DNA of 64,000 nucleotides from Chlorobiales bacterium. GTDB taxonomy: Bacteria; Bacteroidota; Chlorobiia; Chlorobiales; Chlorobiaceae. Made by a program: the position numbers and the translations under genes. The DNA is taken from contig JAKSDC010000019.1 in NCBI GenBank assembly GCA_022360275.1, forward strand, positions 2,529 through 66,528. Direction: 5' to 3'. Under the pieces are notes generated by a model. It saw only the letters and a list, made by a program, of their open reading frames with translations. It was not told the DNA's origin and did no database searches. Shown here in pieces: positions 1 to 64,000 of the stretch (position 1 is its first letter; the number at the start of each line of letters is the position of its first letter).

Positions 1-775
<775 letters not shown>

Positions 776-782
776 CCAAAAT

Positions 783-897
783 GCACCTCTATTTATTGTC
801 ATGAGCGTTTCAAGTGCAAGGCGAACGGAACACAGAAACCCTTTCCTATCCGCTCAACGATGTAATTGAATCGTGGAATAAATAAATAGAAGTGCCC
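783..897. repeat. Palindromic repeat element, short class (copy A)
   Basis: Terminal IR gcacctctatttatt (783-797) / aataaatagaagtgc (881-895), 14/15 match. Near copy at 20685-20798. Core caaggcgaacggaacacagaaacc matches the reverse complement of copies B and D. Confidence 0.85.
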
Positions 898-918
898 TAA
901 AAAAAAGGAGTTACACAC

Positions 919-1275
919 ATGTTAATGATCAGAGCAATTGTCCGGCCAGCCAAAGCACAGGATGTCATGCAGGGACTGCTCGACGCAGGGTATCCGGCCG
1001 TAACGAAAATACCGGTTGTAGGACGAGGCAAGCAGCGGGGCCTCAGGGTCGGAGATGTCGTTTATGACGAATTGCCCAAGGAAATGCTGGTAACCGTCGT
1101 TCCCGATGCTGACAAACAGTTCATCCTCGACGCGATCATGATGAACGCCAGGACAGAAGGAGAAGGCAAGTTCGGCGACGGTAAAATCTTTGTCTCCAAA
1201 GTTGAAGAGGTCTACACCATCAGTTCGGGACTCAAGGAAAACGAACCGGAAATGGCTGAATCAAAGGAGGCGTAA
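919..1275 (+). CDS. nifI1: PII-like nitrogenase regulator NifI1
   Basis: PII motifs GRGKQRG and GKFGDGKIFV; position directly after nifH; AAGGAG RBS at about 905. Confidence 0.92.
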   Translation: MLMIRAIVRPAKAQDVMQGLLDAGYPAVTKIPVVGRGKQRGLRVGDVVYDELPKEMLVTVVPDADKQFILDAIMMNARTEGEGKFGDGKIFVSKVEEVYTISSGLKENEPEMAESKEA

Positions 1276-1652
1276 TGAAAGAGATTATTGCAGTTATCAG
1301 GATGAAAAAAATGAATGAGACAAAGCAGGCGCTCATCGATGCCGGCATCTCTTCATTTACCTCCCTGGGACGAGTCCTTGGCAGAGGAAAAGGCCAAGTG
1401 CATTTCGATATCCTTCAGGGCGCCGAAGAAGGGTATCCCGAAGCGATCGAACAGCTTGGCGGCCCCCCTCGTCTGGTGGCAAAACGGCTCATCGCGATTG
1501 TCGTTCCCGACGAGCTGAAACAGGCCGCTATCGACACGATAGTAAAGACCAACCGGACGGGAAAACCCGGTGACGGGAAAATCTTTGTCACCGACATCAC
1601 CGACAGCATCAGGGTGCGCACAGGAGAAATCGGCGATGCAGCGCTTGTATAA
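1275..1652 (+). CDS. nifI2: PII-like nitrogenase regulator NifI2
   Basis: MKEIIAVIR, GRGKG and GKPGDGKIFV...IRVRTGE; TAATG overlap with nifI1. Confidence 0.92.
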   Translation: MKEIIAVIRMKKMNETKQALIDAGISSFTSLGRVLGRGKGQVHFDILQGAEEGYPEAIEQLGGPPRLVAKRLIAIVVPDELKQAAIDTIVKTNRTGKPGDGKIFVTDITDSIRVRTGEIGDAALV

Positions 1653-1685
1653 ACACAATTTATGATAAAAACGGAGACACAACTT

Positions 1686-3311
1686 ATGGAGTCAAGAATA
1701 TTACCGGATCCCTCTGCGGTAAAGGAGGAACTGATCAAGAAATATCCGCCGAAAGTTGCAAAAAAGAGAGGCAAAGCGATCATCGTCAACGATCCGGAAG
1801 AAATTCCTCAGGTACAGGCGAACATCCGTACCATACCCGGCATTATCACTCAAAGGGGCTGCTCTTACGCTGGTTGTAAAGGTGTGGTTTTAGGACCGAC
1901 AAGAGACATCGTCAATCTGGTCCATGGCCCGATCGGCTGCAGTTTTTACGCCTGGCTGACCCGGCGGAACCAGACCCGTCCTGACGGGCCTGAGGGTGAA
2001 AACTTCATGACCTATTGTTTCTCGACCGACATGCAGGAAGAGCATGTGGTTTTCGGGGGCGAGAAAAAACTCAAACAGGCGATCCAGGAAGCCTACGATC
2101 TCTTCCATCCGAAAGCGATCGGCATCTTCTCTACCTGTCCGGTAGGCCTTATCGGCGACGACGTTCATGCCGTCGCCAAGGAGATGCGTGAGAAACTCGG
2201 CGACTGTAACGTTTTCGGGTTCAGCTGCGAAGGGTACAAAGGCGTCAGCCAGTCGGCCGGGCACCATATCGCCAACAACCAGGTCTTCAAACACGTTGTG
2301 GGTCTCGATGATTCAGACAAGGGCGGAAAGTTCAAAATCAACATGCTCGGCGAATACAATATCGGTGGCGACGCATTTGAAATCGAACGGCTGCTCGAGA
2401 AATGCGGTATCACCATGGTTGCAAGCTTCAGCGGCAACTCGACGATCAATCAGTTCGAAAACTCGCACACCGCTGACCTGAACGTCGTCATGTGCCACCG
2501 CTCGATCAACTACATGGCCGAGATGATGGAGACCAAGTACGGCATCCCGTGGATGAAAGTCAACTTTATCGGAGCGGAGTCAAGCGCGAAATCACTGCGC
2601 AGAATAGCGCAGTACTTCGAAGATGACGAACTGATGGCAAGAGTTGAAGAGGTAATAGCAGAAGAAATGCCCGCAGTCTCGTCGGTAATAGAAGAGATCT
2701 ATCCGAAAACAAAAGGCAAACTCGCAATGCTGTTTGTCGGCGGTTCGAGGGCGCACCACTACCAGGAGCTCTTTGGTGAACTCGGTATGGAAACACTCTC
2801 GGCAGGATACGAGTTCGGGCACCGCGACGACTATGAAGGCCGCAGGGTTATCCCGAACATCAAGATCGATGCCGACAGCAAAAATATCGAGGAGTTGAAA
2901 GTTACCGCCGACCCGGGAAAATACCGGCCGAGAAAAACCGAAGAAGAACTTGCAAAGCTGAAAGAGGCCGGTCTCGACATCAGGGATTACGAAGGCATGA
3001 TGCCGGATATGAAAAAAGGCTCCCTGGTCATTGACGATATCAGTCACTATGAAAGCGAGAAACTGATCGAGCTCTACAAACCCGACATCTTCTGTGCCGG
3101 CATCAAGGAAAAATATGTCGTCCAGAAAATGGGGGTTCCGCTCAAGCAGTTGCACAGCTACGATTACGGAGGTCCTTATGCAGGCTTTACCGGCGCGATC
3201 AACTTCTACAAGGATATCGACCGAATGGTAAACAGCCGTGTGTGGAAACTGATCCAGGCACCATGGGAAGAAGCTCCAAGCGAGCTGGAAGCGGACTACG
3301 TGACACAATAA
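1686..3311 (+). CDS. nifD: Nitrogenase MoFe protein alpha chain NifD (group II type)
   Basis: P-cluster Cys (RGCSYAGC, HGPIGC, STCP); FeMoco ligands CHRS and QLHSYDY; group II-type insertion near KIDADSKNIEEL. Start 1686 chosen from the GGAG RBS at about 1674 (ORF track gives 1662). Confidence 0.97.
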   Translation: MESRILPDPSAVKEELIKKYPPKVAKKRGKAIIVNDPEEIPQVQANIRTIPGIITQRGCSYAGCKGVVLGPTRDIVNLVHGPIGCSFYAWLTRRNQTRPDGPEGENFMTYCFSTDMQEEHVVFGGEKKLKQAIQEAYDLFHPKAIGIFSTCPVGLIGDDVHAVAKEMREKLGDCNVFGFSCEGYKGVSQSAGHHIANNQVFKHVVGLDDSDKGGKFKINMLGEYNIGGDAFEIERLLEKCGITMVASFSGNSTINQFENSHTADLNVVMCHRSINYMAEMMETKYGIPWMKVNFIGAESSAKSLRRIAQYFEDDELMARVEEVIAEEMPAVSSVIEEIYPKTKGKLAMLFVGGSRAHHYQELFGELGMETLSAGYEFGHRDDYEGRRVIPNIKIDADSKNIEELKVTADPGKYRPRKTEEELAKLKEAGLDIRDYEGMMPDMKKGSLVIDDISHYESEKLIELYKPDIFCAGIKEKYVVQKMGVPLKQLHSYDYGGPYAGFTGAINFYKDIDRMVNSRVWKLIQAPWEEAPSELEADYVTQ

Positions 3312-3336
3312 CAACAAGCAGCCCTATGTAAATCAA

Positions 3337-3478
3337 GGGCACCACTATTAATTTGCTGCGCACCATGATTACGTCGTTGGCCGGTGCTCGAAATCCTCAT
3401 GTACCGTATGTACACTCCGGTTTCTGCGCTCCGTCCGCCTTGTACTCAAGGCGCTCGCGACAATTAATAGCGGTGCCC
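3337..3478. repeat. Palindromic repeat element, long class (copy B), RPE-1-like
   Basis: Terminal IR gggcaccactattaatt / aattaatagcggtgccc, 16/17. A 62-nt core is 60/62 identical to copy D at 37120-37261. Confidence 0.9.
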
Positions 3479-3494
3479 CAAAAAAGGAGACAAC

Positions 3495-4877
3495 ATGCTA
3501 TTACGGCATACAAAAAAAGAGGTGATGGAGCGCCAAGCGCTCACCATCAATCCGGCAAAAACCTGTCAGCCCATAGGCGCTATGTATGCAGCTCTCGGCA
3601 TCCACGGCTGTCTGCCGCATAGCCACGGATCACAGGGATGCTGCTCATACCACCGCAGTACCCTGACAAGGCACTACAAGGAACCTGTCATGGCGGCAAC
3701 AAGCTCGTTCACGGAAGGTGCATCGGTTTTCGGTGGACAGGCAAACCTGGTAACGGCGATCAACAACATTTTTACGGTCTATGAACCGGATTTGATCGCC
3801 GTCCACTCGACCTGCCTTTCTGAGACAATTGGTGACGACCTGCAGCAGATTGTCACCAAGGCAAAAGATGACGGCAAGATCCCCGAAGGGAAACATGTGA
3901 TTTACGCGCCGACACCGAGTTTCGTCGGATCGCACGTTACCGGATACGCAAACATGGTTGCGGCCATGGCCGAACATTTTGCGGAAAACACCGGTAAACA
4001 GCTCGATCAGATCAACATCGTAGCGGGCTGGATGGAACCTGCCGACATGCGTGAAATCAAACGCCTCGCAAAAGAGCTCGGAGCAAACATCCAGCTTTTC
4101 CCGGATACATCCGATGTGCTCGATGCGCCGCAGACAGGCAAGCATGTGTTCTATCCGAAAGGAGGCATTTCCGTACCGGCGCTGAAAAGTACCGGCGACA
4201 GCAAATCTTCGATCGCCCTGGGCTGTTTCAGCGGGGAACCGGGCGCCATTGCTCTCGATAAAAAATGCAGTGTCCCGTTCAAAACCGAAGACATTCCTGT
4301 CGGGCTCCGGGCTACCGACCGTTTCCTGATGAGACTGAGCAAGGCCGCGGGCGTAACAATACCCGAGTCGATAACGGACGAGAGAGGGAGGCTGGTCGAT
4401 CTCATGACCGATATGGAACAATACTTCCATGGCAAAAAAGTCGCGCTTTTCGGTGATCCTGATGATCTCATTCCACTGACGGAATTTCTGCTCGACCTGG
4501 ACATGAAACCTGTCCATATCGTCAGCGGCACACCGGGCAAGCGTTTTGAACAGCGCATGCGGGATATCCTCGCTGACAGTGTTCCTGATGCCAACATCAA
4601 AAACGGCCCCCAGGCCGACATCTATCTCTTGCATCAGTGGATCAAGAACGAACCGGTCGACCTTCTTATCGGCAACACCTACGGGAAGTACATCGCCCGC
4701 GACGAGGATATACCGTTCGTCCGCTATGGCTTCCCGATCCTCGACCGGGTCGGCCACAGCTACTTCCCGAGCGTCGGCTATATGGGAGGTCTCAGACTCG
4801 CCGAAAAAATACTGGAGGTTCTTATGGATCGACAGGACCGCGACGCACCTGAAGAGTCGTTCGAACTTGTGATGTAG
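3495..4877 (+). CDS. nifK: Nitrogenase MoFe protein beta chain NifK
   Basis: KTCQPIG, HGSQGCCSY and STCLSETIGDD; AAGGAG RBS. Confidence 0.97.
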   Translation: MLLRHTKKEVMERQALTINPAKTCQPIGAMYAALGIHGCLPHSHGSQGCCSYHRSTLTRHYKEPVMAATSSFTEGASVFGGQANLVTAINNIFTVYEPDLIAVHSTCLSETIGDDLQQIVTKAKDDGKIPEGKHVIYAPTPSFVGSHVTGYANMVAAMAEHFAENTGKQLDQINIVAGWMEPADMREIKRLAKELGANIQLFPDTSDVLDAPQTGKHVFYPKGGISVPALKSTGDSKSSIALGCFSGEPGAIALDKKCSVPFKTEDIPVGLRATDRFLMRLSKAAGVTIPESITDERGRLVDLMTDMEQYFHGKKVALFGDPDDLIPLTEFLLDLDMKPVHIVSGTPGKRFEQRMRDILADSVPDANIKNGPQADIYLLHQWIKNEPVDLLIGNTYGKYIARDEDIPFVRYGFPILDRVGHSYFPSVGYMGGLRLAEKILEVLMDRQDRDAPEESFELVM

Positions 4878-4881
4878 AAAA

Positions 4882-4917
4882 TTGTTGAACTGTTGACTTG
4901 TTGAGTCGTTGAATTGT
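4882..4917. repeat. Degenerate 8-mer tandem array (YTGTTGAN family)
   Basis: ttgttgaa-ctgttgac-ttgttgag-tcgttgaa; related arrays at 9173-9204 (opposite strand), 18304-18327 and 61005-61020. Confidence 0.75.
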
Positions 4918-4926
4918 GGCACAAAA

Positions 4927-4958
4927 GAGGCGAGGTTCAAATCCCTCGTCTCTCTCCA
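4927..4958 (+). terminator. Hairpin between nifK and nifE (possible attenuator or stabiliser)
   Basis: Stem gaggcgagg / cctcgtctc, loop ttcaaatc, weak pyrimidine tail. Confidence 0.45.
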
Positions 4959-5024
4959 TCAAAAGAGAAAGGAACTGCGTTAAACGATTCGATGCATGGC
5001 ACTGAACCAGAAGATTGAAGTCCA

Positions 5025-6389
5025 ATGGATAAAATTGAAATACTCGAAGGAAGAAAGAAACAGGTCTTCGAAAAAACGAAAGACACAGACGCATTCGACA
5101 TCAAGTGCGAAACCACCAGTCTTTCGGGCTCCGTCAGTCAGAGGGCCTGTGTTTTTTGCGGCTCGAGAGTCGTACTCTACCCGGTAGCTGACGCCCTTCA
5201 TGTCGTCCACGGCCCTATCGGATGTGCCGCCTATACTTGGGACATCCGCGGAGCCGTCTCTTCAGGACCCGAATTGCACCGCCTGAGCTTTTCAACCGAC
5301 CTCCAGGAGATGGATGTCATTTACGGCGGAGAGAAAAAACTGAAAGCCTCTCTCGGCGAGCTTATCGACCAGTACAAGCCGAAAGCGGCGTTCATTTACT
5401 CGACCTGCATCATCGGGCTTATCGGAGACGATATCGATGCCGTCTGCAAGAAAATTTCAGCGGAAAAAGGCATTCCGGTCCTTCCCGTGCATTCGGAAGG
5501 ATTCAAAGGAACCAAGAAAGACGGGTATAAAGCCGCCTGTGACGCGCTGATGAAAATCGTCGGGACCGGCTCGACCGAAGGAATAGGAAAATACAGCATC
5601 AATATTCTCGGCGAGTTCAACCTTGCCGGCGAAGCATGGATCATCAAGGATTACTACGAACAGATGGGCATCGAGGTTGTCTCGACCATGACCGGAGACG
5701 GCAGGGTTGATGACATAAGGCGTTCACATGGCGCCTCGCTGAATATCGTACAATGCTCGGGTTCGATGGTCAGGCTGGCAAAGATGATGGAAGAAAAATA
5801 CGGCATTCCGTACCTCAGAGTCTCGTACTTCGGTATCGAGGATATGTCGAAAGCGCTCTATGATGTCGCGGCACATTTCGGCGACAACCCGGCTATCCTG
5901 GAAGCCGCCAAAAAAGTTGTCAGCCGTGAGGTGGGAGAACTTTATCCGCAGCTTCTGGAATTTCGAAAAGCGCTCAGCGGGAAAAAAGCCGCGATCTATG
6001 TCGGAGGAGCGTTCAAGGCGTTTTCGCTTATCAAGGCCCTGGCCTCGATAGATATGGATGTCGTCCTGGCCGGTTCGCAAACCGGCAACAAGGATGACTA
6101 TGCAGGATTGAAAGACATGTGCGATGAGGGGACCATCATTGTTGACGACTCGAATCCTGTCGAACTCTCGAAATTCATTCTCGAAAAAGAAGCCGATCTG
6201 CTGATAGGAGGTGTGAAGGAACGACCGATCGCCTATAAACTCGGTGTCGGCTTCTGTGATCACAACCATGAAAGAAAAATACCGCTTGCCGGTTTTGTCG
6301 GCATGCTGAACTTCGCAAAAGAGGTCTACCAGTCTGTCATGAGCCCGGTATGGCAATTTGCTCCGAGAAAAGGAGGAGGTCAATTATGA
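5025..6389 (+). CDS. nifE: FeMoco scaffold NifE
   Basis: SQRACVFCGSR, HGPIGC, YSTCIIGLIGDD and DHNHERK; follows nifK. Confidence 0.96.
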   Translation: MDKIEILEGRKKQVFEKTKDTDAFDIKCETTSLSGSVSQRACVFCGSRVVLYPVADALHVVHGPIGCAAYTWDIRGAVSSGPELHRLSFSTDLQEMDVIYGGEKKLKASLGELIDQYKPKAAFIYSTCIIGLIGDDIDAVCKKISAEKGIPVLPVHSEGFKGTKKDGYKAACDALMKIVGTGSTEGIGKYSINILGEFNLAGEAWIIKDYYEQMGIEVVSTMTGDGRVDDIRRSHGASLNIVQCSGSMVRLAKMMEEKYGIPYLRVSYFGIEDMSKALYDVAAHFGDNPAILEAAKKVVSREVGELYPQLLEFRKALSGKKAAIYVGGAFKAFSLIKALASIDMDVVLAGSQTGNKDDYAGLKDMCDEGTIIVDDSNPVELSKFILEKEADLLIGGVKERPIAYKLGVGFCDHNHERKIPLAGFVGMLNFAKEVYQSVMSPVWQFAPRKGGGQL

Positions 6390-7738
6390 AAACTGCAAAA
6401 ACAGCCACCCAGAACGCCTGTAAACTTTGCAATCCGCTTGGTGCATGCCTGGCGTTCAAGGGCATAGAAAAATGCGTACCGTTCCTGCATGGGTCCCAGG
6501 GATGCGCCACCTATATCCGGCGCTACCTTATCAGCCATTTCAAGGAACCGGTAGACATTGCTTCGTCCAACTTCAATGAGGATACAGCGGTTTTCGGCGG
6601 AAGCCACAATCTGAAACTCGGTCTGCAGAACATCACGAAACAATACAAACCGGAAGTTATCGGCATTGCGACGACCTGTCTTTCCGAAACCATCGGGGAC
6701 GATGTCGATATGATCCTCAGGGAGTATACTGAAAATGCCGACCCGAACCAGCCAATCCCCCTGATGATACATGCCTCGACGCCAAGTTACCAGGGCAGCC
6801 ATATCGACGGGTTTCACGCGGCATTGAGAGCAACGGTCGAAAAGCTTGCAGAAGGAGGTCCTAAACAAAACCTGTTGAATCTCTTTCCCAACATGGTCTC
6901 GCCTGCAGATCTGAGGTATCTCAAAGAGATTCTGGAAAACTTCAGCCTGCCCTCGGTGATTCTTCCGGATTACTCGGAAACGCTTGACGGAGGACCGTGG
7001 GGAGAGTATCACAGAATTCCAAAAGGGGGAACGCCGCTGAATACCATCCTCAAATGCGGAACGGCTGCAGCAAGCATCGAGTTTACCTCGATCCTCGCTG
7101 AGGATAAATCACCAGCCGGATACCTGGAAGAAAAATTCGGAGTCCCCCATTACCGGTTTTGCCTCCCGATCGGCATCGGACAGAGCGACAAGTTTTTCGA
7201 ACTGCTCGAAAGACTGTCGGAGAAACCGATGCCGGAACGATACGAAGACGAGCGTCGACGGCTTGTCGATGCATATGCGGACGGGCATAAATATGTATTC
7301 GGTAAAAAAGCAATTGTGTACGGCGAAGAAGATCTTGTGATCGCACTGACGGTCTTTCTGAGAGAAATCGGCATAACACCGGTCCTTTGCGTATCGGGCG
7401 GCAAGAGCGGTTTTCTGAAAAAACGTCTTGCCGAGCTGGTGCCGGACCTCGACAACCTCGGGATACAGGTTCGCGACGGTGCAGATTTCGTCGACATCGA
7501 AGAGGAAGCAAAAAAACACAAACCGGACCTTTTAATCGGCAACAGCAAAGGTTTTACCATGTCCCGGAAGAACCGGATTCCAATGATCCGTGTCGGGTTT
7601 CCGATTCATGACAGGTTCGGCGGCCAGCGGCTGCACCACATCGGATACAGGGGAACCCAGGAACTGTTTGACAGAATCGTGAACACAGTTATCGAACACA
7701 GACAGAATTCATCACCAATCGGCTACACATACATGTAA
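6386..7738 (+). CDS. nifN: FeMoco scaffold NifN
   Basis: NACKLCNPLG, HGSQGCATYIRR and TTCLSETIGDD. The ATG at 6386 overlaps the nifE stop (ATGA) and follows a GGAGG RBS. Confidence 0.95.
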   Translation: MKTAKTATQNACKLCNPLGACLAFKGIEKCVPFLHGSQGCATYIRRYLISHFKEPVDIASSNFNEDTAVFGGSHNLKLGLQNITKQYKPEVIGIATTCLSETIGDDVDMILREYTENADPNQPIPLMIHASTPSYQGSHIDGFHAALRATVEKLAEGGPKQNLLNLFPNMVSPADLRYLKEILENFSLPSVILPDYSETLDGGPWGEYHRIPKGGTPLNTILKCGTAAASIEFTSILAEDKSPAGYLEEKFGVPHYRFCLPIGIGQSDKFFELLERLSEKPMPERYEDERRRLVDAYADGHKYVFGKKAIVYGEEDLVIALTVFLREIGITPVLCVSGGKSGFLKKRLAELVPDLDNLGIQVRDGADFVDIEEEAKKHKPDLLIGNSKGFTMSRKNRIPMIRVGFPIHDRFGGQRLHHIGYRGTQELFDRIVNTVIEHRQNSSPIGYTYM

Positions 7739-7749
7739 GGGGACGTACC

Positions 7750-9024
7750 ATGACGCTATCTATTGATAAACACCCGTGCTTCAACGATGCATCGAGGCAC
7801 ACTTTCGGACGCATTCACCTTCCTGTGGCGCCGAAATGCAATATCCAATGCAACTACTGCAACAGGAAATTCGACTGTCTGAACGAGAACCGGCCCGGTG
7901 TCACCAGCAAAGTGCTTACGCCACACCAGGCCCTGCACTACCTTGACCGGGCGCTTGAACTTTCGCCGAATATTTCAGTCGTCGGCATTGCCGGGCCGGG
8001 CGACCCTTTCGCAAATCCCGAGGAGACAATGGAAACACTTCACCTTGTCCGGCAAAAGTATCCTGACATGCTTCTTTGCGTGGCAACCAACGGCCTGAAT
8101 GTGACACCTTCTATCGGGGAACTTGCAGAATTGAAGGTAAGTCACGTAACGTTGACCATCAACGCGGTTGATCCGGAAATCGGCGCCGAAGTCTATGCCT
8201 GGGTACGGCTTGGAAAAAAAGTATACCGGGACCTCAATGCCGCAGGACTGTTACTGGAAAACCAGCTTGAGGCACTCAAGACGCTCAAGGAAAAGGGAGT
8301 CACCGCCAAAATTAATTCGATCATCATTCCCGGCATCAATGACCGCCATGTTATTGATGTTGCCAAAAAGGTATCTGAACTCGGGGCTGATATTTTCAAT
8401 GCTTTACCCTATTACCATACGGAAGAAACCATCTTCGAAAACATACCTGAACCGCATTCCGAACTGGTAACTGCGATACAGAAAGAAACTGCGCAATACC
8501 TTCCGCAGATGAAACACTGCGCACGGTGCAGAGCGGATGCCATCGGCATCATCGGTCAGGAAAACAGTGATGAGATCATGAAACAACTGATGGAAGCGGC
8601 AAAATTACCGAGAAAACCTTCGGAAAACAGGCCCTATATCGCTGTTGCGAGCATGGAAGGAGTTTTGATCAACCAGCACCTCGGTGAAGCCGATCGTTTT
8701 CTTGTCTATGCAATGGACACTGACCACGACCGTCCTGTTCTGGTGGAATCCCGGTCGGCACCGCCTCCCGGCGGAGGCACAATGCGCTGGGAAGCCGTTG
8801 CCGCTCTTCTGCTTGACTGCCGTGCGCTCCTGGTCAACGGAGCAGGAGAATCACCTAAAAAAGTGCTTAACGGCAGCGGCATGGAAGTTTATACGCTCGA
8901 CGGGCTCATCGAAGAAGGGGTTTCAGGAGTGTTTACCGGTAAAGATATGAGCCGCATGACAAGAATCAGCCAGATGCACGCCTGCAAGACAAGCTGTTCC
9001 GGCACCGGCAGCGGATGCGGGTGA
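7750..9024 (+). CDS. nifB: Radical SAM FeMoco biosynthesis protein NifB with C-terminal NifX-like domain
   Basis: HPCF, CNIQCNYC, GIAGPGDP, CARCRADA; INQHLGEA NifX-like domain. Confidence 0.97.
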   Translation: MTLSIDKHPCFNDASRHTFGRIHLPVAPKCNIQCNYCNRKFDCLNENRPGVTSKVLTPHQALHYLDRALELSPNISVVGIAGPGDPFANPEETMETLHLVRQKYPDMLLCVATNGLNVTPSIGELAELKVSHVTLTINAVDPEIGAEVYAWVRLGKKVYRDLNAAGLLLENQLEALKTLKEKGVTAKINSIIIPGINDRHVIDVAKKVSELGADIFNALPYYHTEETIFENIPEPHSELVTAIQKETAQYLPQMKHCARCRADAIGIIGQENSDEIMKQLMEAAKLPRKPSENRPYIAVASMEGVLINQHLGEADRFLVYAMDTDHDRPVLVESRSAPPPGGGTMRWEAVAALLLDCRALLVNGAGESPKKVLNGSGMEVYTLDGLIEEGVSGVFTGKDMSRMTRISQMHACKTSCSGTGSGCG

Positions 9025-9030
9025 GGTAAG

Positions 9031-9065
9031 GAAAGGCAAAAGTAAAAATTCAAAAGTCAAAAGGG
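9031..9065. repeat. Degenerate 7-mer tandem array (AAAAGTC/AAAATTC family)
   Basis: gaaaggc-aaaagta-aaaattc-aaaagtc-aaaaggg; related arrays at 14888-14913 (opposite strand) and 15208-15231. Confidence 0.65.
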
Positions 9066-9085
9066 CTGGAAACCTGTTTTTTCCA

Positions 9086-9151
9086 AATCGTACTCGTACT
9101 CAGCGAAACGGTAATCGTACTCGACTTTCAAAGGTTAACGAGTACGATTAC
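9086..9151. repeat. GTAC-rich (CGAGTA-type) repeat with perfect 13-bp hairpin
   Basis: aatcgtactcgtactcagcgaaacggtaatcgtactcg; stem gtaatcgtactcg (9111-9123) / cgagtacgattac (9139-9151); 26/30 match to 48916-48945 on the other strand. Confidence 0.75.
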
Positions 9152-9218
9152 GGGTAAGCACTGATATCCCATTCAACAAATAAACAAATCAACAGTTCAA
9201 CAATTCTTTATAACAACC

Positions 9219-9530
9219 ATGGAAAAACCGAAACATCACATTCTGGTCTGCGGAAGCTTTCGCGCGCAGGGCACCCCTCAGGGAATCTGCCATAAAAAAG
9301 AATCATCGCAGTTGCTGCCGTATCTTGAAAACGAACTTTCCGACCGGGGCATGACCGATGTTATCGTCTCGGCAACCGCCTGTCTCAATGTCTGTGAAAA
9401 AGGCCCCATTGTCGTTGTTCATCCGGAAAATCAATGGTACGGCGAGATAGATAGCGAGGAAAAAATGGATGAAATCCTCGACGCTCTTGAGGAAGGAGAA
9501 GCATGTGAAGAATATCTCATAAGTGAATAA
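9219..9530 (+). CDS. Thioredoxin-like [2Fe-2S] ferredoxin (nif-associated)
   Basis: HILVC...GICH...TACLNVCEKGP: four Cys in the typical spacing. Confidence 0.9.
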   Translation: MEKPKHHILVCGSFRAQGTPQGICHKKESSQLLPYLENELSDRGMTDVIVSATACLNVCEKGPIVVVHPENQWYGEIDSEEKMDEILDALEEGEACEEYLISE

Positions 9531-10339
9531 TGCCTGCAGACAAAAGATCCATCGAACTGGAAGGGTCGCTCTGGTTCCGTAAATCCGAAAACAGGTTTCT
9601 TGGCGCCGACAGGATCATGCTGCTTGAACAAATCGACGAACTCGGATCAATCAACAAAGCCGCAAAAGCCTTGAAAATGAGTTACAAAACTGCGTGGCAG
9701 TTGATCAACACCATCAACAACCTGTCGGAAAGGGCCATTGTAGAAAGAACGACAGGAGGAAAAGACGGCGGCGGAACCAGGCTTACCCCGGAAGGCAAAA
9801 AAATCCTCAGGCAGTACCGTGTCATCCAGGAAGAGCACAGAAAATTTCTTGGGAATCTCGAGCATCGGCTCGGAAGCTCTGAAAAGCTTTATCAATTCCT
9901 GGAAAGAATATCCGTAAAAGTCAGTGCCAGAAACGTTTTTAGCGGAACGATTGCAACGATTATCCGTGAAACGGTCAATGCGGAGATCATCCTTTCCCTC
10001 AAAGGTGATATCCGGCTCACAGCTATCGTTACAAGCGGAGCTATAGACAAACTGGGCCTGAAAGAGGGAATGACGGCCTATGCCATTATCAAATCCAGTT
10101 CAGTCATCATCGGCAAAGATATCGACATTGCAAAAGTCAGCACCCGCAACGTCATTTTCGGGACCGTTGCCAAAATCATCGACGGCCCGGTCAATGTGGA
10201 GATCGATCTCGATATAGGAGGCGGCAATATAATAACCTCGATTATCACTCGTGAGAGTGCAAAAAATCTCGACCTCAGGGAAGGCGGCAGAGCATGCGCA
10301 ATGTTCAAGGCGTCGAGCGTTATCATCGGGGTACATTGA
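9530..10339 (+). CDS. modE: Molybdate-responsive regulator ModE (wHTH plus two TOBE/Mop domains)
   Basis: LLEQIDELGSINKAAKALKMSYKTAW and two SARN/STRN Mop repeats. Confidence 0.93.
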   Translation: MPADKRSIELEGSLWFRKSENRFLGADRIMLLEQIDELGSINKAAKALKMSYKTAWQLINTINNLSERAIVERTTGGKDGGGTRLTPEGKKILRQYRVIQEEHRKFLGNLEHRLGSSEKLYQFLERISVKVSARNVFSGTIATIIRETVNAEIILSLKGDIRLTAIVTSGAIDKLGLKEGMTAYAIIKSSSVIIGKDIDIAKVSTRNVIFGTVAKIIDGPVNVEIDLDIGGGNIITSIITRESAKNLDLREGGRACAMFKASSVIIGVH

Positions 10340-10366
10340 GGTGATTACCTTCAGCATACCTAAAAA

Positions 10367-12382
10367 TCACCGATCATTAGTAAGCGGGAGCCAGCGCTGC
10401 AGCATATTCATCATAATCTTGCGTTCAACCGGCTTCGGCACATAATCGTCCATACCTGCATCAAGGCACTGCTGCCTGTCCTCTTTCGTGGCATTGGCCG
10501 TCATGGCAATAATTGGAACCTTGCTGTTCAGCACCTTGCCGGAATTTCTGATTGTTTTTGTCGCCTCATAGCCGTCCATAACCGGCATCTGCAAATCCAT
10601 GAGAACCAGTCCATAATTTTTCTGCCGAAGGGCTTCGACCGCTTCAGCACCGTTAAACGCTATATCAATCCTGTAACCCATTTTTTCAAGCATGGCCCGG
10701 GCTACTTTCTGGTTTATCGTATTGTCCTCGACGAGCAAAATCTCCTTCTTTTCTACCGCCATTTCAGAAACATCAGCCTGACATTTGCCTGTCCCCGTTT
10801 CCTCATGGTCAAACGCAGCATGACTGCCGCTCTCTTTCACCTTTTCAAAGGAAAGCGAAAAGCTGAACGTGGAGCCCTCTCTTTCACTGCTCCTCAACTC
10901 AACCTCTCCACCCATAAACGAAACGAGTTTTCTCACGATCGCAAGACCAAGCCCTTTCCCTCCTTCCTTACGGGTCGATGACGCATCGATCTGTGTAAAA
11001 GGCTGAAAAATCTGATCCTGCTTTTCTTCCGGAATACCGATGCCTGTGTCTTGCACGGAGATTTTGAGGACAACCGCATCTTCCGTTTCAGAAACTACCG
11101 AAGCAATAACCGCGACCTCTCCTCTATAGGTAAACTTGATGGCGTTTTGAATCAGATTAAGAAGTACCTGTTTCATGTATCCGGAATAGCCGATGAGAGT
11201 GCCCGGAACACTGTCATCAATATCACCTGTAAGCACCAGACCCTTGACGCTCGCCTTTTCTTTCATTATGGCAATAATATCCAGGAAAAGTTGACGCAGG
11301 TTAAACGCTTCTTTCTCCTCATCGATGCGTCCGGCCTCGATTCTGCTGAAATCAAGAATGTCATTGATCAGCATCAACAACATCTTGGCACTTGAATACA
11401 GCGTATCCGTATAATACCGCTGATCTTTGTCGAGCTTGGTTTCGATCAACAGCTCGGTCATTCCTATCACCGCATGCAGAGGCGTACGAACCTCATGAGA
11501 GATGTTTGCCAAAAACTCACTTTTTGCCTTGTTGGCACTCTCGGCCTCAGCTCGTGCTTTTTTCAGACGCTGTATAAGTCTGAGTTGTACCAGCTCTTTC
11601 TTTTCGACATTATGCTTCTCTTCGATCAGCTTCTCATTAAGCTTTTGAGCGTTTTCAAGTGCACTCCTTATTTCATGTTGCTGCTCTCTCTCTTTTTCCC
11701 TTAGTTCGAGCAGGTCATTACGAAGAAGAACAATTGTCCTGTAGAGTTCGCTAAGCGGATGATCAAGTGGATAAAAATCACAGGCCGTATACTCTTCAAT
11801 ATCATGATCATTAAACAGAAGATGCCCACACATTGCAACGAAGTCTTCAATTTCCTTGCGGGATATCACCACCTCCTCTTTGTCAGATGATATGGCATAA
11901 TGTGTATCCTCCCTGTTTATAGACTGAAAGGCCTCTTCAACTGAATCGACAAAAACAAAACGCTGGTTGACAACATGAGCAAAGACCGTTAGCATCGTCC
12001 TTAACATCTGTGAAGCCCCACAGATATAGGTAACTAAAGGATGACAATTATAGGCAGCATTAATCCTGTTGATAGTTTTGGCATAAAAAACCTTGGCATT
12101 GATTGATGCCTTTGTAACCGCAGAATAATCAGCGATCCTTATATAGTCACTGTTTTTTAGTCCACCGTCAGCAAAAATCCGCTCGACGAAAGCAGCTGCC
12201 TTTTGGGCAGCCTCGAAGTGAACCTCTCCACCGAGAGAAGTAAAAAAAAGTTTGCCGGGAATAACGCCGCTGTGGTAATATGCACCGGTACCGGGATCGT
12301 CGAACTGCCATTCAGGGCGGAATTCCAGCATGTCATAACTGAAACGGGGGGACCTGCCTGCTCGGCCTTGAGACTGGTTCAT
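10367..12382 (-). CDS. Soluble hybrid histidine kinase (N-terminal STAS/SEC14-like domain, HisKA, HATPase, REC)
   Basis: H-box FLANISHEVRTPL; N/G1/F/G2 boxes (NAIKFT, DTGIGI, FTQ, GLGL); REC LVED..MDLQMP..KP. No hydrophobic TM stretch seen. True start may be 12331. Confidence 0.9.
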   Translation of the reverse strand: MNQSQGRAGRSPRFSYDMLEFRPEWQFDDPGTGAYYHSGVIPGKLFFTSLGGEVHFEAAQKAAAFVERIFADGGLKNSDYIRIADYSAVTKASINAKVFYAKTINRINAAYNCHPLVTYICGASQMLRTMLTVFAHVVNQRFVFVDSVEEAFQSINREDTHYAISSDKEEVVISRKEIEDFVAMCGHLLFNDHDIEEYTACDFYPLDHPLSELYRTIVLLRNDLLELREKEREQQHEIRSALENAQKLNEKLIEEKHNVEKKELVQLRLIQRLKKARAEAESANKAKSEFLANISHEVRTPLHAVIGMTELLIETKLDKDQRYYTDTLYSSAKMLLMLINDILDFSRIEAGRIDEEKEAFNLRQLFLDIIAIMKEKASVKGLVLTGDIDDSVPGTLIGYSGYMKQVLLNLIQNAIKFTYRGEVAVIASVVSETEDAVVLKISVQDTGIGIPEEKQDQIFQPFTQIDASSTRKEGGKGLGLAIVRKLVSFMGGEVELRSSEREGSTFSFSLSFEKVKESGSHAAFDHEETGTGKCQADVSEMAVEKKEILLVEDNTINQKVARAMLEKMGYRIDIAFNGAEAVEALRQKNYGLVLMDLQMPVMDGYEATKTIRNSGKVLNSKVPIIAMTANATKEDRQQCLDAGMDDYVPKPVERKIMMNMLQRWLPLTNDR

Positions 12383-12514
12383 CAGAATTGTTTTTTAACA
12401 GCCTTGTTTTCAACACCATCTTGTACAATAATAACAACTGCACATGTGCCGTTGTAAGAAAGCCTGTGTGCATAAGTTACTTTTATTGAACCCCAACGGC
12501 AAACAGAAAAAATC

Positions 12515-13564
12515 TCAACAGATTCTGGGCAATTGTTCACCCAGAGGCATTTCCAGAATACGCCGGCTCCCCAACGGCGTGCGAATAATGACCATTCCGG
12601 GATGGTCGTTTACCACGTTACCGATAATAGAGGCATGACTGCCTGATACTTCGGAATCCTGCTGCATGATCTGCAACACTATTTCCGCACTGTCCTGCGG
12701 GACTGCAACAACCACCTTGCCCTCATTAGCAACCGTAAGCGGATCTATACCGAGAAGCTCGCAGGCACCCTGGACATCCGAACGAATCGGCAGGGATGCT
12801 TCGTTGATAACAATACCTGCCCCCGAGGCACTTGCAAGTTCATTCAGAGTCGCTGCAAGCCCTCCCCTTGTCGGATCCCTCATTGCATGAATTTGGGGTA
12901 CCTCATCCAGTATTGCGGAAATCAAACCGCTCAATGAGGCCGTATCACTCGTGATTTCCGATTGAAAGGAAAGACCTTCCCGGGCTGTCATAACCGCCAT
13001 TCCATGATCACCCAAGGTACCCGAAACAATAATGCTGTCACCAGACCTGAGGTTCCCGCAGGATATGTCAACCCCTTCTCTGATAACCCCTATTCCCGAG
13101 GTATTGATGAATATTCCGTCACACTGACCTTTCTCAACGACTTTGGTATCACCTGTTACAACCTGTACACCGGTTTTGCCCGCGGCCTCGGCCATACTCG
13201 TCACTATTCGCCGAAGATCTGAAAGAGGGTATCCCTCTTCGAGCACAAAGCCTGCGCTGAGATAGAGAGGAATCGCTCCGCCGACCGCAAGATCGTTAAC
13301 CGTCCCATTCACCGCCAGGTCACCGATATCCCCCCCCGGAAAAAAAACCGGAGCGACGACGAATGTATCCGTGGTAAACGCAATCTCGCCCGAATCAAGA
13401 GAAATTTTTGCCTGGTCATCAAGTACATTGAGCATGCTGTTTCCGAGGTAGGGCAAAAAAATCTCCCGGGTCAGTTCACGGGAAAGCTCCCCTCCCGCTC
13501 CGTGCGCCATTTGTATGGTTTCATGTCTGAGAAGAGGTGAAGGACAGTGTAAATCCATAGACAT
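12515..13564 (-). CDS. hypE: Hydrogenase maturation carbamoyl dehydratase HypE
   Basis: HGAGG, TTDTFVV, GTVNDLA, RDPTRGG and C-terminal PRIC. Confidence 0.97.
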   Translation of the reverse strand: MSMDLHCPSPLLRHETIQMAHGAGGELSRELTREIFLPYLGNSMLNVLDDQAKISLDSGEIAFTTDTFVVAPVFFPGGDIGDLAVNGTVNDLAVGGAIPLYLSAGFVLEEGYPLSDLRRIVTSMAEAAGKTGVQVVTGDTKVVEKGQCDGIFINTSGIGVIREGVDISCGNLRSGDSIIVSGTLGDHGMAVMTAREGLSFQSEITSDTASLSGLISAILDEVPQIHAMRDPTRGGLAATLNELASASGAGIVINEASLPIRSDVQGACELLGIDPLTVANEGKVVVAVPQDSAEIVLQIMQQDSEVSGSHASIIGNVVNDHPGMVIIRTPLGSRRILEMPLGEQLPRIC

Positions 13565-13589
13565 AACTTGTTTTTTTACGGGATAAAAA

Positions 13590-13673
13590 AAGCTTGATAG
13601 CGAGTTAGCTTAAATCGCTGCCGTTGAGTATTAAAGCTATCCGGCCATCAAGCCATCTGGCTGTCAAGCCCTC
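13590..13673. repeat. Inverted pair of degenerate 8-mer arrays (AAGCYATC family) in the hypD-hypE spacer
   Basis: aagctatc-cggccatc-aagccatc-tggctgtc-aagccctc (13634-13673) faces the opposite-strand array at 13590-13611; same family at 14936-14972 and 14765-14782. Confidence 0.55.
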
Positions 13674-14752
13674 TTGTGATACTTGTAATATGCCGCGCAG
13701 GTCCCTTCTGCGGAAACCATCGGTGCCCCGAGAGGATCCAGGGGGGTACACTCTTTCCCGAAAGCACCACACTCCCCAGGGTTGATGATACCCTGCAGCA
13801 CCTCGCCACTCCTGCACAACGGCGATTCATCCGGCTGTATGTGAGCCACGTCATACTTTTTCTCAGCATCGAAGGAAGAAAATTCTCCTCGCAAACGTAT
13901 GCCGCTTTGAGGTATAACTCCGATACCACGCCACTGCCGATCCGCGACTTCAAAAACTTCATTAACGGTTTTTCTTGCAACCTCATTTCCCTCCCGGCTC
14001 ACTACCCTGCTGTACTCATTGAAGACACCCAACCTCCCTGATTCCAGCATTTCTATAACCCGCAATATTCCAGAAAGAATATCCACCGGCTCGAAACCGG
14101 TCGGCACGATCGGGACATGATACTTTTCAGCTATCGATTCATATTCTTCGTACCCCGTAATCGTGCACACGTGTCCTGCCGCAAGAAATCCCTCCACTGT
14201 TTTCTGTTCAGAGGAAAGTATCGTTTTCATTGCAGGAGGCACCATGAACTGGCTGACAAGTTCGCTGAAATTGTTCAATCCCTCTTTTGCCGCCTGTTTT
14301 ACAGCCATGGCGTTTCCCGGCGCGGTTGTCTCAAAACCTATCGCAAGAAAAACCACCTCCTTGTGTGGATTGTCTCTTGCAATTGCAAGTGCCTCAAGTG
14401 GAGAATAAACGACACGAACATCTGCGCCTTCACTTCTCGCGGTTAAAAGATCCTTGCCGCTCCCCGGCACCCGTAGCATGTCACCGAAACTTGCAAGAAC
14501 CACTTCCGGCCTTTCTGCAATCGATAATGCCCTGTCAAGCGTTTCCAGGGGAGTTACACAGACCGGACAACCCGGACCGTGTACCAACCTGATTGCATCG
14601 GGAAGCAACTGATCAATGCCGTTTCTGATTATGGAATGGGTTTGGCCTCCGCATATCTCCATAATGGACCATGGCCTTGTCACGGAATCCTTAATTTTTT
14701 TGAGAATACGTCGCGCTCTATCGGGATCCCTGTATTCATCGATGTATTTCAT
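13664..14752 (-). CDS. hypD: Hydrogenase maturation protein HypD
   Basis: CGGQTHS, GPGCPVC, GFETT and C-terminal Cys cluster [12 protein letters not shown]. Confidence 0.97.
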
Positions 14753-14973
14753 TGTATACCGCTGGTTAGCTTGATGGCTTTAACGCACATAGATCCTACA
14801 AGCGGGAATTCGCACAAAAATGATCACTCAACGCTCGTTGTTTTTCGCTCAGAACTCAAAATCCGAGAACGGGTTAATTACATTATACCTTTTGAGCTTT
14901 TACTTTTGACTTTATCCTCCAGGCTCTTTAACTCTTTGCTATCCAGCTATCGAGCCAACCAGCTTTCCAGTCA

Positions 14974-15204
14974 TTATTTCCCTTTCAGCAGTTCATCCCA
15001 GAGCTTCAGACCCTCTGCCGCCTCTTCCTCGTCGATAATCTTCAACGCAAATCCTGCATGAACAATAGTGTATTGCCCCAATTGAATATCCGGTACATAT
15101 TCAAGGCACGCCCTTGTCAGAGAACCGTTTACATCCACAGTTCCCATTTTCATCCCGTTTTCTTCGTTTATAGCAACAACTTTTCCCGGTATGGCTAAAC
15201 ACAT
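14974..15204 (-). CDS. hypC: Hydrogenase maturation chaperone HypC
   Basis: N-terminal MCLAIPG (Cys2) and VHAGFAL; start set at 15204. Confidence 0.95.
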   Translation of the reverse strand: MCLAIPGKVVAINEENGMKMGTVDVNGSLTRACLEYVPDIQLGQYTIVHAGFALKIIDEEEAAEGLKLWDELLKGK

Positions 15205-15231
15205 AGTTTCAAAAGTCAAAATTCAAAAGAA

Positions 15232-17532
15232 TCAGATAACTCCTTTATACTTGCCTTTGAGATATTCCCTGCCGATCACTGCCTGTCCGAGGGAAATCCC
15301 TCCATCATTACAGGGTACCTGAGCATGGGTCAGAACCGTATACCCCTGTTGTTCAAGCTTTTTGACAAGACCTTCAAATAAAAGAGCGTTCTGAAAAACT
15401 CCCCCACTGAGTACGACATTGCGGGCACCTGAGAAGGTCACCGCTTTATTTACAATGCTATAAAGCAGATGAACCATTGTTACATGAAAATTTCTACTGA
15501 TTGCGGAAATTTCTTCCCCGCCCTGTACATCCGCTACAATATCGCGAATCAAAGGCGAGACGGAAAGAAGCCATCTATCGTTATCTGCAGGCACTGTTTC
15601 CCATGAATACGCTTTCCCTTCGAGTCCCCCTGCCGCATGCATGAGTTCTACGGCGGCCTGCCCTTCATAAGTAATCTCATCCCGTAGCCCGATGATTCCC
15701 GCAACGGCGTCAAAAAGCCGTCCGCAACTGCTTGTCATTGGAGAATTGATCCCTTTTTCAAGTAGTTGAGCGATGTCTGAAACATCTTTATTCCCCATTA
15801 ACCCACGCTTCGCAAGGTCACCGTAAGTATGATACAAATACCCGGCGGCCACTTTCCAGGGATGAAAAACGGCGGCATCGCCGCCAGGCAGAGGAACCGG
15901 TTCGAACCAGGCAAAGCGGAATGCTTCCGCCGCATTTCCTATCAGCACTTCTCCACCCCAGCCTGTTCCGTCGATGCCGTATCCAGCACCGTCAAGAATA
16001 ACACCGACCGCAGTTTCTTCACAACGGTTTTCGGCCAAACACGATGCCAAATGAGCGTGATGGTGCTGCACCTGCAAGAGCGGCTGCTCTTTTTGCTCAA
16101 GAGCCCAGCGGGTTGACAGATAGGCGGGATGCATATCGCAAACAAACAATTCGGGAGATACCTGAAAAATCTCCTGAAGATGATCAGCAACTTTCATGAA
16201 ATGAGTGTAAGCCTCGTAATTCTTTAGATCGCCGATATGCTGACTCAGAATCGCATCCGCTCCTTTGAGCAGGCAAACCGTGTTCTTAATTTCGGCACCT
16301 GCAGCAAAAACAGGGGGGCCTTCCGAAGAAAGCGCTACCGGAGCCGGCGCATACCCCCGACTACGCCTTATCTGCCGGAGCTTCCCGGCCAGATGAACCG
16401 TTACGGAATCATCACATCTCAGGTAAATCGGACGATTGTGTACAAGGTAACCGTCGGCTATACCGTTAAGCTGTGTTATTGCATCGCTCTCTTCAATAAC
16501 AATAGGTTCATCAGAACAGTTTGCGCTGGTCATGACGAGAACTCTGGGGCCGAGCTCCATCATCAGTACATGCAGAGGAGTATACGGCAGCATCATACCC
16601 AGACGATCGTTGCCCGGTGCAATTACACCTGAAAATGAGGATCCTTTTTTTTTCAAAAGAACAACAGGTGCCTCCGGTGAACGAAGTGCCTGACGCTCTT
16701 TCTCATTGACCATGCAATACCTTTCTGTCGTCTCTATATCTCTTGCCATCAGGGCAAATGGCTTTTCTTCCCGCCCCTTTCTTTTTCTCAGGCGGAGAAT
16801 TGCAGCGTCATCGAAAGCGTTAACGGCAAGGTGATACCCACCGATACCTTTTACCGCAACAATCAGGCCTTTTTGGAGCATGCCGAGAGCATGCTCCAAG
16901 GGATCAGCACAGTTCACCACCTCCCCATCGGCATCAAGCATATGCAAAGCCGGTCCGCAATCCGGACATGCGTTAGGCTGAGCATGAAACCTCCTGTCCA
17001 TAGGATCATGATACTCCCCATCACAAGCGCTGCACATCTCAAACTTTTTCATTGAGGTATACGGACGATCATAAGGAATCTTTTCTACAATGGTATAGCG
17101 CGGTCCGCAGTTGGTGCAATTGATAAAGGGGTAGGCATGCCTCCGGTCAGAAACGTCAAGCAACTCGCTCCTGCAATCTTTGCAAATGGCAACGTCCGGA
17201 GATACCATCGTCCGGACTGTTCCCTCGCTGTCAGAAGTAATAATGAAAAAATCCCGATCCTGTTCGGGGGAAATTTTTTCGACTTCGAACGAAGAAATCC
17301 GTGCAAGCGGGGGCGCCTTGTCACGCAGTTCTCCACAGAAACGTCTCAGTTTTACCAAGTCACTGCTCTGTACCTCTATGCAGACACCGGAAGCGGTATT
17401 ACGTATAAAACCGCTGAAACCGGCTTCTTTTGCAAGACGATAGACAAAAGGCCTGAACCCTACACCCTGTACAACACCATTGACAAAGAGTCTCAGCCTT
17501 TTTTCAGCTTTGACTTCAACCATTGTATCCAT
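15232..17532 (-). CDS. hypF: Carbamoyltransferase HypF
   Basis: GVVQGVGFRPF acylphosphatase domain; CxxC zinc fingers; KGIGGYHL; QHHHAH; NDGGISLGQ. The start (17532 or 17523) lies inside the hypB 3' end. Confidence 0.96.
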   Translation of the reverse strand: MDTMVEVKAEKRLRLFVNGVVQGVGFRPFVYRLAKEAGFSGFIRNTASGVCIEVQSSDLVKLRRFCGELRDKAPPLARISSFEVEKISPEQDRDFFIITSDSEGTVRTMVSPDVAICKDCRSELLDVSDRRHAYPFINCTNCGPRYTIVEKIPYDRPYTSMKKFEMCSACDGEYHDPMDRRFHAQPNACPDCGPALHMLDADGEVVNCADPLEHALGMLQKGLIVAVKGIGGYHLAVNAFDDAAILRLRKRKGREEKPFALMARDIETTERYCMVNEKERQALRSPEAPVVLLKKKGSSFSGVIAPGNDRLGMMLPYTPLHVLMMELGPRVLVMTSANCSDEPIVIEESDAITQLNGIADGYLVHNRPIYLRCDDSVTVHLAGKLRQIRRSRGYAPAPVALSSEGPPVFAAGAEIKNTVCLLKGADAILSQHIGDLKNYEAYTHFMKVADHLQEIFQVSPELFVCDMHPAYLSTRWALEQKEQPLLQVQHHHAHLASCLAENRCEETAVGVILDGAGYGIDGTGWGGEVLIGNAAEAFRFAWFEPVPLPGGDAAVFHPWKVAAGYLYHTYGDLAKRGLMGNKDVSDIAQLLEKGINSPMTSSCGRLFDAVAGIIGLRDEITYEGQAAVELMHAAGGLEGKAYSWETVPADNDRWLLSVSPLIRDIVADVQGGEEISAISRNFHVTMVHLLYSIVNKAVTFSGARNVVLSGGVFQNALLFEGLVKKLEQQGYTVLTHAQVPCNDGGISLGQAVIGREYLKGKYKGVI

Positions 17533-18290
17533 AGATCAAAACCCTCACCTGTTGCTGCTGAAAGCTCGAACCATTCAAGTTTATGGTTAACCTTCAATGC
17601 ATTCTCCCTGCATACTGTCGTGTCGAAAGAAACATAGGGCAAAAGGTCTGTTTTGTTCAAAACACAGACATCGGCTTCGACAAACATCGTAGGATATTTT
17701 AACGGTTTGTCATCTCCCTCAGTCACGCTTATGACGACAATCTTCATTGCCTCACCCAGGTCGAAAAGTGCCGGACAAACAAGGTTGCCGACATTTTCGA
17801 TACAAAGAAGAGAGCGGTCTGCAAGGGTCATCTCCTTTACTGCGCGGTTAACCATCAATGCATCAAGATGGCACCCTGTACCGGTATTAACCTGAAGAAC
17901 GGGAACCCCAAGCGCCTGGATGCGGTCGGCATCTCTTGTTGTCTGTTGATCCCCCTCAATAACACTGACCTGATGGTCAGGCAGTATCAAAGGAATGGTT
18001 TTCTCAAGCAGCGTGGTTTTCCCGGAGCCGGGAGAGCTCAGAAAATTGATTGCAAGTACATTCCTGGCCTCGAAAAAACCTCTGTTTCTTTCGGCAAGAA
18101 GGTTGTTTTGCAACAGTACATCCTGCTCGACAGCCACCCGACGGCCACGGCTGTGATCATGGTCTCCGGAAACATGTTCATGATGATGCTGTGCACAACC
18201 GTCATCGTTGACATGGACATGATATGAAGCATCTCCCGGCCTATAGATAGTGGCACCGTTGCCAGACGAACATCCGCAAGTATCACACAT
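17493..18290 (-). CDS. hypB: Nickel-insertion GTPase HypB
   Basis: N-terminal CDTCGC, His-rich linker, SSPGSGKTT, GCHLDA, ENVGNLVCP, NKTD. Confidence 0.97.
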   Translation of the reverse strand: MCDTCGCSSGNGATIYRPGDASYHVHVNDDGCAQHHHEHVSGDHDHSRGRRVAVEQDVLLQNNLLAERNRGFFEARNVLAINFLSSPGSGKTTLLEKTIPLILPDHQVSVIEGDQQTTRDADRIQALGVPVLQVNTGTGCHLDALMVNRAVKEMTLADRSLLCIENVGNLVCPALFDLGEAMKIVVISVTEGDDKPLKYPTMFVEADVCVLNKTDLLPYVSFDTTVCRENALKVNHKLEWFELSAATGEGFDLWIQWLKSKLKKG

Positions 18291-18362
18291 AGTTTTATAT
18301 TAATTGTTGAATCGTTGATTTGTTGAGTTGATTTGCATTGACAAGATGAACCCCGCGCTTTG

Positions 18363-18707
18363 TCACTCATCCAGAGTAATGGATTTGATCGATAACTCCC
18401 TGCCGGAAACTATAGTAGTTTTCAGGGACCCGCAGAAATCACATTTCGTATAAAAACCGTTCATCGGAAAACGTTTGCCGCACTCCTCACACTCTCCCAA
18501 AGGTTCTATTTCGCGAATAGCAAGCTCGGCCCCCTCCACAATCGTGTTTTTTGCAGCCGCTGAAAAACAGAATTTCAGGGATTCGGTTTGAACACCCGAA
18601 ACCTTTCCAATTTCAAGTTCAATTTGATTGACTTTTCGGGATTGCTCATTCCCGGCTTTTGCAACTACTGCATCTATTATAGACAGAGCTATTGACATCT
18701 CGTGCAT
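18363..18707 (-). CDS. hypA: Nickel metallochaperone HypA
   Basis: MHEMSIA, two CxxC motifs and GREL. Confidence 0.96.
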   Translation of the reverse strand: MHEMSIALSIIDAVVAKAGNEQSRKVNQIELEIGKVSGVQTESLKFCFSAAAKNTIVEGAELAIREIEPLGECEECGKRFPMNGFYTKCDFCGSLKTTIVSGRELSIKSITLDE

Positions 18708-18851
18708 ACACGCTCCCTCTTGTTGAAAGTAACAACATCCTGCCTGAAATCATTTCCTTCGCTCAATAAACAGTGTACACTTCAAATTTCATATTTTTTG
18801 TAAATTTGCTGTGAGTTCAGGGTTATTGACATTTTTGGAGACACAACTGCA

Positions 18852-19811
18852 TTGAAACACCTCACAGGATTATCAGGCATACCAGCGTCAAGAATTAACG
18901 AAATTCTTGACAGGGCTGTTTTTCATAAAGATCTGTTTCTGGATGCAGAAAGCGCTATCCCCCCTGCCCTTCAGGGAAAACGCATTGTTCTTGCGTTTTT
19001 CGAAAACTCTACAAGAACCCGGTTTTCATTTGAAATCGCAGCGCGTAATCTCGGTGCCGTTACCCTTAATTTCAATGCCTCATCGAGCAGCGTCACGAAA
19101 GGCGAGAGTATTGTCGATACCATAAAAAACCTGGAGGCAATGCAGGTTGACGCTTTCGTCATTCGTCACCCATCTTCCGGCTCAGCCGAACAGATAAGCC
19201 GTATAACCGACAAACACGTTGTTAATGCCGGGGACGGAACTCATGAGCATCCTACCCAGGCACTGTTGGACATTTTTACGTTGCGGGATTATTTTGGATC
19301 GCTGCAGGATGCGAAAATCATGATTCTGGGAGATATACTGCACAGCCGTGTAGCCCGGTCGAATATTTTCGGGCTTACAACACTGGGCGCACAAATCGGG
19401 ATCTGCAGCCCGGTCTCCCTTCTTCCTGCCGATACGGATTCTCTCGGCGTAAGGGTGTTCACCTCTATAGACGACGCCATCAGATGGGCAGATGCTGCAA
19501 TTGTACTCCGTCTTCAGCTGGAAAGAACAACCGGCGGCTATCTGCCCTCTCTTGAAGACTACTCACTGAACTTCGGGCTTACCGACGAACGTCTCGAGAA
19601 AATTCGTAAACATATGCTTGTCCTTCACCCAGGACCGGTCAACAGGGAAATCGAGATATCAAGCAATGTAGCCGACCGCATTCAGCCACCCGGTTACTCA
19701 AAAAGCGTCATGCTTGAACAGGTAACGAACGGGGTAGCTGTACGAGCCGCTGTTCTGGAAATGCTGTTTGCCGAAACAACCAAAGCCGCCAAACTTAGCA
19801 CTAATAAATAG
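18852..19811 (+). CDS. pyrB: Aspartate carbamoyltransferase catalytic subunit
   Basis: FFENSTRTRFSFE, NAGDGTHEHPTQALLD and HPGPVNR; TTG start. Confidence 0.96.
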   Translation: MKHLTGLSGIPASRINEILDRAVFHKDLFLDAESAIPPALQGKRIVLAFFENSTRTRFSFEIAARNLGAVTLNFNASSSSVTKGESIVDTIKNLEAMQVDAFVIRHPSSGSAEQISRITDKHVVNAGDGTHEHPTQALLDIFTLRDYFGSLQDAKIMILGDILHSRVARSNIFGLTTLGAQIGICSPVSLLPADTDSLGVRVFTSIDDAIRWADAAIVLRLQLERTTGGYLPSLEDYSLNFGLTDERLEKIRKHMLVLHPGPVNREIEISSNVADRIQPPGYSKSVMLEQVTNGVAVRAAVLEMLFAETTKAAKLSTNK

Positions 19812-19818
19812 TAAAACC

Positions 19819-20673
19819 ATGCGGAAAAGTTACGCCACTCTGATCACGCTGCTGTTATTTATTGCATCCACCCCTGCAACATTTGCCGCCCCTACGTTAC
19901 GGACAATGTTCACCCCATTGCTTGCCGATCCCCTTGAACCACGCATTGCTGTTATGCCGCGGCTTGATGAAGACTACCTTGAGCTTGATATCGGCACGTC
20001 CGCCGATCTGCTTCAGACCAAAAACGGCCGCTTTGCGTTCGGCATCGATTTCGCCACTTACTCTCTCCTGGGTATGGAAGACAATTTTAAGTTTCCGGTC
20101 GATACGATCGATTACCTTTTCGGGGTAAGTTTTACATGGAAAAAGCCTCTTGACAAGGAGACTCTGCCGTTTGACGATCTTTGGGCAAGACTTCGTATCA
20201 GCCATATCTCCGCCCATTTTGAAGACGGACATTACGATGAGGAGGCCGATGAATGGATCAATGAGGAAGACAGTCCTTTCGGCATCCCGTTCACCTACAG
20301 CCGGGAATTCATAAATCTCGTCCTTGCTCTTTCCTCGGAAAAGTACCGTATTTATCTCGGCTATCAGTACCTTTTCCATACCATACCGGACGAAATCAAC
20401 CGCCACTCGCTCCAGGCCGGTGCTGAACTGTCGACTCCCGGAAACACCTATCTTGCAGCAGATTTCAAATTGCTTCCTGAATGGAATAATGAACTGCATA
20501 GAACCGACGGGTTCCGTGGCACATGGAGCCTTCAGGCCGGCTGGAGACTTTCAGTGCTTGGTCTTGACAATGTCCGCTTTGCCTATAACTATTATAACGG
20601 CCTGAGTAGTCACGGCATGTATTTTTATGATGAAGAAAGTTTCAGCTCACTTGGAGTGATTGTTGATTTGTAA
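19819..20673 (+). CDS. Exported, probable beta-barrel protein (DUF1207-like)
   Basis: Signal peptide; FTPLLADPLEPR and RISHISAHFEDG resemble DUF1207 motifs as I recall them; alternating aromatic beta-strands. Confidence 0.6.
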   Translation: MRKSYATLITLLLFIASTPATFAAPTLRTMFTPLLADPLEPRIAVMPRLDEDYLELDIGTSADLLQTKNGRFAFGIDFATYSLLGMEDNFKFPVDTIDYLFGVSFTWKKPLDKETLPFDDLWARLRISHISAHFEDGHYDEEADEWINEEDSPFGIPFTYSREFINLVLALSSEKYRIYLGYQYLFHTIPDEINRHSLQAGAELSTPGNTYLAADFKLLPEWNNELHRTDGFRGTWSLQAGWRLSVLGLDNVRFAYNYYNGLSSHGMYFYDEESFSSLGVIVDL

Positions 20674-20684
20674 CAAAATTTTAC

Positions 20685-20798
20685 GGGCGCCTCCATTTGT
20701 CATGAGCGGCTCAAGTGCAAGGCGAACGGAGCGCAGAAATCCCTTTCTATCCGTTCAACGAAGCAATTGAGCAGCGGAATAAATAAAGAGAGGTGCTC
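20685..20798. repeat. Palindromic repeat element, short class (copy C)
   Basis: Colinear with copy A (tgtcatgagcg..caagtgcaaggcgaacgga..cagaaa..aataaataaa..gtgc); degenerate terminal IR. Confidence 0.85.
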
Positions 20799-21111
20799 TT
20801 ATGTTCTGTATGCTCTACTTTTGTTCCTTAAATCGCCCTAAGTAGTTATCACAGCTTACATTCCCCCATATCACAGCAACACACCCCATATCACTGGTCA
20901 CAAAAGCACCGTAGTGAGTACTTTTCGGCGTATAATGCGGCTTCATTATAAAAGACTCCGAAAAGTAACTTCTTTTTTTAATCTGATTTATGTACATTTT
21001 ACGCTTGACATATACTTGTTCTTTTCGAAAAGCATGGCATACCCTGCACGAACGGCAGGAGTAAAATGCTTTTTATTTCGTAAGCAACACAAAACCTAAC
21101 GGAGAAAAACA

Positions 21112-22170
21112 ATGAAAAAACTGTTATCGCTTGTATTTGGACTCGCGATACTTGCTACGTCCGTGACTACGGCGGAAGCAGGTATCAAGATCAGCGGTGA
21201 CGCACAGGTTCGCCCGAGAGGTGAATTCACCAAGACCAAAGTAGACGGCGAAGAAACGCAAAGTCAGGAAGAGCTTTACTGGCTCTACAGACTTCGCCTG
21301 AAAATCGCTGCCGACCTTGGTGAAGGATTCTTTCTCAAAGCGCTGCTTGCAAACCATTCAGCGGGGTGGTTTGCTACAATAGGCGGTGACAAAGGGCCTG
21401 CATTCCCATCAAATCTTTCTGATTTCGGCCCCAACCACATGTACTTCGGGCGGATGATGCAAAATTCGCACTACGTTATGGGCTGGATGCCGGTCAACAG
21501 TTTCAATAATCCGATCTATGACCTTACGGTCTACCCTAGTCAGCCGTTGGGTATTCCTTACTTTCTGTTTGGAAACGACCGTATTTTCGGACTCAATTAC
21601 GGAGCTAAAGTCGGTCCGGGCGAGTTGAATGCCTCTCTCCTCGTGCTTGATGATTATCTTAAAGATACTGACGGCTTCTTCAGGGATGAGTATGCAATTC
21701 ATCTGATGTACAAAACCAACATCGGCGACATCACCATAGATCCGCAGCTTCTGGCAGCAATTACTGATTCTAACCTCTTTAGCATGGGCTACAACAATGT
21801 AGCTCCTTGGACATTCGGAACCAATGTTGTCATTCCTGCTGACGACATTAAATTCACACTGAGTGGGTTCTATACCACCTGTGACGACTCCGGTGTCGAT
21901 TACGACGGATATCTTTTCAGGGTCAAGGCTGAGCGCGGCCCGATCAGAGCCTGGGTCGACTACAGCAGCCTGAGCGATGACAGCTTCGGAGCTTCCGACG
22001 AGTACAAGAACATGTATGTATGGGCACAGTATAACTGGAAGGTTCATGAGTCCTCGATGGGCAGCTTCACGCTTTCTCCGACTGTACGCTATCTGACTAC
22101 AGACGAGAATAACGGTGACGAGGAATACCAGCGTCTGAGAACCGAACTTTGGGCACAGGTCACATTCTGA
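21112..22170 (+). CDS. Outer-membrane beta-barrel / putative porin
   Basis: Signal peptide ending in AEA; amphipathic beta-strands; terminal Phe (LWAQVTF, BAM signal). Confidence 0.75.
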   Translation: MKKLLSLVFGLAILATSVTTAEAGIKISGDAQVRPRGEFTKTKVDGEETQSQEELYWLYRLRLKIAADLGEGFFLKALLANHSAGWFATIGGDKGPAFPSNLSDFGPNHMYFGRMMQNSHYVMGWMPVNSFNNPIYDLTVYPSQPLGIPYFLFGNDRIFGLNYGAKVGPGELNASLLVLDDYLKDTDGFFRDEYAIHLMYKTNIGDITIDPQLLAAITDSNLFSMGYNNVAPWTFGTNVVIPADDIKFTLSGFYTTCDDSGVDYDGYLFRVKAERGPIRAWVDYSSLSDDSFGASDEYKNMYVWAQYNWKVHESSMGSFTLSPTVRYLTTDENNGDEEYQRLRTELWAQVTF

Positions 22171-22341
22171 ACGCTTCCGCTTATTTTCAGACGGGAATCG
22201 CTAAAGAAGAAGGCTGCCTCAAAAGGGCAGGTTAACGCAAAAATGGGCTACCTTTATAGATAGCCCATTGCATTTTGCTTCTTGTCAAAACTTCACACTA
22301 CCTCAGGTGTCTGTAAAGAATGTTTTTATGTAAAGCCCTGC

Positions 22342-22363
22342 CTTGTTAACAATTGTTAACAAG
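22342..22363. promoter_or_regulatory. Perfect 22-bp palindrome, candidate operator
   Basis: cttgttaacaattgttaacaag is its own reverse complement and lies about 90 bp upstream of the symporter operon. Confidence 0.6.
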
Positions 22364-22452
22364 ATTCATTTCCAATACATTTATTTTTTCATTAACTTGT
22401 TGCGGATCTTTTTCTTAAGACGCTTTTCAGAAAACCTTAAACCATTGATGTC

Positions 22453-22728
22453 ATGGAAAAAGGAAAACTACAGGAGTACTGGAAAACAAACCTCAAGTAC
22501 CTGATCGGGCTGCTTGCGGTGTGGTTTGTTGTGTCTTACGGTTTCGGGATTTTGCTTGCCGAACCGCTCGATGTAATCCGTTTCCCTGAATGGACCGGCG
22601 GCGGGGGCTTCAAGGTAGGCTTCTGGTTCGCCCAGCAAGGTTCGATCTATGTTTTTGTCATCCTGATTTTCGTGTATGTCAGCCTGATGAACCGGCTGGA
22701 TAAAAAGTATGACGTACACGAGGATTAA
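22453..22728 (+). CDS. Small subunit of sodium:solute symporter (DUF4212-type)
   Basis: YW+.NL, GFWFAQQGSI and two TM helices; directly upstream of the SSS gene. Confidence 0.88.
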   Translation: MEKGKLQEYWKTNLKYLIGLLAVWFVVSYGFGILLAEPLDVIRFPEWTGGGGFKVGFWFAQQGSIYVFVILIFVYVSLMNRLDKKYDVHED

Positions 22729-22774
22729 CCATCCCGATGCAGTTCTTCTCAACAATCATTAACAAAAAAACATT

Positions 22775-24550
22775 ATGGATGTACAAGCGTGGACGTATCT
22801 TATCGTCGGTTTGACTTTTGCGCTCTATATCGGCATTGCAATATGGGCAAAGGCTGGATCTACTAAAGAATTTTACGTAGCGGGTGCCGGCGTTCCCCCT
22901 TTGGCAAACGGCATGGCAACTGCAGCTGACTGGATGTCGGCAGCATCGTTTATTTCAATGGCCGGTCTGATCTCTTTCATGGGATATGACGGCTCCATCT
23001 ACCTGATGGGCTGGACCGGCGGCTATGTGCTACTCGCCCTGCTTCTCGCCCCGTATCTCAGAAAATTCGGAAAGTTCACCGTTCCTGATTTTGTCGGTGA
23101 CCGTTACTATTCCAACACAGCAAGAACCGTCGCCGTTATCTGCGCGATTTTTGTTTCCTTCACCTACGTTGCAGGGCAGATGCGCGGGGTTGGCGTGGTG
23201 TTCTCGAGATTTCTTGAAGTACCGATCAACATCGGTATTCTCATCGGTATGGGCATCGTGTTTTTCTATGCTGTACTTGGCGGTATGAAAGGCATTACCT
23301 ACACCCAGGTTGCCCAGTATTGCGTCCTCATCTTTGCATACATGGTTCCGGCTATCTTTATAGCAATCCAGATTACCGGCACACCCCTTCCCCAGCAAGG
23401 CTTCGGAAGTATGCTTACCCCTGAATACGGAGGAGGCTACCTGCTCGACAAACTCGACGGCCTTCACCGGGAACTTGGTTTTACCGCTTACACTGAAGGC
23501 AGCAAGCCCATGATCGATGTTTTCTTCATCACCTTCGCACTAATGGTCGGTACTGCCGGCCTCCCGCACGTCATTGTCCGATTCTTCACCGTTCCGAAAG
23601 TTCGCGATGCACGTGTTTCAGCAGGCTGGGCGCTTGTCTTTATCGCCTTGCTTTATACCACCGCTCCCGCGGTTGCGGCATTCGCTCGCTATAATCTTAT
23701 CACCACCGTCAGCAACACCCAGTATATCAATCTCCCTTCATGGTTCAAGACATGGGAAGGAACCGGTCTGATTGCCTGGGTCGACAAAAACGATGACGGT
23801 GCGGTTCAGTACGTCAAAGGCAAGGCATTCGAGGGCAAGCCGGTATTTGTGAAAGGCAAGGGCGCTGAGGGTCAGCGACTCATTTCCAACGAGCTTACCA
23901 ATAACAGGAACGAGCTGTATATCGACCGCGATATCATGGTTCTGGCAAACCCTGAAATCGCAAATCTTCCGGCATGGGTTATTGCCCTTGTCGCTGCCGG
24001 CGGACTTGCCGCTGCGCTCTCGACAGCTGCCGGTTTGCTTCTGGTTATCTCGACCTCTGTCGCACATGACCTGATTAAAAAACAGTTCAACCCTGACCTT
24101 TCCGAAAAAGCAGAGGTGACAATCGCACGTATTTCCGTTGCCTGTGCGGTTCTGATTGCTGGCTATTTCGGTATCAATCCTCCAGGCTTCGTGGCCCAGG
24201 TTGTTGCTTTCGCGTTCGGTCTTGCCGCATCGTCGTTCTTCCCGGTCATTATCATGGGTATTTTCTACAAACGAATGAACAAGGAAGGCGCAATCGCAGG
24301 AATGCTGTCCGGTATCGGCTTTACCGCAGCATACATTATCTATTTCAAATTCATCAACCCGGCTGCGAATATTTCGGATAACTGGCTCTTCGGTATTTCA
24401 CCTGAAGGAATCGGTACGGTAGGTATGATTATCAACTTTATCGTGAGCTTCATTGTGGCAAAAATCACGCCTGCACCGCCGGAAGACATTCAGGAACTGG
24501 TTGACAGCCTGAGATATCCGAAAGGAGCTGGAGAAGCTTCGATGCACTGA
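22775..24550 (+). CDS. Sodium:solute symporter, ActP/VC_2705 subfamily (probable acetate or other monocarboxylate permease)
   Basis: NGMATAADWMSAASFISMAG, GTAGLPHV, AAALSTAAGLLL; many TM helices. Confidence 0.9.
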   Translation: MDVQAWTYLIVGLTFALYIGIAIWAKAGSTKEFYVAGAGVPPLANGMATAADWMSAASFISMAGLISFMGYDGSIYLMGWTGGYVLLALLLAPYLRKFGKFTVPDFVGDRYYSNTARTVAVICAIFVSFTYVAGQMRGVGVVFSRFLEVPINIGILIGMGIVFFYAVLGGMKGITYTQVAQYCVLIFAYMVPAIFIAIQITGTPLPQQGFGSMLTPEYGGGYLLDKLDGLHRELGFTAYTEGSKPMIDVFFITFALMVGTAGLPHVIVRFFTVPKVRDARVSAGWALVFIALLYTTAPAVAAFARYNLITTVSNTQYINLPSWFKTWEGTGLIAWVDKNDDGAVQYVKGKAFEGKPVFVKGKGAEGQRLISNELTNNRNELYIDRDIMVLANPEIANLPAWVIALVAAGGLAAALSTAAGLLLVISTSVAHDLIKKQFNPDLSEKAEVTIARISVACAVLIAGYFGINPPGFVAQVVAFAFGLAASSFFPVIIMGIFYKRMNKEGAIAGMLSGIGFTAAYIIYFKFINPAANISDNWLFGISPEGIGTVGMIINFIVSFIVAKITPAPPEDIQELVDSLRYPKGAGEASMH

Positions 24551-24572
24551 GGCATTCAGGATCTTGTTCAGG

Positions 24573-24605
24573 AAAAGGCGCGGTTTCTCAACTGCGCCTT
24601 TTTCA
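24573..24605 (+). terminator. Rho-independent terminator
   Basis: Stem aaaaggcgcgg / ctgcgcctttt followed by a T-run. Confidence 0.8.
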
Positions 24606-24718
24606 TTTCCCGTACTGGATCTACAACAGCTTTGGCCACATGGGCCGTATAAGACCCCCAGCGGAAACCATTTATTTTCCACCTTGGTTCTTGAATTTCC
24701 AACCGCTCACCGTGATCG

Positions 24719-26665
24719 ATGATGGAAGAACCCGACAAAGGCCCAGTGAACAGGAAAAAAACAAAGCTTGACCAAAAAGCCGCTGCCCTGCCATCCGCAC
24801 CCGGAGTTTACCAGTTTAAAAACTCTTCGGGAAAAGTAATCTATGTGGGAAAAGCAAAAAGCCTTCGGTCAAGGGTTCGATCGTATTTCGGCAACAGCAA
24901 TCAGTTTTACGGAAAAACCCGGATTCTCGTCAATCATATCGCCGACCTTGAAGTCATCATTACCTCGTCCGAAGTTGAAGCCCTGATCCTTGAAAACAAT
25001 CTCATCAAGAAGTTTAAACCCCGCTACAATATCAATCTCAAGGATGATAAAACCTATCCTTACCTGGTCATAACCAGGGAGCCTTTCCCGAGAATATTCC
25101 TTACAAGACAGTTAAAAAATGACGGGTCGAGATATTTCGGACCATATACCGAAGCCCGCCAGCTTCGATCGGTGCTCGAACTGATCAGTTCGATATTCCA
25201 GGTCAGGAGCTGCAAGCTCAAACTGACCGCGGAAAATATTGAACGAAAGAAATTCACGGTTTGCCTGGATTACCACATTCATAAATGCAAAGGACCCTGT
25301 GAAGGATTTCAGTCTGAAACCGAGTACAACATTATGATCTCTGAAGTTGTCAGGCTTTTGAAAGGCAAGACTGCAGAGCTGACCCGCTCACTCACGGAAG
25401 AAATGTACCGGTGCGCAGAACAGTTGAAGTTCGAACAGGCTGCCGAGCTGAAAATGCAGATCAACGGATTGAAAAAATATGCTGAGCGCCAGAAAATCGT
25501 TACAACCGACCCGATTGATCGCGATGTTTTCGGAATAGCGAGACAGAGAGACGATGCCTGTGGAGTTGTCTTTAAAATCCGCGAAGGCAAACTGCTGGGG
25601 TCACAAAGAATGTATTTCTCGAATACGGAAGACGAACCCTTTGCAACACTGCTGTCGAAGTTTCTCGAAAAATACTATCTGGAAACCCCTGACCTCGTCC
25701 CGCAGGAAATTTTCACACAGGCCCCCCTGGCTGAAGAAGAATGGAAAGCTCTTCATACACTGCTTTCAAACACAAACAGACACGATAGGCCAGGCGGCAA
25801 AACAATACGCTTCATAACACCGCAACGGGGAGAAAAAGCCAAGCTTGTAGAGATGTGCGAGGAAAATGCCCGTCACCATTTGCAGGAATATTTGACGGAA
25901 AAACAGAAGCGCGGTGAAATTGCGCGGCAACATCCTGCCCTGGATGCTTTACAGAAAAACCTTCATCTGGAACATACTCCCAGACGAATCGAGTGTTTCG
26001 ACAACTCACATTTTCAGGGCAGTGATTACACCAGTTCCATGATATGCTTTATCGACGGGAAGCCCAGAAAATCCGAATACAGAAAATTCAAATTGCGGAG
26101 CATGAAAGGCTCCGACGACTATGCGGCAATGCATGAAGCGCTGGTACGCCGCTATAGCGGAAAGCTTTCGAAAGAACTTCCGATGCCTGACCTTGTCGTG
26201 ATCGACGGCGGAAAAGGTCAGGTTAACGTTGCCTGGAAAACCCTTGCCGACATGGAAATCAACGTGCCGGTCATCGGCCTTGCAAAACGTCTTGAAGAAA
26301 TCCACCTTCCTGGCGTCAGTGATCCTTTTAACCTTCCAAAAACTTCACCGGCTCTTAAGCTTCTGCAGAGGCTGCGGGATGAAGCACACCGATTCGCCAT
26401 AAATTACCACCGGAAATTAAGAGCCGCACGCACGCTGAAAACGTCCCTGACCGACATTCCCGGTATAGGAGAAAAAAGCGCCATGAAACTTTTGGAAAAA
26501 TTCGGCTCGATCGAACAGGTCGCAAAGGCTTCCCGGGAAGAGCTTCGGGAAATAACCGGCCGGAAAACCGCAGAGACGATCCTGAATTTTTTCAATGAGC
26601 CGGACACATCCGAAAACAACGATGACAGGGAACAGCTCACAGGAAACAATGGATTCAAAACCTGA
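24719..26665 (+). CDS. uvrC: Excinuclease ABC subunit C
   Basis: GIY-YIG (GVYQF..IYVGKAKSLR), UVR domain, RIECFDNSH, IDGGKGQ and HhH. Confidence 0.97.
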   Translation: MMEEPDKGPVNRKKTKLDQKAAALPSAPGVYQFKNSSGKVIYVGKAKSLRSRVRSYFGNSNQFYGKTRILVNHIADLEVIITSSEVEALILENNLIKKFKPRYNINLKDDKTYPYLVITREPFPRIFLTRQLKNDGSRYFGPYTEARQLRSVLELISSIFQVRSCKLKLTAENIERKKFTVCLDYHIHKCKGPCEGFQSETEYNIMISEVVRLLKGKTAELTRSLTEEMYRCAEQLKFEQAAELKMQINGLKKYAERQKIVTTDPIDRDVFGIARQRDDACGVVFKIREGKLLGSQRMYFSNTEDEPFATLLSKFLEKYYLETPDLVPQEIFTQAPLAEEEWKALHTLLSNTNRHDRPGGKTIRFITPQRGEKAKLVEMCEENARHHLQEYLTEKQKRGEIARQHPALDALQKNLHLEHTPRRIECFDNSHFQGSDYTSSMICFIDGKPRKSEYRKFKLRSMKGSDDYAAMHEALVRRYSGKLSKELPMPDLVVIDGGKGQVNVAWKTLADMEINVPVIGLAKRLEEIHLPGVSDPFNLPKTSPALKLLQRLRDEAHRFAINYHRKLRAARTLKTSLTDIPGIGEKSAMKLLEKFGSIEQVAKASREELREITGRKTAETILNFFNEPDTSENNDDREQLTGNNGFKT

Positions 26666-26782
26666 ACAGGATTATTCAGAAGGGTTTTATGAGAAGCTCT
26701 CTTTTTGCAAAAAATTCTTGTATATTTGTTTTGACATGTAGCAGAAGGAAACGAAGAAACGAAGAAATTATACTCTACATCT

Positions 26783-28183
26783 ATGAGCTTCCTTGACTTC
26801 TTTGATGAAGGCGGCAATTATGACACGAACGGTTCTTTCAGAAAAATTCAACTTGACGATCTCGATCTAACATCCATATATGATAGTGAAGAACTGATTG
26901 AAGTAATCAACCAGTTCAATGATGAGGGAAAGCATCAGGAAGCACTGACTGTCGCCCGTCATTTAGCCGAAACCGCTTCCTATAATGCAGAATCCTGGTT
27001 TCATCTGGGAAACTGTTTGACCGTCAACGGCATCTTTGATGACGCAAAAAGGGCATTTACAAAAGCTGCTCTGCTTAGTCCGGCAGACAGTGAAATGATA
27101 CTCAACCTTGCCCTTGCGCACTTCAATACAGCCGACTACCAGGCCGCTCTTGACAAACTTGATTCCATTGTTTTCGACTCATCTCTCGAAAAGGAATTGT
27201 ATTTCTACCGTGGGCTTATCCTGCAGAAACTGGAGCGGTACAAAGAGTCTGAACAGCACCTTGAAAAATGCCTTAGCCTGGCACCTGATTTTACCGAGGC
27301 CTGGTATGAGCTTGCTTTCTGCAAGGATGTGCTCGGAAAAATGGAGGAAAGTTCTGTCTGTTATCAAAAAACCATTGACCAGGACCCTTACAATGTCAAC
27401 GCATGGTACAACAAGGGACTTGTTCTCAGCAAACTGAAAAAATACGATGAAGCCCTCGAGTGTTACGATATGGCAATTGCTATCGCTGATGATTTCAGCT
27501 CTGCGTGGTACAATCGGGCGAACGTATTGGCAATTACAGGCAAAATAGAAGAAGCTGCCGAAAGCTATCTTAAAACCATTGAATTCGAGCCTGACGACAT
27601 CAATGCACTATACAATCTGGGCATTGCTTACGAGGAACTGGAAGAATACGACAATGCCATCTCTCACTATTCGCGCTGTATAGAACTGAAACCGGATTTC
27701 GCGGACGCATGGTTTGCCCTGGCCTGCTGCTATGAAGCCGACAAGGCATACGACAAGGCGCTGCAATCTATCAATCGCGCACTTGAGCATATTCCCGGTT
27801 CGATCGATTTCCTTCTTTTGAAAGCAGAGATTTATTACAATATGGAGCAACTGGATCTCTCGATTCAAACCTATGAGAAGATCCTTGAACTGGAAGCCGA
27901 ATCTCCACAGATATGGCTTGATTATGCTCTTGTCCTGCGTGAAGCCTCCCGGTATACCGAATCAATCAGCGCTCTTGAGAAATCACTGCAGCTCCAGCCA
28001 CAGTCTGCCGACGCACATTTTGAAATAGCAGCTACATATTTCGCTCTTGGCGATAAAAAAAGCACTATCAGTGCGCTGACAAAAGCGTTCACGATCGATC
28101 CCGGCAAAAAGCAGCTTTTCAAAAACGCTTTCCCTGAACTGTACAATCAGGATTCCATTCGTAAAATACTGGGAATAATCTGA
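26783..28183 (+). CDS. Tetratricopeptide repeat protein
   Basis: Roughly ten TPR repeats (AWYNKG, ALYNLG and similar). Confidence 0.9.
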   Translation: MSFLDFFDEGGNYDTNGSFRKIQLDDLDLTSIYDSEELIEVINQFNDEGKHQEALTVARHLAETASYNAESWFHLGNCLTVNGIFDDAKRAFTKAALLSPADSEMILNLALAHFNTADYQAALDKLDSIVFDSSLEKELYFYRGLILQKLERYKESEQHLEKCLSLAPDFTEAWYELAFCKDVLGKMEESSVCYQKTIDQDPYNVNAWYNKGLVLSKLKKYDEALECYDMAIAIADDFSSAWYNRANVLAITGKIEEAAESYLKTIEFEPDDINALYNLGIAYEELEEYDNAISHYSRCIELKPDFADAWFALACCYEADKAYDKALQSINRALEHIPGSIDFLLLKAEIYYNMEQLDLSIQTYEKILELEAESPQIWLDYALVLREASRYTESISALEKSLQLQPQSADAHFEIAATYFALGDKKSTISALTKAFTIDPGKKQLFKNAFPELYNQDSIRKILGII

Positions 28184-28201
28184 GCACCGGTACCTGATTG
28201 T

Positions 28202-29083
28202 ATGCACAGCGCAAAAAAAATCCTCGGACTGATTGGAAGAAACGTTGACTATTCCTATTCACCTTATATTCACAACACAGCTGCAGAAATCCTGCAGCTG
28301 CCCTATTATTATACGATTTTCAATATCCCGTCCCCCGATCTCGTCCCCCCGGCCCTTGAAGGTGCAAAAGCACTCGGCATAGCAGGCTTCAATGTCACCA
28401 TTCCTTACAAGCAGAACGTTGCTGCCTGCATGGATAAACTTTCTCCTGAAGCAGAAGCTGTTGGCGCGGTCAATACCATCGTCAATCATGCCGGAACGCT
28501 TGTTGGCTACAATACGGATATTGCCGGAATCATCACACCTCTCGAGCCATACAGGTCCATGATAGAAGGTCAGCCGATCGGGATTTTTGGCAATGGGGGA
28601 GCTGCGATGGCTGCGGTCGAAGCCCTGAACAGTCATTTTCGTTCCTCGGTCGTTCACCTGTTTACCAGAAACCGGGAAAAAGGCCGGGCGCTTTGCAATC
28701 ATTTCCGCCAGAAAACTCCTCCGGTATCTTTTTCAATCCACCCATTTAATGACTATTCGGCTCTCAGCCGCTGCAAACTCCTGATCAACGCTACGCCAAT
28801 AGGCACAAAAGGCGTGGATCCCGGAAACAGCAACAGCATCATCCCCCCCGGAACGGAGGCAATCCACCGCGGCCAGATTATTTTCGATATGGTTTACAAT
28901 CCCATGGAAACCCGGTTGCTGAAAACAGCCCGCGAGGCTGGTGCAGTAACGATTCCGGGAATCGATATGCTTATCGGTCAAGCATCCCGTTCATTCGAGA
29001 TCTGGACGGGGAAACCAATGCCCTCCGGACCGGTGAAAGAAAGGCTCCTGAAAATGCTCGATGCAGACAGCCGACCGTCCTGA
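28202..29083 (+). CDS. aroE: Shikimate dehydrogenase
   Basis: [42 protein letters not shown]. Confidence 0.93.
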
Positions 29084-29123
29084 CGAACCATAATTCCTAT
29101 GATAATACCTTATCCACTCAATC

Positions 29124-29612
29124 ATGTTATTGTTGTTTATCGTTGCCTCCCTGGTTGTCCTCCTCGACCAGTTTACCAAACAGCTTGCAGTCAATCATCT
29201 GATGCGGAACGAAAAGAGCATCGTACTTATAGCTGACTGGCTGAAACTTACCTATACGGAAAACAGCGGCATTGCATTCGGTGTGTCTCTGGGGTCCCGA
29301 ACGGCACTCATCATCATCACAGCGCTTATTCTTGTCGCCCTGCTTCTCTACGTTGTCTTATCAAAAAATCGTAAGCCGTCTTTTCTTATAACGTTCGGCC
29401 TTATTTTAGGCGGAGGTATCGGAAACCTTATCGACCGCGCAACAATCGGCAGAGTGGTCGATTTCATCCACGTGGACATCTATCAGGGATACCTTTTCGG
29501 GTCCTGGGTGTCACTATGGCCGGTTTTTAACGTTGCCGACTCCGCGATTACCGTCGGGGCCTGCGTTCTTTTGATTTTTTACAACAGGATCTTCAATACA
29601 GATGTTCGTTGA
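29124..29612 (+). CDS. lspA: Lipoprotein signal peptidase II
   Basis: DQFTK, NSGIAFG, GNLIDR, VVDFI, FNVADS. Confidence 0.96.
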
Positions 29613-30405
29613 CGTCCACTGCCATCTCTCCTTTCCTGACTTTGACAACGATCGGAACGCCGTTATCGACCGGCTACAGGAACACAACATCTCTTTGCTC
29701 ATCGATCCCGGCACCGACCCGGCAACAAGTAAACGCTCGATTGAACTGTCGACTTTTTACAAATTTATTTACCCGACGGTCGGACTGCACCCGCACGATG
29801 TTACCGACATGGTGCCTGAACAGACTTTCAGTGAGCTCGAGACTCTTGCAGCATCACCACGGGTGGTCGGCATAGGAGAAATCGGTCTCGATTATCACTA
29901 TCATGATCACCACCCCGAGCAGCAAAAAGCTGTATTTCGCATCATGCTCCGACTTGCAAAAAAACTTGATCTACCCGCGGTAATCCATAGCAGAGACGCG
30001 TGGGAAGACACTCTGAATATCCTCAATGAGGAAAAATGCTCGAATCTCCGGGGTATGATGCATTGTTTTTCAGGCAATACTGAAATTGCCCGTGAATGTA
30101 TACGGCTCGGGTTTAAAATATCTGTCCCCGGCACCCTTACCTATAAAAAGTCCTCTCTTCCAACTGTTGTCCATGACCTCGATATACAAGACCTCCTTAC
30201 CGAAACAGATGCCCCTTGGCTTGCGCCTGTTCCTTTCAGAGGAAAACGTAACGAACCGTCCCATGTGCGGTTCGTTGCGCAAAAAATTGCGGAAATCAAA
30301 GACCTTCCGCTTGAAACAACCGCCGGAATCATAAAAAGCACCGCACTTGATTTGTTTTCTCTTTCAGCAACCAGCGACAAACACCGGGAAAAAAGAAATC
30401 CGTGA
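29602..30405 (+). CDS. tatD: TatD-family nuclease
   Basis: DVHCHL, GLHPH, GEIGLDY, IHSRDA, MHCFSG, ETDAP. Confidence 0.93.
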
Positions 30406-30455
30406 GGCTTTGAAATGCGGAGAGACTTGCTTAGGTTGCTCATCAAGGTTTACAA

Positions 30456-31196
30456 ATGTATCCCGGCAAAATAAAAGCCCTTGAAATGGAACCGTCAGAG
30501 CAGAAACCCGAAAAAGAGATACCATCGATTGAAACCTCCGGCCATGAAGAAAAGCTTGAACGGCTGGTCGATTTTTTGTTACTCAATAAAAATCTCATCA
30601 TTGCGGTAACTGTCGGCGTCCTTGCCGCTGGCGCAGGTCTCTTTTTCTATCAGCAGCAGCACCGGACAACTGAAGCTTCGGCTTACCGCCTGTTATCCGC
30701 TGCCGAGTCGGTTGCCGATGCAGGAAACTGGCAACTGGCAATCGATGGAAACGATTCCATAAAAGGTCTCAGACAGATTGTTAAGGAATACGGATCGACC
30801 CCGAGCGGCAACCGGGCAAAAATCCTTATCGGAGACAGCTTTCTCGCTTTAGGAAAAATTGATTCCTCTTTATCATACTACCAGGAATATGCTGGAAAAA
30901 ACCCTGATCTTGCCGCTTCGGCAATAGCCGGTGAAGCTACATGCCACCTCCTTAACCAGGAATTTTCCGAAGCCGCAGCTGCGTTTGAAAAAGCATCCGA
31001 AACAGCGGAAAACCAGGCTCTCAAAGCCTCATACCTTTCGGATGCGGCAGACACGTATCGGTTGAATGGCAGTATAGACAAAGCAGTTGATCTTTATAAA
31101 CAGGTCATTCGGCAATATCCGGGTTTTGCCGCCACGGCAAATGCACAGGAATCCCTGCTTGCGCTTGCCGGAAAAACAGGCAACGTTGATCTGTAG
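30456..31196 (+). CDS. Membrane-anchored TPR protein (YfgM-like)
   Basis: One N-terminal TM helix followed by TPR repeats. Confidence 0.75.
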   Translation: MYPGKIKALEMEPSEQKPEKEIPSIETSGHEEKLERLVDFLLLNKNLIIAVTVGVLAAGAGLFFYQQQHRTTEASAYRLLSAAESVADAGNWQLAIDGNDSIKGLRQIVKEYGSTPSGNRAKILIGDSFLALGKIDSSLSYYQEYAGKNPDLAASAIAGEATCHLLNQEFSEAAAAFEKASETAENQALKASYLSDAADTYRLNGSIDKAVDLYKQVIRQYPGFAATANAQESLLALAGKTGNVDL

Positions 31197-31226
31197 AACA
31201 AACCACAACCAATTATACACCAGAAA

Positions 31227-31715
31227 ATGAGCACCAAATACAAGATTAAAACGAACCTTGGCGATATTACCGTATCCCTCTATGACGATACCCCTCAGCA
31301 TAAGGAAAACTTCGAAAAGCTTGTCGATGAAAAGTACTATGACGGCATTCGCTTTCACCGGGTCATCGAAGGATTCATGATCCAGACCGGAGACCCGCTT
31401 TCGCGTAGCGATGACAACCGTATGCTGCACGGCACGGGTGGACCGGATTATCGTATTCCGGCGGAGCTTAAACATCCTAACGAGAAAGGGAGCCTTGCAG
31501 CCGCAAGAGACAATAATCCTCAAAAAGCATCTTCCGGCAGCCAGTTTTACATCAACCAGGCTGACAATGATTTTCTGGACGGTGAATATACCGTTTTCGG
31601 CAAGGTAACCGACGGGATCGATGTTGTAGATACAATCGCTGCCGTTGAGACGGATTTCAATGACAACCCCGTTGACCCGGTGACCATTGAGACCATCGAG
31701 ATAATCCAGGCCTGA
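31227..31715 (+). CDS. Cyclophilin-type peptidyl-prolyl isomerase
   Basis: FHRVIEGFMIQTGDP, GSQFYI, YTVFGKV. Confidence 0.95.
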   Translation: MSTKYKIKTNLGDITVSLYDDTPQHKENFEKLVDEKYYDGIRFHRVIEGFMIQTGDPLSRSDDNRMLHGTGGPDYRIPAELKHPNEKGSLAAARDNNPQKASSGSQFYINQADNDFLDGEYTVFGKVTDGIDVVDTIAAVETDFNDNPVDPVTIETIEIIQA

Positions 31716-31867
31716 GCTGAAACAGCCTATGTCACGGCTTGCCGACAAATAATCGAAAACAGCATTGGACAAAAGCCGCTATTCAATAGTCGTTTCCATC
31801 CTGTTGCTGTTACAGGAAGATTGAAGAATCGCTCAATAGACCGTAAAAAAGAATTCGTCAGAGCAGA

Positions 31868-32563
31868 ATGGGTAGAATAGCACAAAATCTGCAGCAAATA
31901 GATGAAGAGATCCGGTCTGTTTGCAGCAAGGCCGGCAGGAACCCGTCCGATATACGTCTGATTGCTGTTTCGAAAACCAAACCCGCAGCACTGGTAAAGG
32001 AGGCCTATGATGCAGGCCAGCTGGATATCGGTGAAAGCTATGTCCAGGAGTTTCTCGAAAAACAGGGCTCTGAAAAGCTTTCAGGTCTTCCGTTACAATG
32101 GCATTTCATCGGACACCTTCAGTCAAACAAGGTGAAAGATATTGTCGGTAAAGTTTCCCTGATCCACGGCATCGACAAAATCGGAACAGCACGGGAGTTG
32201 TCAAAACGGGCTTCAGCAAAAAACGTCGCAGCCGATTACCTCATCGAGATCAATACTTCCGGAGAAAGTTCAAAATTCGGCCTGTCCCCGGACGCACTCC
32301 TCTCTGAAGCCCCCTATTTTTTCGATCTCCCGAATATCCGTCTCAGAGGCCTCATGACTATTGCTTCGCCTGACAGGAACAAGGCCAGAGAGGAGTTTCG
32401 TATGCTTGCCAAACTGCTTGAACAGCTTAAGAAAATTTCGCCCAGCCCGGCTCTTCTGACAGAACTTTCCATGGGTATGAGTCAGGATTACGACATCGCC
32501 ATCGAAGAGGGAACAACAATGATCCGTATAGGAACCGCCATCTTCGGATCACGGCAGCGATAA
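31868..32563 (+). CDS. yggS: PLP homeostasis protein YggS/PlpHP
   Basis: AVSKTKP, WHFIGHLQSNK, LSMGMSQD, IRIGTAIFG. Confidence 0.95.
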   Translation: MGRIAQNLQQIDEEIRSVCSKAGRNPSDIRLIAVSKTKPAALVKEAYDAGQLDIGESYVQEFLEKQGSEKLSGLPLQWHFIGHLQSNKVKDIVGKVSLIHGIDKIGTARELSKRASAKNVAADYLIEINTSGESSKFGLSPDALLSEAPYFFDLPNIRLRGLMTIASPDRNKAREEFRMLAKLLEQLKKISPSPALLTELSMGMSQDYDIAIEEGTTMIRIGTAIFGSRQR

Positions 32564-32820
32564 AAGAGAATTGCTGAACTGTTGCGCCGTATGCCGCGAT
32601 GGCAGTGACCATCCATAAGGGTCTTTCTATGTATTGTCTGAAACCAATCAGCCATCTCGACCCGGCAATCAGAGCAAGGATACCGGGGCAATCGTCAAAT
32701 ATCACTTATTATCGAGCATAATTTGAATCGGTCGGTTCAGGATTTTATATTGCACGATTGATTATTTTGCAAAGTTTTTGCCCTTGAACCGAGGTCGTTA
32801 ACGCCGGGGTCCGTTACCAT

Positions 32821-34065
32821 ATGCCGTACTCAAATTCACCTGTCTTTATTCCGGCACAGCGTGTCCAGAATTATCATTACGCCATTCGCAACATTGTCAG
32901 CAATGCGCGGCGTCAGGAAGAACAGGGGAACACAGTCACCTACCTGAACATCGGTGACCCGGTACTGTATGATTTTCAACCGCCTGAAGAGCTTGTCGAA
33001 GCAACGGTTCTCGCTCTAAGGCAGGGACATAACGGCTACGCCCCATCATGCGGAAAAAAGGATGCAGTCGAGGCAATCGCCGAAGATGCTCTTTCACGCG
33101 GGATCCCGGTCTCCCCGGATAACATCATCATTACCTTTGGCGCTTCGGAAGCGGCAGACCTTGTATGTACTGCGATGCTGAATCCCGGTGACGAGGTGCT
33201 CTGCCCTTCCCCCGGCTATCCTCTCTATAATGCAATAATCGCCAAACTGAACGCAAGGGAGCTCCAGTACAAACTTGACCCTGACAACAGCTGGCATCCG
33301 GACCCGGAGGAGATTGAAAGCAAAATAACCCTCCGAACAAAGATTCTCGTTGTCATCAATCCGAACAACCCGACGGGGGCACTTTATCCTCCCGACTTGC
33401 TAAAGGAACTGGTCGATATTGCCCGCAGACACCGGCTGCTTATTATCACCGACGAGGTCTATCACAAACTTGTCTACGAAGAAGCACATACACCCCTTGC
33501 TTCGATGGCTGAAAATGATGTTGCGATAATCACCATTGACAGCTTGTCGAAAAACTATATGGCCCCCGGCTGGAGAATCGGCTGGCTTGCCATCACCAAC
33601 AGCCATCTTATTCCGGATGTACATTTTGCGTTTGTAAAACTTGCAGATGCAAGGCTTTGCGCCCCAATGGCCCCACAGTACGCCATCAAAGCCGCTATGA
33701 AATTGAGAAAGGACTATATTGAAAGCGTTATGAGCCGTCTGCGTGCTCAGAGGGATATTACCGTAGACATGCTGAACGCTATTCCGGGGATCAGTTGTAA
33801 CCACCCGAAAGGAGCATTTTACGTCATGGGCAAGGTCGATCTTGCCATGTCTCCATTCAATTCCGATGAAGAGTTTGTGCTGAAGCTTCTGCAGGAAAAA
33901 CAGGTGCTTTTCGTTCACGGCTCCGGATTTGGAACCGATCCCCTGCAAGGCTTTTTCAGGGTAGTCTTTCTGCCCGATGTATCGACGCTGAAAAAAGTGT
34001 ACAGCGATCTCGGAGATTTCGTCAAACAATACCAGCAACCTTTTTTCAAAGAACCCATAACATAA
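32821..34065 (+). CDS. Class I/II PLP aminotransferase (AlaA-like)
   Basis: LNIGDP, INPNNPTG, DEVY and SLSK..GWRIG (PLP Lys). Confidence 0.9.
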   Translation: MPYSNSPVFIPAQRVQNYHYAIRNIVSNARRQEEQGNTVTYLNIGDPVLYDFQPPEELVEATVLALRQGHNGYAPSCGKKDAVEAIAEDALSRGIPVSPDNIIITFGASEAADLVCTAMLNPGDEVLCPSPGYPLYNAIIAKLNARELQYKLDPDNSWHPDPEEIESKITLRTKILVVINPNNPTGALYPPDLLKELVDIARRHRLLIITDEVYHKLVYEEAHTPLASMAENDVAIITIDSLSKNYMAPGWRIGWLAITNSHLIPDVHFAFVKLADARLCAPMAPQYAIKAAMKLRKDYIESVMSRLRAQRDITVDMLNAIPGISCNHPKGAFYVMGKVDLAMSPFNSDEEFVLKLLQEKQVLFVHGSGFGTDPLQGFFRVVFLPDVSTLKKVYSDLGDFVKQYQQPFFKEPIT

Positions 34066-34077
34066 AACTGCTTCACC

Positions 34078-34899
34078 ATGATTGAACAACGTGCTAAAAT
34101 CCAGGAGGCCGTCTCGTTTATCCGCTCGAAAACCAGTGACGAATATCCTGTTGGAATCGTTCTCGGAACCGGTCTCGGCGCCCTGGCAAAAGAAATAAAT
34201 GTAGAACTGTCTCTCGATTACGGAGACATCCCCTATTTCCCCATTTCGACGGTTGAAACCCATCATGGCAAACTTATATTCGGCACTCTTGCGGGAAAAA
34301 AAGTTGTTGCAATGCAGGGACGGTTCCATTTCTACGAAGGCTATTCGATGCAGCAGATTGTGTTTCCTGTCAGAGTCATGAAACATCTCGGCGTAAAAAC
34401 CTTGGGCATAACCAATGCCTGCGGGGGGCTCAACCCGGCATTCAGTAAAGGCGACATCATGCTTATCGATGACCACATCAACTTCCTGGGAACCAATCCT
34501 CTTATCGGACCGAACGATCAGGAAATCGGACCGAGATTCCCGGACATGTGCGCCCCGTACTCCCCGGGAATTCTCGACATCGCCGAACAGGTTGCGCTCG
34601 AACATAAAATCAAGGTCCAGCGGGGTGTTTATGTCGCTCTTTCCGGTCCCTGCCTTGAAACCCGCGCAGAGTATCGCATGCTCCGTACCATCGGTGCAGA
34701 TGTTGTCGGCATGTCAACTGTTCCGGAAGTCATTGCCGCAGTACATCAGGGAACTGAAGTATTCGGCATGTCGATCATCACCGACGAGTGTTTCCCGGAC
34801 AACCTGGAACCCGTCAGTATCGAGGAAATTATTGAGGTCTCAAATGAAGCCGAACCGAAAATGACAACAATTTTCAAGAGCGTTGTCGAAAGACTTTAA
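34078..34899 (+). CDS. Trimeric-type purine nucleoside phosphorylase (possibly MTA/5'-deoxyadenosine phosphorylase)
   Basis: LGTGLG, QGRFHFYEG, TNACGG, GPCLET, VGMSTVPE, and ITD where human PNP has ITN. Confidence 0.9.
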   Translation: MIEQRAKIQEAVSFIRSKTSDEYPVGIVLGTGLGALAKEINVELSLDYGDIPYFPISTVETHHGKLIFGTLAGKKVVAMQGRFHFYEGYSMQQIVFPVRVMKHLGVKTLGITNACGGLNPAFSKGDIMLIDDHINFLGTNPLIGPNDQEIGPRFPDMCAPYSPGILDIAEQVALEHKIKVQRGVYVALSGPCLETRAEYRMLRTIGADVVGMSTVPEVIAAVHQGTEVFGMSIITDECFPDNLEPVSIEEIIEVSNEAEPKMTTIFKSVVERL

Positions 34900-34919
34900 C
34901 TTTTAAACACTTAACCACA

Positions 34920-35981
34920 ATGATCGACGCCGTTTCTTTTGAAAACAATACCCTTGGCTATCTCGACCAGCGATTTCTTCCGTTGAAAGAGGATTACATC
35001 AGGACAAAAGATTACCGGGAAGCTATCGAGGCCATCAAAACCCTTGCCGTCAGAGGTGCTCCGCTCATTGGTATCGTCGCAGGCTATACCGTTATGCTGG
35101 GGCTTAACAGTTACGAGGGTAACAAGGAAGAGTTTCCTCCCTACTTTGAAAACCTCATACAGGAAGTCGAAGCTTCAAGACCCACCGCCGTCAACCTTTT
35201 CTTTGCCACTGCACGCATGAAAGAGGTATACGATGCTCACTTTGCGTCGGATTCTCTCGAAGAACTCTTTTCGAAGATGCTTGTTGCCGCGAAAAAAATC
35301 CATGCTGACGAGATTGCAAACTGCGATAACATGGCCCGTCACGGCGTGGAACTCATCAAACAGGATCTTGCCGAAACCCTCAGGACGAGAAAGCTCAATG
35401 TTCTTACCCACTGCAATACCGGTACTCTGGCAACAGGAGGGTCGGGAACTGCCCTGGGGGTCATCAAACATGCCTGGAAGGAAGGTCTTATTGAAAAAGT
35501 CATCACGGCGGAAAGCCGGCCTCTGCTGCAGGGACTGCGGCTTACCGCATGGGAACTTGAAAACGAAAACATTCCTTTCATTTCGATTTCAGATTCATCT
35601 TCGGCCTTCCTCATGCAAAAAGGCATGATCGATTTCGGCATTGTCGGTGCTGATAGAATTGCGGCCAACGGAGACACCGCAAATAAAATAGGGACGTTCG
35701 CCCATGCTGTCAGCGCATCGATTTACAATGTACCATATTACATTGCAGCCCCGGTATCCACTATCGACATAACCATCAATGACGGCTCGCAAATCCCTAT
35801 CGAAGAACGAAGTGCCGATGAGCTGAGGACAATTTTCGGTACACAGGTTGCCGCACCATCCACACCCGTTCTGAATTATGCGTTCGATGTGACACCCAAT
35901 CAGTACATCCGGGGTATCGTCACGGATAAAAAAGCCGTTGTCGGCAGTTATTCCGAAGAATTGCAAAAACTTGTCGACTAA
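34920..35981 (+). CDS. mtnA: S-methyl-5-thioribose-1-phosphate isomerase
   Basis: LDQR, VRGAP, SRPTAVNL, THCNTGTLAT, GADRIAANGDTANKIGT. Confidence 0.95.
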   Translation: MIDAVSFENNTLGYLDQRFLPLKEDYIRTKDYREAIEAIKTLAVRGAPLIGIVAGYTVMLGLNSYEGNKEEFPPYFENLIQEVEASRPTAVNLFFATARMKEVYDAHFASDSLEELFSKMLVAAKKIHADEIANCDNMARHGVELIKQDLAETLRTRKLNVLTHCNTGTLATGGSGTALGVIKHAWKEGLIEKVITAESRPLLQGLRLTAWELENENIPFISISDSSSAFLMQKGMIDFGIVGADRIAANGDTANKIGTFAHAVSASIYNVPYYIAAPVSTIDITINDGSQIPIEERSADELRTIFGTQVAAPSTPVLNYAFDVTPNQYIRGIVTDKKAVVGSYSEELQKLVD

Positions 35982-36006
35982 AACCAGGGGCTGAACACAA
36001 ACCGTC

Positions 36007-36190
36007 AAAGAGGCTGTCTCAAAAGGGCGGCCTCGCGTATTTTGAGCCGACAATCGACATCTCTCCTGACTGTCATCCATCCCCGGGCCTGCCCCGTGAA
36101 ATCAAAAGCATCTGTAAAATCTCTTGGATGCCCGGATTTCCGTAAAAACAAAAAAGCTGCCTCATAATCGACTTATGAGACAACCTCTTT
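36007..36190. mobile_element. MITE-like 184-bp element
   Basis: Ends aaagaggctgtctcaaaag / cttatgagacaacctcttt (17/19 IR); an 18/20 copy of the left end at 22211-22230; internal REP-like hairpin. No transposase in the window. Confidence 0.55.
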
Positions 36191-36425
36191 TTTATTCCGC
36201 AATTGTTCGTTATACTTTTTCTATAGAGAAAAAACTTTTCTACCGAGTAAATCAAGCAGTACACATCCCTGAACGCCCCTACAAAAAATTATTAGTGTTG
36301 CAGCACAACGAACGATTGCAGTTCGGGAAACCTATAGTTTTATAGCTGACAACGTTCATCCTTTTCAACAAGCAAACTGTTTAAGGCCGAATCAGGATTA
36401 ACCCCGGAGAACTTTCAATCCAGAG

Positions 36426-36821
36426 ATGAAAAACAGGTTACATAAGGAAAAAAACGAACCATCCGACAACTCGTTGCAGATCTTCAACTACAGTGACTTT
36501 CTTGATCGTGTGATGGGAGACCAGGAGCTGGCCACGAGTATTCTCGAAGAGTTTGCAGGATTGATCGGGCAACATGCAGAAAAGTTGCGCCATGCGGTTG
36601 AATCCGGAGATCATGAAAGCATCAGACAGATCGGCCACATGATCAAAGGCGAATCGGGCAACATCAGCGCCCCCGCCCTGTATGAAAGCTCCTATGCGAT
36701 TGAAAAAGCGGGAAAAGCTCAAAACAGCAGCGAACAGAACGAACTTCTCCCGGTGCTGCTTGCAGACATTGACAATCTAACACACGCAATCCGGGAAGTT
36801 TTGCAAAAAGAGGGCAAGTAA
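36426..36821 (+). CDS. Stand-alone HPt (histidine phosphotransfer) protein
   Basis: RVMGDQEL..ILEEF and GHMIKGESGNISA (H.+KG motif); all-helical, 131 aa. Confidence 0.88.
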   Translation: MKNRLHKEKNEPSDNSLQIFNYSDFLDRVMGDQELATSILEEFAGLIGQHAEKLRHAVESGDHESIRQIGHMIKGESGNISAPALYESSYAIEKAGKAQNSSEQNELLPVLLADIDNLTHAIREVLQKEGK

Positions 36822-37119
36822 AATTGCACCTTCAATGCATTCCATCGACCACAACTCTCTTCACAAAGGCAACGGGCATTGTTTTCTTTGCCTGTTTGGC
36901 AATTGTTTTCCAGCATTTTCTTACAACCCGACCTGAAACATCCGGCTCATCTTTTGTTCAATTGCATGCACCGATATAATTCCGTACAATTAGGCGAAAC
37001 TGCGTTGGGTGCTTTACATTGTCCCGAAAAAAGTAAACAGGACACAGGAGACAAATAGCAAAAAATGACTACGTAATAGTTACCAATGGAATAATGGGAA
37101 AACGCATTTCAATATTCAA

Positions 37120-37261
37120 GGGCACCTCGATTAATTTGTTGCACGACCTGAATACTTCGTTGGTCGGTGCTCGAAATCCTCATGTACTCTATGTACACTC
37201 CGGTTTCTGCGCTCCGTCCGCCTTGTCTTCAGCTCGCTCTCGACAATTAATAGAGGTCCCC
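37120..37261. repeat. Palindromic repeat element, long class (copy D)
   Basis: Terminal IR 15/17; 60/62 core identity to copy B; same 142-bp length. Confidence 0.9.
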
Positions 37262-37364
37262 TCAATCGTAATTAGTCAATAGTCGATACTCGTCACTGTG
37301 CTTGGATGTTTGGACAATCGCTCAATGCAGGGCAAAGAATCAGGAAAGAATCCAAAACCAGATC

Positions 37365-39107
37365 ATGAATCTTGACCGGAGGCTTCTTCTGCTCGCCAAG
37401 CAGTATCCAATACCGTTCATTGCATCGATTTTATTTGGTTTGCTTGGCGGAATCGCGCTCATCGGTCAAGCATCCCTGCTGAGCAGGATCATAGACACAA
37501 TTTTTCTGAAACACACAGGGCTTGAGAATATTCTGAAGCTCCTGTTTTTGTTTGCTCTTTTCAGCATCTTTCGGGCTCTCTTTAACTGGACAAGCGAAAG
37601 CGAAGCGAACAGGGGAACCTTGAAAATAAAGCAGTCCCTCCATGAAAGGCTTATGGAGAAGCTTTCCGCTCTTGGCCCTGCCTATACCGGCTCGGTACAG
37701 AGCGGGAAACTGAGCGTTAACCTCCTCAAAGGCGTCGAGTCCCTTGACCCTTATTTCAGCCAGTATATCCCGCAGCTTGCTCTCTCTTCGCTGATTCCGC
37801 TAACGATTCTCGCAGTGGTTTTTCCGACCGACGTATTCAGTGGCTTCATTCTGCTTACAACTGCCCCGCTGATTCCGCTTTTTATGCTCCTGATCGGCAA
37901 GGCAGCAAAAAAAGTAACGGCAAAACAGTGGGAAACGTTGAGCAGAATGAGCGGTAACTTCCTCGACGTCCTGCAGGGTCTTACAACACTCAAACTTTTC
38001 GGTAGAAGCCGGGAAAGGAAACAATCAATATTCGAAATCAGCGAGGCATTCAGACATGCAACCATGAAAGTTCTGAAAGTTGCCTTTCTTTCTTCGCTTG
38101 CGCTGGAACTTGTCGGCACCATTGGCACGGCGATCATCGCGGTCTCGATAGGCCTGAGGCTGTGGAACGGGTCGATCGGCTTCGAATCCGCACTGTTCAT
38201 TCTCCTGCTTACGCCTGATTTCTATCTTCCTCTCCGGCAACTGGGAACAAAATTTCATGCAGGAATGGAAGGAGTCAGTGCCGCACACGATATTTTCACT
38301 CTTCTCGACAAGCCTGAACCGGAAAAAGAGATCACCGCACACCCGTCCGACACCCTTGATTATTCCAAGGAAAACATTGTCTTTGAAAACGTAAGGTTCT
38401 CCTACGACGGCAGCGGCACATACGCATTACAGCAAATCAACTGCACGTTAAAGCCCTGCAATACAATCGCAATAACAGGACCGAGCGGTGCAGGCAAAAC
38501 AACGTTCATCAACCTGCTCCTGCGTTTCATCGATCCGTGCGGAGGCGCAATCATGATTGGAGGCAAAGCTCTTCAAAGCATTGAACGTGAACAATGGCTG
38601 CAACGGGTAGCCTGGATTCCCCAACATCCCTATTTTTTCAATGCGACGCTCAGGGAAAATCTTCTTCTTGCCAAAAAGGATGCAACCGAAGATGAACTGA
38701 TGACAGCCGTTGAATACTGCCGTCTTGGCTCTTTTGTCGATTCACTGCCACAGGGACTGGATACGCATATCGGTGAGCAGGGGACCAGAATCAGCGGCGG
38801 CGAAGCACAACGCCTGTCATTCGCAAGGGCATTTATCAAGGAGGCCCCGATACTGGTGCTTGATGAACCCACTTCACACACCGATCCGACACTTGAGCAA
38901 GAGCTGCTTGAATCCATGAACAGGCTGACCAAAGGAAAAACCTCTGTAATAATCGCACATCGCTTGAGTACCGTAAAAGACGCTGATCATATACTGGTAT
39001 TCGATAAAGGACGGATTGTACAATCCGGTTCACATTCGTCGCTCATGAAAGAAGATGGTTTTTACCGTAACGCGCTGCGAACGTTTCAGGAGAACACCGC
39101 GGTATGA
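37365..39107 (+). CDS. cydD: Thiol-reductant ABC exporter subunit CydD
   Basis: ABC TMD with PLIPLFM and RQLGTKFHA; GPSGAGKTT, SGGEAQR, LDEPTS. ATG 37365 preferred over the TTG in the ORF track. Confidence 0.9.
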   Translation: MNLDRRLLLLAKQYPIPFIASILFGLLGGIALIGQASLLSRIIDTIFLKHTGLENILKLLFLFALFSIFRALFNWTSESEANRGTLKIKQSLHERLMEKLSALGPAYTGSVQSGKLSVNLLKGVESLDPYFSQYIPQLALSSLIPLTILAVVFPTDVFSGFILLTTAPLIPLFMLLIGKAAKKVTAKQWETLSRMSGNFLDVLQGLTTLKLFGRSRERKQSIFEISEAFRHATMKVLKVAFLSSLALELVGTIGTAIIAVSIGLRLWNGSIGFESALFILLLTPDFYLPLRQLGTKFHAGMEGVSAAHDIFTLLDKPEPEKEITAHPSDTLDYSKENIVFENVRFSYDGSGTYALQQINCTLKPCNTIAITGPSGAGKTTFINLLLRFIDPCGGAIMIGGKALQSIEREQWLQRVAWIPQHPYFFNATLRENLLLAKKDATEDELMTAVEYCRLGSFVDSLPQGLDTHIGEQGTRISGGEAQRLSFARAFIKEAPILVLDEPTSHTDPTLEQELLESMNRLTKGKTSVIIAHRLSTVKDADHILVFDKGRIVQSGSHSSLMKEDGFYRNALRTFQENTAV

Positions 39108-40855
39108 TAAGCGTTCTTAAAAGCCTTCTGCAAATCGTCCGTCCTTACCAGTGGTGGATGCTGCTTGCCGCCGTCATGGGGTTCGCCACGGTCGGCAGCG
39201 GTATCGGTCTGCTTGTTTCATCCGCCTACATCATCGCAAAAGCCTCGCTTCATCCTCCTTTTACGGAGCTTCAGCTTGGCATTGCAGGTGTCAGGTTTTT
39301 TGGTATTGCCCGTGGCGTATTACGTTATATCGAAAGGCTTGTCTCACATAACACAACCTTTAAAATCCTTTCGAAACTACGGATCTGGTTTTACGAATCT
39401 CTCGAACCGCTTGCCCCGGCAAGGCTTATGCACTACAAAAGCGGTGATCTTCTGCAGAGAATAACGGGAGATATCGACACACTTGAAAACCTTTACGCCC
39501 GTGTGATAGCGCCTCCACTGACAGCTTTGATGGTTTCCGTTCTTCTCTGGATTCTCATGGGGAAATTCTCCCTTATGTTTTCTGTCACACTGTTTTGTTT
39601 TCAGGCTGCCGCCGCTGTAGGAATCCCCCTGTTTACCGGATACCTGAACCGGGGAACCGCATCAAAAATCTCGGCTCTGCAAACAGAGCTGCAAACAAAA
39701 ACACTTGATTGTATTCAGGGTATCGGCGATCTCATGCTCTTCAACCGTCTTGACGATCATATCCGGAAAATCCATGAATTGAAAAAACGCGAGCTCGCCC
39801 TGCAGAGAAAACAAACCCTTATTCAGAAATCCCACGAGTCGCTCACAGGGCTGCTGATGAACGCAGCAGTGCTTGTGCTGTTATGGATGCTTGCACCCGA
39901 AGTGTCTGCAGGGAACATTAACGGGGTCTATACGGCGGTAATTATCATTGCAGTCATGGCATCATTTGAAGCGTTTCTTCCCTTGCCGGACGCTGTTCAG
40001 CATCTTGAAGCCAATGCAACAGCTGGCAAAAGACTGTTTGAAATCGTCGATGCGCAACCTGCAATCATCGTGCCCGAATCCCCCGAAAAATTTCCTGCCG
40101 ATTCTACAATCCGTTTCGAAAACATCACGTTTTCCTACCCGGAAACAAGTTTTCCTGCTCTTTCAGAGGTATCGTTTACCATCCGTGAGGGAGAAAAATT
40201 CGCTATCGTAGGCCCGAGCGGCGCTGGGAAATCAACGATAACCAGCTTGCTTTTGAGATTCTGGGATCCTGCACAGGGAAACATCCATATAGGAAACAAA
40301 AACATAAGGCACCTCGATCCGGAGGTAATCAGGAAAAATACCGGCATCGTCGACCGGAAAACCTATCTTTTCGGCACCACCATACGAGAAAACCTGCTCC
40401 TTGCAAAACCGGATGCAGACGATGAAGAACTGAAGCAGTCACTGTTATTCGCCGGACTCGGATCGTTTACCGCCAAACTTGACAAGTGGGTAGGGCAACA
40501 TGGCATGAATCTGAGTGGGGGTGAAAGACAAAGAATGGCAATTGCACGGATGCTCCTGCAGAACGCACCGGTTATCGTGCTCGATGAAGCAACTGCAAAT
40601 CTCGATACACTAACCGAAAAAAGCGTGATGTACAGCATCCTTGAGCTCTGCCGTCAGAAACCCGCGAAAAGCTTGCTGGTGATCACCCACCGGCTGCGCG
40701 ATATGGCACAGTACGACAAGATAATCGTTCTCGAAAAGGGAACTATCGTGGAACAGGGGTCACATGATGAGCTTTTGAAAAATAACGGTCTCTACGCTTC
40801 CATGTGGTCACTCCAGCACCGGCTAAACCCGCCAGAACTTCTGACCGGCTCATGA
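39104..40855 (+). CDS. cydC: Thiol-reductant ABC exporter subunit CydC
   Basis: GVRFFGIARGVLRYIERLVSH, GPSGAGKS, LSGGERQR, LDEATA; ATGA overlap with cydD. Confidence 0.93.
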   Translation: MISVLKSLLQIVRPYQWWMLLAAVMGFATVGSGIGLLVSSAYIIAKASLHPPFTELQLGIAGVRFFGIARGVLRYIERLVSHNTTFKILSKLRIWFYESLEPLAPARLMHYKSGDLLQRITGDIDTLENLYARVIAPPLTALMVSVLLWILMGKFSLMFSVTLFCFQAAAAVGIPLFTGYLNRGTASKISALQTELQTKTLDCIQGIGDLMLFNRLDDHIRKIHELKKRELALQRKQTLIQKSHESLTGLLMNAAVLVLLWMLAPEVSAGNINGVYTAVIIIAVMASFEAFLPLPDAVQHLEANATAGKRLFEIVDAQPAIIVPESPEKFPADSTIRFENITFSYPETSFPALSEVSFTIREGEKFAIVGPSGAGKSTITSLLLRFWDPAQGNIHIGNKNIRHLDPEVIRKNTGIVDRKTYLFGTTIRENLLLAKPDADDEELKQSLLFAGLGSFTAKLDKWVGQHGMNLSGGERQRMAIARMLLQNAPVIVLDEATANLDTLTEKSVMYSILELCRQKPAKSLLVITHRLRDMAQYDKIIVLEKGTIVEQGSHDELLKNNGLYASMWSLQHRLNPPELLTGS

Positions 40856-40876
40856 CCTTCTAAAACAAACTTTCTG

Positions 40877-41755
40877 TCAGCTAAAAACTATGGTCTTTCG
40901 CCCATTAACCAGAACCCTGTGCTCTATGTGGGAGGACACGGCTCTTGTCAATACTATACGTTCGAGATCTCTTCCTTTTCTTATGAGATTCTTCAACGTG
41001 TCCTTGTGAGAGATTCTGATGATATCCTGCTCGATAATGGGACCTTCATCAAGTTCACCGGTCACGTAGTGGCTGGTGGCACCGATTATCTTGACCCCTC
41101 GCTCAAATGCCTGCCGGTAAGGGTTCCCACCGGAAAACGCCGGAAGGAAAGAATGATGAATATTGATGATCCTGCCGGGAAAAGCATCGACAAGCTGTGA
41201 AGTAAGCACTTGCATATACCTGGCGAGCACTACGGTATCGACACGATTTTCTTTCAGCAGGGACAACTCCCTGCGTTCCTGCTCCAGTTTGTTTTCAGGA
41301 CTTATGGGAAATACATGAAAAGGAATGTTGTATTGTGCGGCAAGTGTTTCCAGGTCCTTGTGATTGGAAACGATAAGCGGTATTTCCATCGCCAGTTCGC
41401 CTGTTCCGTGCCGCCATAAAAGCTCCTGAAGACAATGTTCGTATTTCGACACAAAAATCGCCGTTCGAGGCTTCTCGTGAGACAAATGGATTTTCCAGTC
41501 TGCCCGGAACTCTCTTGCAAGAGGCCTGAAAGCATCCTCGATTTCCTCGGAAGAGATCGAAAAACCATCCATGTCCCAGGCTACCCTGATAAAAAACATC
41601 CCCGATCCGGTATCGACATGTTCATCCAGATCAAGAATATTGCCCTGGCGCTCGAAGATAAAATGGGAGATCCGTGAAACAAGCCCTATGCGATCGGGAC
41701 AGGAAAGCAGCAAAATCGCCGTTGAATTATGCTGATCCACGGTAAAAACAGACAA
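40877..41755 (-). CDS. purU: Formyltetrahydrofolate deformylase
   Basis: ACT domain SCPDRIG, VLARYMQVL, INIHHSFLP, GATSHYV, GPIIEQD. Confidence 0.96.
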   Translation of the reverse strand: MSVFTVDQHNSTAILLLSCPDRIGLVSRISHFIFERQGNILDLDEHVDTGSGMFFIRVAWDMDGFSISSEEIEDAFRPLAREFRADWKIHLSHEKPRTAIFVSKYEHCLQELLWRHGTGELAMEIPLIVSNHKDLETLAAQYNIPFHVFPISPENKLEQERRELSLLKENRVDTVVLARYMQVLTSQLVDAFPGRIINIHHSFLPAFSGGNPYRQAFERGVKIIGATSHYVTGELDEGPIIEQDIIRISHKDTLKNLIRKGRDLERIVLTRAVSSHIEHRVLVNGRKTIVFS

Positions 41756-41877
41756 GTTGATTAATAAAATAAGGCCCTATGAAATGAGCATACCGGCACC
41801 ACGAAAAAAACATACCGTATGATATCTCAATCAAGAGATAATGTAAAAAGTTCAATGCCGTGCAGTAACAAAAGCGA

Positions 41878-42570
41878 TTGCGGGGCGTCATGACACATAT
41901 CAAAAAATATCGACTTCTCCCAGGCAGATTTGGCAGAATAGCCGACTTTTTGCTTAATTTTCTCATGTCAAAAAACGTTTCAGCAATCACAGGTCTTGTC
42001 ATTCTGGCCATCCTCTGTACTGCAAGCTATATCTGGCTTGACCGTCCGCTTACCGAATTCTTTCTTGACTTCAGGGAAAGTATGCTATACCTAGCTTTCA
42101 AGCAGGTTACGCGACTTGGAGAATCTCAGTGGTATCTTGTCGGCGGGCTCCTTATGTGGCTTTTTTACAGAAAAAAAGATATGCGTATAGCAAATGGCGG
42201 CCTTTTGCTGTTATACTCAGTTGCACTGTCAGGAATTATCACCATCATCCTTAAAAGTTTCCTGGGCAGAGCGCGGCCTCGACTCTATGTCCATGAACAG
42301 ATTTACGGATTTGATTTTTTTCATATCGAGTACGTTTGGCTCTCTTTTCCTTCCGGCCATGCAGCAACCGCACTGAGCGCAGCTTCCGCAATCGCCCTTA
42401 TTTTTCCACGTTACAAAACGTTTTTTTATCTCGTTGGAATTACCATTGCAGCAAGCAGAATCATACTTGTTCAGCACTGGCTCAGTGATGTCATAGCCGG
42501 TTCATTCCTTGGCCTTGCTGTGACACTGCTGCTTTATGACAAACACTTCCGGAAGACCATGCATGATTAA
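41878..42570 (+). CDS. PAP2 membrane phosphatase (LpxE-like or Und-PP phosphatase)
   Basis: All three PAP2 motifs intact: KSFLGRARP, SFPSGH, SRIILVQHWLSD. Confidence 0.9.
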   Translation: MRGVMTHIKKYRLLPGRFGRIADFLLNFLMSKNVSAITGLVILAILCTASYIWLDRPLTEFFLDFRESMLYLAFKQVTRLGESQWYLVGGLLMWLFYRKKDMRIANGGLLLLYSVALSGIITIILKSFLGRARPRLYVHEQIYGFDFFHIEYVWLSFPSGHAATALSAASAIALIFPRYKTFFYLVGITIAASRIILVQHWLSDVIAGSFLGLAVTLLLYDKHFRKTMHD

Positions 42571-44143
42571 CCATTTTGAATCATCCTCCCGCCGGGACAT
42601 TGCCCTGCTGGCCGCTCTTTTCACAATCAGTTTTTTTGTCGGACTGGGCTCTAGCCCCCTTTTTGACGTAGACGAAGGAGCTTTCAGCGAAGCAACCCGC
42701 GAAATGCTGGCAAGCGGTAATTACCTTACAACCTACCTTTACGGAGAACCTCGCTTCGACAAACCGATACTGATCTACTGGCTGCAGGCATTGAGCGTAA
42801 AACTTTTCGGGTTGAATGAATTTGCTTTCCGCCTTCCATCTGCGCTTGCGTCTACGGCATGGGGAATTGCCATCTATCTTTTCAGCCGCAGAATGTTTGA
42901 CAGACATACAGCCTTCATTGCTGCTGCTGTCATGGCCCTTTCTCTTCAGATCACCATCATCGGCAAAGCAGCAATCGCCGACGCACTGCTCAACTGTATG
43001 CTTGCCGTCAGTATGTTCGCGGTGTTTCTGTACTTTAAGGAGCGAAAGCGGGCGTATGTCTTTCTTGCTTTTGCGGCAACCGGTATTGGAGCCTTGACGA
43101 AAGGACCGGTAGCCATACTGATTCCTTTCGCCGTCTCTTTTATCTTCTTCCTCTCCCAGCGTGACCTTCGAGCATGGCTCAAAGCTGTTTTCAATCCGGC
43201 GGGTATCGTCATCTTTTCCTTGATTGTTTTGCCGTGGTATACCCTTGAATACCTTGACCAGGGAGCGGCATTTATTGAGGGCTTCTTTTTCAAGCACAAC
43301 ATCGGCAGATTCAGCAACCCGATGGAAAAGCACGGCGGCGCAATTTGGTATTACATCCCTGTTCTACTCCTGGGCATTTCACCTTCTACAGCGCTACTTA
43401 TACCGGTTTTTCGAAAAATACGATCCCTGGTCGCCGATCCCCTGAGCAGCTACCTGCTGATTTGGTTCGGCTTTGTTTTTATCTTTTTTTCGCTTTCGGG
43501 AACAAAACTACCCCACTATATCATCTACGGCTATACCCCTCTCTTCATTCTTATAGCTCAAAGCCTGCGATCGGTCAGCAGGATCTTCCTGATCAATCTC
43601 TGGCCTTCTGCCATCCTTCTGTTGCTTGCATGTGCCCCCGTGTTCATCGAACATATCCGCACAGACATACACGACCCCTATATCGCTGCTCTTCTTGAAA
43701 GCGGATTATCCCTCATGAAAACTTCCGGCCATACGCTTATCCTTTCAATCGCGGCAGTTGCTGTCACCGGACTTTCATTTGCCCCGGGCTTGTCGGTTCA
43801 GAACCGATTTATTGCAGCAGGCGCCATCTTTTGCCTGGCCATAAATCTCCACATCATGCCCCTTGCTGCCAGAATAATGCAGGAGCCGGTAAAAGAAGCC
43901 GCGCTTATGGCAAAAGCCCGGGGCTATAAAATTGTTATGTGGAAAATCAATAACCCTTCTTTTTTAGTATATTCCGAAACTCTGACCGAAAGGCGGAAAC
44001 CGAAAGCCGGAGAAATTGTCCTGACAAATGTCACACATCTTGAAAAGCTTCAGGATGCTGTCATTTTGTATCAAAAAAACGGCATCGTTCTAGCGAAGCT
44101 TGCAGAAACCGGCAATCAAAACGGAACGCTGACTGATCAATAA
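42563..44143 (+). CDS. ArnT-like GT-C (GT83/PMT_2) glycosyltransferase
   Basis: FDVDEGAF..A.REM, FDKP, LTKGPV; many TM helices; overlaps the PAP2 stop. Confidence 0.88.
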   Translation: MINHFESSSRRDIALLAALFTISFFVGLGSSPLFDVDEGAFSEATREMLASGNYLTTYLYGEPRFDKPILIYWLQALSVKLFGLNEFAFRLPSALASTAWGIAIYLFSRRMFDRHTAFIAAAVMALSLQITIIGKAAIADALLNCMLAVSMFAVFLYFKERKRAYVFLAFAATGIGALTKGPVAILIPFAVSFIFFLSQRDLRAWLKAVFNPAGIVIFSLIVLPWYTLEYLDQGAAFIEGFFFKHNIGRFSNPMEKHGGAIWYYIPVLLLGISPSTALLIPVFRKIRSLVADPLSSYLLIWFGFVFIFFSLSGTKLPHYIIYGYTPLFILIAQSLRSVSRIFLINLWPSAILLLLACAPVFIEHIRTDIHDPYIAALLESGLSLMKTSGHTLILSIAAVAVTGLSFAPGLSVQNRFIAAGAIFCLAINLHIMPLAARIMQEPVKEAALMAKARGYKIVMWKINNPSFLVYSETLTERRKPKAGEIVLTNVTHLEKLQDAVILYQKNGIVLAKLAETGNQNGTLTDQ

Positions 44144-44153
44144 ACCAGACTTT

Positions 44154-45092
44154 ATGAGACTCTCGGTTGTCATACCGTTAATGAACGAGGAAGAGAGTAT
44201 AAAGCCGCTTTTCAAGGCCCTCAAATCGACACTATCCGGTATAGAACACGAGGTGATCATTGTTGATGACGGATCGAGCGACGCAACCGTGGCGATCGCC
44301 AAAAAATATGCTCCTGACAACACGAAAATTCTGATATTCAATAAAAATTACGGTCAGACCACCGCTCTTGCCGCCGGCATAGACCATGCCGAAGGAGAGT
44401 TGATTGCAACCATGGACGGCGACCTCCAAAACGATCCCGCCGACATTCCAGCCATGATTGAATATCTTGTCGAAAACGATCTCGATGTCGTTGCAGGGAG
44501 AAGAACCGGGCGTAAAGACGGCATGTTTCTCCGCAAAATCCCCAGCAGAATCGCCAATGCCCTGATCAGAACCATGACGGACGTTCATATCAGGGATTAC
44601 GGGTGCACCCTCAAGGTTTTCAAAAAAGATGTCGCTAAAAACCTGGGACTCTATGGCGAGCTTCACCGTTTCATTCCGGTTCTCGTTCAGCTTTACGGCG
44701 CAAGGATGGCGGAAATGGATGTCAAGCATCATGCAAGAAAATACGGTGTTTCCAAATACGGCATCGGCCGAACCTTCAAGGTCTTGAGCGATCTGCTCTT
44801 CATGGTTTTTTTTCAGAAGTTCGGGCAGAAACCCATGCACTTGTTCGGAACACTTGGCTTTTTTGCTTTTTTTCTCGGCATTGCGATCAACCTTTATCTG
44901 CTCATAGTAAAACTCACCGGACAGGAGATTGGAGGGCGTCCCCTGTTGATGCTCGGAGTAATTCTGACATTTACCGGAATCCAGTTGATCACTACAGGGT
45001 TCATAGCAGAGTTTATCATGAGAACCTATTACGAGTCCCAGAACAAGAAACCCTACATCATAAGAGAGATCGTTGGCAAAAAAGAGCCTTAG
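44154..45092 (+). CDS. GT2 polyprenyl-phosphate glycosyltransferase (ArnC/RgtE-like)
   Basis: VIP..NEEESI, VDDGSSD, DGDLQND, HRFIP and two C-terminal TM helices. Confidence 0.9.
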   Translation: MRLSVVIPLMNEEESIKPLFKALKSTLSGIEHEVIIVDDGSSDATVAIAKKYAPDNTKILIFNKNYGQTTALAAGIDHAEGELIATMDGDLQNDPADIPAMIEYLVENDLDVVAGRRTGRKDGMFLRKIPSRIANALIRTMTDVHIRDYGCTLKVFKKDVAKNLGLYGELHRFIPVLVQLYGARMAEMDVKHHARKYGVSKYGIGRTFKVLSDLLFMVFFQKFGQKPMHLFGTLGFFAFFLGIAINLYLLIVKLTGQEIGGRPLLMLGVILTFTGIQLITTGFIAEFIMRTYYESQNKKPYIIREIVGKKEP

Positions 45093-46071
45093 CAAGAAAA
45101 AGCTGGCCAGGACAGTTATTCAGATCCTTATATCATTTACCGCACTGTATATAGTCCTGGTAAAAACCGATACGGAACAGCTCCTGGAAATCATCGGCAC
45201 GGCAAACCCGTTCTACCTGATGCTTGCTTTCCTGGTTTTTAATGTCTCGAAAATTCTCAACGCACTCAGACTGAACAGGTTCTTCAGGGCAATCGGCCTC
45301 CAGCTGAAAGAACTTTATAACCTCCAGCTTTACTATCTGGGAATGTTTTACAATATGTTCCTGCCCGGCGGAATCGGCGGCGATGGCTACAAGATCTATA
45401 TTCTGAAAAAAAATCACAGCATGAAAATGGTCAATGTTTTCAAAGCTGTGTTCTGGGACCGCGTTGCAGGAGTCTTTGCACTGGTATTTCTAACGGCTGT
45501 CTTTCTTCTACCAAGCACCTTTGCGGAACTTTACAGGGAATATGTTCCCGCCACTTACGCCGTCATAGCGGTCTCCTACCCGTTCTCATGGCTGCTCACC
45601 AGACTCCTCTACAAACAGTTCAAAAGCATCTTTCTCATTACCGCAGGGGAATCCATACTCATACAGGCCGCTCAGGCGCTCTCGGCCTGGTTTATTCTGC
45701 TGGCCCTTGCCGTACCGTCGAACCACATCGACTACCTTGCAATTTTCCTTGTCTCAACCGCTGCCGTAGTTCTTCCGATTACCGTTGGTGGTGCAGGAGC
45801 AAGAGAAATAACCTTCTTCTATTTGCTCAAGCATCTTGGGCTTGATCCGAACCCCGGAGTCGCTCTTTCGCTGATCTTCTTCGCCATATCAGCCATTTCA
45901 GCACTGATCGGCATGTTCCTGCAGGGACGGTCAGGGGGGAAAAGGGAGGAAAATAATCAAGAAAATTCAACTGATACCATGAAAAATCCGGGCTGCCGGC
46001 AATATCCGCCTCTCATTTTTCTCGCTATTCAACAACATCCCCTATCTTCGATCGAACATCAACGTCCTTAG
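45073..46071 (+). CDS. UPF0104 / lysylphosphatidylglycerol-synthase TM-domain protein (flippase-like)
   Basis: FYNMFLPGGIGGDGYK, DR..G, PITVGGAGARE. Confidence 0.85.
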   Translation: MAKKSLSKKKLARTVIQILISFTALYIVLVKTDTEQLLEIIGTANPFYLMLAFLVFNVSKILNALRLNRFFRAIGLQLKELYNLQLYYLGMFYNMFLPGGIGGDGYKIYILKKNHSMKMVNVFKAVFWDRVAGVFALVFLTAVFLLPSTFAELYREYVPATYAVIAVSYPFSWLLTRLLYKQFKSIFLITAGESILIQAAQALSAWFILLALAVPSNHIDYLAIFLVSTAAVVLPITVGGAGAREITFFYLLKHLGLDPNPGVALSLIFFAISAISALIGMFLQGRSGGKREENNQENSTDTMKNPGCRQYPPLIFLAIQQHPLSSIEHQRP

Positions 46072-46237
46072 GGACTAAAGCGACAAAACTTTCAGCAGAA
46101 ATAAAAATTGAACCCTTTTCGGTATTCAGCGTTACAATATTATTACCCTCTTTTAGAAAATCGCGGCTTTGCGCCTTGTCCTTGAATGTCACAACAATCG
46201 GCTCCTGGCCTTTGATGTGCAAAGTATAGTGAAGCAT
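46025..46237 (-). CDS. Small hypothetical protein (70 aa)
   Basis: ATG-started ORF with a protein-like amphipathic pattern in otherwise non-coding DNA; family not recognised; RBS poorly spaced. Confidence 0.5.
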   Translation of the reverse strand: MLHYTLHIKGQEPIVVTFKDKAQSRDFLKEGNNIVTLNTEKGSIFISAESFVALVPKDVDVRSKIGDVVE

Positions 46238-46689
46238 GGTACAGCATGGTATTACAAATATTCTCCCTGAACGTAATCATTGATAACTATCTTGCGTCCT
46301 AAGGATCATACATGAAGAGGAACAAAAATGCTTTTTTTGCCAAAGCCTGCAAATCAGCACCGGCCCACCGACTCCGTGCAATACCCCACTCTTTGCCGTA
46401 GAACAGCATGCAAAAATAGCATTACACAGAACTTTCTATGGATTAAAGGATACTAAGGGGACTCAAGGTATTTAGCGAAACACTAAAAGCCATTGACCAC
46501 AATATATCTTAAAGCTAAAAATTACACTTCACAGTTATTGATTGGCGTAATTTTAAGATATATTTTGGTAAAAAATAAAAAACTCTCCTTCTTAAACCAA
46601 AAATTCCTTCATACTTCCCTCCTATCTACATCTAAAGCTCGAACTCACCGACAGCAATGACGCACCGCACAAACATCCTGGGCTCGTTA

Positions 46690-47039
46690 CACCTGCAGTC
46701 TTACCTATGACCTGTCCGATTTCCAGAAGCCTTTTTGCCTCGGCAGCCTCCAGGAGGGGCCGCTTCCTGTAGATAACCGGTCTTATTTTTCCTTTTTCAA
46801 GCAACTTGAAAAGTTCCGCCCGGTTTTCAAGAAACCCCCACGCCTGCTGAATCGTGATGCTGTTGTACCATAGAGCCTAAATGATACCATGCGGCAATGC
46901 GTTGATCCGCATGTACTTGGTCAGAACACCATGCATGAAAGGCCAAAAGGGTCGGCAAAGAAATTCCATGTTTGAAATATTCCGCACCCATTCCATTGAA
47001 CACGGCATCGAACCCATCAGGCTCCTGACTGAAAACTGT
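46690..47039 (-). pseudogene. Frameshifted C-terminal remnant of an MDR (zinc-binding dehydrogenase-like) oxidoreductase
   Basis: Segments in different frames: QEPDGFDAVFNGMGAEYF, KYMRINALPHG*, LYGTTASRFSRR, FLENRAELFKLLEKGKIRPVI..PLLEAAEA..LLE.GQVIGK. No N-terminal part. Confidence 0.65.
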
Positions 47040-48758
47040 CTACTCCCCCGGCTCCTCCTCGAACCCCATATCTTTCAGTTTGAGCTGAGTGCTCTTACGA
47101 CCGTTCCATTCGTTTTCTTCAAGGGCGTACACCATGGAGAACATCCTGCGTGACCCCCGTTCAAGCTCACGGTAGATATCTTCCCTGCCAAACGCTATAA
47201 CATCATGAATTTTTCCTGTAACATCTTTCACGGCGAACTTCACATGCTTCCCCTGCAGCAGCCTCGGCAGTCCGGAAAGCCTGAGATTTGAACTTTGGAA
47301 AAGAGGCTCGCGGTTGCCCTGCCCGAATGGACCGAATTGCTTCAACACATTGAGAAATTTGCCGGTGACATCCTCAAGTGATAAAAAGGAATCTATCTGC
47401 AACTCCCTCTGCCGTTGTTCTATCGAAAGTTTTTCAGCGCATATCCGGTCAAACTGCTTACGGAACCCGGGGATGTTTTCCGGTTTAAGCGTAATACCGG
47501 CAGCAGCGTCATGTCCCCCGAACCTCTCAAGAAATCCGCTGCACTGCTGCAGAACATCACAGATATTCAGCCCCTGCACGCTTCGCACGGAACCTTTGAC
47601 TCCCCCCTCTCTGCCGCCCATGATAACTGTCGGCAGATAGTACTTGTCCTGTAAACGGGACGCAACAATTCCAAGAACACCGAGATGCCACTCTTCATGG
47701 TAGAGTACAATCGAGGAACAGAAACTGGCAAAATGCCCTTCAACCATTGTTTCGGCGCTTTTCAACATCTCTGTATCAATCTGCCGTCTTTCCCTGTTTA
47801 GACGATCAAGTTCCGCAGCATGGCCCCTTGCCTCATCCTTTGAACCGGCAATAAGCCACTCGACCGCTTTTCGTGCCGTATGCATGCGGCCTGCAGCATT
47901 AATTCTCGGCGCAATCCCGAAAGCAATGTGCCCTGTGCCAAGAGTACCGGGCTCCACTCCCATCAAGGCAAGCAGTTCCTGAATACCCGCACGAGGCTTT
48001 TTCTGCAAAAGCTCGATCCCTTTGTGCATGTATATTCTGTTCTCTTTTTCAAGCGGCACCATGTCTGCAGCGGTTGCAATAGCAACAAGATCGACATATT
48101 GCTGCCACGTTTCAGGCGGCTTGCCTGTGAACTCGCAGAACGCATGGACAAGTTTCAGTGCCACACTGCAACCACAAAGCTCGCGAAACGGATAACGGCA
48201 GTCCGGTACTTTCGGATTGAGAATTGCATATGCCAAAGGCGGTTTTTCGGGTTCATGATGGTCACAGACAATCACCTCTATCCCCTTGGCTGCAAGCAGC
48301 TTTATTTCATGCCCGGCTTTTATACCACAGTCAACCGTAACGACCAGCGACGTTTTCATCTCCGCTGCATGGGAAACACCTTCCTCGGATAAACCGTAAC
48401 CTTCTGAAAACCTGTCATTGATGTAGTAAGCCACCTCTGCCCCCAGCGACTGAAAAAAAAGATAGAGAAGTGCTGTCCCGGTAGTGCCGTCCACATCATA
48501 GTCACCGTATATGAGGATCTTTTCTCCCGTCTCAACCGCCTTGCAAACCCGATCGACAGCTTTTTTCATGTCCCTGAAAAGAAAAGGCGACGGCAGCCGA
48601 TCGAGATTCGGCCTGAAAAACTCCCTTGCCTCTTCAAACCCGGCAATTCCGCGGTTGCACAATGCCCTTGCAATGGGCATACTGACATTAATGTCACGAG
48701 AAAGCTTCGCGGAAAGTTCTTCGTCAGGTACGAGCACTTTCCATCGATATCGTTTCAT
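47040..48758 (-). CDS. recJ: Single-stranded DNA exonuclease RecJ
   Basis: IYGDYDVDG, TVDCG, DHH, PRINAAGR, GSVRS, GGHDAAAG; start taken as MKRYRW. Confidence 0.96.
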   Translation of the reverse strand: MKRYRWKVLVPDEELSAKLSRDINVSMPIARALCNRGIAGFEEAREFFRPNLDRLPSPFLFRDMKKAVDRVCKAVETGEKILIYGDYDVDGTTGTALLYLFFQSLGAEVAYYINDRFSEGYGLSEEGVSHAAEMKTSLVVTVDCGIKAGHEIKLLAAKGIEVIVCDHHEPEKPPLAYAILNPKVPDCRYPFRELCGCSVALKLVHAFCEFTGKPPETWQQYVDLVAIATAADMVPLEKENRIYMHKGIELLQKKPRAGIQELLALMGVEPGTLGTGHIAFGIAPRINAAGRMHTARKAVEWLIAGSKDEARGHAAELDRLNRERRQIDTEMLKSAETMVEGHFASFCSSIVLYHEEWHLGVLGIVASRLQDKYYLPTVIMGGREGGVKGSVRSVQGLNICDVLQQCSGFLERFGGHDAAAGITLKPENIPGFRKQFDRICAEKLSIEQRQRELQIDSFLSLEDVTGKFLNVLKQFGPFGQGNREPLFQSSNLRLSGLPRLLQGKHVKFAVKDVTGKIHDVIAFGREDIYRELERGSRRMFSMVYALEENEWNGRKSTQLKLKDMGFEEEPGE

Positions 48759-48821
48759 GAGGTCTATACTGTGAGCTTCGGGTACCAATTTTCATCGGTT
48801 TATATAACCATTTCATTACCA

Positions 48822-48849
48822 GCGGGCAAACGGTCTTTTGTTTGCCCGC
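48822..48849. other. Perfect 10-bp stem hairpin between the divergent recJ and fbp genes
   Basis: gcgggcaaac-ggtctttt-gtttgcccgc; no clear U-tract on either strand. Confidence 0.5.
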
Positions 48850-48900
48850 CGTTTCCGGACTCTTTATCCACCTCTTTACCTGCTCTATGCACTTGATTTT

Positions 48901-48950
48901 TCGATTGCGATTACAAGTACCGCTTCACTGAGTACAAGTACGATTATGTA
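48901..48950. repeat. Second copy of the GTAC-rich repeat
   Basis: agtaccgcttcactgagtacaagtacgatt matches the reverse complement of 9086-9115 at 26/30. Confidence 0.7.
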
Positions 48951-49133
48951 CGGCAAACCCTAAAATTCGATAAACAAACAAACCAACAATCCGTCTTTTT
49001 GCTTTTGGCTTCCGAATCCAAGATTTTTCCCGTCGGACTGCATTTCAACGGCGAACCTTGAAATGCCTCGAAAAAAACAGTACATTAGCGGCTGATGAAA
49101 GAAGCCTTTCCGAACACATTCACACAAGAAGAG

Positions 49134-50132
49134 ATGAACAAACTGATCACTATCGAGCGCCATTTTGTTGAAGAGCAGAAACTTAATCCACATGCTACCG
49201 GAGAGCTTACAGACCTGCTCTACGATGTCGCTTTTGCAGCGAAACTTGTCAGACGGGAAGTGGTACGGGCCGGGCTGGTTGATATTTTAGGCATGGCAGG
49301 GACGACAAATGTCCAGGGAGAAGAAGTAAAAAAACTCGATCTGTTTGCGAACGAAAAAATCATCAACGCGATCGGTCAACATGGAAGATTTGCGATCATG
49401 GGTTCAGAGGAAAACGAGGGAACGATTGCTCCCCCGAAAAACGAATCGGGAAAATATGTGCTTCTTTTCGATCCGCTCGACGGATCATCGAACATCGACG
49501 TCAATGTCAGCGTAGGAACCATCTTCTCGATCTACCGCCTTACCGGCGACAACCCGCGCGAAGCGGATCTGAAAGACTGTCTCCAGAAAGGATCACAGCA
49601 GGTTGCTGCAGGTTATGTGATCTATGGCTCTTCAGTTGTAATGGTTTACAGCAGCGGGCATGGTGTACATGGCTTCACCTATGATCCGACCATCGGGGAG
49701 TTCCTGCTTTCCCATGAAAACATTACCACGCCGAAAAAAGGAAAATACTACTCGATCAACGAGGGATCCTGGCACCAGTTACATGATTCCACCATCGACT
49801 ACATCAATTACCTGAAAGAAGAGGACAAGGAAACAGGCCGCCCTTACAGCACCCGTTATATCGGTTCGCTGGTAGCCGATTTTCACCGCAATCTTCTCAC
49901 AGGAGGGGTCTTCGTCTACCCTGCAACGAAAAAACATCCCAACGGCAAACTGCGCCTGATGTACGAAGCCAACCCGCTTGCCTTTATCTGCGAACAGGCG
50001 GGAGGCAGGGCAACCAACGGAAAAGAGCGCATTCTCGATATCGAACCCACCGAACTGCACCAGAGAACACCGCTGTACATCGGGAGCGAAAACGACGTAA
50101 TGAAAGCAGAAGACTTTGAAAAGAATTGTTAA
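49134..50132 (+). CDS. fbp: Class 1 fructose-1,6-bisphosphatase
   Basis: [38 protein letters not shown]; start taken as [10 protein letters not shown]. Confidence 0.96.
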
Positions 50133-50250
50133 CGCAAATCAACGGCGTGCTGCGCTTTTTTGATTTCCGGCTTTTCCTCTAATTCTCTATTTCATAAAAG
50201 ATTGCGTAAATTCACCCTGTGGTTTTCTGATCATTAAGTATGCTGAGAGT

Positions 50251-51069
50251 ATGGGAAAAAAAACAGCAAATATACTTTTTATAGGAGATGTCGTCGGAAA
50301 ACCGGGGCTGCAAATGGTAAGCCATATGCTGAAAGGCTTTATCAGCAAACATTCGATTGATTTCGTGATCTGTAACGGCGAAAATGCTCATAACGGCAAA
50401 GGCATGAGCAAGGAAGCCCTGTGCCAGCTGCGAGAAGCGGGTGTTAACGTGATTACGGGGGGAAACCATACCTGGAACAACTTCAACTTTTTTGAAACCC
50501 TGAAAACCGATCCGCATGTCCTCAGACCTCATAACTACCCCAAAGGTGCATATGGAAAAGGGTTCGGCATCTACCCCATGCCGGACGGTCTCGGCAATAT
50601 CGCCGTTATCAACCTTCAGGGAAGAACATTCATGTCCACCATCGAATGTCCCTTCAGAACTGCCGATTGGATAATCAAACAGGTAAAGGACAAAGCCCGC
50701 TACATCTTTATCGACATGCATGCTGAAGCCACTGCGGAAAAAATCGCCCTGGGCTGGTACCTCGACGGAAGGGTATCAGCCGTTATCGGAACCCATACTC
50801 ACATCCAGACTGCCGACGAACGAATTCTTCCAAACGGCACCGGATATTGTTCCGATACCGGGATGACCGGACCATATCAGTCGGTTATCGGCATGCAGAT
50901 AAAATCCGCAACAGACCGTTTTCTCTTCCAGACACCTCACAAATACGAATGTGCCGAGGACGATGTTCACCTGTCGGCTATTCTGCTGCAACTCGATCCG
51001 GAAACCGGAAAAACAGCCGGCATCGAAAGGATCTTCTACCCCGAATTCAACCGCGGACAGCTTTTCTGA
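50251..51069 (+). CDS. YmdB-like (TIGR00282) metallophosphoesterase
   Basis: GDVVG, NGEN, GNH, DMHAEATAEK, GTHTH, DTGMTG. Confidence 0.93.
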   Translation: MGKKTANILFIGDVVGKPGLQMVSHMLKGFISKHSIDFVICNGENAHNGKGMSKEALCQLREAGVNVITGGNHTWNNFNFFETLKTDPHVLRPHNYPKGAYGKGFGIYPMPDGLGNIAVINLQGRTFMSTIECPFRTADWIIKQVKDKARYIFIDMHAEATAEKIALGWYLDGRVSAVIGTHTHIQTADERILPNGTGYCSDTGMTGPYQSVIGMQIKSATDRFLFQTPHKYECAEDDVHLSAILLQLDPETGKTAGIERIFYPEFNRGQLF

Positions 51070-51358
51070 TTGGGCCGGATGGACACGAAAACCTTGACCG
51101 GCTTCACCGCTGCAAAAGCCTTAACGGGCAAAAGTGCTCCGCTTTTTTCTCATGGTATTGTTCGATTTAATGTCCATGGATAAAAGATGTTCTCAGACTG
51201 ACAACACCTCTATAATATGACACTGCTGCGTTTGAATCAACAACCCACGCCTCCTCTTGTCGACCACCCGTCATTGTCACTGGCGCACATCCCCGTGAAC
51301 AAAAAAACACCCTCTCTTGTTTTATACTCTGAGCATTGCTGCCAAAACGTCAAGAGCC

Positions 51359-52282
51359 ATGGAAAAGCCGAGGTCCGTTGCAAAAGTATTTAAAAGCAAG
51401 CCGGTTACGGAAGGGGCCGGAGTACAACTCAAACGGGCATTCGGTTCCAGCCAGGTCCCGCTCTTCGATCCGTTTCTGCTGCTGGACGATTTCCGTTCGG
51501 ACAATCCTGCCGATTACCTGAAAGGGTTCCCATGGCATCCTCATCGCGGTATCGAAACCATCACCTACCTTCTTGAAGGAAGTGTCCAACATCATGACAG
51601 TCTCGGCAACAAAGGCGTGATTCATCACGGCGAAGTTCAGTGGATGACCGCCGGCAGCGGTATCATCCATGAAGAGATGCCTTTCGGCAACAGCAAAGGA
51701 ACCGTTGCCGGTTTCCAGCTATGGGCGAATCTTCCTGCATCGCAGAAAATGATGCCGCCACGTTACCGAAGCATCACGGCAGAGATGATCCCCGTGGCAC
51801 ACCTGCAAAACGGCGTCTCCATTCGTATTATCTCCGGAGCAGCCGACGGCAAAAACGGGCCGGTTGAAGGAGTCGTTACTGACCCCGAGTATCTCGATGT
51901 TACTGTTCCATCAGCAACCGGCTGGGATCACGCAGTCAAGCAAGGCTATACTGTTTTCGCCTATATCGTTGCCGGAGAAGGCTATTTCAGCCACAATACC
52001 GACCTGTTTTCTTTCGATTCCGAGGGGGTAAATTATTTCGACATGGAAACCGGACCGCTCATGGACAACGAAACCCTGGTGCTGTATGATGAACACGGCG
52101 ACCATGTTCACGTTTCGACCGAAAACAGCCCCGTGAGATTTTTGTTGTTTTCCGGCAAGCCGCTGCATGAACCGATTGCCTGGCATGGCCCGATTGTAAT
52201 GAATACCCGCAAGGAACTGCAAACCGCCTTCGAGGAATACAATAACGGGACCTTTCTTAAGGAACATCATTCGGAACCATGA
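51359..52282 (+). CDS. Pirin-family bicupin
   Basis: DPFLLLD, HPHRGIET, WMTAGSGIIHEE, GPIVMNT. Confidence 0.93.
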   Translation: MEKPRSVAKVFKSKPVTEGAGVQLKRAFGSSQVPLFDPFLLLDDFRSDNPADYLKGFPWHPHRGIETITYLLEGSVQHHDSLGNKGVIHHGEVQWMTAGSGIIHEEMPFGNSKGTVAGFQLWANLPASQKMMPPRYRSITAEMIPVAHLQNGVSIRIISGAADGKNGPVEGVVTDPEYLDVTVPSATGWDHAVKQGYTVFAYIVAGEGYFSHNTDLFSFDSEGVNYFDMETGPLMDNETLVLYDEHGDHVHVSTENSPVRFLLFSGKPLHEPIAWHGPIVMNTRKELQTAFEEYNNGTFLKEHHSEP

Positions 52283-52917
52283 CAAAAAAGTTTCTCTTTG
52301 TTGCGGGCAGTACGACATTTCTTCTCGTCATAATCATCCTGTCGGGTTTCTTGCTGCCAATGCACAGGGTTTCCGATGAAGCAATCCGCTCGGCCCGGCA
52401 GGCTGTTTCCGAATATCTGCTCAATCATCCATTTGACTCCCCACCTCAGTACCTTGCCGTCGTTGATTACACAAAACCGTCATCTTTCAAACGAATGGTC
52501 GTTATCGAGATGAAAAGCGGGTCAAAACGCTATTACCGTGTTGCTCACGCCGGCAAAAGCGGCTCATTGTATGCCATGAAATTTTCAAACATCGAGGGTT
52601 CCAACATGAGCAGTCTCGGTCTTTACAAAACCGGCAACGCTTACCGGGGAGATCACGGCCTCGCCATGAGGCTTCACGGGCTCGATTCACTGAAAAACGA
52701 CAACGCTTTTGCGAGAGATATCGTACTGCACTCTGCGGATTATGTCTCCATTCCCGTCATCATCGAGAACATCCTGACGCTCAACGGTCCGAGAATCGGC
52801 CGGAGCAACGGCTGCTTCGTAGTTGCACCTTCGAAAATCGAAGAGGTTGTCGACAAACTCAGCAGAGGAGGGTTTCTTTATGCGTATGGCAAAGAAGAAG
52901 CCAGCATTAAGGAGTAA
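52279..52917 (+). CDS. Murein L,D-transpeptidase catalytic-domain family protein (YkuD_2-like)
   Basis: N-terminal TM/signal; DYTKPS, VAHAG, SSLG, catalytic VLHSA..GRSNGC. Confidence 0.82.
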   Translation: MTKKFLFVAGSTTFLLVIIILSGFLLPMHRVSDEAIRSARQAVSEYLLNHPFDSPPQYLAVVDYTKPSSFKRMVVIEMKSGSKRYYRVAHAGKSGSLYAMKFSNIEGSNMSSLGLYKTGNAYRGDHGLAMRLHGLDSLKNDNAFARDIVLHSADYVSIPVIIENILTLNGPRIGRSNGCFVVAPSKIEEVVDKLSRGGFLYAYGKEEASIKE

Positions 52918-53105
52918 GTAGCCAGAATATCCACCCGGTTACGGGACTATCAGTTGACAGAAGACAAAACGGAGCATTTCAATTCCGGCACAATTTTAGG
53001 CAGTAAAGAAACGATCGCCTTGAATAACAGCAGCGAAGGACTCAAGGGTAAGTCAGAAACAAGTGACGAGCGATAAGATGGCAAAAGGACCATTTTTGAG
53101 GCATC

Positions 53106-54071
53106 CTAGGACATTTCGAGCATGCGCCGGATGGGCCTCAGCGCCGCCAGGCGCAGGGGTTCATCGACGACTATCTGCGGCCGTCGATTCTCCATGCACC
53201 GCCAAAGTTTTTCAAGCGTGTTCTGCTTCATCTGTGTGCAGGTGCTCCAGGGGTGCGAAGCATCCTTTGGCGCGGGAATGAAGGTTTTTTCGGGCGAGCG
53301 CTTCCTCATTTCGTACAAAATGCCTGGTTCTGTCGCAACAATGAAAGTTTTGCCGCGACTCTGCTCGGCATACCTGAGCAATCCGCTGGTGGATCCTACA
53401 AAATCCGCATGCTGCAGCAAATCCTCACGACACTCGGGATGAGCTATCAATTCAGCTTCCGGATTTGTATCAACCGCTTTTTTTATGACCCCCCAGTTGA
53501 AAGCTTCATGAACATAACAGTATCCCTGCCAGAGAATCATTTTTCTGCCAAGCTTTTTCATGACGTAGCTGCCGAGATTTCTATCCGGCCCGAAAATAAT
53601 TTCCTTGTCTTCCGGAATCTGCCGAACGATTCGCTCTGCATTGGACGAAGTGCAGATAATATCCGACTCGGCCTTGATTTCCGCCGTGGAATTGATATAG
53701 CTGATAACCACGGCATCAGGATGCTCTGCCTTGAACGCCCTGAACTTCTCAGTCGGACAACTGTCGGCAAGTGGACACCCGGCATGGTCGTCCGGCATGA
53801 GCACAAGCTTGTCAGGGTTGAGAATGCTTGCTGTCTCTCCCATAAAATAAACACCGGCAAAAACAATGACATCGGCATCGGTGTTTTCAGCCGCACGGGC
53901 AAGAGCAAGACTGTCCCCGACGATATCCGCTGCATCCTGAACCTCGGGGACCGTGTAATAGTGGGCAAGAATTATCGCCCGCATCTCTTTTTTCAGTTTT
54001 TCAATGCGCCGGGCAAGCTCTCTTGTCCGCACATCGGCAGATCTATCGTTTTTTACGTCAACTGCTGTCAT
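53106..54071 (-). CDS. nadA: Quinolinate synthase NadA
   Basis: LAHYY, GDSL, GCPLA, YINS, CYVH, HPEC, GSTS, CTQMK. Confidence 0.95.
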   Translation of the reverse strand: MTAVDVKNDRSADVRTRELARRIEKLKKEMRAIILAHYYTVPEVQDAADIVGDSLALARAAENTDADVIVFAGVYFMGETASILNPDKLVLMPDDHAGCPLADSCPTEKFRAFKAEHPDAVVISYINSTAEIKAESDIICTSSNAERIVRQIPEDKEIIFGPDRNLGSYVMKKLGRKMILWQGYCYVHEAFNWGVIKKAVDTNPEAELIAHPECREDLLQHADFVGSTSGLLRYAEQSRGKTFIVATEPGILYEMRKRSPEKTFIPAPKDASHPWSTCTQMKQNTLEKLWRCMENRRPQIVVDEPLRLAALRPIRRMLEMS

Positions 54072-54165
54072 GATAAGCCGAAAAAAATATTGCTTTGGAA
54101 TCCGATCCGGCCGGAACGGTGATGTTACTACCACTCAAACACCATGTGAAACACTGAGGGGGCGT

Positions 54166-54549
54166 TTACTTCAGATAATACTCAAGTTCATCGTCCTCTC
54201 TGATGAGCAGCAGTATCGCAGCATGAGGAGCAATGAGATACTTTTCCCCATCATATTCAATCTCATATGCGCTGCTCTGAATAAATATCGCCAGATCACC
54301 GACTTTTGCCTGGAGGGGGATGTACTGCGGAGTTGAGACTTCCTCCATCCACGGCTCATCACTCTCCGGAGGAGGGCCGACCGGATACCCTGGGCCGATT
54401 TTCAACACGTAACCGCTTTGTATTTTCTCTTTTTCCTGAACACCGGGAGGCAGATAGATACCGGCCTTTGTTCGATCGTCACCCGACCGAGGCTTGATCA
54501 GCACCCTGTCTCCGACAACAACAAATTTGTCAGTTACGTTTAAACTCAT
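54166..54549 (-). CDS. GroES-like co-chaperonin (orphan paralogue)
   Basis: GDRVLIKP..TKAGIYLP..G.VL.IGPG..KVGD..YLI; no groEL adjacent. Confidence 0.8.
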   Translation of the reverse strand: MSLNVTDKFVVVGDRVLIKPRSGDDRTKAGIYLPPGVQEKEKIQSGYVLKIGPGYPVGPPPESDEPWMEEVSTPQYIPLQAKVGDLAIFIQSSAYEIEYDGEKYLIAPHAAILLLIREDDELEYYLK

Positions 54550-54690
54550 AATTTTAACTCATTCCTGTGTAGCGCTCTGTAAACCGGTAAATTTAATAAA
54601 ATCAAGGTGCCTGCCAAATCAGTCGGATCGGTATGACCCAGACATCCAGATTCTTGCAACAATGCTGTTACAGCCATCTTCTGACGTGGA

Positions 54691-55605
54691 ATGGAGCATA
54701 ACGAAAGGGTTCGCTCGGAACAAAGCTTCAGAGGTGGAAAAGCAAAAAAAGGCCTGAAATACGCGGTTGTCATTACTGCAGCCATCTTTTTTGTCGAGCT
54801 TGTCGGCGGATTACTCTCCGGAAGTCTTGCGCTTATAGCCGACGCCGGCCACATGGTTACCGATCTTTTTGCTCTGCTGATCAGTTTTCTCGCCATCAAG
54901 TTCAGTACTAAACCATCCACAAAGCAACGTTCATACGGTTATTTCCGGCTGGAGATCATTGCTGCGCTGATCAACGGAGTGATCCTTTGTATCACGGCAC
55001 TTTTTGTCACGCTGGAAGCATGGAAGCGCATTGCAATGCCGAAGGAAATTCAAACCGTAGAGATGCTTTCTTTCGGTATCATAGGTCTGACGGCAAATGT
55101 CATCAGTGCGCTCCTGCTCAGAAAAGAAAAGGATAGCAGCGTCAATGTCAAGGCTGCCTATGTTCATATACTAAGCGACCTTGCCGGATCAGTCGGCGTT
55201 GTAGGAGGCGCAATCCTGATTCATTTCACAGGCTGGGTGACTCTGGACAGCTTTATCAGCTTTTTTATTGCCGCTCTCATTGTGAGAAGCGCATTGAACA
55301 TTATCAAAGAGGCGGTCAATGTACTCATGGAGTCTGTTCCGAAAGAACTGGACATCGGAGATATAGAAAAAACCCTGCTGTGTTTCGAACACGTTCAAAA
55401 TCTGCACGACCTGCACGTGTGGGCACTCACGAGTGGAATCAATGCATTGAGCTGTCACCTTCAGGTGGACGATCTTCAGGAAGGACAGAAACTTCTGATT
55501 CCCATCCATAGAGAGTTGAAGGAAAAGTATAATATTGATCATGTGACGATTCAGCTTGAAGACAAACGATTCTTAAAAGAAAAAAGTACAAGCGCAACTC
55601 ACTGA
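54691..55605 (+). CDS. Cation diffusion facilitator (CzcD/ZitB-like)
   Basis: LIADAGHMVTD, SYGYFRLE, HILSD, LHDLHVW, HVTIQ. Confidence 0.93.
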   Translation: MEHNERVRSEQSFRGGKAKKGLKYAVVITAAIFFVELVGGLLSGSLALIADAGHMVTDLFALLISFLAIKFSTKPSTKQRSYGYFRLEIIAALINGVILCITALFVTLEAWKRIAMPKEIQTVEMLSFGIIGLTANVISALLLRKEKDSSVNVKAAYVHILSDLAGSVGVVGGAILIHFTGWVTLDSFISFFIAALIVRSALNIIKEAVNVLMESVPKELDIGDIEKTLLCFEHVQNLHDLHVWALTSGINALSCHLQVDDLQEGQKLLIPIHRELKEKYNIDHVTIQLEDKRFLKEKSTSATH

Positions 55606-55613
55606 TAATCAAC

Positions 55614-56474
55614 GTGCCGAAGTTTTTTAAATTTTTCATCAACAACAACGCCTACCTGCTCCTGCTGCTTTACTGCGGCATAGCGGGACTGCTCATCAGG
55701 TTCGAGGATGCTTACTCACTCAAAAGCCTTATGTCCAGAGGAACCGAACTGAGAGCGGCCCTGTCACAAGGCCTGAGTGACATAAGCCTGTATATCAACC
55801 TTAAAAAAGAAAACGAAAAACTGACGTTACAGAACTCGGCACTGCTTGCCGACGTTATTGTAAAAGGCAACGCCTTGCGGGATACTGCTACTGTAAACCG
55901 CGCCGTTCAGTTTATGGAGAACAGCCCGGTCAAGCTTATCCCGGCAAGAGTAGTGGAACGAAGATTCAACACAAGGGAAAATGTGCTGATCATCAATGCG
56001 GGCTCCAGACAGGGTATTGAAAAGGATATGGCGGTGCTTACGCCGGATGGTCTGGTAGGGAGGGTTATTGAGGTTTCGTACAATTATGCGAAGGTAATGC
56101 CGGTAATACACTCGGAATTTAGTGTCAGCGTCGTATCCGACAGCAACAACACACATGGAATCCTGAGTTGGAACGGCGGGGAAGAACAGACTGCGCAAAT
56201 GCATTATGTCCCTTTAAGCAGTACGATTCATGAAAGCGAAAAAATTTATACGGCCGATTTCAGTACCTTTGCCCTTCAAGGCATCCCCATAGGCAAAGTA
56301 GTTGAGGTAATACCTGAAAAACAGTTTTACAAAATCAATGTCCGGTTGGGGGTCAATTTTTCAACCCTGACCTACGTTCTTGTAGCGGAAAAAACAACAG
56401 ACCCGGAAAAAGTAGAGTTGATGAGGAACAGCGGTAATGATACGGAAAACGTCTTGCCGGAAACCGGCCCTTGA
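55614..56474 (+). CDS. mreC: Rod shape-determining protein MreC
   Basis: TM, coiled coil (ENEKL) and beta domain (IINAGS..GI, GLVGRV). Confidence 0.9.
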   Translation: MPKFFKFFINNNAYLLLLLYCGIAGLLIRFEDAYSLKSLMSRGTELRAALSQGLSDISLYINLKKENEKLTLQNSALLADVIVKGNALRDTATVNRAVQFMENSPVKLIPARVVERRFNTRENVLIINAGSRQGIEKDMAVLTPDGLVGRVIEVSYNYAKVMPVIHSEFSVSVVSDSNNTHGILSWNGGEEQTAQMHYVPLSSTIHESEKIYTADFSTFALQGIPIGKVVEVIPEKQFYKINVRLGVNFSTLTYVLVAEKTTDPEKVELMRNSGNDTENVLPETGP

Positions 56475-56533
56475 ATTGAGCAGAGAAAACCATCTCTCAA
56501 AGGCACTTCGATTCACGAAACCATTAGGATAAA

Positions 56534-57028
56534 GTGTTTAAAAATATAATAACAGACACCCTCCTGCTTATTGCACTCTGCATTCTGCAGCAATATGTGG
56601 TATCTCGTTTGGTTATTTTCGGGGTGTTTCCGGATATAGTTACTGTTTTCATTGCTTTTACATCCATCAGATACGGCCAGAAACAGGGAACAACCTACGG
56701 TTTCGTAGCCGGCATTGCAACCGGAATCCTGAGCGGCAATGTGGGAATAGAAACGCTTTCAAAAACCATTGAGGGTTTCGTTGCCGGCTATTTCCATATC
56801 CCGGAAGACAGTCACGCTTCCTCACGGCAGAAAAAACAAATGTATTACAAAGGTGTGCTGCTTGCCTGCCTGACCGGAAGAATTCTTTATACGTTCATGC
56901 TCAATGTGCTCTCATTACCAACGACGTTACACATGGCATACTCCATAGGATTAGCAACGCTGTTGACCATGGTCGTCGCAGCATTTGCCTATCAGATGTT
57001 TTTCAAGAAAATTATTGTAAACAATTAA
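56534..57028 (+). CDS. mreD: Rod shape-determining protein MreD
   Basis: Small polytopic membrane protein located between mreC and mrdA. Confidence 0.82.
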   Translation: MFKNIITDTLLLIALCILQQYVVSRLVIFGVFPDIVTVFIAFTSIRYGQKQGTTYGFVAGIATGILSGNVGIETLSKTIEGFVAGYFHIPEDSHASSRQKKQMYYKGVLLACLTGRILYTFMLNVLSLPTTLHMAYSIGLATLLTMVVAAFAYQMFFKKIIVNN

Positions 57029-57087
57029 GTTCTGCATCTCTGCCATGCTCGACAATCGCTCAGTTTAGAAAACACCCGGTTCAGTTC

Positions 57088-58926
57088 ATGGATAAAATTC
57101 AACATAGAGCCTTCAGTGTTTCACTGGTTGTCATAGCGGTCTTTGCTGTTCTTTTTCTGCGCCTCATGTATCTTCAGGTCTTCGAATACAAAGAACTGGG
57201 CTCCATTTCGGATGCTAACAGTTTGAGGCGAGTATGGGTACAGCCTCCAAGAGGACGGATGATCGATCGAAACGGTGTTGTCGTTGTTGACAACCAGCCG
57301 CTGTACTCCGTCAAGGTTGTTCCGGCCGAGTTTACTGATTCATTGAAAAAAAGCACGCTTGCCGGTCTGCTGGATATATCTTTTGCAGAACTGACGGGAA
57401 GGATACAGAAAGGATTCCGCTATAACCGCTTTGCGCCTGTCGCCGTCGGCAGGGATATCGAGCCGCAGGAAATGATGCGCCTCAGCGAAAACCTCTGGCA
57501 GCTCCCCGGAGTGATGATCGAGGTGGAAAACAAAAGAAAGTATCCTTTGGAACTCGAGGCCTCACATATCCTCGGTTATCTGAACTTCATTTCCAAAAAA
57601 CAGCTCGAAGCGATGTCCGAAAAAGGATATACGCCGGACGACAAAACAGGAAGCAAAGGACTCGAACAAAATTACGAGGATTATCTGAGAGGCAAAAAAG
57701 GTGTACGGTTTGAACTGGTTAGCTCGATCGGCAAATCTGCCGGCAAATTTGAAAGCGGAGCCAGAGACCGCCCGTTCAGTAAAGGCAATGATCTGCATCT
57801 GACTCTTGATGCAGGATTGCAAAAACTTGCAGAAGACCTCCTGAAAGAAACCGGTAAATCGGGGGCTGTCGTGGCCATTGATCCCCGTGACGGAGGAGTC
57901 CTCGCCATGGCAAGCCAGCCTGACTACGATCTCGACATCCTTAACGGGACAACCGACAATAAAAAGTGGCTGGAGATAGTCCGCGATCCCGATAAGCCTC
58001 TTTTCAACCGGGCCATTCAGGCCTCTTACCCTCCAGGATCGGTCTACAAGCTTCTGCTTGCCACAGCCGCCCTTGAAGAAGGCGCTATAACACCCGAGAA
58101 AAAAATTTACTGTACGGGCACTTTCAGACTGGGCCGGGGCCGATTTCTCTGCCATGGGGGTCAGGGACACGGTCCGGTCAATCTGGAACGATCAATTGTA
58201 GAGTCGTGCAACACCTATTACTATAACCTGATTTTCGATCTCGGATTTGAAAAATGGACTTCGTACGGGAGGATGTTCGGATTCGGAAAAACCACCGGTA
58301 TCGACCTCCCAGGAGAGCGGTCGTCACCTCTTCCCTCGGCTGAATATTATGACAAACGGTACGGCAAGGGAAAGTGGACCAGAGGGTATCTCGTCAGCCT
58401 TGCCATCGGACAGGGCGAACTGAACACGACACCGCTGCAGCTTGCAGCCTTTACAGCAACAATAGCCAACAAGGGAACCTGGCACCAGCCCCATCTGGTC
58501 AAGGGATATCTTCCGCATGAGAGTGATACTGTCAAGACTTTTGATTTCAGGAAAAATAAACTGCCGATCTCCGAGAAAACGCTCGAAACGATACGTCAGG
58601 CAATGCTTGGAGTTGCTGAAAGAGGAACCGGAAGACTTGCGGCGGTAAACAATGTCAAGGTTGCAGGGAAAACCGGTACGGCACAGAACCCACATGGCAA
58701 GGATCATGCATGGTTTGTAGCGTTCGCACCTTTTGACGACCCCTCTATTGCGCTCACCGTCCTGGTTGAAAACGCAGGTTACGGCGGAAGTGTAGCCGCA
58801 CCTATAGCCGGAAAATTAATTAATTATTATGTTAACGGTCCCGACACCGCTGACGTGGACAGTCTGTCGGTTGCTGCCGGTCGTATAGACACCAGCCAAT
58901 CAGAACCGCAGGAAAATGATTTATAA
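57088..58926 (+). CDS. mrdA: Penicillin-binding protein 2
   Basis: PPRG.MIDRNG; catalytic SVYK, SCN and KTGTAQ motifs. Confidence 0.95.
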
Positions 58927-60394
58927 AGATGACCCGACCCTTATTCAGGGTTTCCTTGAGGATACAAGCAATATCAAAACAGGTCATACACCCGGAGTGT
59001 ATTTTCCGGAAAGTATGGATGATGTTTCAACGCTGCTGCAGAAAAGTGCTTCATCCGGAAAAAGGTTTGTGATATCGGGTAACGGCACCGGCACGACTGG
59101 AGGCAGGATACCGTTCGGCGACCATGTCATTGCCATGGAGAAACTCGACCATATAGAGACACCTGTCAAACGTGAAAGAGACCGTGCGATCATGACAGTT
59201 GGTGCAGGAGCCCTGCTCGAGAACATCCAGAAAAAAGCCGAAAGCCACGGCTGGCTTTATCCACCCGATCCTACAGAAAAACTCTGCTTTATCGGCAGCA
59301 CCATAGCCAACAACTCGTCGGGCGCCCGCACCTACAAGTACGGCCCGACCAGAAATCACATAGCGCGCCTTACCGTTGTTCTGGCTTCCGGAGACATCCT
59401 CGATATTCCGAGAGGGAAATATCGTGCCGACCAAGATGGTATATTCCGCCTTGACCTTCCTCTTGCAGGAAATCTGGAATTCAAAATCCCGGATTATGCC
59501 CTTCCTCGTACCTCAAAACATAATGCAGGCTATTACTCCGCACCCTATATGGACCTTATCGACCTGTTCATAGGCTCTGAAGGGACCCTCGGCGTCATTG
59601 TGGAAGCCGATCTGCAGCTTGTTCCGGTTCCTGAAAAAATCATCGCATGCCTTGTGTATTTCCGCAAGCTCGAAGATCTCCTGTCCTTCGTGGAAAATGC
59701 AAAAAAGAAAAGCGGAGGCGTAAACCCGAGGGCTCTTGAGTTCTTCGATCGTAATTCGCTTGATTTTCTTCGCAAGGTGTATCCCGAGATTCCTGCAGAA
59801 GCTGCAGGCTCTCTGTTTTTCGAGCAAGAAACTGCCATGGAAGAGGAAGACGAAAAACTTGAAGCATGGCTCGAACTGATGGAGCGGTCCAATGCGATGA
59901 CAGATGAATCCTGGGTAGCTCTCGATGTTGACGAACAAAGGGCGATGATAGCTTTCCGCCATGAGCTTCCGGTACAGGTCAACGAATGGCTGAGCACCCA
60001 GTCGAAAAGCAAGATCAGTACCGATATGGCGGTTCCCGATGAATCATTTGCCGAACTTTTCAAGTTTTACCGGGACACCTGTGAACAACAAGGTTTTCGT
60101 TACATCATTTTCGGGCATATCGGCAATTCACACGTCCACCTGAATATTCTGCCGTCCAGCCATGATGAGTTTATGGCGGCAAAAGCCCTTTATCAGGATT
60201 TTGTCGGAAAAGCTCTTGAACTGGGAGGTACCCTTTCAGCTGAACACGGCATTGGAAAACTGAAATCGGAGTATCTTGCGAGAATGTTCGGCAGGAAAGG
60301 CCTGCAAGAAATGGTGAGAATAAAAAAAACTCTCGATCCCAATCTTACGCTCAACATGGGAAATATAATCCCGGAAAATTATTACCAAACCTGA
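58916..60394 (+). CDS. FAD-binding oxidoreductase (GlcD / D-lactate dehydrogenase family)
   Basis: [39 protein letters not shown]. Confidence 0.88.
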
Positions 60395-60452
60395 GCAGGG
60401 CGTTTCATCTCGTCAGTACAGCGCTTTCTCAAAAACGTTTGAAAACCGAACC

Positions 60453-60926
60453 GTGGCAAAAGAACAGAAAAAACCTCAGTATGTAACCACGATTCTGAAC
60501 CGTAAGGCCAGGCACGAGTACCAGATACTCGATACGATGGTCGCTGGCATTGAACTGAAAGGAAGCGAGGTGAAATCCGTACGTCTCGGTAAAGCCAGCC
60601 TGAACGAAAGTTATGCAATCATTCACAGGGGAGAGGTCTGGCTGGAAAACATGCAGATATCAGCATACGAGCACAACCATGTCGAGCAGCTCGACCCGAA
60701 GAGAACCCGAAAACTGCTGCTTAAACGCGGTGAGATAGAAAAACTCCGGTTGAAGCTGCAGCAAAAAGGCCTCACCCTGATCCCCTTAAAAGCTTTTTTT
60801 AACAACAGAGGCGTTCTCAAAATAGAACTTGGCCTCGCCAAAGGCAAAAAACTGCACGACAAACGCGAGAGCATTAAATCAAGGGAAACCGAACGTCATC
60901 TGCAACGCCTGAAACAGCAATACTGA
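60453..60926 (+). CDS. smpB: SsrA-binding protein
   Basis: [36 protein letters not shown]. Confidence 0.97.
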
Positions 60927-60965
60927 CTCGTGAAGAATCTCCTCTGAAAAAATGGCTTGTAACGA

Positions 60966-60992
60966 GTGATGCCTGACTCGACCCGGCATCCA
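60966..60992. repeat. REP-like hairpin
   Basis: gtgatgcc-tgactcgaccc-ggcatcca; loosely similar to 36071-36100. Confidence 0.4.
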
Positions 60993-61092
60993 TCTCATTG
61001 CAATTCAACAAATCAACAAGCATTACTACTTCTCCTGCCATTATTTAGGGCAATGTAAAACTGTCAACTCAGACAAAAGAACGATTTCAATT

Positions 61093-62304
61093 ATGAGTTT
61101 TCCACCCGTAAAAGAGCAGCTCGATCTTATCGTCAGTAACACCGTTGAAGTTATCAGTGAGGAAGAACTGGAACGGAAACTGACCAGAAGCTTTGAAACA
61201 CAAAAGCCGCTGAAAATCAAACTCGGTGCCGATCCTTCCAGGCCGGATCTGCATCTCGGTCATTCTGTGGTACTGAGAAAGCTCAGGGATTTTCAGGATC
61301 TGGGCCATGAAGCAACCCTCATTATCGGCGACTTTACAGCCATGATCGGCGATCCGTCAGGGAAAAGCAAAACCAGACCACAGCTTTCAGCTGAAGAAGC
61401 GAAACAAAACGGCCAAACCTACTTCGAACAGGCCTCGATCATCCTCGACCGGCAAAAAACAACCATATGCTATAACTCGGAATGGCTCGGTCGAATGACA
61501 TTCGACGATGTGATTCGTCTCTCCAGCCATTACACGGTAGCAAGGATGCTTGAACGGGATGATTTTGAAAAACGCTACCGGTTACGCGAACCGATCTCTA
61601 TCCATGAGTTCCTTTATCCTCTCGCCCAGGGAATGGATTCGGTCCATCTGCGTAACGACATCGAGCTGGGTGGAACAGATCAGAAATTCAATCTCCTTGT
61701 AGGCCGTGACTTGCAACGCGAATATGGCATTCAACCTCAGGTTTGTATAACAATGCCGCTCCTTGTCGGCACCTTCGGTGAGGAGAAAATGTCGAAATCA
61801 CTCGGCAACGCGATCTGTTTCAATGACTCCGCTGAGGATATCTACGGAAAAACCCTTTCCATTCCTGATGACTTGATCGAGACCTACTTCACTCTTCTGT
61901 TGCCAAGCCCGGCCCAATCTCTGGAACTGTTTCGTGAAATCATCAAGCAAAATCCGAGAGAGGCCAAAAGAGCCCTCGCGAAAGAGATTGTATCGATTTA
62001 CCATTCCGCAGAACTTGCAGGAAAAGCGGAAGATCATTTCGACCGGGTTTTTGTTCATAAAAAAGCGCCTGCCGACATAGAAGAGTTTACCTTTGAGACC
62101 GCATCGATCCCACTGGTGAAGCTTCTGGTGGAGCTGAAGGCCGTTTCATCAAAGAGTGAGGCCCGTAGACTCATCAGCCAGAATGCAGTTCAGATAGACG
62201 ACACCAAAGTCGATGATATCAACTTCGAGGTAGTGCTCGAAAAAGCCCCAAAGATCATAAAAGCAGGCAAGCGAAAATTTTTCAAAGTTGCATTGAAAAA
62301 ATGA
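61093..62304 (+). CDS. tyrS: Tyrosyl-tRNA synthetase
   Basis: HLGH (HIGH), GGTDQ, KMSKS and C-terminal S4 domain. Confidence 0.97.
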
Positions 62305-62380
62305 TATAGAATAATTCGGCTTTTTCCTATACTTGCTCAGTTTTGCAGCATTTTCATAATTCTATCCGGAGATCACTGCG

Positions 62381-62926
62381 TTGTCATTCGTGCCTGAAAA
62401 AGTATTTTTCACCAAAGGTGTAGGAAAACACAAAGAGTATCTTTCTTCCTTCGAGCTTGCGTTAAGAGATGCTAAAATTGAAAAATGCAATTTGGTAACC
62501 GTATCAAGTATTTTCCCTCCGAAATGCAAACGACTAAACGTTGAAGAAGGACTTAAACTCCTTTCCCCCGGAGAAATCACCTTCGCCGTCATGGCAAGGA
62601 ACTCCACGAATGAACACGGCCGCCTTATCGCATCATCGATCGGCGTTGCCCTGCCGGCAGACGAATCGCTTTACGGCTACCTTGCCGAACACCATCCTTA
62701 CGGCCAAACTTCGGAACAGTCGGGGGAGTATGCCGAAGACCTTGCCGCAACAATGCTCGCAACAACTCTTGGCATTGAGTTTGACCCCAACAAGGACTGG
62801 GACGAACGGGAAGGGATCTACAAGATGAGCGGCAAAATCATTAATTCATTCAATATCACACAATCAGCTGAAGGTGAAAACGGATTATGGACAACCGTGA
62901 TTGCCTGCGCGGTATTGCTGTCCTGA
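62381..62926 (+). CDS. pdaD: Pyruvoyl-dependent arginine decarboxylase
   Basis: [20 protein letters not shown] (Ser-Ser autocleavage site), GYLAEH. Confidence 0.9.
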
Positions 62927-62951
62927 CAACGGCCGGGCACAACGACAATCC

Positions 62952-62978
62952 AAGCCGCCTTCATGGCGGCTTATGATT
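62952..62978 (+). terminator. Hairpin, probable terminator after pdaD
   Basis: aagccgcc-ttcat-ggcggctt followed by atgattt. Confidence 0.55.
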
Positions 62979-62979
62979 T

Positions 62980-63576
62980 ATGCAAGACATTCAGACGCTT
63001 GAAGAACTTATCATCTGGGGAGGCTATGCGCTGCTGTTTGCCATCGTGTTTGCCGAAACAGGCCTGTTTGCAGGTTTTTTTCTGCCCGGCGACTCTCTGC
63101 TTATAACTGCAGGTCTGATCGCGGCATCCGGTCAGCTCGATCTCTCCCTTGTCATTGCAACGCTTTGTTTCGGCGCCATTATGGGTGATTCAACCGGCTA
63201 CTTCATTGGCACACAGCTTCAGCGAGTTTTCCCGAACAAAAAAGAAACGCGGTTCTTCCGAAAAGAGCATCTCGATAAAACAGAACGATTTTATGAAAAG
63301 CATGGCTCCAAAGCGGTTTTTCTTGCACGCTTTGTTCCTGTAGTCAGGAGCTTTGCCGCCACGCTCGCCGGAGTTGCCGGAATGCCGTACCCGGTTTTTC
63401 TTTTTTACAGCGTATCGGGTTCTATCGTCTGGGTACTTTGTTTTACCTCGATCGGCTATTTTCTTGCTGCCCTGTTCCCCGATCTGGTTGATTTTGTACA
63501 TTACATTATTCTTGGGGGAATCTTCATTATCATTGCCAACTCGCTGAAGTATCTCAGAAAAAAAACAAACGTCTGA
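62980..63576 (+). CDS. DedA/VTT-family membrane protein
   Basis: [28 protein letters not shown]. Confidence 0.93.
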
Positions 63577-63601
63577 ACTCAGGCCCCAAAGACGCTGATC
63601 A

Positions 63602-64000
63602 ATGGTCTTAAAAATAGTACAACACTATCTTCCCGTAACCGTCAAAGGCGTTTTGATGGGTGCGGCAGACATTATTCCCGGAGTCTCCGGAGGCACCATT
63701 GCGTTTATCACAGGAATCTATGAAACCCTTATTGCTTCATTGAAATCGATAAACAGTTCGGCGCTGAGGAAATTGTTCCGCTTCGAGCTTCGTTCTTTCT
63801 GGAAAACCATCAACGGGAATTTTCTGTTGAGCCTGATTCTGGGCATCCTCATCAGCATCGTCACGTTGTCCAACACGATTGTTTTTTTGCTCGAGCACCA
63901 TACACTATTGCTGCTCTCGTTTTTCTTCGGCCTGATTATCGCATCGGCAGTGGTAATCATCCGACGGGTAAGAACACACTCTCCTGCGGCCTGGATGGCC
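63602..64000 (+). CDS. DUF368 membrane protein (3'-truncated by window edge; missing from the ORF track)
   Basis: My translation from ATG 63602 gives [27 protein letters not shown], the DUF368 signature; the frame stays open to 64000. Confidence 0.9.

Follow-up and report, generated by a model that had tools for sequence, protein, structure and literature searches.

Palindromic repeats at nif operon junctions and elsewhere in a Chlorobiaceae genome are very probably non-coding MITEs with IS5-family ends

The 64,000-nucleotide stretch of Chlorobiales bacterium DNA analyzed here (the window) contains four copies of a short palindromic repeat, two of them between genes of a nif operon, and the question is what kind of element they represent. 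A first-pass annotation had proposed kinship with the Rickettsia palindromic element RPE-1. Our analysis suggests instead, with a probability of roughly 85%, that the four repeats are copies of a non-autonomous, non-coding MITE family of Chlorobiaceae that uses IS5-family ends.

Four intergenic palindromes in two size classes

The four copies fall into two size classes (142 bp and about 115 bp) and lie in both orientations, as the first-pass annotation had described, and they are located where it placed them except that the start of copy A shifts from 783 to 781, its terminal GGG having decayed to ATG. Copy A (781 to 897, reverse strand) is a short form of 117 bp, including the two decayed first nucleotides; it occupies the gap from the stop of nifH at 775 to the start of nifI1 at 919 and is flanked by CAAA and TAAA, which match at three of four positions. 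Copy B (3337 to 3478, forward strand) is a long form of 142 bp in the gap where nifD stops at 3311 and nifK starts at 3495; its end is 6 nt upstream of the AAGGAG of nifK. The short copy C (20685 to 20798, reverse strand; 114 bp) directly follows the stop codon of the open reading frame (ORF) at 19768-20673 and is upstream of a second one at 21112-22170, while the long copy D (37120 to 37261, forward strand; 142 bp) separates the ORF at 36426-36821 from an ABC-transporter ORF at 37302-39107 and carries an exact 4-bp flanking duplication, TCAA. All four copies are intergenic, with A and C reversed relative to B and D.

Each unit forms an imperfect palindrome over its full length and has 17-bp terminal inverted repeats (GGGCACCTCTATTAATT) that pair at 15 to 17 of 17 positions; on recomputation, B pairs at 16 and D at 15, in agreement with the annotation. 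B and D also share, as reported, a 62-column core that is identical save for two positions, both in the apical loop, and A and C align to the reverse complement of B and D without 25-26 nt that include the TGTAC/GTACA hairpin. The short subfamily is present, but it is not the simple deletion that had been proposed: 37 nt of the long form are swapped for 12 unrelated nucleotides. Every copy folds along its whole length, at z-scores between -3 and -7 relative to shuffled sequences.

A dispersed family with polymorphic insertion sites

A search with nhmmer identifies 80 matches to the element in the 2.37-Mb genome, 51 of them near full length and again in two size classes. Seven matches touch contig ends, and an element lies at some of the contig breaks. 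Within the genus, 16 of the 17 genomes sampled contain the family, as do six of seven genomes from two sister genera, with up to about 390 first-look candidate copies in some relatives; none was found in 16 genomes from other families of the order. Most copies are old, with a median pairwise identity of 78%, a point against the MITE reading.

The insertion sites differ between closely related species. The site of copy A holds a long form in one relative (G009), and a further 13 genomes of the genus have nothing there. At the site of copy B, G001 has an inverted copy, G002, G012 and G016 are each filled in a different way, and eight genomes are empty. Across 16 genomes, the two nif junctions occur in filled, empty, inverted, doubled and mini forms. 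The view that this is a structured palindromic element that is, or once was, mobile is therefore borne out by further copies, by empty orthologous sites in sister species and by significant covariation (see below), with mobility itself inferred from these comparisons.

Target duplications and terminal repeats link the family to IS5

Identical 4-bp flanks are present in 19 of 45 copies; 2,000 permutations give 2.2 such copies on average and never more than 8. The consensus of the duplication is T-W-W-A, and flanks of 2, 3, 5 or 6 bp give no such signal. The terminal repeats of the element match those that bound an insertion sequence (IS) of the IS5 family, the outermost 11-12 nt being identical. 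This genome has the IS as fragments, whereas relatives carry it complete; there it measures 1303 bp with ends GGGGATCTCTATTTATTC and GGGCACCTCTAAGAATTG (termini, GGGCACCTCTA; ends compared with the element, GGGCACCTCTAA.. and GGGGATCTCTATTTATTC) and encodes a transposase of 352 aa that scores 280 bits on NF033581 (cut-off 140). At C126 and C33 of G000, the carboxy terminus of a DDE_Tnp_1 transposase adjoins the end GGGCACCTCTAATAACTGAG.

Other observations also weigh against the MITE reading. No intact transposase gene is present in this assembly, only two carboxy-terminal fragments, both at contig ends, and we agree with the first-pass annotation that there is no mobilizer within the 64-kb window. 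The presence of the IS and the MITE load are uncoupled across relatives: G015 has an intact IS and two MITE matches, and G010 has IS fragments and no MITE match. The IS copy in L015 lacks a clear target duplication of its own. No Pfam or NCBIfam profile matches any frame of the elements. The features of a MITE found here are thus a short, non-coding sequence with inverted ends, a target duplication of fixed length, ends shared with an autonomous, transposase-encoding IS, and dispersed copies at polymorphic sites. Our literature search found no papers on MITEs in Chlorobium.

A conserved inner hairpin shared with Proteobacteria

Within the ends lies a hairpin of about 108 nt with the pattern GTMGYGAGCG..AGGCGRACGGAGCRCAGAAACCGGA..stem-loop..UGAGGAUUUCGAGCACC..CAACG..CGCAR. 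A near-identical inner hairpin occurs in multi-copy Burkholderiales elements with different ends, and 33 columns are invariant when 47 elements drawn from Chlorobiaceae and Burkholderiales are aligned. A model of the core (R1) detects 6-31 copies in each of seven betaproteobacterial genomes. It has matches in 61 of the 301 Pseudomonadota sampled, and Escherichia coli K-12 contains six copies (E <= 1). Across phyla, the interior of the element is more conserved than the ends. The inner hairpin is under constraint on both sequence and pairing, and is common to MITE-like elements of many proteobacteria.

Covariation in the hairpin is strong and significant: 94% of cells are paired, versus 81% in shuffles and 30-40% when slid, and 34 pairs show double changes. 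The inner helices contain 239 G.U cells versus 40 A.C cells, a ratio of about 6:1 on one strand, and changes private to nearest neighbors show the same excess (76 versus 22). Since the loop nucleotides of the core are invariant, all of its helices covary and the G.U excess extends to the private changes, the data point to selection on the folding of one strand, as single-stranded DNA or RNA. A plain MITE model leaves both the greater conservation of the interior across phyla and the wobble pairs favoring one strand unexplained.

Tentatively, we suggest that the hairpin might be an independent functional module for which the MITE is only a vehicle, a strand-specific single-stranded structure packaged repeatedly between different IS5-family ends in Chlorobiota and Pseudomonadota. 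Possible roles for such a hairpin include synapsis of the ends by fold-back, a single-stranded intermediate in transposition or replication, and binding of a host factor.

Alternative origins of the elements

The proposed kinship with RPE-1, in which the elements would insert in frame into genes and add peptide segments, draws on their similar size, their palindromic structure and the single frame that B and D both keep open throughout. The first-pass annotation had also claimed that the core resembles RPE-1. The TIGR01045 profile for RPE-1 has no match at E <= 10 in any of 10 open stretches from all frames of copies A to D; its best score in a six-frame search of the genome is 16.4 bits (cut-off 30), at unrelated places, and below-cut-off matches also occur in six of 14 control genomes. 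The hallmark of RPE-1 is likewise missing, as all 51 full copies fall outside genuine coding sequences; the four long frames that span elements are either leaders upstream of the true start codon or junk antisense frames. No Rickettsia record is among the at least 113 stretches listed by a scan with the core pattern. One frame is indeed open in B and D, but it carries no weight as coding sequence because some open frame is present in 32 of 51 full copies versus 90% of random 141-bp genomic windows. Coding potential of this frame was rejected as no greater than chance. RPE-1 and the present elements are alike in being small, palindromic and dispersed, but the latter lack a profile match and insertions into coding sequence and have IS-type ends with a target duplication. 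The RPE-1 kinship is refuted by the unmatched profile and the absence of copies from genes, and we give it almost no credence. The core does resemble something known, however, in that it is widespread outside Chlorobi and is partly covered by the Rfam family sX9.

Another possibility is that the copies are primarily structured RNAs that function in the host, either as sX9-like small RNAs or as intercistronic stem-loops that tune the stability of mRNAs such as that of nif, rather than selfish DNA. At gathering thresholds, Rfam gives no match in the window; sX9 (RF02228) aligns to positions 3399-3472 of copy B with 32.8 bits (E = 1.4e-4), below its gathering score of 44. The model, from Xanthomonas campestris pv. 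vesicatoria, matches the apex and one arm of copy B, including the blocks GUACACUCCGGUU and GCUCGC, but it covers only half of the hairpin and a score under the threshold makes copy B a non-member. A 75-nt sX9 RNA has been seen on Northern blots of Xanthomonas (PMC3300014), and the strong covariation, the strand-biased wobble pairs, the cross-phylum conservation of the core and the position of copies A and B against the ribosome-binding site of the next gene all accord with a host function. The genomic data nevertheless make this very unlikely: orientation relative to co-directional flanking genes shows no significant bias (33 to 21, p = 0.13), A and B point in opposite directions within a single operon, G001 has B inverted, most congeners have empty nif junctions, sX9 lies on the less well folding strand, and the target duplications and IS-type ends indicate spread by transposition. 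In the cited literature, sX9 is treated as a small RNA and not as part of a transposon (PMC3300014, PMC9029176), and it is among the most abundant Rfam 'sRNAs' (PMC9029176), an abundance that fits a dispersed repeat. The sX9 family of Rfam seems to represent one piece of a mobile palindrome with a very wide distribution.

Constrained folding of one strand and conserved internal loops would also fit a REPIN-like hairpin element moved in single-stranded form by an HUH transposase (RAYT or IS200-like), with the IS5-like ends incidental. Proteobacterial cores begin with GTAG, which we take to be like the heads of REP sequences, and the genome encodes three Y1_Tnp proteins. The three Y1_Tnp genes, however, are flanked by an unrelated inverted repeat of their own (GGGGACGTTGT) and not by the element. 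HUH transposition, moreover, makes no target duplication, whereas the 4-bp duplication here is real, and over its outermost 11-12 nt the element does not differ from the ends of IS5-family IS; a REPIN-like origin is accordingly very unlikely. The hairpins could alternatively be targets of Ssn-type GIY-YIG single-strand nucleases, with motifs like the Neisseria NTS/dRS3, since a variant apex (CGTTGTCCCGAT..ATCGGGAC) is loosely NTS-like and the genome has three small GIY-YIG ORFs. These ORFs, however, lie inside genes for four-helix-bundle proteins (23S rRNA IVS-type) with no element nearby, and the published SRM pattern matches the genome nine times, versus 13-27 times in shuffled sequences, and never inside an element. 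We regard the nuclease-target explanation as extremely improbable.

Relation to other known elements

A known counterpart of the Chlorobiaceae MITE is MITEPsy1 of Pseudomonas syringae pv. phaseolicola, which is related to ISPsy2 of the IS5 family. Its transposition has been demonstrated, with duplication of 4 nt at CTAG or YTAA (Bardaji et al. 2011, PMC3189936). Both are short, non-coding, multi-copy and intergenic, with IS5-family terminal repeats and an AT-rich 4-nt duplication (T-W-W-A here). MITEPsy1 is 100 nt long with six copies and a narrow range (PMC3189936), whereas the Chlorobiaceae family, compared with it by description only, is 142 or 115 bp long, has about 80 matches per genome and is family-wide; MITEPsy1 was caught transposing, while the mobility of the Chlorobiaceae family is inferred by comparison.

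MITE-like elements of Roseateles, Paucibacter, Mitsuaria, Polaromonas and Methylotenera, together with the six copies in E. coli K-12, have the same length and architecture and the near-identical hairpin of about 108 nt. These elements are multi-copy (6-31 per genome), but differ in the outer 15-17 nt (for example GAGGCTGAGAACTTTT), and their flanks suggest a 3-bp TNA-type duplication. No IS partner for the Roseateles-type ends was found in three such genomes, so the correspondence between ends and a local IS is shown for Chlorobiaceae only. We found no papers on the six-copy E. coli family, which we presume may be the old 'RSA' repeat. ERIC/IRU and Correia/NEMIS likewise form imperfect palindromes (100-160 bp) that have inverted ends, intergenic or intra-operon locations and size variants; TA duplications are reported for them. 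The ERIC centre (GGAGCTTACATAAGTAAGTGA, from the ERIC primers) resembles GGAGTGTACATACGGTACATGA of the elements when judged by eye. Kinship with ERIC is not supported, as the only copies that model R1 finds in E. coli K-12 (E <= 1), six in number, are non-ERIC.

Proposed mobility and implications

The element is modular: its outer ends are specific to a lineage, its arms covary and its apical hairpins are exchangeable. In the mechanism that we propose, an IS5-family DDE transposase encoded elsewhere would bind both ends of the element in trans, and insertion would proceed through staggered 4-bp cuts at AT-rich intergenic sites, putatively including intra-operon gaps such as nifH-nifI1 and nifD-nifK. 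If the hairpin is indeed a module in its own right, proliferation of the MITE would depend on it; the customary assumption that nothing but the ends of a MITE matters fails to explain a palindrome that is conserved across phyla with strand-specific pairing. For annotation, the MITE reading would mean that about 80 loci per Chlorobium genome are transposons rather than regulatory RNAs or palindromes that encode peptides.

Within the nif operon, the element is probably tolerated because no T-run follows the hairpin in the direction of nif transcription. The nif junctions that differ between sister species provide natural pairs, with and without the element, for the possible effect of large intercistronic hairpins on the expression of nifH, nifD and nifK.

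Structured palindromic elements in the window and the genome

The four palindromic elements in the window fall into two size classes and both orientations, as the first-pass annotation had described. Copies B (3337-3478, between nifD and nifK) and D (37120-37261, between unrelated genes) are long forms of 142 bp in the same orientation, with terminal inverted repeats matching at 16 of 17 and 15 of 17 positions, respectively; over 62 common columns they differ solely at two apical-loop positions. Copies A (781/783-897, between nifH and nifI1) and C (20685-20798, between unrelated genes) are short forms of 114-117 bp that align with the reverse complement of B and D and are without 25-26 nt of the long form, including the TGTAC/GTACA hairpin. 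All four are intergenic, and each folds end to end into a single long imperfect hairpin (fold z-scores: long form, -4.9 to -6.8; short form, -3.1 to -3.8).

The window corresponds to C109:2529-66528 of the assembly (G000; 2.37 Mb in 222 contigs), in which an iterated nhmmer search yields 80 matches, 51 of them near full length. Complete flanks are available for 46 copies, of which 28 belong to the long class and 15 to the short class; shorter derivatives of 86-87 bp also occur, as does a 38-bp unit made of the two terminal repeats alone (GGGCGCCTCTATTTATTAATAAATAAAGAGAGGCGCCC; contig C89:13934-13971). Long copies have a median pairwise identity of 78% (maximum 97%), and the majority of copies are old. 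Seven matches touch contig ends, six of them near-identical, which places the element at some assembly breaks and suggests that there may be a few young copies. The family is found in 16 of the 17 genomes of the genus and in six of the seven genomes of two sister genera, and was not found in 16 genomes belonging to other families within the order.

An IS5-type MITE family

The elements are an IS5-type family of miniature non-autonomous transposons (MITEs) of Chlorobiaceae. With element boundaries set on GGGCACC...GGTGCCC, identical 4-bp flanks are observed in 19 of 45 copies; when the flanks were permuted 2000 times, 2.2 copies matched on average and never more than 8. Flank lengths of 2, 3, 5 and 6 bp give no such signal. 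Duplicated sites read T-W-W-A and are frequently preceded by C and followed by G. Outside the known copies, a terminal-repeat scan of G000 reveals two loci, on contigs C126 and C33, both running off the contig end, in which GGGCACCTCTAATAACTGAG is followed by unrelated sequence whose opposite strand encodes the C-terminus of a DDE_Tnp_1 transposase. This insertion sequence (IS) is complete in relatives, and in one of them, G015, it is a 1303-bp contig by itself. Its ends are GGGGATCTCTATTTATTC and GGGCACCTCTAAGAATTG, and its 352-aa transposase scores 280 bits against the IS5-family model NF033581 (cut-off 140). The first 11-12 nt of the element ends are identical to the GGGCACC end of the IS, and one element subfamily (GGGCACCTCTAAAAACTT) matches that end for a longer stretch. 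No intact transposase gene for the IS was found in the G000 assembly, and IS presence does not correlate with element load across relatives.

The closest documented parallel is MITEPsy1, paired with the IS5-family element ISPsy2; it has been shown to transpose, and its target duplication is 4 nt long, at CTAG or YTAA (PMC3189936). The Chlorobiaceae element is of a known kind; the family itself is new, and no publications describing it were found. A solo IS5-type end (GGGCACCTCTAATAATTGAATTTTGATTAGCG) with no adjoining transposase lies at C182:~6360-6434 and is probably an IS remnant.

RPE-1, RAYT and GIY-YIG as alternatives

The interpretation in the first-pass annotation holds in half: it was right that the element has structure, mobility and subfamilies, but the element is not a relative of the palindromic element RPE-1. 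The model TIGR01045 has no match in any frame of copies A-D at E<=10, and its best score in the genome is 16.4 bits (cut-off 30), at unrelated places; matches below the cut-off also occur in 6 of 14 control genomes. The reading frame reported to be open across B and D is indeed present, without being significant, as 32 of 51 copies are open versus 90% of random windows. Pfam families have no match in the element frames, and the four copies that long frames span are either upstream of the gene's real start codon or within junk antisense frames.

Linked RAYT and GIY-YIG genes had also been suggested as mobilizers to look for. G000 contains three Y1_Tnp (IS200-like) genes (C105:6805-7128, C102:762-1082 and C182:9726-9956), whose proteins of ~310 aa have a long C-terminal extension and a putative helix-turn-helix-like end. 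The motif ACAACGTCCC(C) lies directly downstream of two of the three, and the C102 gene has the inverse motif GGGGACGTTGT upstream as well; the third gene extends past the contig end, its upstream side not being covered. These genes are flanked by their own repeat, GGGGACGTTGT, and the MITE has no link to any of the three. The genome also has three small GIY-YIG ORFs of a single domain (C92:1339-1548, C173:704-916 and C126:7701-7913), which are nested in genes for four-helix-bundle proteins of the 23S rRNA intervening-sequence type, with no element nearby. An Ssn-related motif, searched with the published pattern (PMC11893778), is not enriched in G000 and is absent from the elements, which argues against a GIY-YIG/Ssn link.

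Insertion polymorphism and possible exchange of the element centre

The proposal that the element is or was mobile is borne out by the 4-bp duplication and by filled and empty orthologous sites in the nif operon. Between nifH and nifI1, the site is filled solely in G000 and its closest relative, G009; the spacer is 17-32 nt in 13 congeners, where the site is empty. The nifD-nifK junction has at least five states over 16 genomes of the genus (window 776-3494; loci L025-L044) and is an insertion hot spot. It is empty in eight genomes, occupied by copy B in G000, by the same element at the same site but inverted in G001 (L027), differently in G002, and by two elements in tandem in G012, while in G016 a contig break falls within an element. 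G008 has a 31-bp ends-only unit with TTGA on either side, and G009 has the footprint-like CTTGA-GGGCAG-TTGAG. The G000/G001 difference could reflect in-place inversion, or excision and re-insertion. An older end remnant lies directly upstream of the element at this junction (CCCTATGTAAAT in G000, GGCACCACTATGCAAAT in G001).

The long and short subfamilies are real; the view of the short form as a simple deletion does not hold, because at the orthologous nifH-nifI1 site 37 nt of the long form in G009 (GGAGTGTAC..GAGCACTG; L026) are replaced by 12 unrelated nt (CTTTCCTATCCG) in copy A, between arms that are ~93% identical. This difference between the centres could be due to gene conversion between copies or to independent insertions at a hot spot. 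Some copies have a third kind of apex, in which a TCCCGAC-loop-GTCGGGA hairpin takes the place of the GTAC hairpin or of the whole centre (C2:36511-36596, C145:386-472, C86:4109-4238 and C6:11523-11664 in G000; loci L114, L120 and L151). The looser pattern CCCGA..TCGGG has 44 matches in G000 versus 9-20 in shuffles, and this hairpin behaves like a module that can be exchanged.

Covariation and strand asymmetry

The consensus hairpin, from an alignment of 47 diverse long-form elements, has 48 pairs, and its covariation is significant: 94.1% of cells are paired, compared with 81.0% in column shuffles (none of 500 reaches the observed value) and 30-40% when the partner is slid by 1-3 columns. Changes on both sides are seen in 34 pairs (shuffled 22, slid 18-23), and the covariation score is 0.419 (shuffled 0.178, slid 0.06-0.09). 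The outer helix covaries, as inverted ends should, and so do the arms and the apical stem (TGTAC/GTACA, CGTAC/GTACG, CGACC/GGTCG, TGCAC/GTGCA); the nucleotides of the internal loops are invariant.

Wobble pairs were counted in 109 distinct copies with the strand reading AAGGCGGACGG as reference; since the copies are related, the counts are not independent events. On this strand the inner helices are heavily skewed, with 239 G.U versus 40 A.C cells, or 19 versus 6 by column (p=0.015), and nearest-neighbour differences number 76 versus 22 (p=4e-8); in the outer helix the counts are close to even (58 versus 40). The same strand of copy B folds better (-65.8 versus -56.8 kcal/mol). Taken at face value, these counts from related copies point to selection on how one of the strands folds in single-stranded form. 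No orientation bias is seen with respect to co-directional flanking genes (33 versus 21, p=0.13), and A and B are opposed within a single operon. It is therefore more probable that the constraint bears on how the element itself propagates than on the individual host loci.

A core common to other phyla

An unexpected result is that this conserved, strand-asymmetric hairpin core (the inner ~108 nt) is common to elements in about one-fifth of the sampled proteobacteria: of 301 Pseudomonadota genomes drawn evenly, 61 have matches at E<=1e-5 to R1, a covariance model built from the core. R1 also finds 6-31 copies per genome in seven betaproteobacterial genomes. A core-pattern scan of one genome per species gave, among the matches listed, chiefly Chlorobiaceae, including records named Chlorobium (C. 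phaeobacteroides, C. ferrooxidans, sp. KB01), Pelodictyon, Chlorobaculum and Prosthecochloris, plus Roseateles, Paucibacter, Mitsuaria, Polaromonas and Methylotenera. The elements of the last five genera equal the Chlorobiaceae element in length and architecture and are near-identical in the inner ~108 nt (GTAGCGAGCGG..AGGCGGACGGAGCGCAGAAACCGGA-stem-loop-TGAGGATTTCGAGCACC..CAACGACG..CGCGCAGTA); their outer 15-17 nt differ (for example, GAGGCTGAGAACTTTT), and a 3-bp duplication of the TNA type is suggested by their flanks. Among the Chlorobiaceae elements, the same interior likewise occurs between several unrelated outer ends. No IS with Roseateles-type ends was found in three genomes, so that ends following the local IS are a feature shown for Chlorobiaceae alone.

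R1 also detects six unannotated, intergenic copies in E. coli K-12 (NC_000913.3: 192652, 1007700, 1799011, 2543661, 2689539 and 2746326; loci L176-L181), at cysP-ucpA, qseG-glrK, ycbX-rlmL and three other sites. These six may represent the long-known family of 152-bp 'RSA' repeats. The Rfam family sX9 matches half of copy B with 32.8 bits (E=1.4e-4), below its threshold of 44. In Xanthomonas, sX9 gives a 75-nt Northern-blot band (PMC3300014), and it is listed with the sRNAs that are most abundant in Rfam (PMC9029176), an abundance that fits a dispersed repeat. Three near-identical prophage-like viral contigs from IMG/VR (L214-L216) hold an enterobacterial-type core copy directly upstream of a gene start.

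Follow-up and report, generated by a model that had tools for sequence, protein, structure and literature searches.

Cells that use radical-SAM enzymes must clear 5'-deoxyadenosine, an inhibitor of these enzymes, and the textbook enzymes for its removal are MtnN and MtnP. Green sulfur bacteria rely on many radical-SAM enzymes, among them those of bacteriochlorophyll synthesis and of the nitrogenase cofactor. In the stretch of Chlorobiales DNA analysed here (64,000 nucleotides, called the window), a purine nucleoside phosphorylase (PNP) gene lies directly ahead of mtnA, and the locus raises the question of which enzyme supplies MtnA with its substrate. We put the probability at about 0.65 that this PNP cleaves 5'-deoxyadenosine, as well as MTA when it is made, and feeds MtnA. 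The gene, annotated as an ordinary PNP, is probably the missing 5'-deoxyadenosine/MTA remover of green sulfur bacteria.

Organization of the locus

The features of the locus are collected in Table 1. The genes for the aminotransferase, the PNP and MtnA are all on the plus strand, and the gaps between them are 12 nt and then 20 nt; the ORF coordinates agree exactly with the spacing given in the initial annotation. The hairpin that follows has a stem of ten pairs, 6 of them GC, and a T-rich tail after it. The spacing, the promoter-like site and the terminator-like hairpin together suggest that the three genes are cotranscribed. The YggS-family gene upstream of the unit is context and lies outside the proposed pathway. 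In many phyla, YggS is the ancestral upstream neighbour of PNP genes of the type described below (type A).

Table 1. Positions in the window of the genes and predicted signals at the PNP-mtnA locus
Feature	Position	Strand	Remarks
YggS-family PLP-binding protein	31868..32563	+	TIGR00044, 209 bits
Sigma-70-like promoter match upstream of aminotransferase gene	32723..32751	+	consensus scan, 9/12 positions; pattern match only
AlaA-family PLP aminotransferase, 414 aa	32821..34065	+	variable first gene of unit
Type A trimeric-class PNP, 273 aa	34078..34899	+	predicted 5'-deoxyadenosine/MTA phosphorylase
MtnA, 5-methylthioribose-1-P / 5-deoxyribose-1-P isomerase, 353 aa	34920..35981	+	TIGR00512
Terminator-like hairpin, 29 nt past mtnA stop codon	36010..36034	+	pattern match only

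The PNP has a changed substrate pocket

We scored the PNP against curated HMMs. It reached 391 bits with NF006054 (cut-off 218) and 317 with TIGR01700 (cut-off 293), and stayed far below the threshold of the MTAP model TIGR01694 (77 bits; cut-off 275). Its AF2 monomer model (pLDDT 93) was closest to the structures 4m1e and 4lna, and the structures nearest to it belong to the trimeric class.

For human PNP numbering, the animal-type representative P0243, which carries SLITNKV and NHEEV, served as the reference. The motifs SIITDECF and VSIEEI quoted in the initial annotation were both found in the translation. The N243D and H257I equivalents that it had named were also confirmed, with D236 aligning to Asn243 and I248 to His257. 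In full, T31, L193, D236, E237 and I248 correspond to human S33, F200, N243, K244 and H257, and L193 at F200 and T31 at S33 are two further changes that had gone unreported. The phosphate and ribose ligands are present as R82, H84, Y86, M212 and S213, plus E194; the equivalents of E201, R84/H86 and M219/S220 are all kept, as had been claimed, and that of Y88 too.

Asn243 of trimeric PNP sets the specificity for 6-oxopurines, and His257 and Phe200 of classical PNP pack against the 5'-OH side of the ribose. At these diagnostic positions of trimeric PNPs, we found Asp236 in place of Asn243, and Ile248 and Leu193 in place of His257 and Phe200. Asp243 had been read as a marker of 6-aminopurine use. 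The residue is indeed there, but it is a weak marker alone, since a PNP of B. fragilis with D243 and H257 has been crystallised with Immucillin-H; because that enzyme binds Immucillin-H, Asp243 does not exclude 6-oxopurines.

The positions on the 5' side change together. Among 150 representatives, residues 33 and 200 covaried with 257: the residue at 257 was hydrophobic in 40 of the 44 representatives with L200, and in 5 of about 88 with F or Y at 200. I248 presumably maps onto the Val233 pocket of MTAP.

The PNP belongs to a widespread subfamily

The residue set T33/L200/D243/hydrophobic 257 marks a widespread PNP subfamily, which we named type A. The changes described in the initial annotation are therefore real, but they are not special to the window's gene, as they define a subfamily in at least nine phyla, in which mtnA mostly does not adjoin the PNP. 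Type A was found in all 61 Chlorobiaceae, in single copy and at 82-100% identity, and it is the only PNP type that these bacteria keep. Many other genomes hold both type A and a canonical PNP (S33/Y200/N243/H257), and planctomycetes have the two in tandem; their presence in the same genomes implies different jobs. In a Rosetta-stone search, fusions to DeoB, DeoC and TrmE involved canonical PNPs only, and no type A fusion was found.

Compared with trimeric PNPs of the PNPH/PunA kind (human/bovine; B. fragilis 8swt), the window's PNP has the same fold (TM 0.94-0.97, 44-54% identity), but differs by a covarying group of changes equivalent to N243D, H257I, F200L and S33T. Unlike canonical PNPs, type A is a separate, coexisting paralog, linked to mtnA and not to deoB/deoC. 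The closest structures, 4m1e (Planctomyces limnophilus) and 4lna (Spirosoma linguale), share L200 and D243 with it (53-54% identity; TM 0.96-0.98) and carry Leu at position 257. Both are structural-genomics deposits labelled generically as 'purine nucleoside phosphorylase I', and our literature search found no functional study for either. It also returned no paper on the type A subfamily, on how Chlorobi metabolise MTA, or on a missing phosphorylase in Bacteroidota.

The usual neighbours of type A genes outside Chlorobiaceae were YggS, a DivIVA-domain protein, IleS and LspA, and not mtnA. Of 80 loci in other phyla, 30 had a YggS homolog ahead of the PNP, whereas mtnA adjoined the PNP in 3 of 80 loci beyond the family, so that the mtnA adjacency is not general. 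About 20 sampled genomes had type A and no MtnA, five of these having MtnN; the enzyme is therefore not solely a feeder of MtnA.

MtnA is linked to the PNP and has no known supplier

The window's MtnA scored 391 bits with TIGR00512 (cut-off 279), and only 124 with the ribose-1,5-bisphosphate isomerase model (e2b2; cut-off 314); the eIF2B models likewise fitted it less well than TIGR00512. It matched 1t9k, the MtnA of T. maritima, at 3e-78. The motifs THCN.G and GADRIA.NGD.ANKIGT, which we take from the B. subtilis enzyme to hold the catalytic Cys and Asp, align identically in the two proteins.

MtnA was found in 61 of 61 Chlorobiaceae. The initial annotation had called for a synteny check across Chlorobi, and this showed the PNP-mtnA linkage to be conserved: mtnA follows the PNP on the same strand within 200 nt in 54 of the 57 evaluable Chlorobiaceae genomes, although synteny inside one family may be simple inheritance. 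The same gene order arises independently in candidate division FCPU426, where the two genes are 10 nt apart.

In the window's genome (97.5% complete), we found no MTAP, MtnK or MtnD, nor any MtnN-type PF01048 member; SAH is handled by AdoHcyase. One PF01048 match, on contig 201, was a CO-dehydrogenase-like protein and hence a false lead. We surveyed 151 Bacteroidota genomes, each at least 90% complete, scoring MTAP, MtnK and MtnN against their cut-offs. No genome reached the cut-off for MTAP or MtnK (0/151 each). Eight did so for MtnN, none of which had mtnA (0/8). MtnA itself was present in 84 of the 151. With no MTAP or MtnK, and with MtnN never found together with mtnA, MtnA is left without a known supplier in any mtnA-positive genome.

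In every mtnA-positive genome examined, we found a PNP that is type A or type A-like and shares at least 55% identity with that of the window. In 29 PNPs read from such genomes, L200 and D243 were present in all, and residue 257 was hydrophobic in all except one (His). We also took one type A genome from each of five other phyla, chosen before the outcome was known; these had MtnA in 5/5, MTAP in 0/5 and MtnN in 0/5. Evidence against the initial proposal would have been a separate MTAP or MtnN-MtnK route together with a lack of linkage; we found this route to be absent and the linkage conserved.

A tblastn search of the window's genome found neither DeoB (phosphopentomutase) nor DeoC, so that ribose-1-P would be without an outlet in this genome, and type A is the only PNP of Chlorobiaceae. 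Spermidine synthase was likewise not found there, which makes 5'-deoxyadenosine likelier than MTA as the main substrate.

Proposed function of the PNP

The initial annotation had suggested a mis-annotated PNP that acts on adenine nucleosides without the 5'-OH and feeds MtnA. The pathway hole, the synteny and the residue covariation support this; the activity is a prediction. We infer the substrate preference of the PNP, and everything past MtnA, as follows. The pocket has lost both residues on the 5'-OH side (Ile for His257, Leu for Phe200), and Asp stands for Asn243 at the purine-discriminating position. 5'-Deoxyadenosine, a radical-SAM by-product, or MTA would react with phosphate to give adenine and 5-deoxyribose-1-P or methylthioribose-1-P, and MtnA would isomerise either sugar to its ribulose-1-P form. 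For the following step, the best candidate in this genome is an aldolase/SDR fusion of 705 aa, whose class II aldolase domain may yield DHAP and acetaldehyde or its reduced product, an output as in the DHAP shunt.

The proposed reaction and its place in the pathway, directly upstream of MtnA, are those of MtnP/MTAP. As in the window's PNP, the residue of MTAP that recognises the purine is Asp, and the place of PNP His257 is taken by a hydrophobic residue. Unlike MTAP, the window's protein falls inside the PNP clade by both sequence and structure. If the proposal is right, a PNP has taken over the role of MtnP as a paralog. 5'-Deoxyadenosine is a known substrate of MtnP/MTAP too, both in Rhodospirillum rubrum, where the enzyme serves the DHAP shunt, and in Synechococcus (PMC8102628, PMC10986504). 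The DHAP shunt, or 5-deoxyribose disposal, comprises MtnP or MtnN plus MtnK, then MtnA/DrdI and Ald2/DrdA. The proposed route would share the first two steps, phosphorolysis and then isomerisation by MtnA, but its phosphorylase would be a PNP paralog, and there is no stand-alone Ald2 in the genome. It also differs from canonical aerobic methionine salvage, as the MtnB dehydratase and the MtnD dioxygenase are absent from the genome.

The same role is likely for type A in several other phyla that are without the two known enzymes. That type A is the 5'-deoxyadenosine/MTA phosphorylase of whole phyla without MtnP and MtnN has, in our estimate, slightly better than even odds. The phyla in that reading are Bacteroidota including Chlorobiaceae, Planctomycetota, Gemmatimonadota, Omnitrophota, Calditrichota, WOR-3 and FCPU426.

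The MtnP/MtnN hole, which exists despite the common occurrence of MtnA, would be filled by a PNP paralog whose 5' pocket has been remodelled. If true, the annotation of thousands of genes, some labelled 'inosine and guanosine-specific', would be corrected, and T33/L200/D243/hydrophobic 257 would become a signature for predicting the activity. The proposal also reopens the fate of 5-deoxyribulose-1-P in anaerobes and a possible role for the Photo-type RuBisCO-like protein (RLP). Chlorobaculum tepidum is genetically tractable.

Alternative explanations

If the protein were an ordinary PNP of broad specificity, salvaging adenosine, inosine and guanosine, with the mtnA adjacency an inherited accident and the MtnA substrate drawn from another source, there would be no explanation for why His257 and Phe200 were lost in concert. 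The scores above the cut-offs of inosine/guanosine PNP models agree with such an enzyme, as do the otherwise intact phosphate- and ribose-binding residues and the Immucillin-H binding of the D243-bearing B. fragilis PNP. The housekeeping cluster with yggS and ileS in most phyla, and the roughly 20 genomes with type A and no mtnA, also point this way. However, the coexistence of type A with canonical PNP, even in tandem, and the autotrophs without DeoB or DeoC that keep only type A would remain unaccounted for, and a source of the MtnA substrate would be lacking in 84 of 84 mtnA-positive genomes. We consider an ordinary PNP unlikely.

We also evaluated the aminotransferase, for which an MtnE-type role had been suggested. 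As the last step of methionine salvage, it would make the three genes the two ends of that pathway. It is a class I/II enzyme of the alanine/glutamate-pyruvate type. In the PDB, 1xi9 (3.5e-94) and 4cvq, the AlaA of E. coli, match it best, and it scored 400 bits with the NCBIfam alanine aminotransferase model, below the cut-off. An MtnE-type enzyme would fit its score for the tyrosine/nicotianamine aminotransferase family, which comes close to the cut-off, and also its position: the ortholog, found in 21 of 61 Chlorobiaceae, is directly upstream of the PNP in 21/21, and likewise in Ca. Thermochlorobacter. This position would fit just as well with linkage to YggS, the PLP protein encoded immediately upstream. 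The nearest characterised relatives are alanine aminotransferases, and about 40 of the 61 Chlorobiaceae keep PNP-mtnA without the aminotransferase. As the genome has neither MtnB nor the O2-dependent MtnD, there is no known route to the keto-acid substrate of MtnE. The suggested role is thus not supported: the protein is AlaA-like, about two thirds of the family do without it, and the steps leading to an MtnE substrate are missing. We regard the role as quite improbable.

A very unlikely reading is that PNP and MtnA form a ribose shortcut, from nucleoside through ribose-1-P to ribulose-1-P, which an aldol cleavage would split into DHAP and glycolaldehyde, with no role for SAM by-products. It would give ribose-1-P the other outlet that it needs in a genome where no phosphopentomutase was found, but the MtnA is full-scoring in the methylthioribose-1-P isomerase model, a pocket without a 5'-OH ligand speaks against ribose-bearing substrates, and green sulfur bacteria, being photoautotrophs, have little use for nucleoside catabolism.

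It is hardly credible that the real MTA/5'-deoxyadenosine phosphorylase is a hexameric-class nucleoside phosphorylase (259 aa) on contig 41, with the window's PNP unrelated to SAM by-products: its best PDB matches do include the hexameric MTA phosphorylase of Sulfolobus solfataricus (1jds, 4e-10) and the T. thermophilus PNP 1odi, but its gene sits beside a glycosyltransferase-like gene and an SDR, and with 3/32 sampled Chlorobiaceae and 0/119 other genomes of the phylum (3/151 in all) it is too rare to supply a family-wide function and was rejected as a housekeeping enzyme.

Candidate steps downstream of MtnA

We found no enzyme for a step past MtnA linked to the locus. The absence of mtnB, mtnD and a class II aldolase from the window was borne out, and the whole genome likewise showed neither MtnB nor MtnD, nor a class II aldolase that stands alone. 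No ARD-family match was present in the genome, and MtnB was found neither there nor in 31 Chlorobiaceae. The sole PF00596 domain of the genome is in the aldolase/SDR fusion, which is encoded on contig 49 as part of the RLP cluster.

This fusion was found in 29 of 31 Chlorobiaceae, and was absent from other Chlorobiales that have PNP and MtnA; within the order it is missing from genomes G007 and G025, from Chloroherpeton and from the sister family f3. G025 and 3/3 sampled genomes of f3 had neither the fusion nor an RLP, and kept PNP and MtnA. Matches to the fusion outside Chlorobiaceae were rhamnose-type fusions, unrelated to mtnA.

The function of the Photo-type RLP has, to our knowledge, been open since 2001. 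This protein occurs in nearly all Chlorobiaceae, but mtnA is universal in the family, so that no link follows from their co-occurrence there. Outside the family, 13 weak RLPs all occurred within mtnA-positive genomes. A full chain can be drawn, joining type A across phyla, an Asn243 sister type and consumption of the PNP-MtnA product by the RLP cluster; taken as a whole, we find it improbable. In it, the sister type (L200/N243/hydrophobic 257) would handle 5'-deoxyinosine/methylthioinosine, and the aldolase/SDR, LsrF-like and Photo-type RLP cluster would consume the product in green sulfur bacteria. If the full chain is true, the Photo-type RLP finally gains a substrate. In one f3 genome (G133), the PNP coordinates are those of the Ca. 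Thermochlorobacter locus L100.

Gene order and assignment

We observed that the aminotransferase, PNP and mtnA ORFs lie on one strand exactly where the initial annotation had placed them, with 12 nt between aminotransferase and PNP and 20 nt between PNP and mtnA. The PNP scored only 77 bits with the MTAP model (cut-off 275), and MtnA scored 124 bits with the ribose-1,5-bisphosphate isomerase model (cut-off 314). Pattern matching placed a promoter-like site upstream of the aminotransferase gene and a terminator-like hairpin 3' of mtnA, so that a single transcript of the three genes is plausible. A second terminator-like hairpin faces the first, and the pair separates mtnA from a small receiver-domain-like ORF, which is followed by CydD.

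Features located in the window and in other contigs
Feature	Position	Strand	Basis
Aminotransferase ORF, class I/II	32821-34065	+	closest solved relatives: Pyrococcus furiosus 1xi9, E. coli AlaA
PNP ORF	34078-34899	+	scores over cut-offs of trimeric PNP models
mtnA ORF	34920-35981	+	MtnA model, 391 bits (cut-off 279)
Terminator-like hairpin	36010-36034	+	pattern match
Second terminator-like hairpin	36190-36150	-	
Receiver-domain-like ORF	36426-36821		
CydD	37302-39107		
Green-sulfur RuBisCO-like protein (RLP) cluster	window's genome (G000) contig 49, L004:5885-12657	-	profile scores, gene order
Hexameric-class nucleoside phosphorylase-like gene, 259 aa	G000 contig 41, L006:400-2611	-	PDB matches
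Distant RLP and type A PNP, non-Chlorobi Bacteroidota	G174:C180:37238-45292		

The nearest named homolog of the PNP is from Prosthecochloris sp. GSB1 (89% identity), and such homologs assign the organism to Chlorobiaceae. As anticipated, all homologs are labelled plain PNP, one of them 'inosine and guanosine-specific'.

Active-site residues of the PNP

Alignment to an animal-type PNP bearing the SLITNKV and NHEEV motifs put D236 at Asn243 and I248 at His257 (human numbering), and the equivalents of R84, H86, E201, M219 and S220 were retained, all as originally noted. Y88 is retained as well, and two further changes, L193 at Phe200 and T31 at Ser33, had been overlooked. The changes are real but are not a peculiarity of this gene. 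In a set of 150 representatives sharing at most 50% identity with one another, residues 33, 200 and 257 covary, and the changes therefore mark a whole subfamily. Residue 257 is hydrophobic in 40 of the 44 Leu200 sequences, as against 5 of about 88 sequences in which residue 200 is Phe or Tyr. The Leu200 group has two forms, with Asp243 (type A, 21 sequences, the form of the window's PNP) or Asn243 (type D, 19 sequences), which are interleaved in a FastTree tree. The Asn243 sister type, in which residue 257 is likewise hydrophobic (P0131, P0136, P0140, P0146, P0158, P0165 and others; genomes G112, G173, G115), could be a 5'-deoxyinosine/methylthioinosine phosphorylase acting after a deaminase. 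Asp243 is not decisive: a crystal structure with Immucillin-H exists for a B. fragilis PNP that combines D243 and H257. Structures of two subfamily members, 4m1e and 4lna, have been solved by structural genomics, and our literature search found no functional study of either.

Type A coexists with a canonical S33/Y200/N243/H257 PNP in many genomes. In planctomycetes, the two stand in tandem, with type A directly followed by another PNP homolog in the same orientation (loci L111, L138, L163, L096 and L128); this downstream copy has the canonical residues in L111, L138 and L163 and Ala257 in L128, and was seen in L096 as a tblastn match only. Fusions to DeoC, DeoB or TrmE-like GTPase domains involved canonical PNPs, and no type A was fused to DeoC or DeoB. 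Fusion or multi-PNP representatives were P0135, P0182, P0233, P0178 and P0230, and P0138, P0141, P0155, P0199, P0220 and P0262; one group of 820-890-aa proteins has three PNP-like stretches each. Type A is the sole PNP kept in Chlorobiaceae, and tblastn found no DeoB or DeoC in the window's genome. Judged by its residues, the paralog kept by this streamlined autotroph is the form without the 5'-OH ligands.

Supply of the MtnA substrate

The strongest argument of the case is that the known suppliers of MtnA are missing. No MTAP, MtnK or MtnD was found in the window's genome (97.5% complete), where PF01048 gave, besides the PNP, only a sporadic hexameric-class protein and one match dismissed as false. 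Among 151 Bacteroidota genomes with a completeness of 90% or more, neither MTAP nor MtnK reached its cut-off (0/151 each), and MtnN did so in eight, none of which carries mtnA. MtnA itself (matches to the window's MtnA at E ≤ 1e-15) was present in 84, so that it lacks a known supplier in all of them. Each of the 84 carries a PNP that shares at least 55% identity with the window's; L200 and D243 occur in all 29 PNP sequences read from these genomes, and 257 is hydrophobic in 28, the other having His. Five further type A genomes, picked blind to outcome from Gemmatimonadota, Planctomycetota, FCPU426, WOR-3 and Calditrichota, gave MtnA in 5/5 and MTAP and MtnN in 0/5. Thus a separate MTAP or MtnN supply, which would have spoken against the proposal, was found neither in the 84 Bacteroidota nor in these five. 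Counting against the case, mtnA is missing from about 20 sampled genomes that carry type A, MtnN being present in five of them as well.

MtnA appears to perform its usual job in the sampled Bacteroidota, since post-MtnA genes track mtnA: 16 of 18 MtnB/Ald2-like aldolase matches and 13/13 weak RLP matches fell within mtnA-containing genomes. In one non-Chlorobi genome, a distant RLP and the type A PNP are separated by about 7 kb.

On this comparative evidence, the window's PNP would supply MtnA from 5'-deoxyadenosine or MTA, with a probability of about 0.65; that part of the initial annotation is supported. The subfamily would then have taken over the role of MtnP (MTAP), a paralogous takeover: the proposed role is alike, whereas the protein sits in the PNP models. 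The literature search found no prior description of a PNP subfamily in this role, and the Chlorobiaceae operon is best described as the clearest genomic signpost of the proposed takeover.

Linkage of PNP and mtnA

Single-copy PNP (82-100% identity) and mtnA were both present in 61/61 Chlorobiaceae genomes. In 54 of the 57 with both on one contig, mtnA lies less than 200 nt 3' of PNP on the same strand; inserts of 1.5, 7.5 and 7.9 kb split them in the other three (G012:C65, G004:C12 and G001:C20, respectively). The adjacency is gone in other Bacteroidota, except in genome G169 (0.9 kb apart). Across at least nine phyla, mtnA was downstream of type A in only 3/80 loci. One is in a MAG of Chlorobiaceae, one in a MAG of candidate division FCPU426 (gap 10 nt; MtnA 434 bits), and the third in an uncultured bacterium, where the MtnA-like gene scored slightly under the cut-off. 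Linkage by itself, with at least two independent origins, is therefore modest evidence, as other contexts are commoner. Elsewhere, the gene usually stands in the order YggS, DivIVA-domain protein, PNP, IleS, DksA-like protein and LspA. This order (DksA/TraR-like in L109, L112, L113, L133 and about 25 other loci) spans Ignavibacteria, Gemmatimonadota, Calditrichota and Omnitrophota. In Firmicutes, this dcw-end neighbourhood contains YlmD, a different purine-nucleoside enzyme.

The aminotransferase had been suggested as the MtnE-type step. This is highly improbable, as its closest relatives make it AlaA-like, and MtnB and MtnD are absent from the window's genome, leaving the keto-acid substrate of MtnE without a known source. 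It occurs in 21/61 Chlorobiaceae genomes (15/17 in the window's genus, 5/22 and 0/21 in the other two) and in Ca. Thermochlorobacter, directly upstream of PNP wherever found. Its position may instead reflect the neighbouring PLP protein YggS, an upstream neighbour in the window also.

Likely substrate and candidate steps after MtnA

Radical-SAM enzymes are numerous in green sulfur bacteria, and nif genes lie within the window. A search of the window's genome gave no spermidine synthase domain, and SAH is handled by AdoHcyase. For these reasons 5'-deoxyadenosine is the likelier main substrate predicted for the PNP, with MTA secondary.

A candidate for the step after MtnA is a 705-aa aldolase/SDR fusion (NF006193, 1323 bits) on contig 49, whose N-terminal half forms the sole class II aldolase domain of the window's genome. 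Its cluster also contains an LsrF-like DhnA-family aldolase (NF006081, 512 bits), a Photo-type RLP, an SDR, an LptE-like protein and a second SDR. Such clusters are near-universal in Chlorobiaceae; they are absent from genome G025 and from the sister family f3, although both keep PNP and MtnA. In R. palustris, no role in MTA metabolism was found for that organism's Photo-type RLP (PMC5893883). Both points weaken the case.

The phosphorylase-like gene of contig 41, flanked by a glycosyltransferase-like ORF and a FabG-like SDR, has its best PDB matches in T. thermophilus PNP and S. solfataricus MTAP. It occurs in only 3/151 sampled genomes and is thus an accessory gene.
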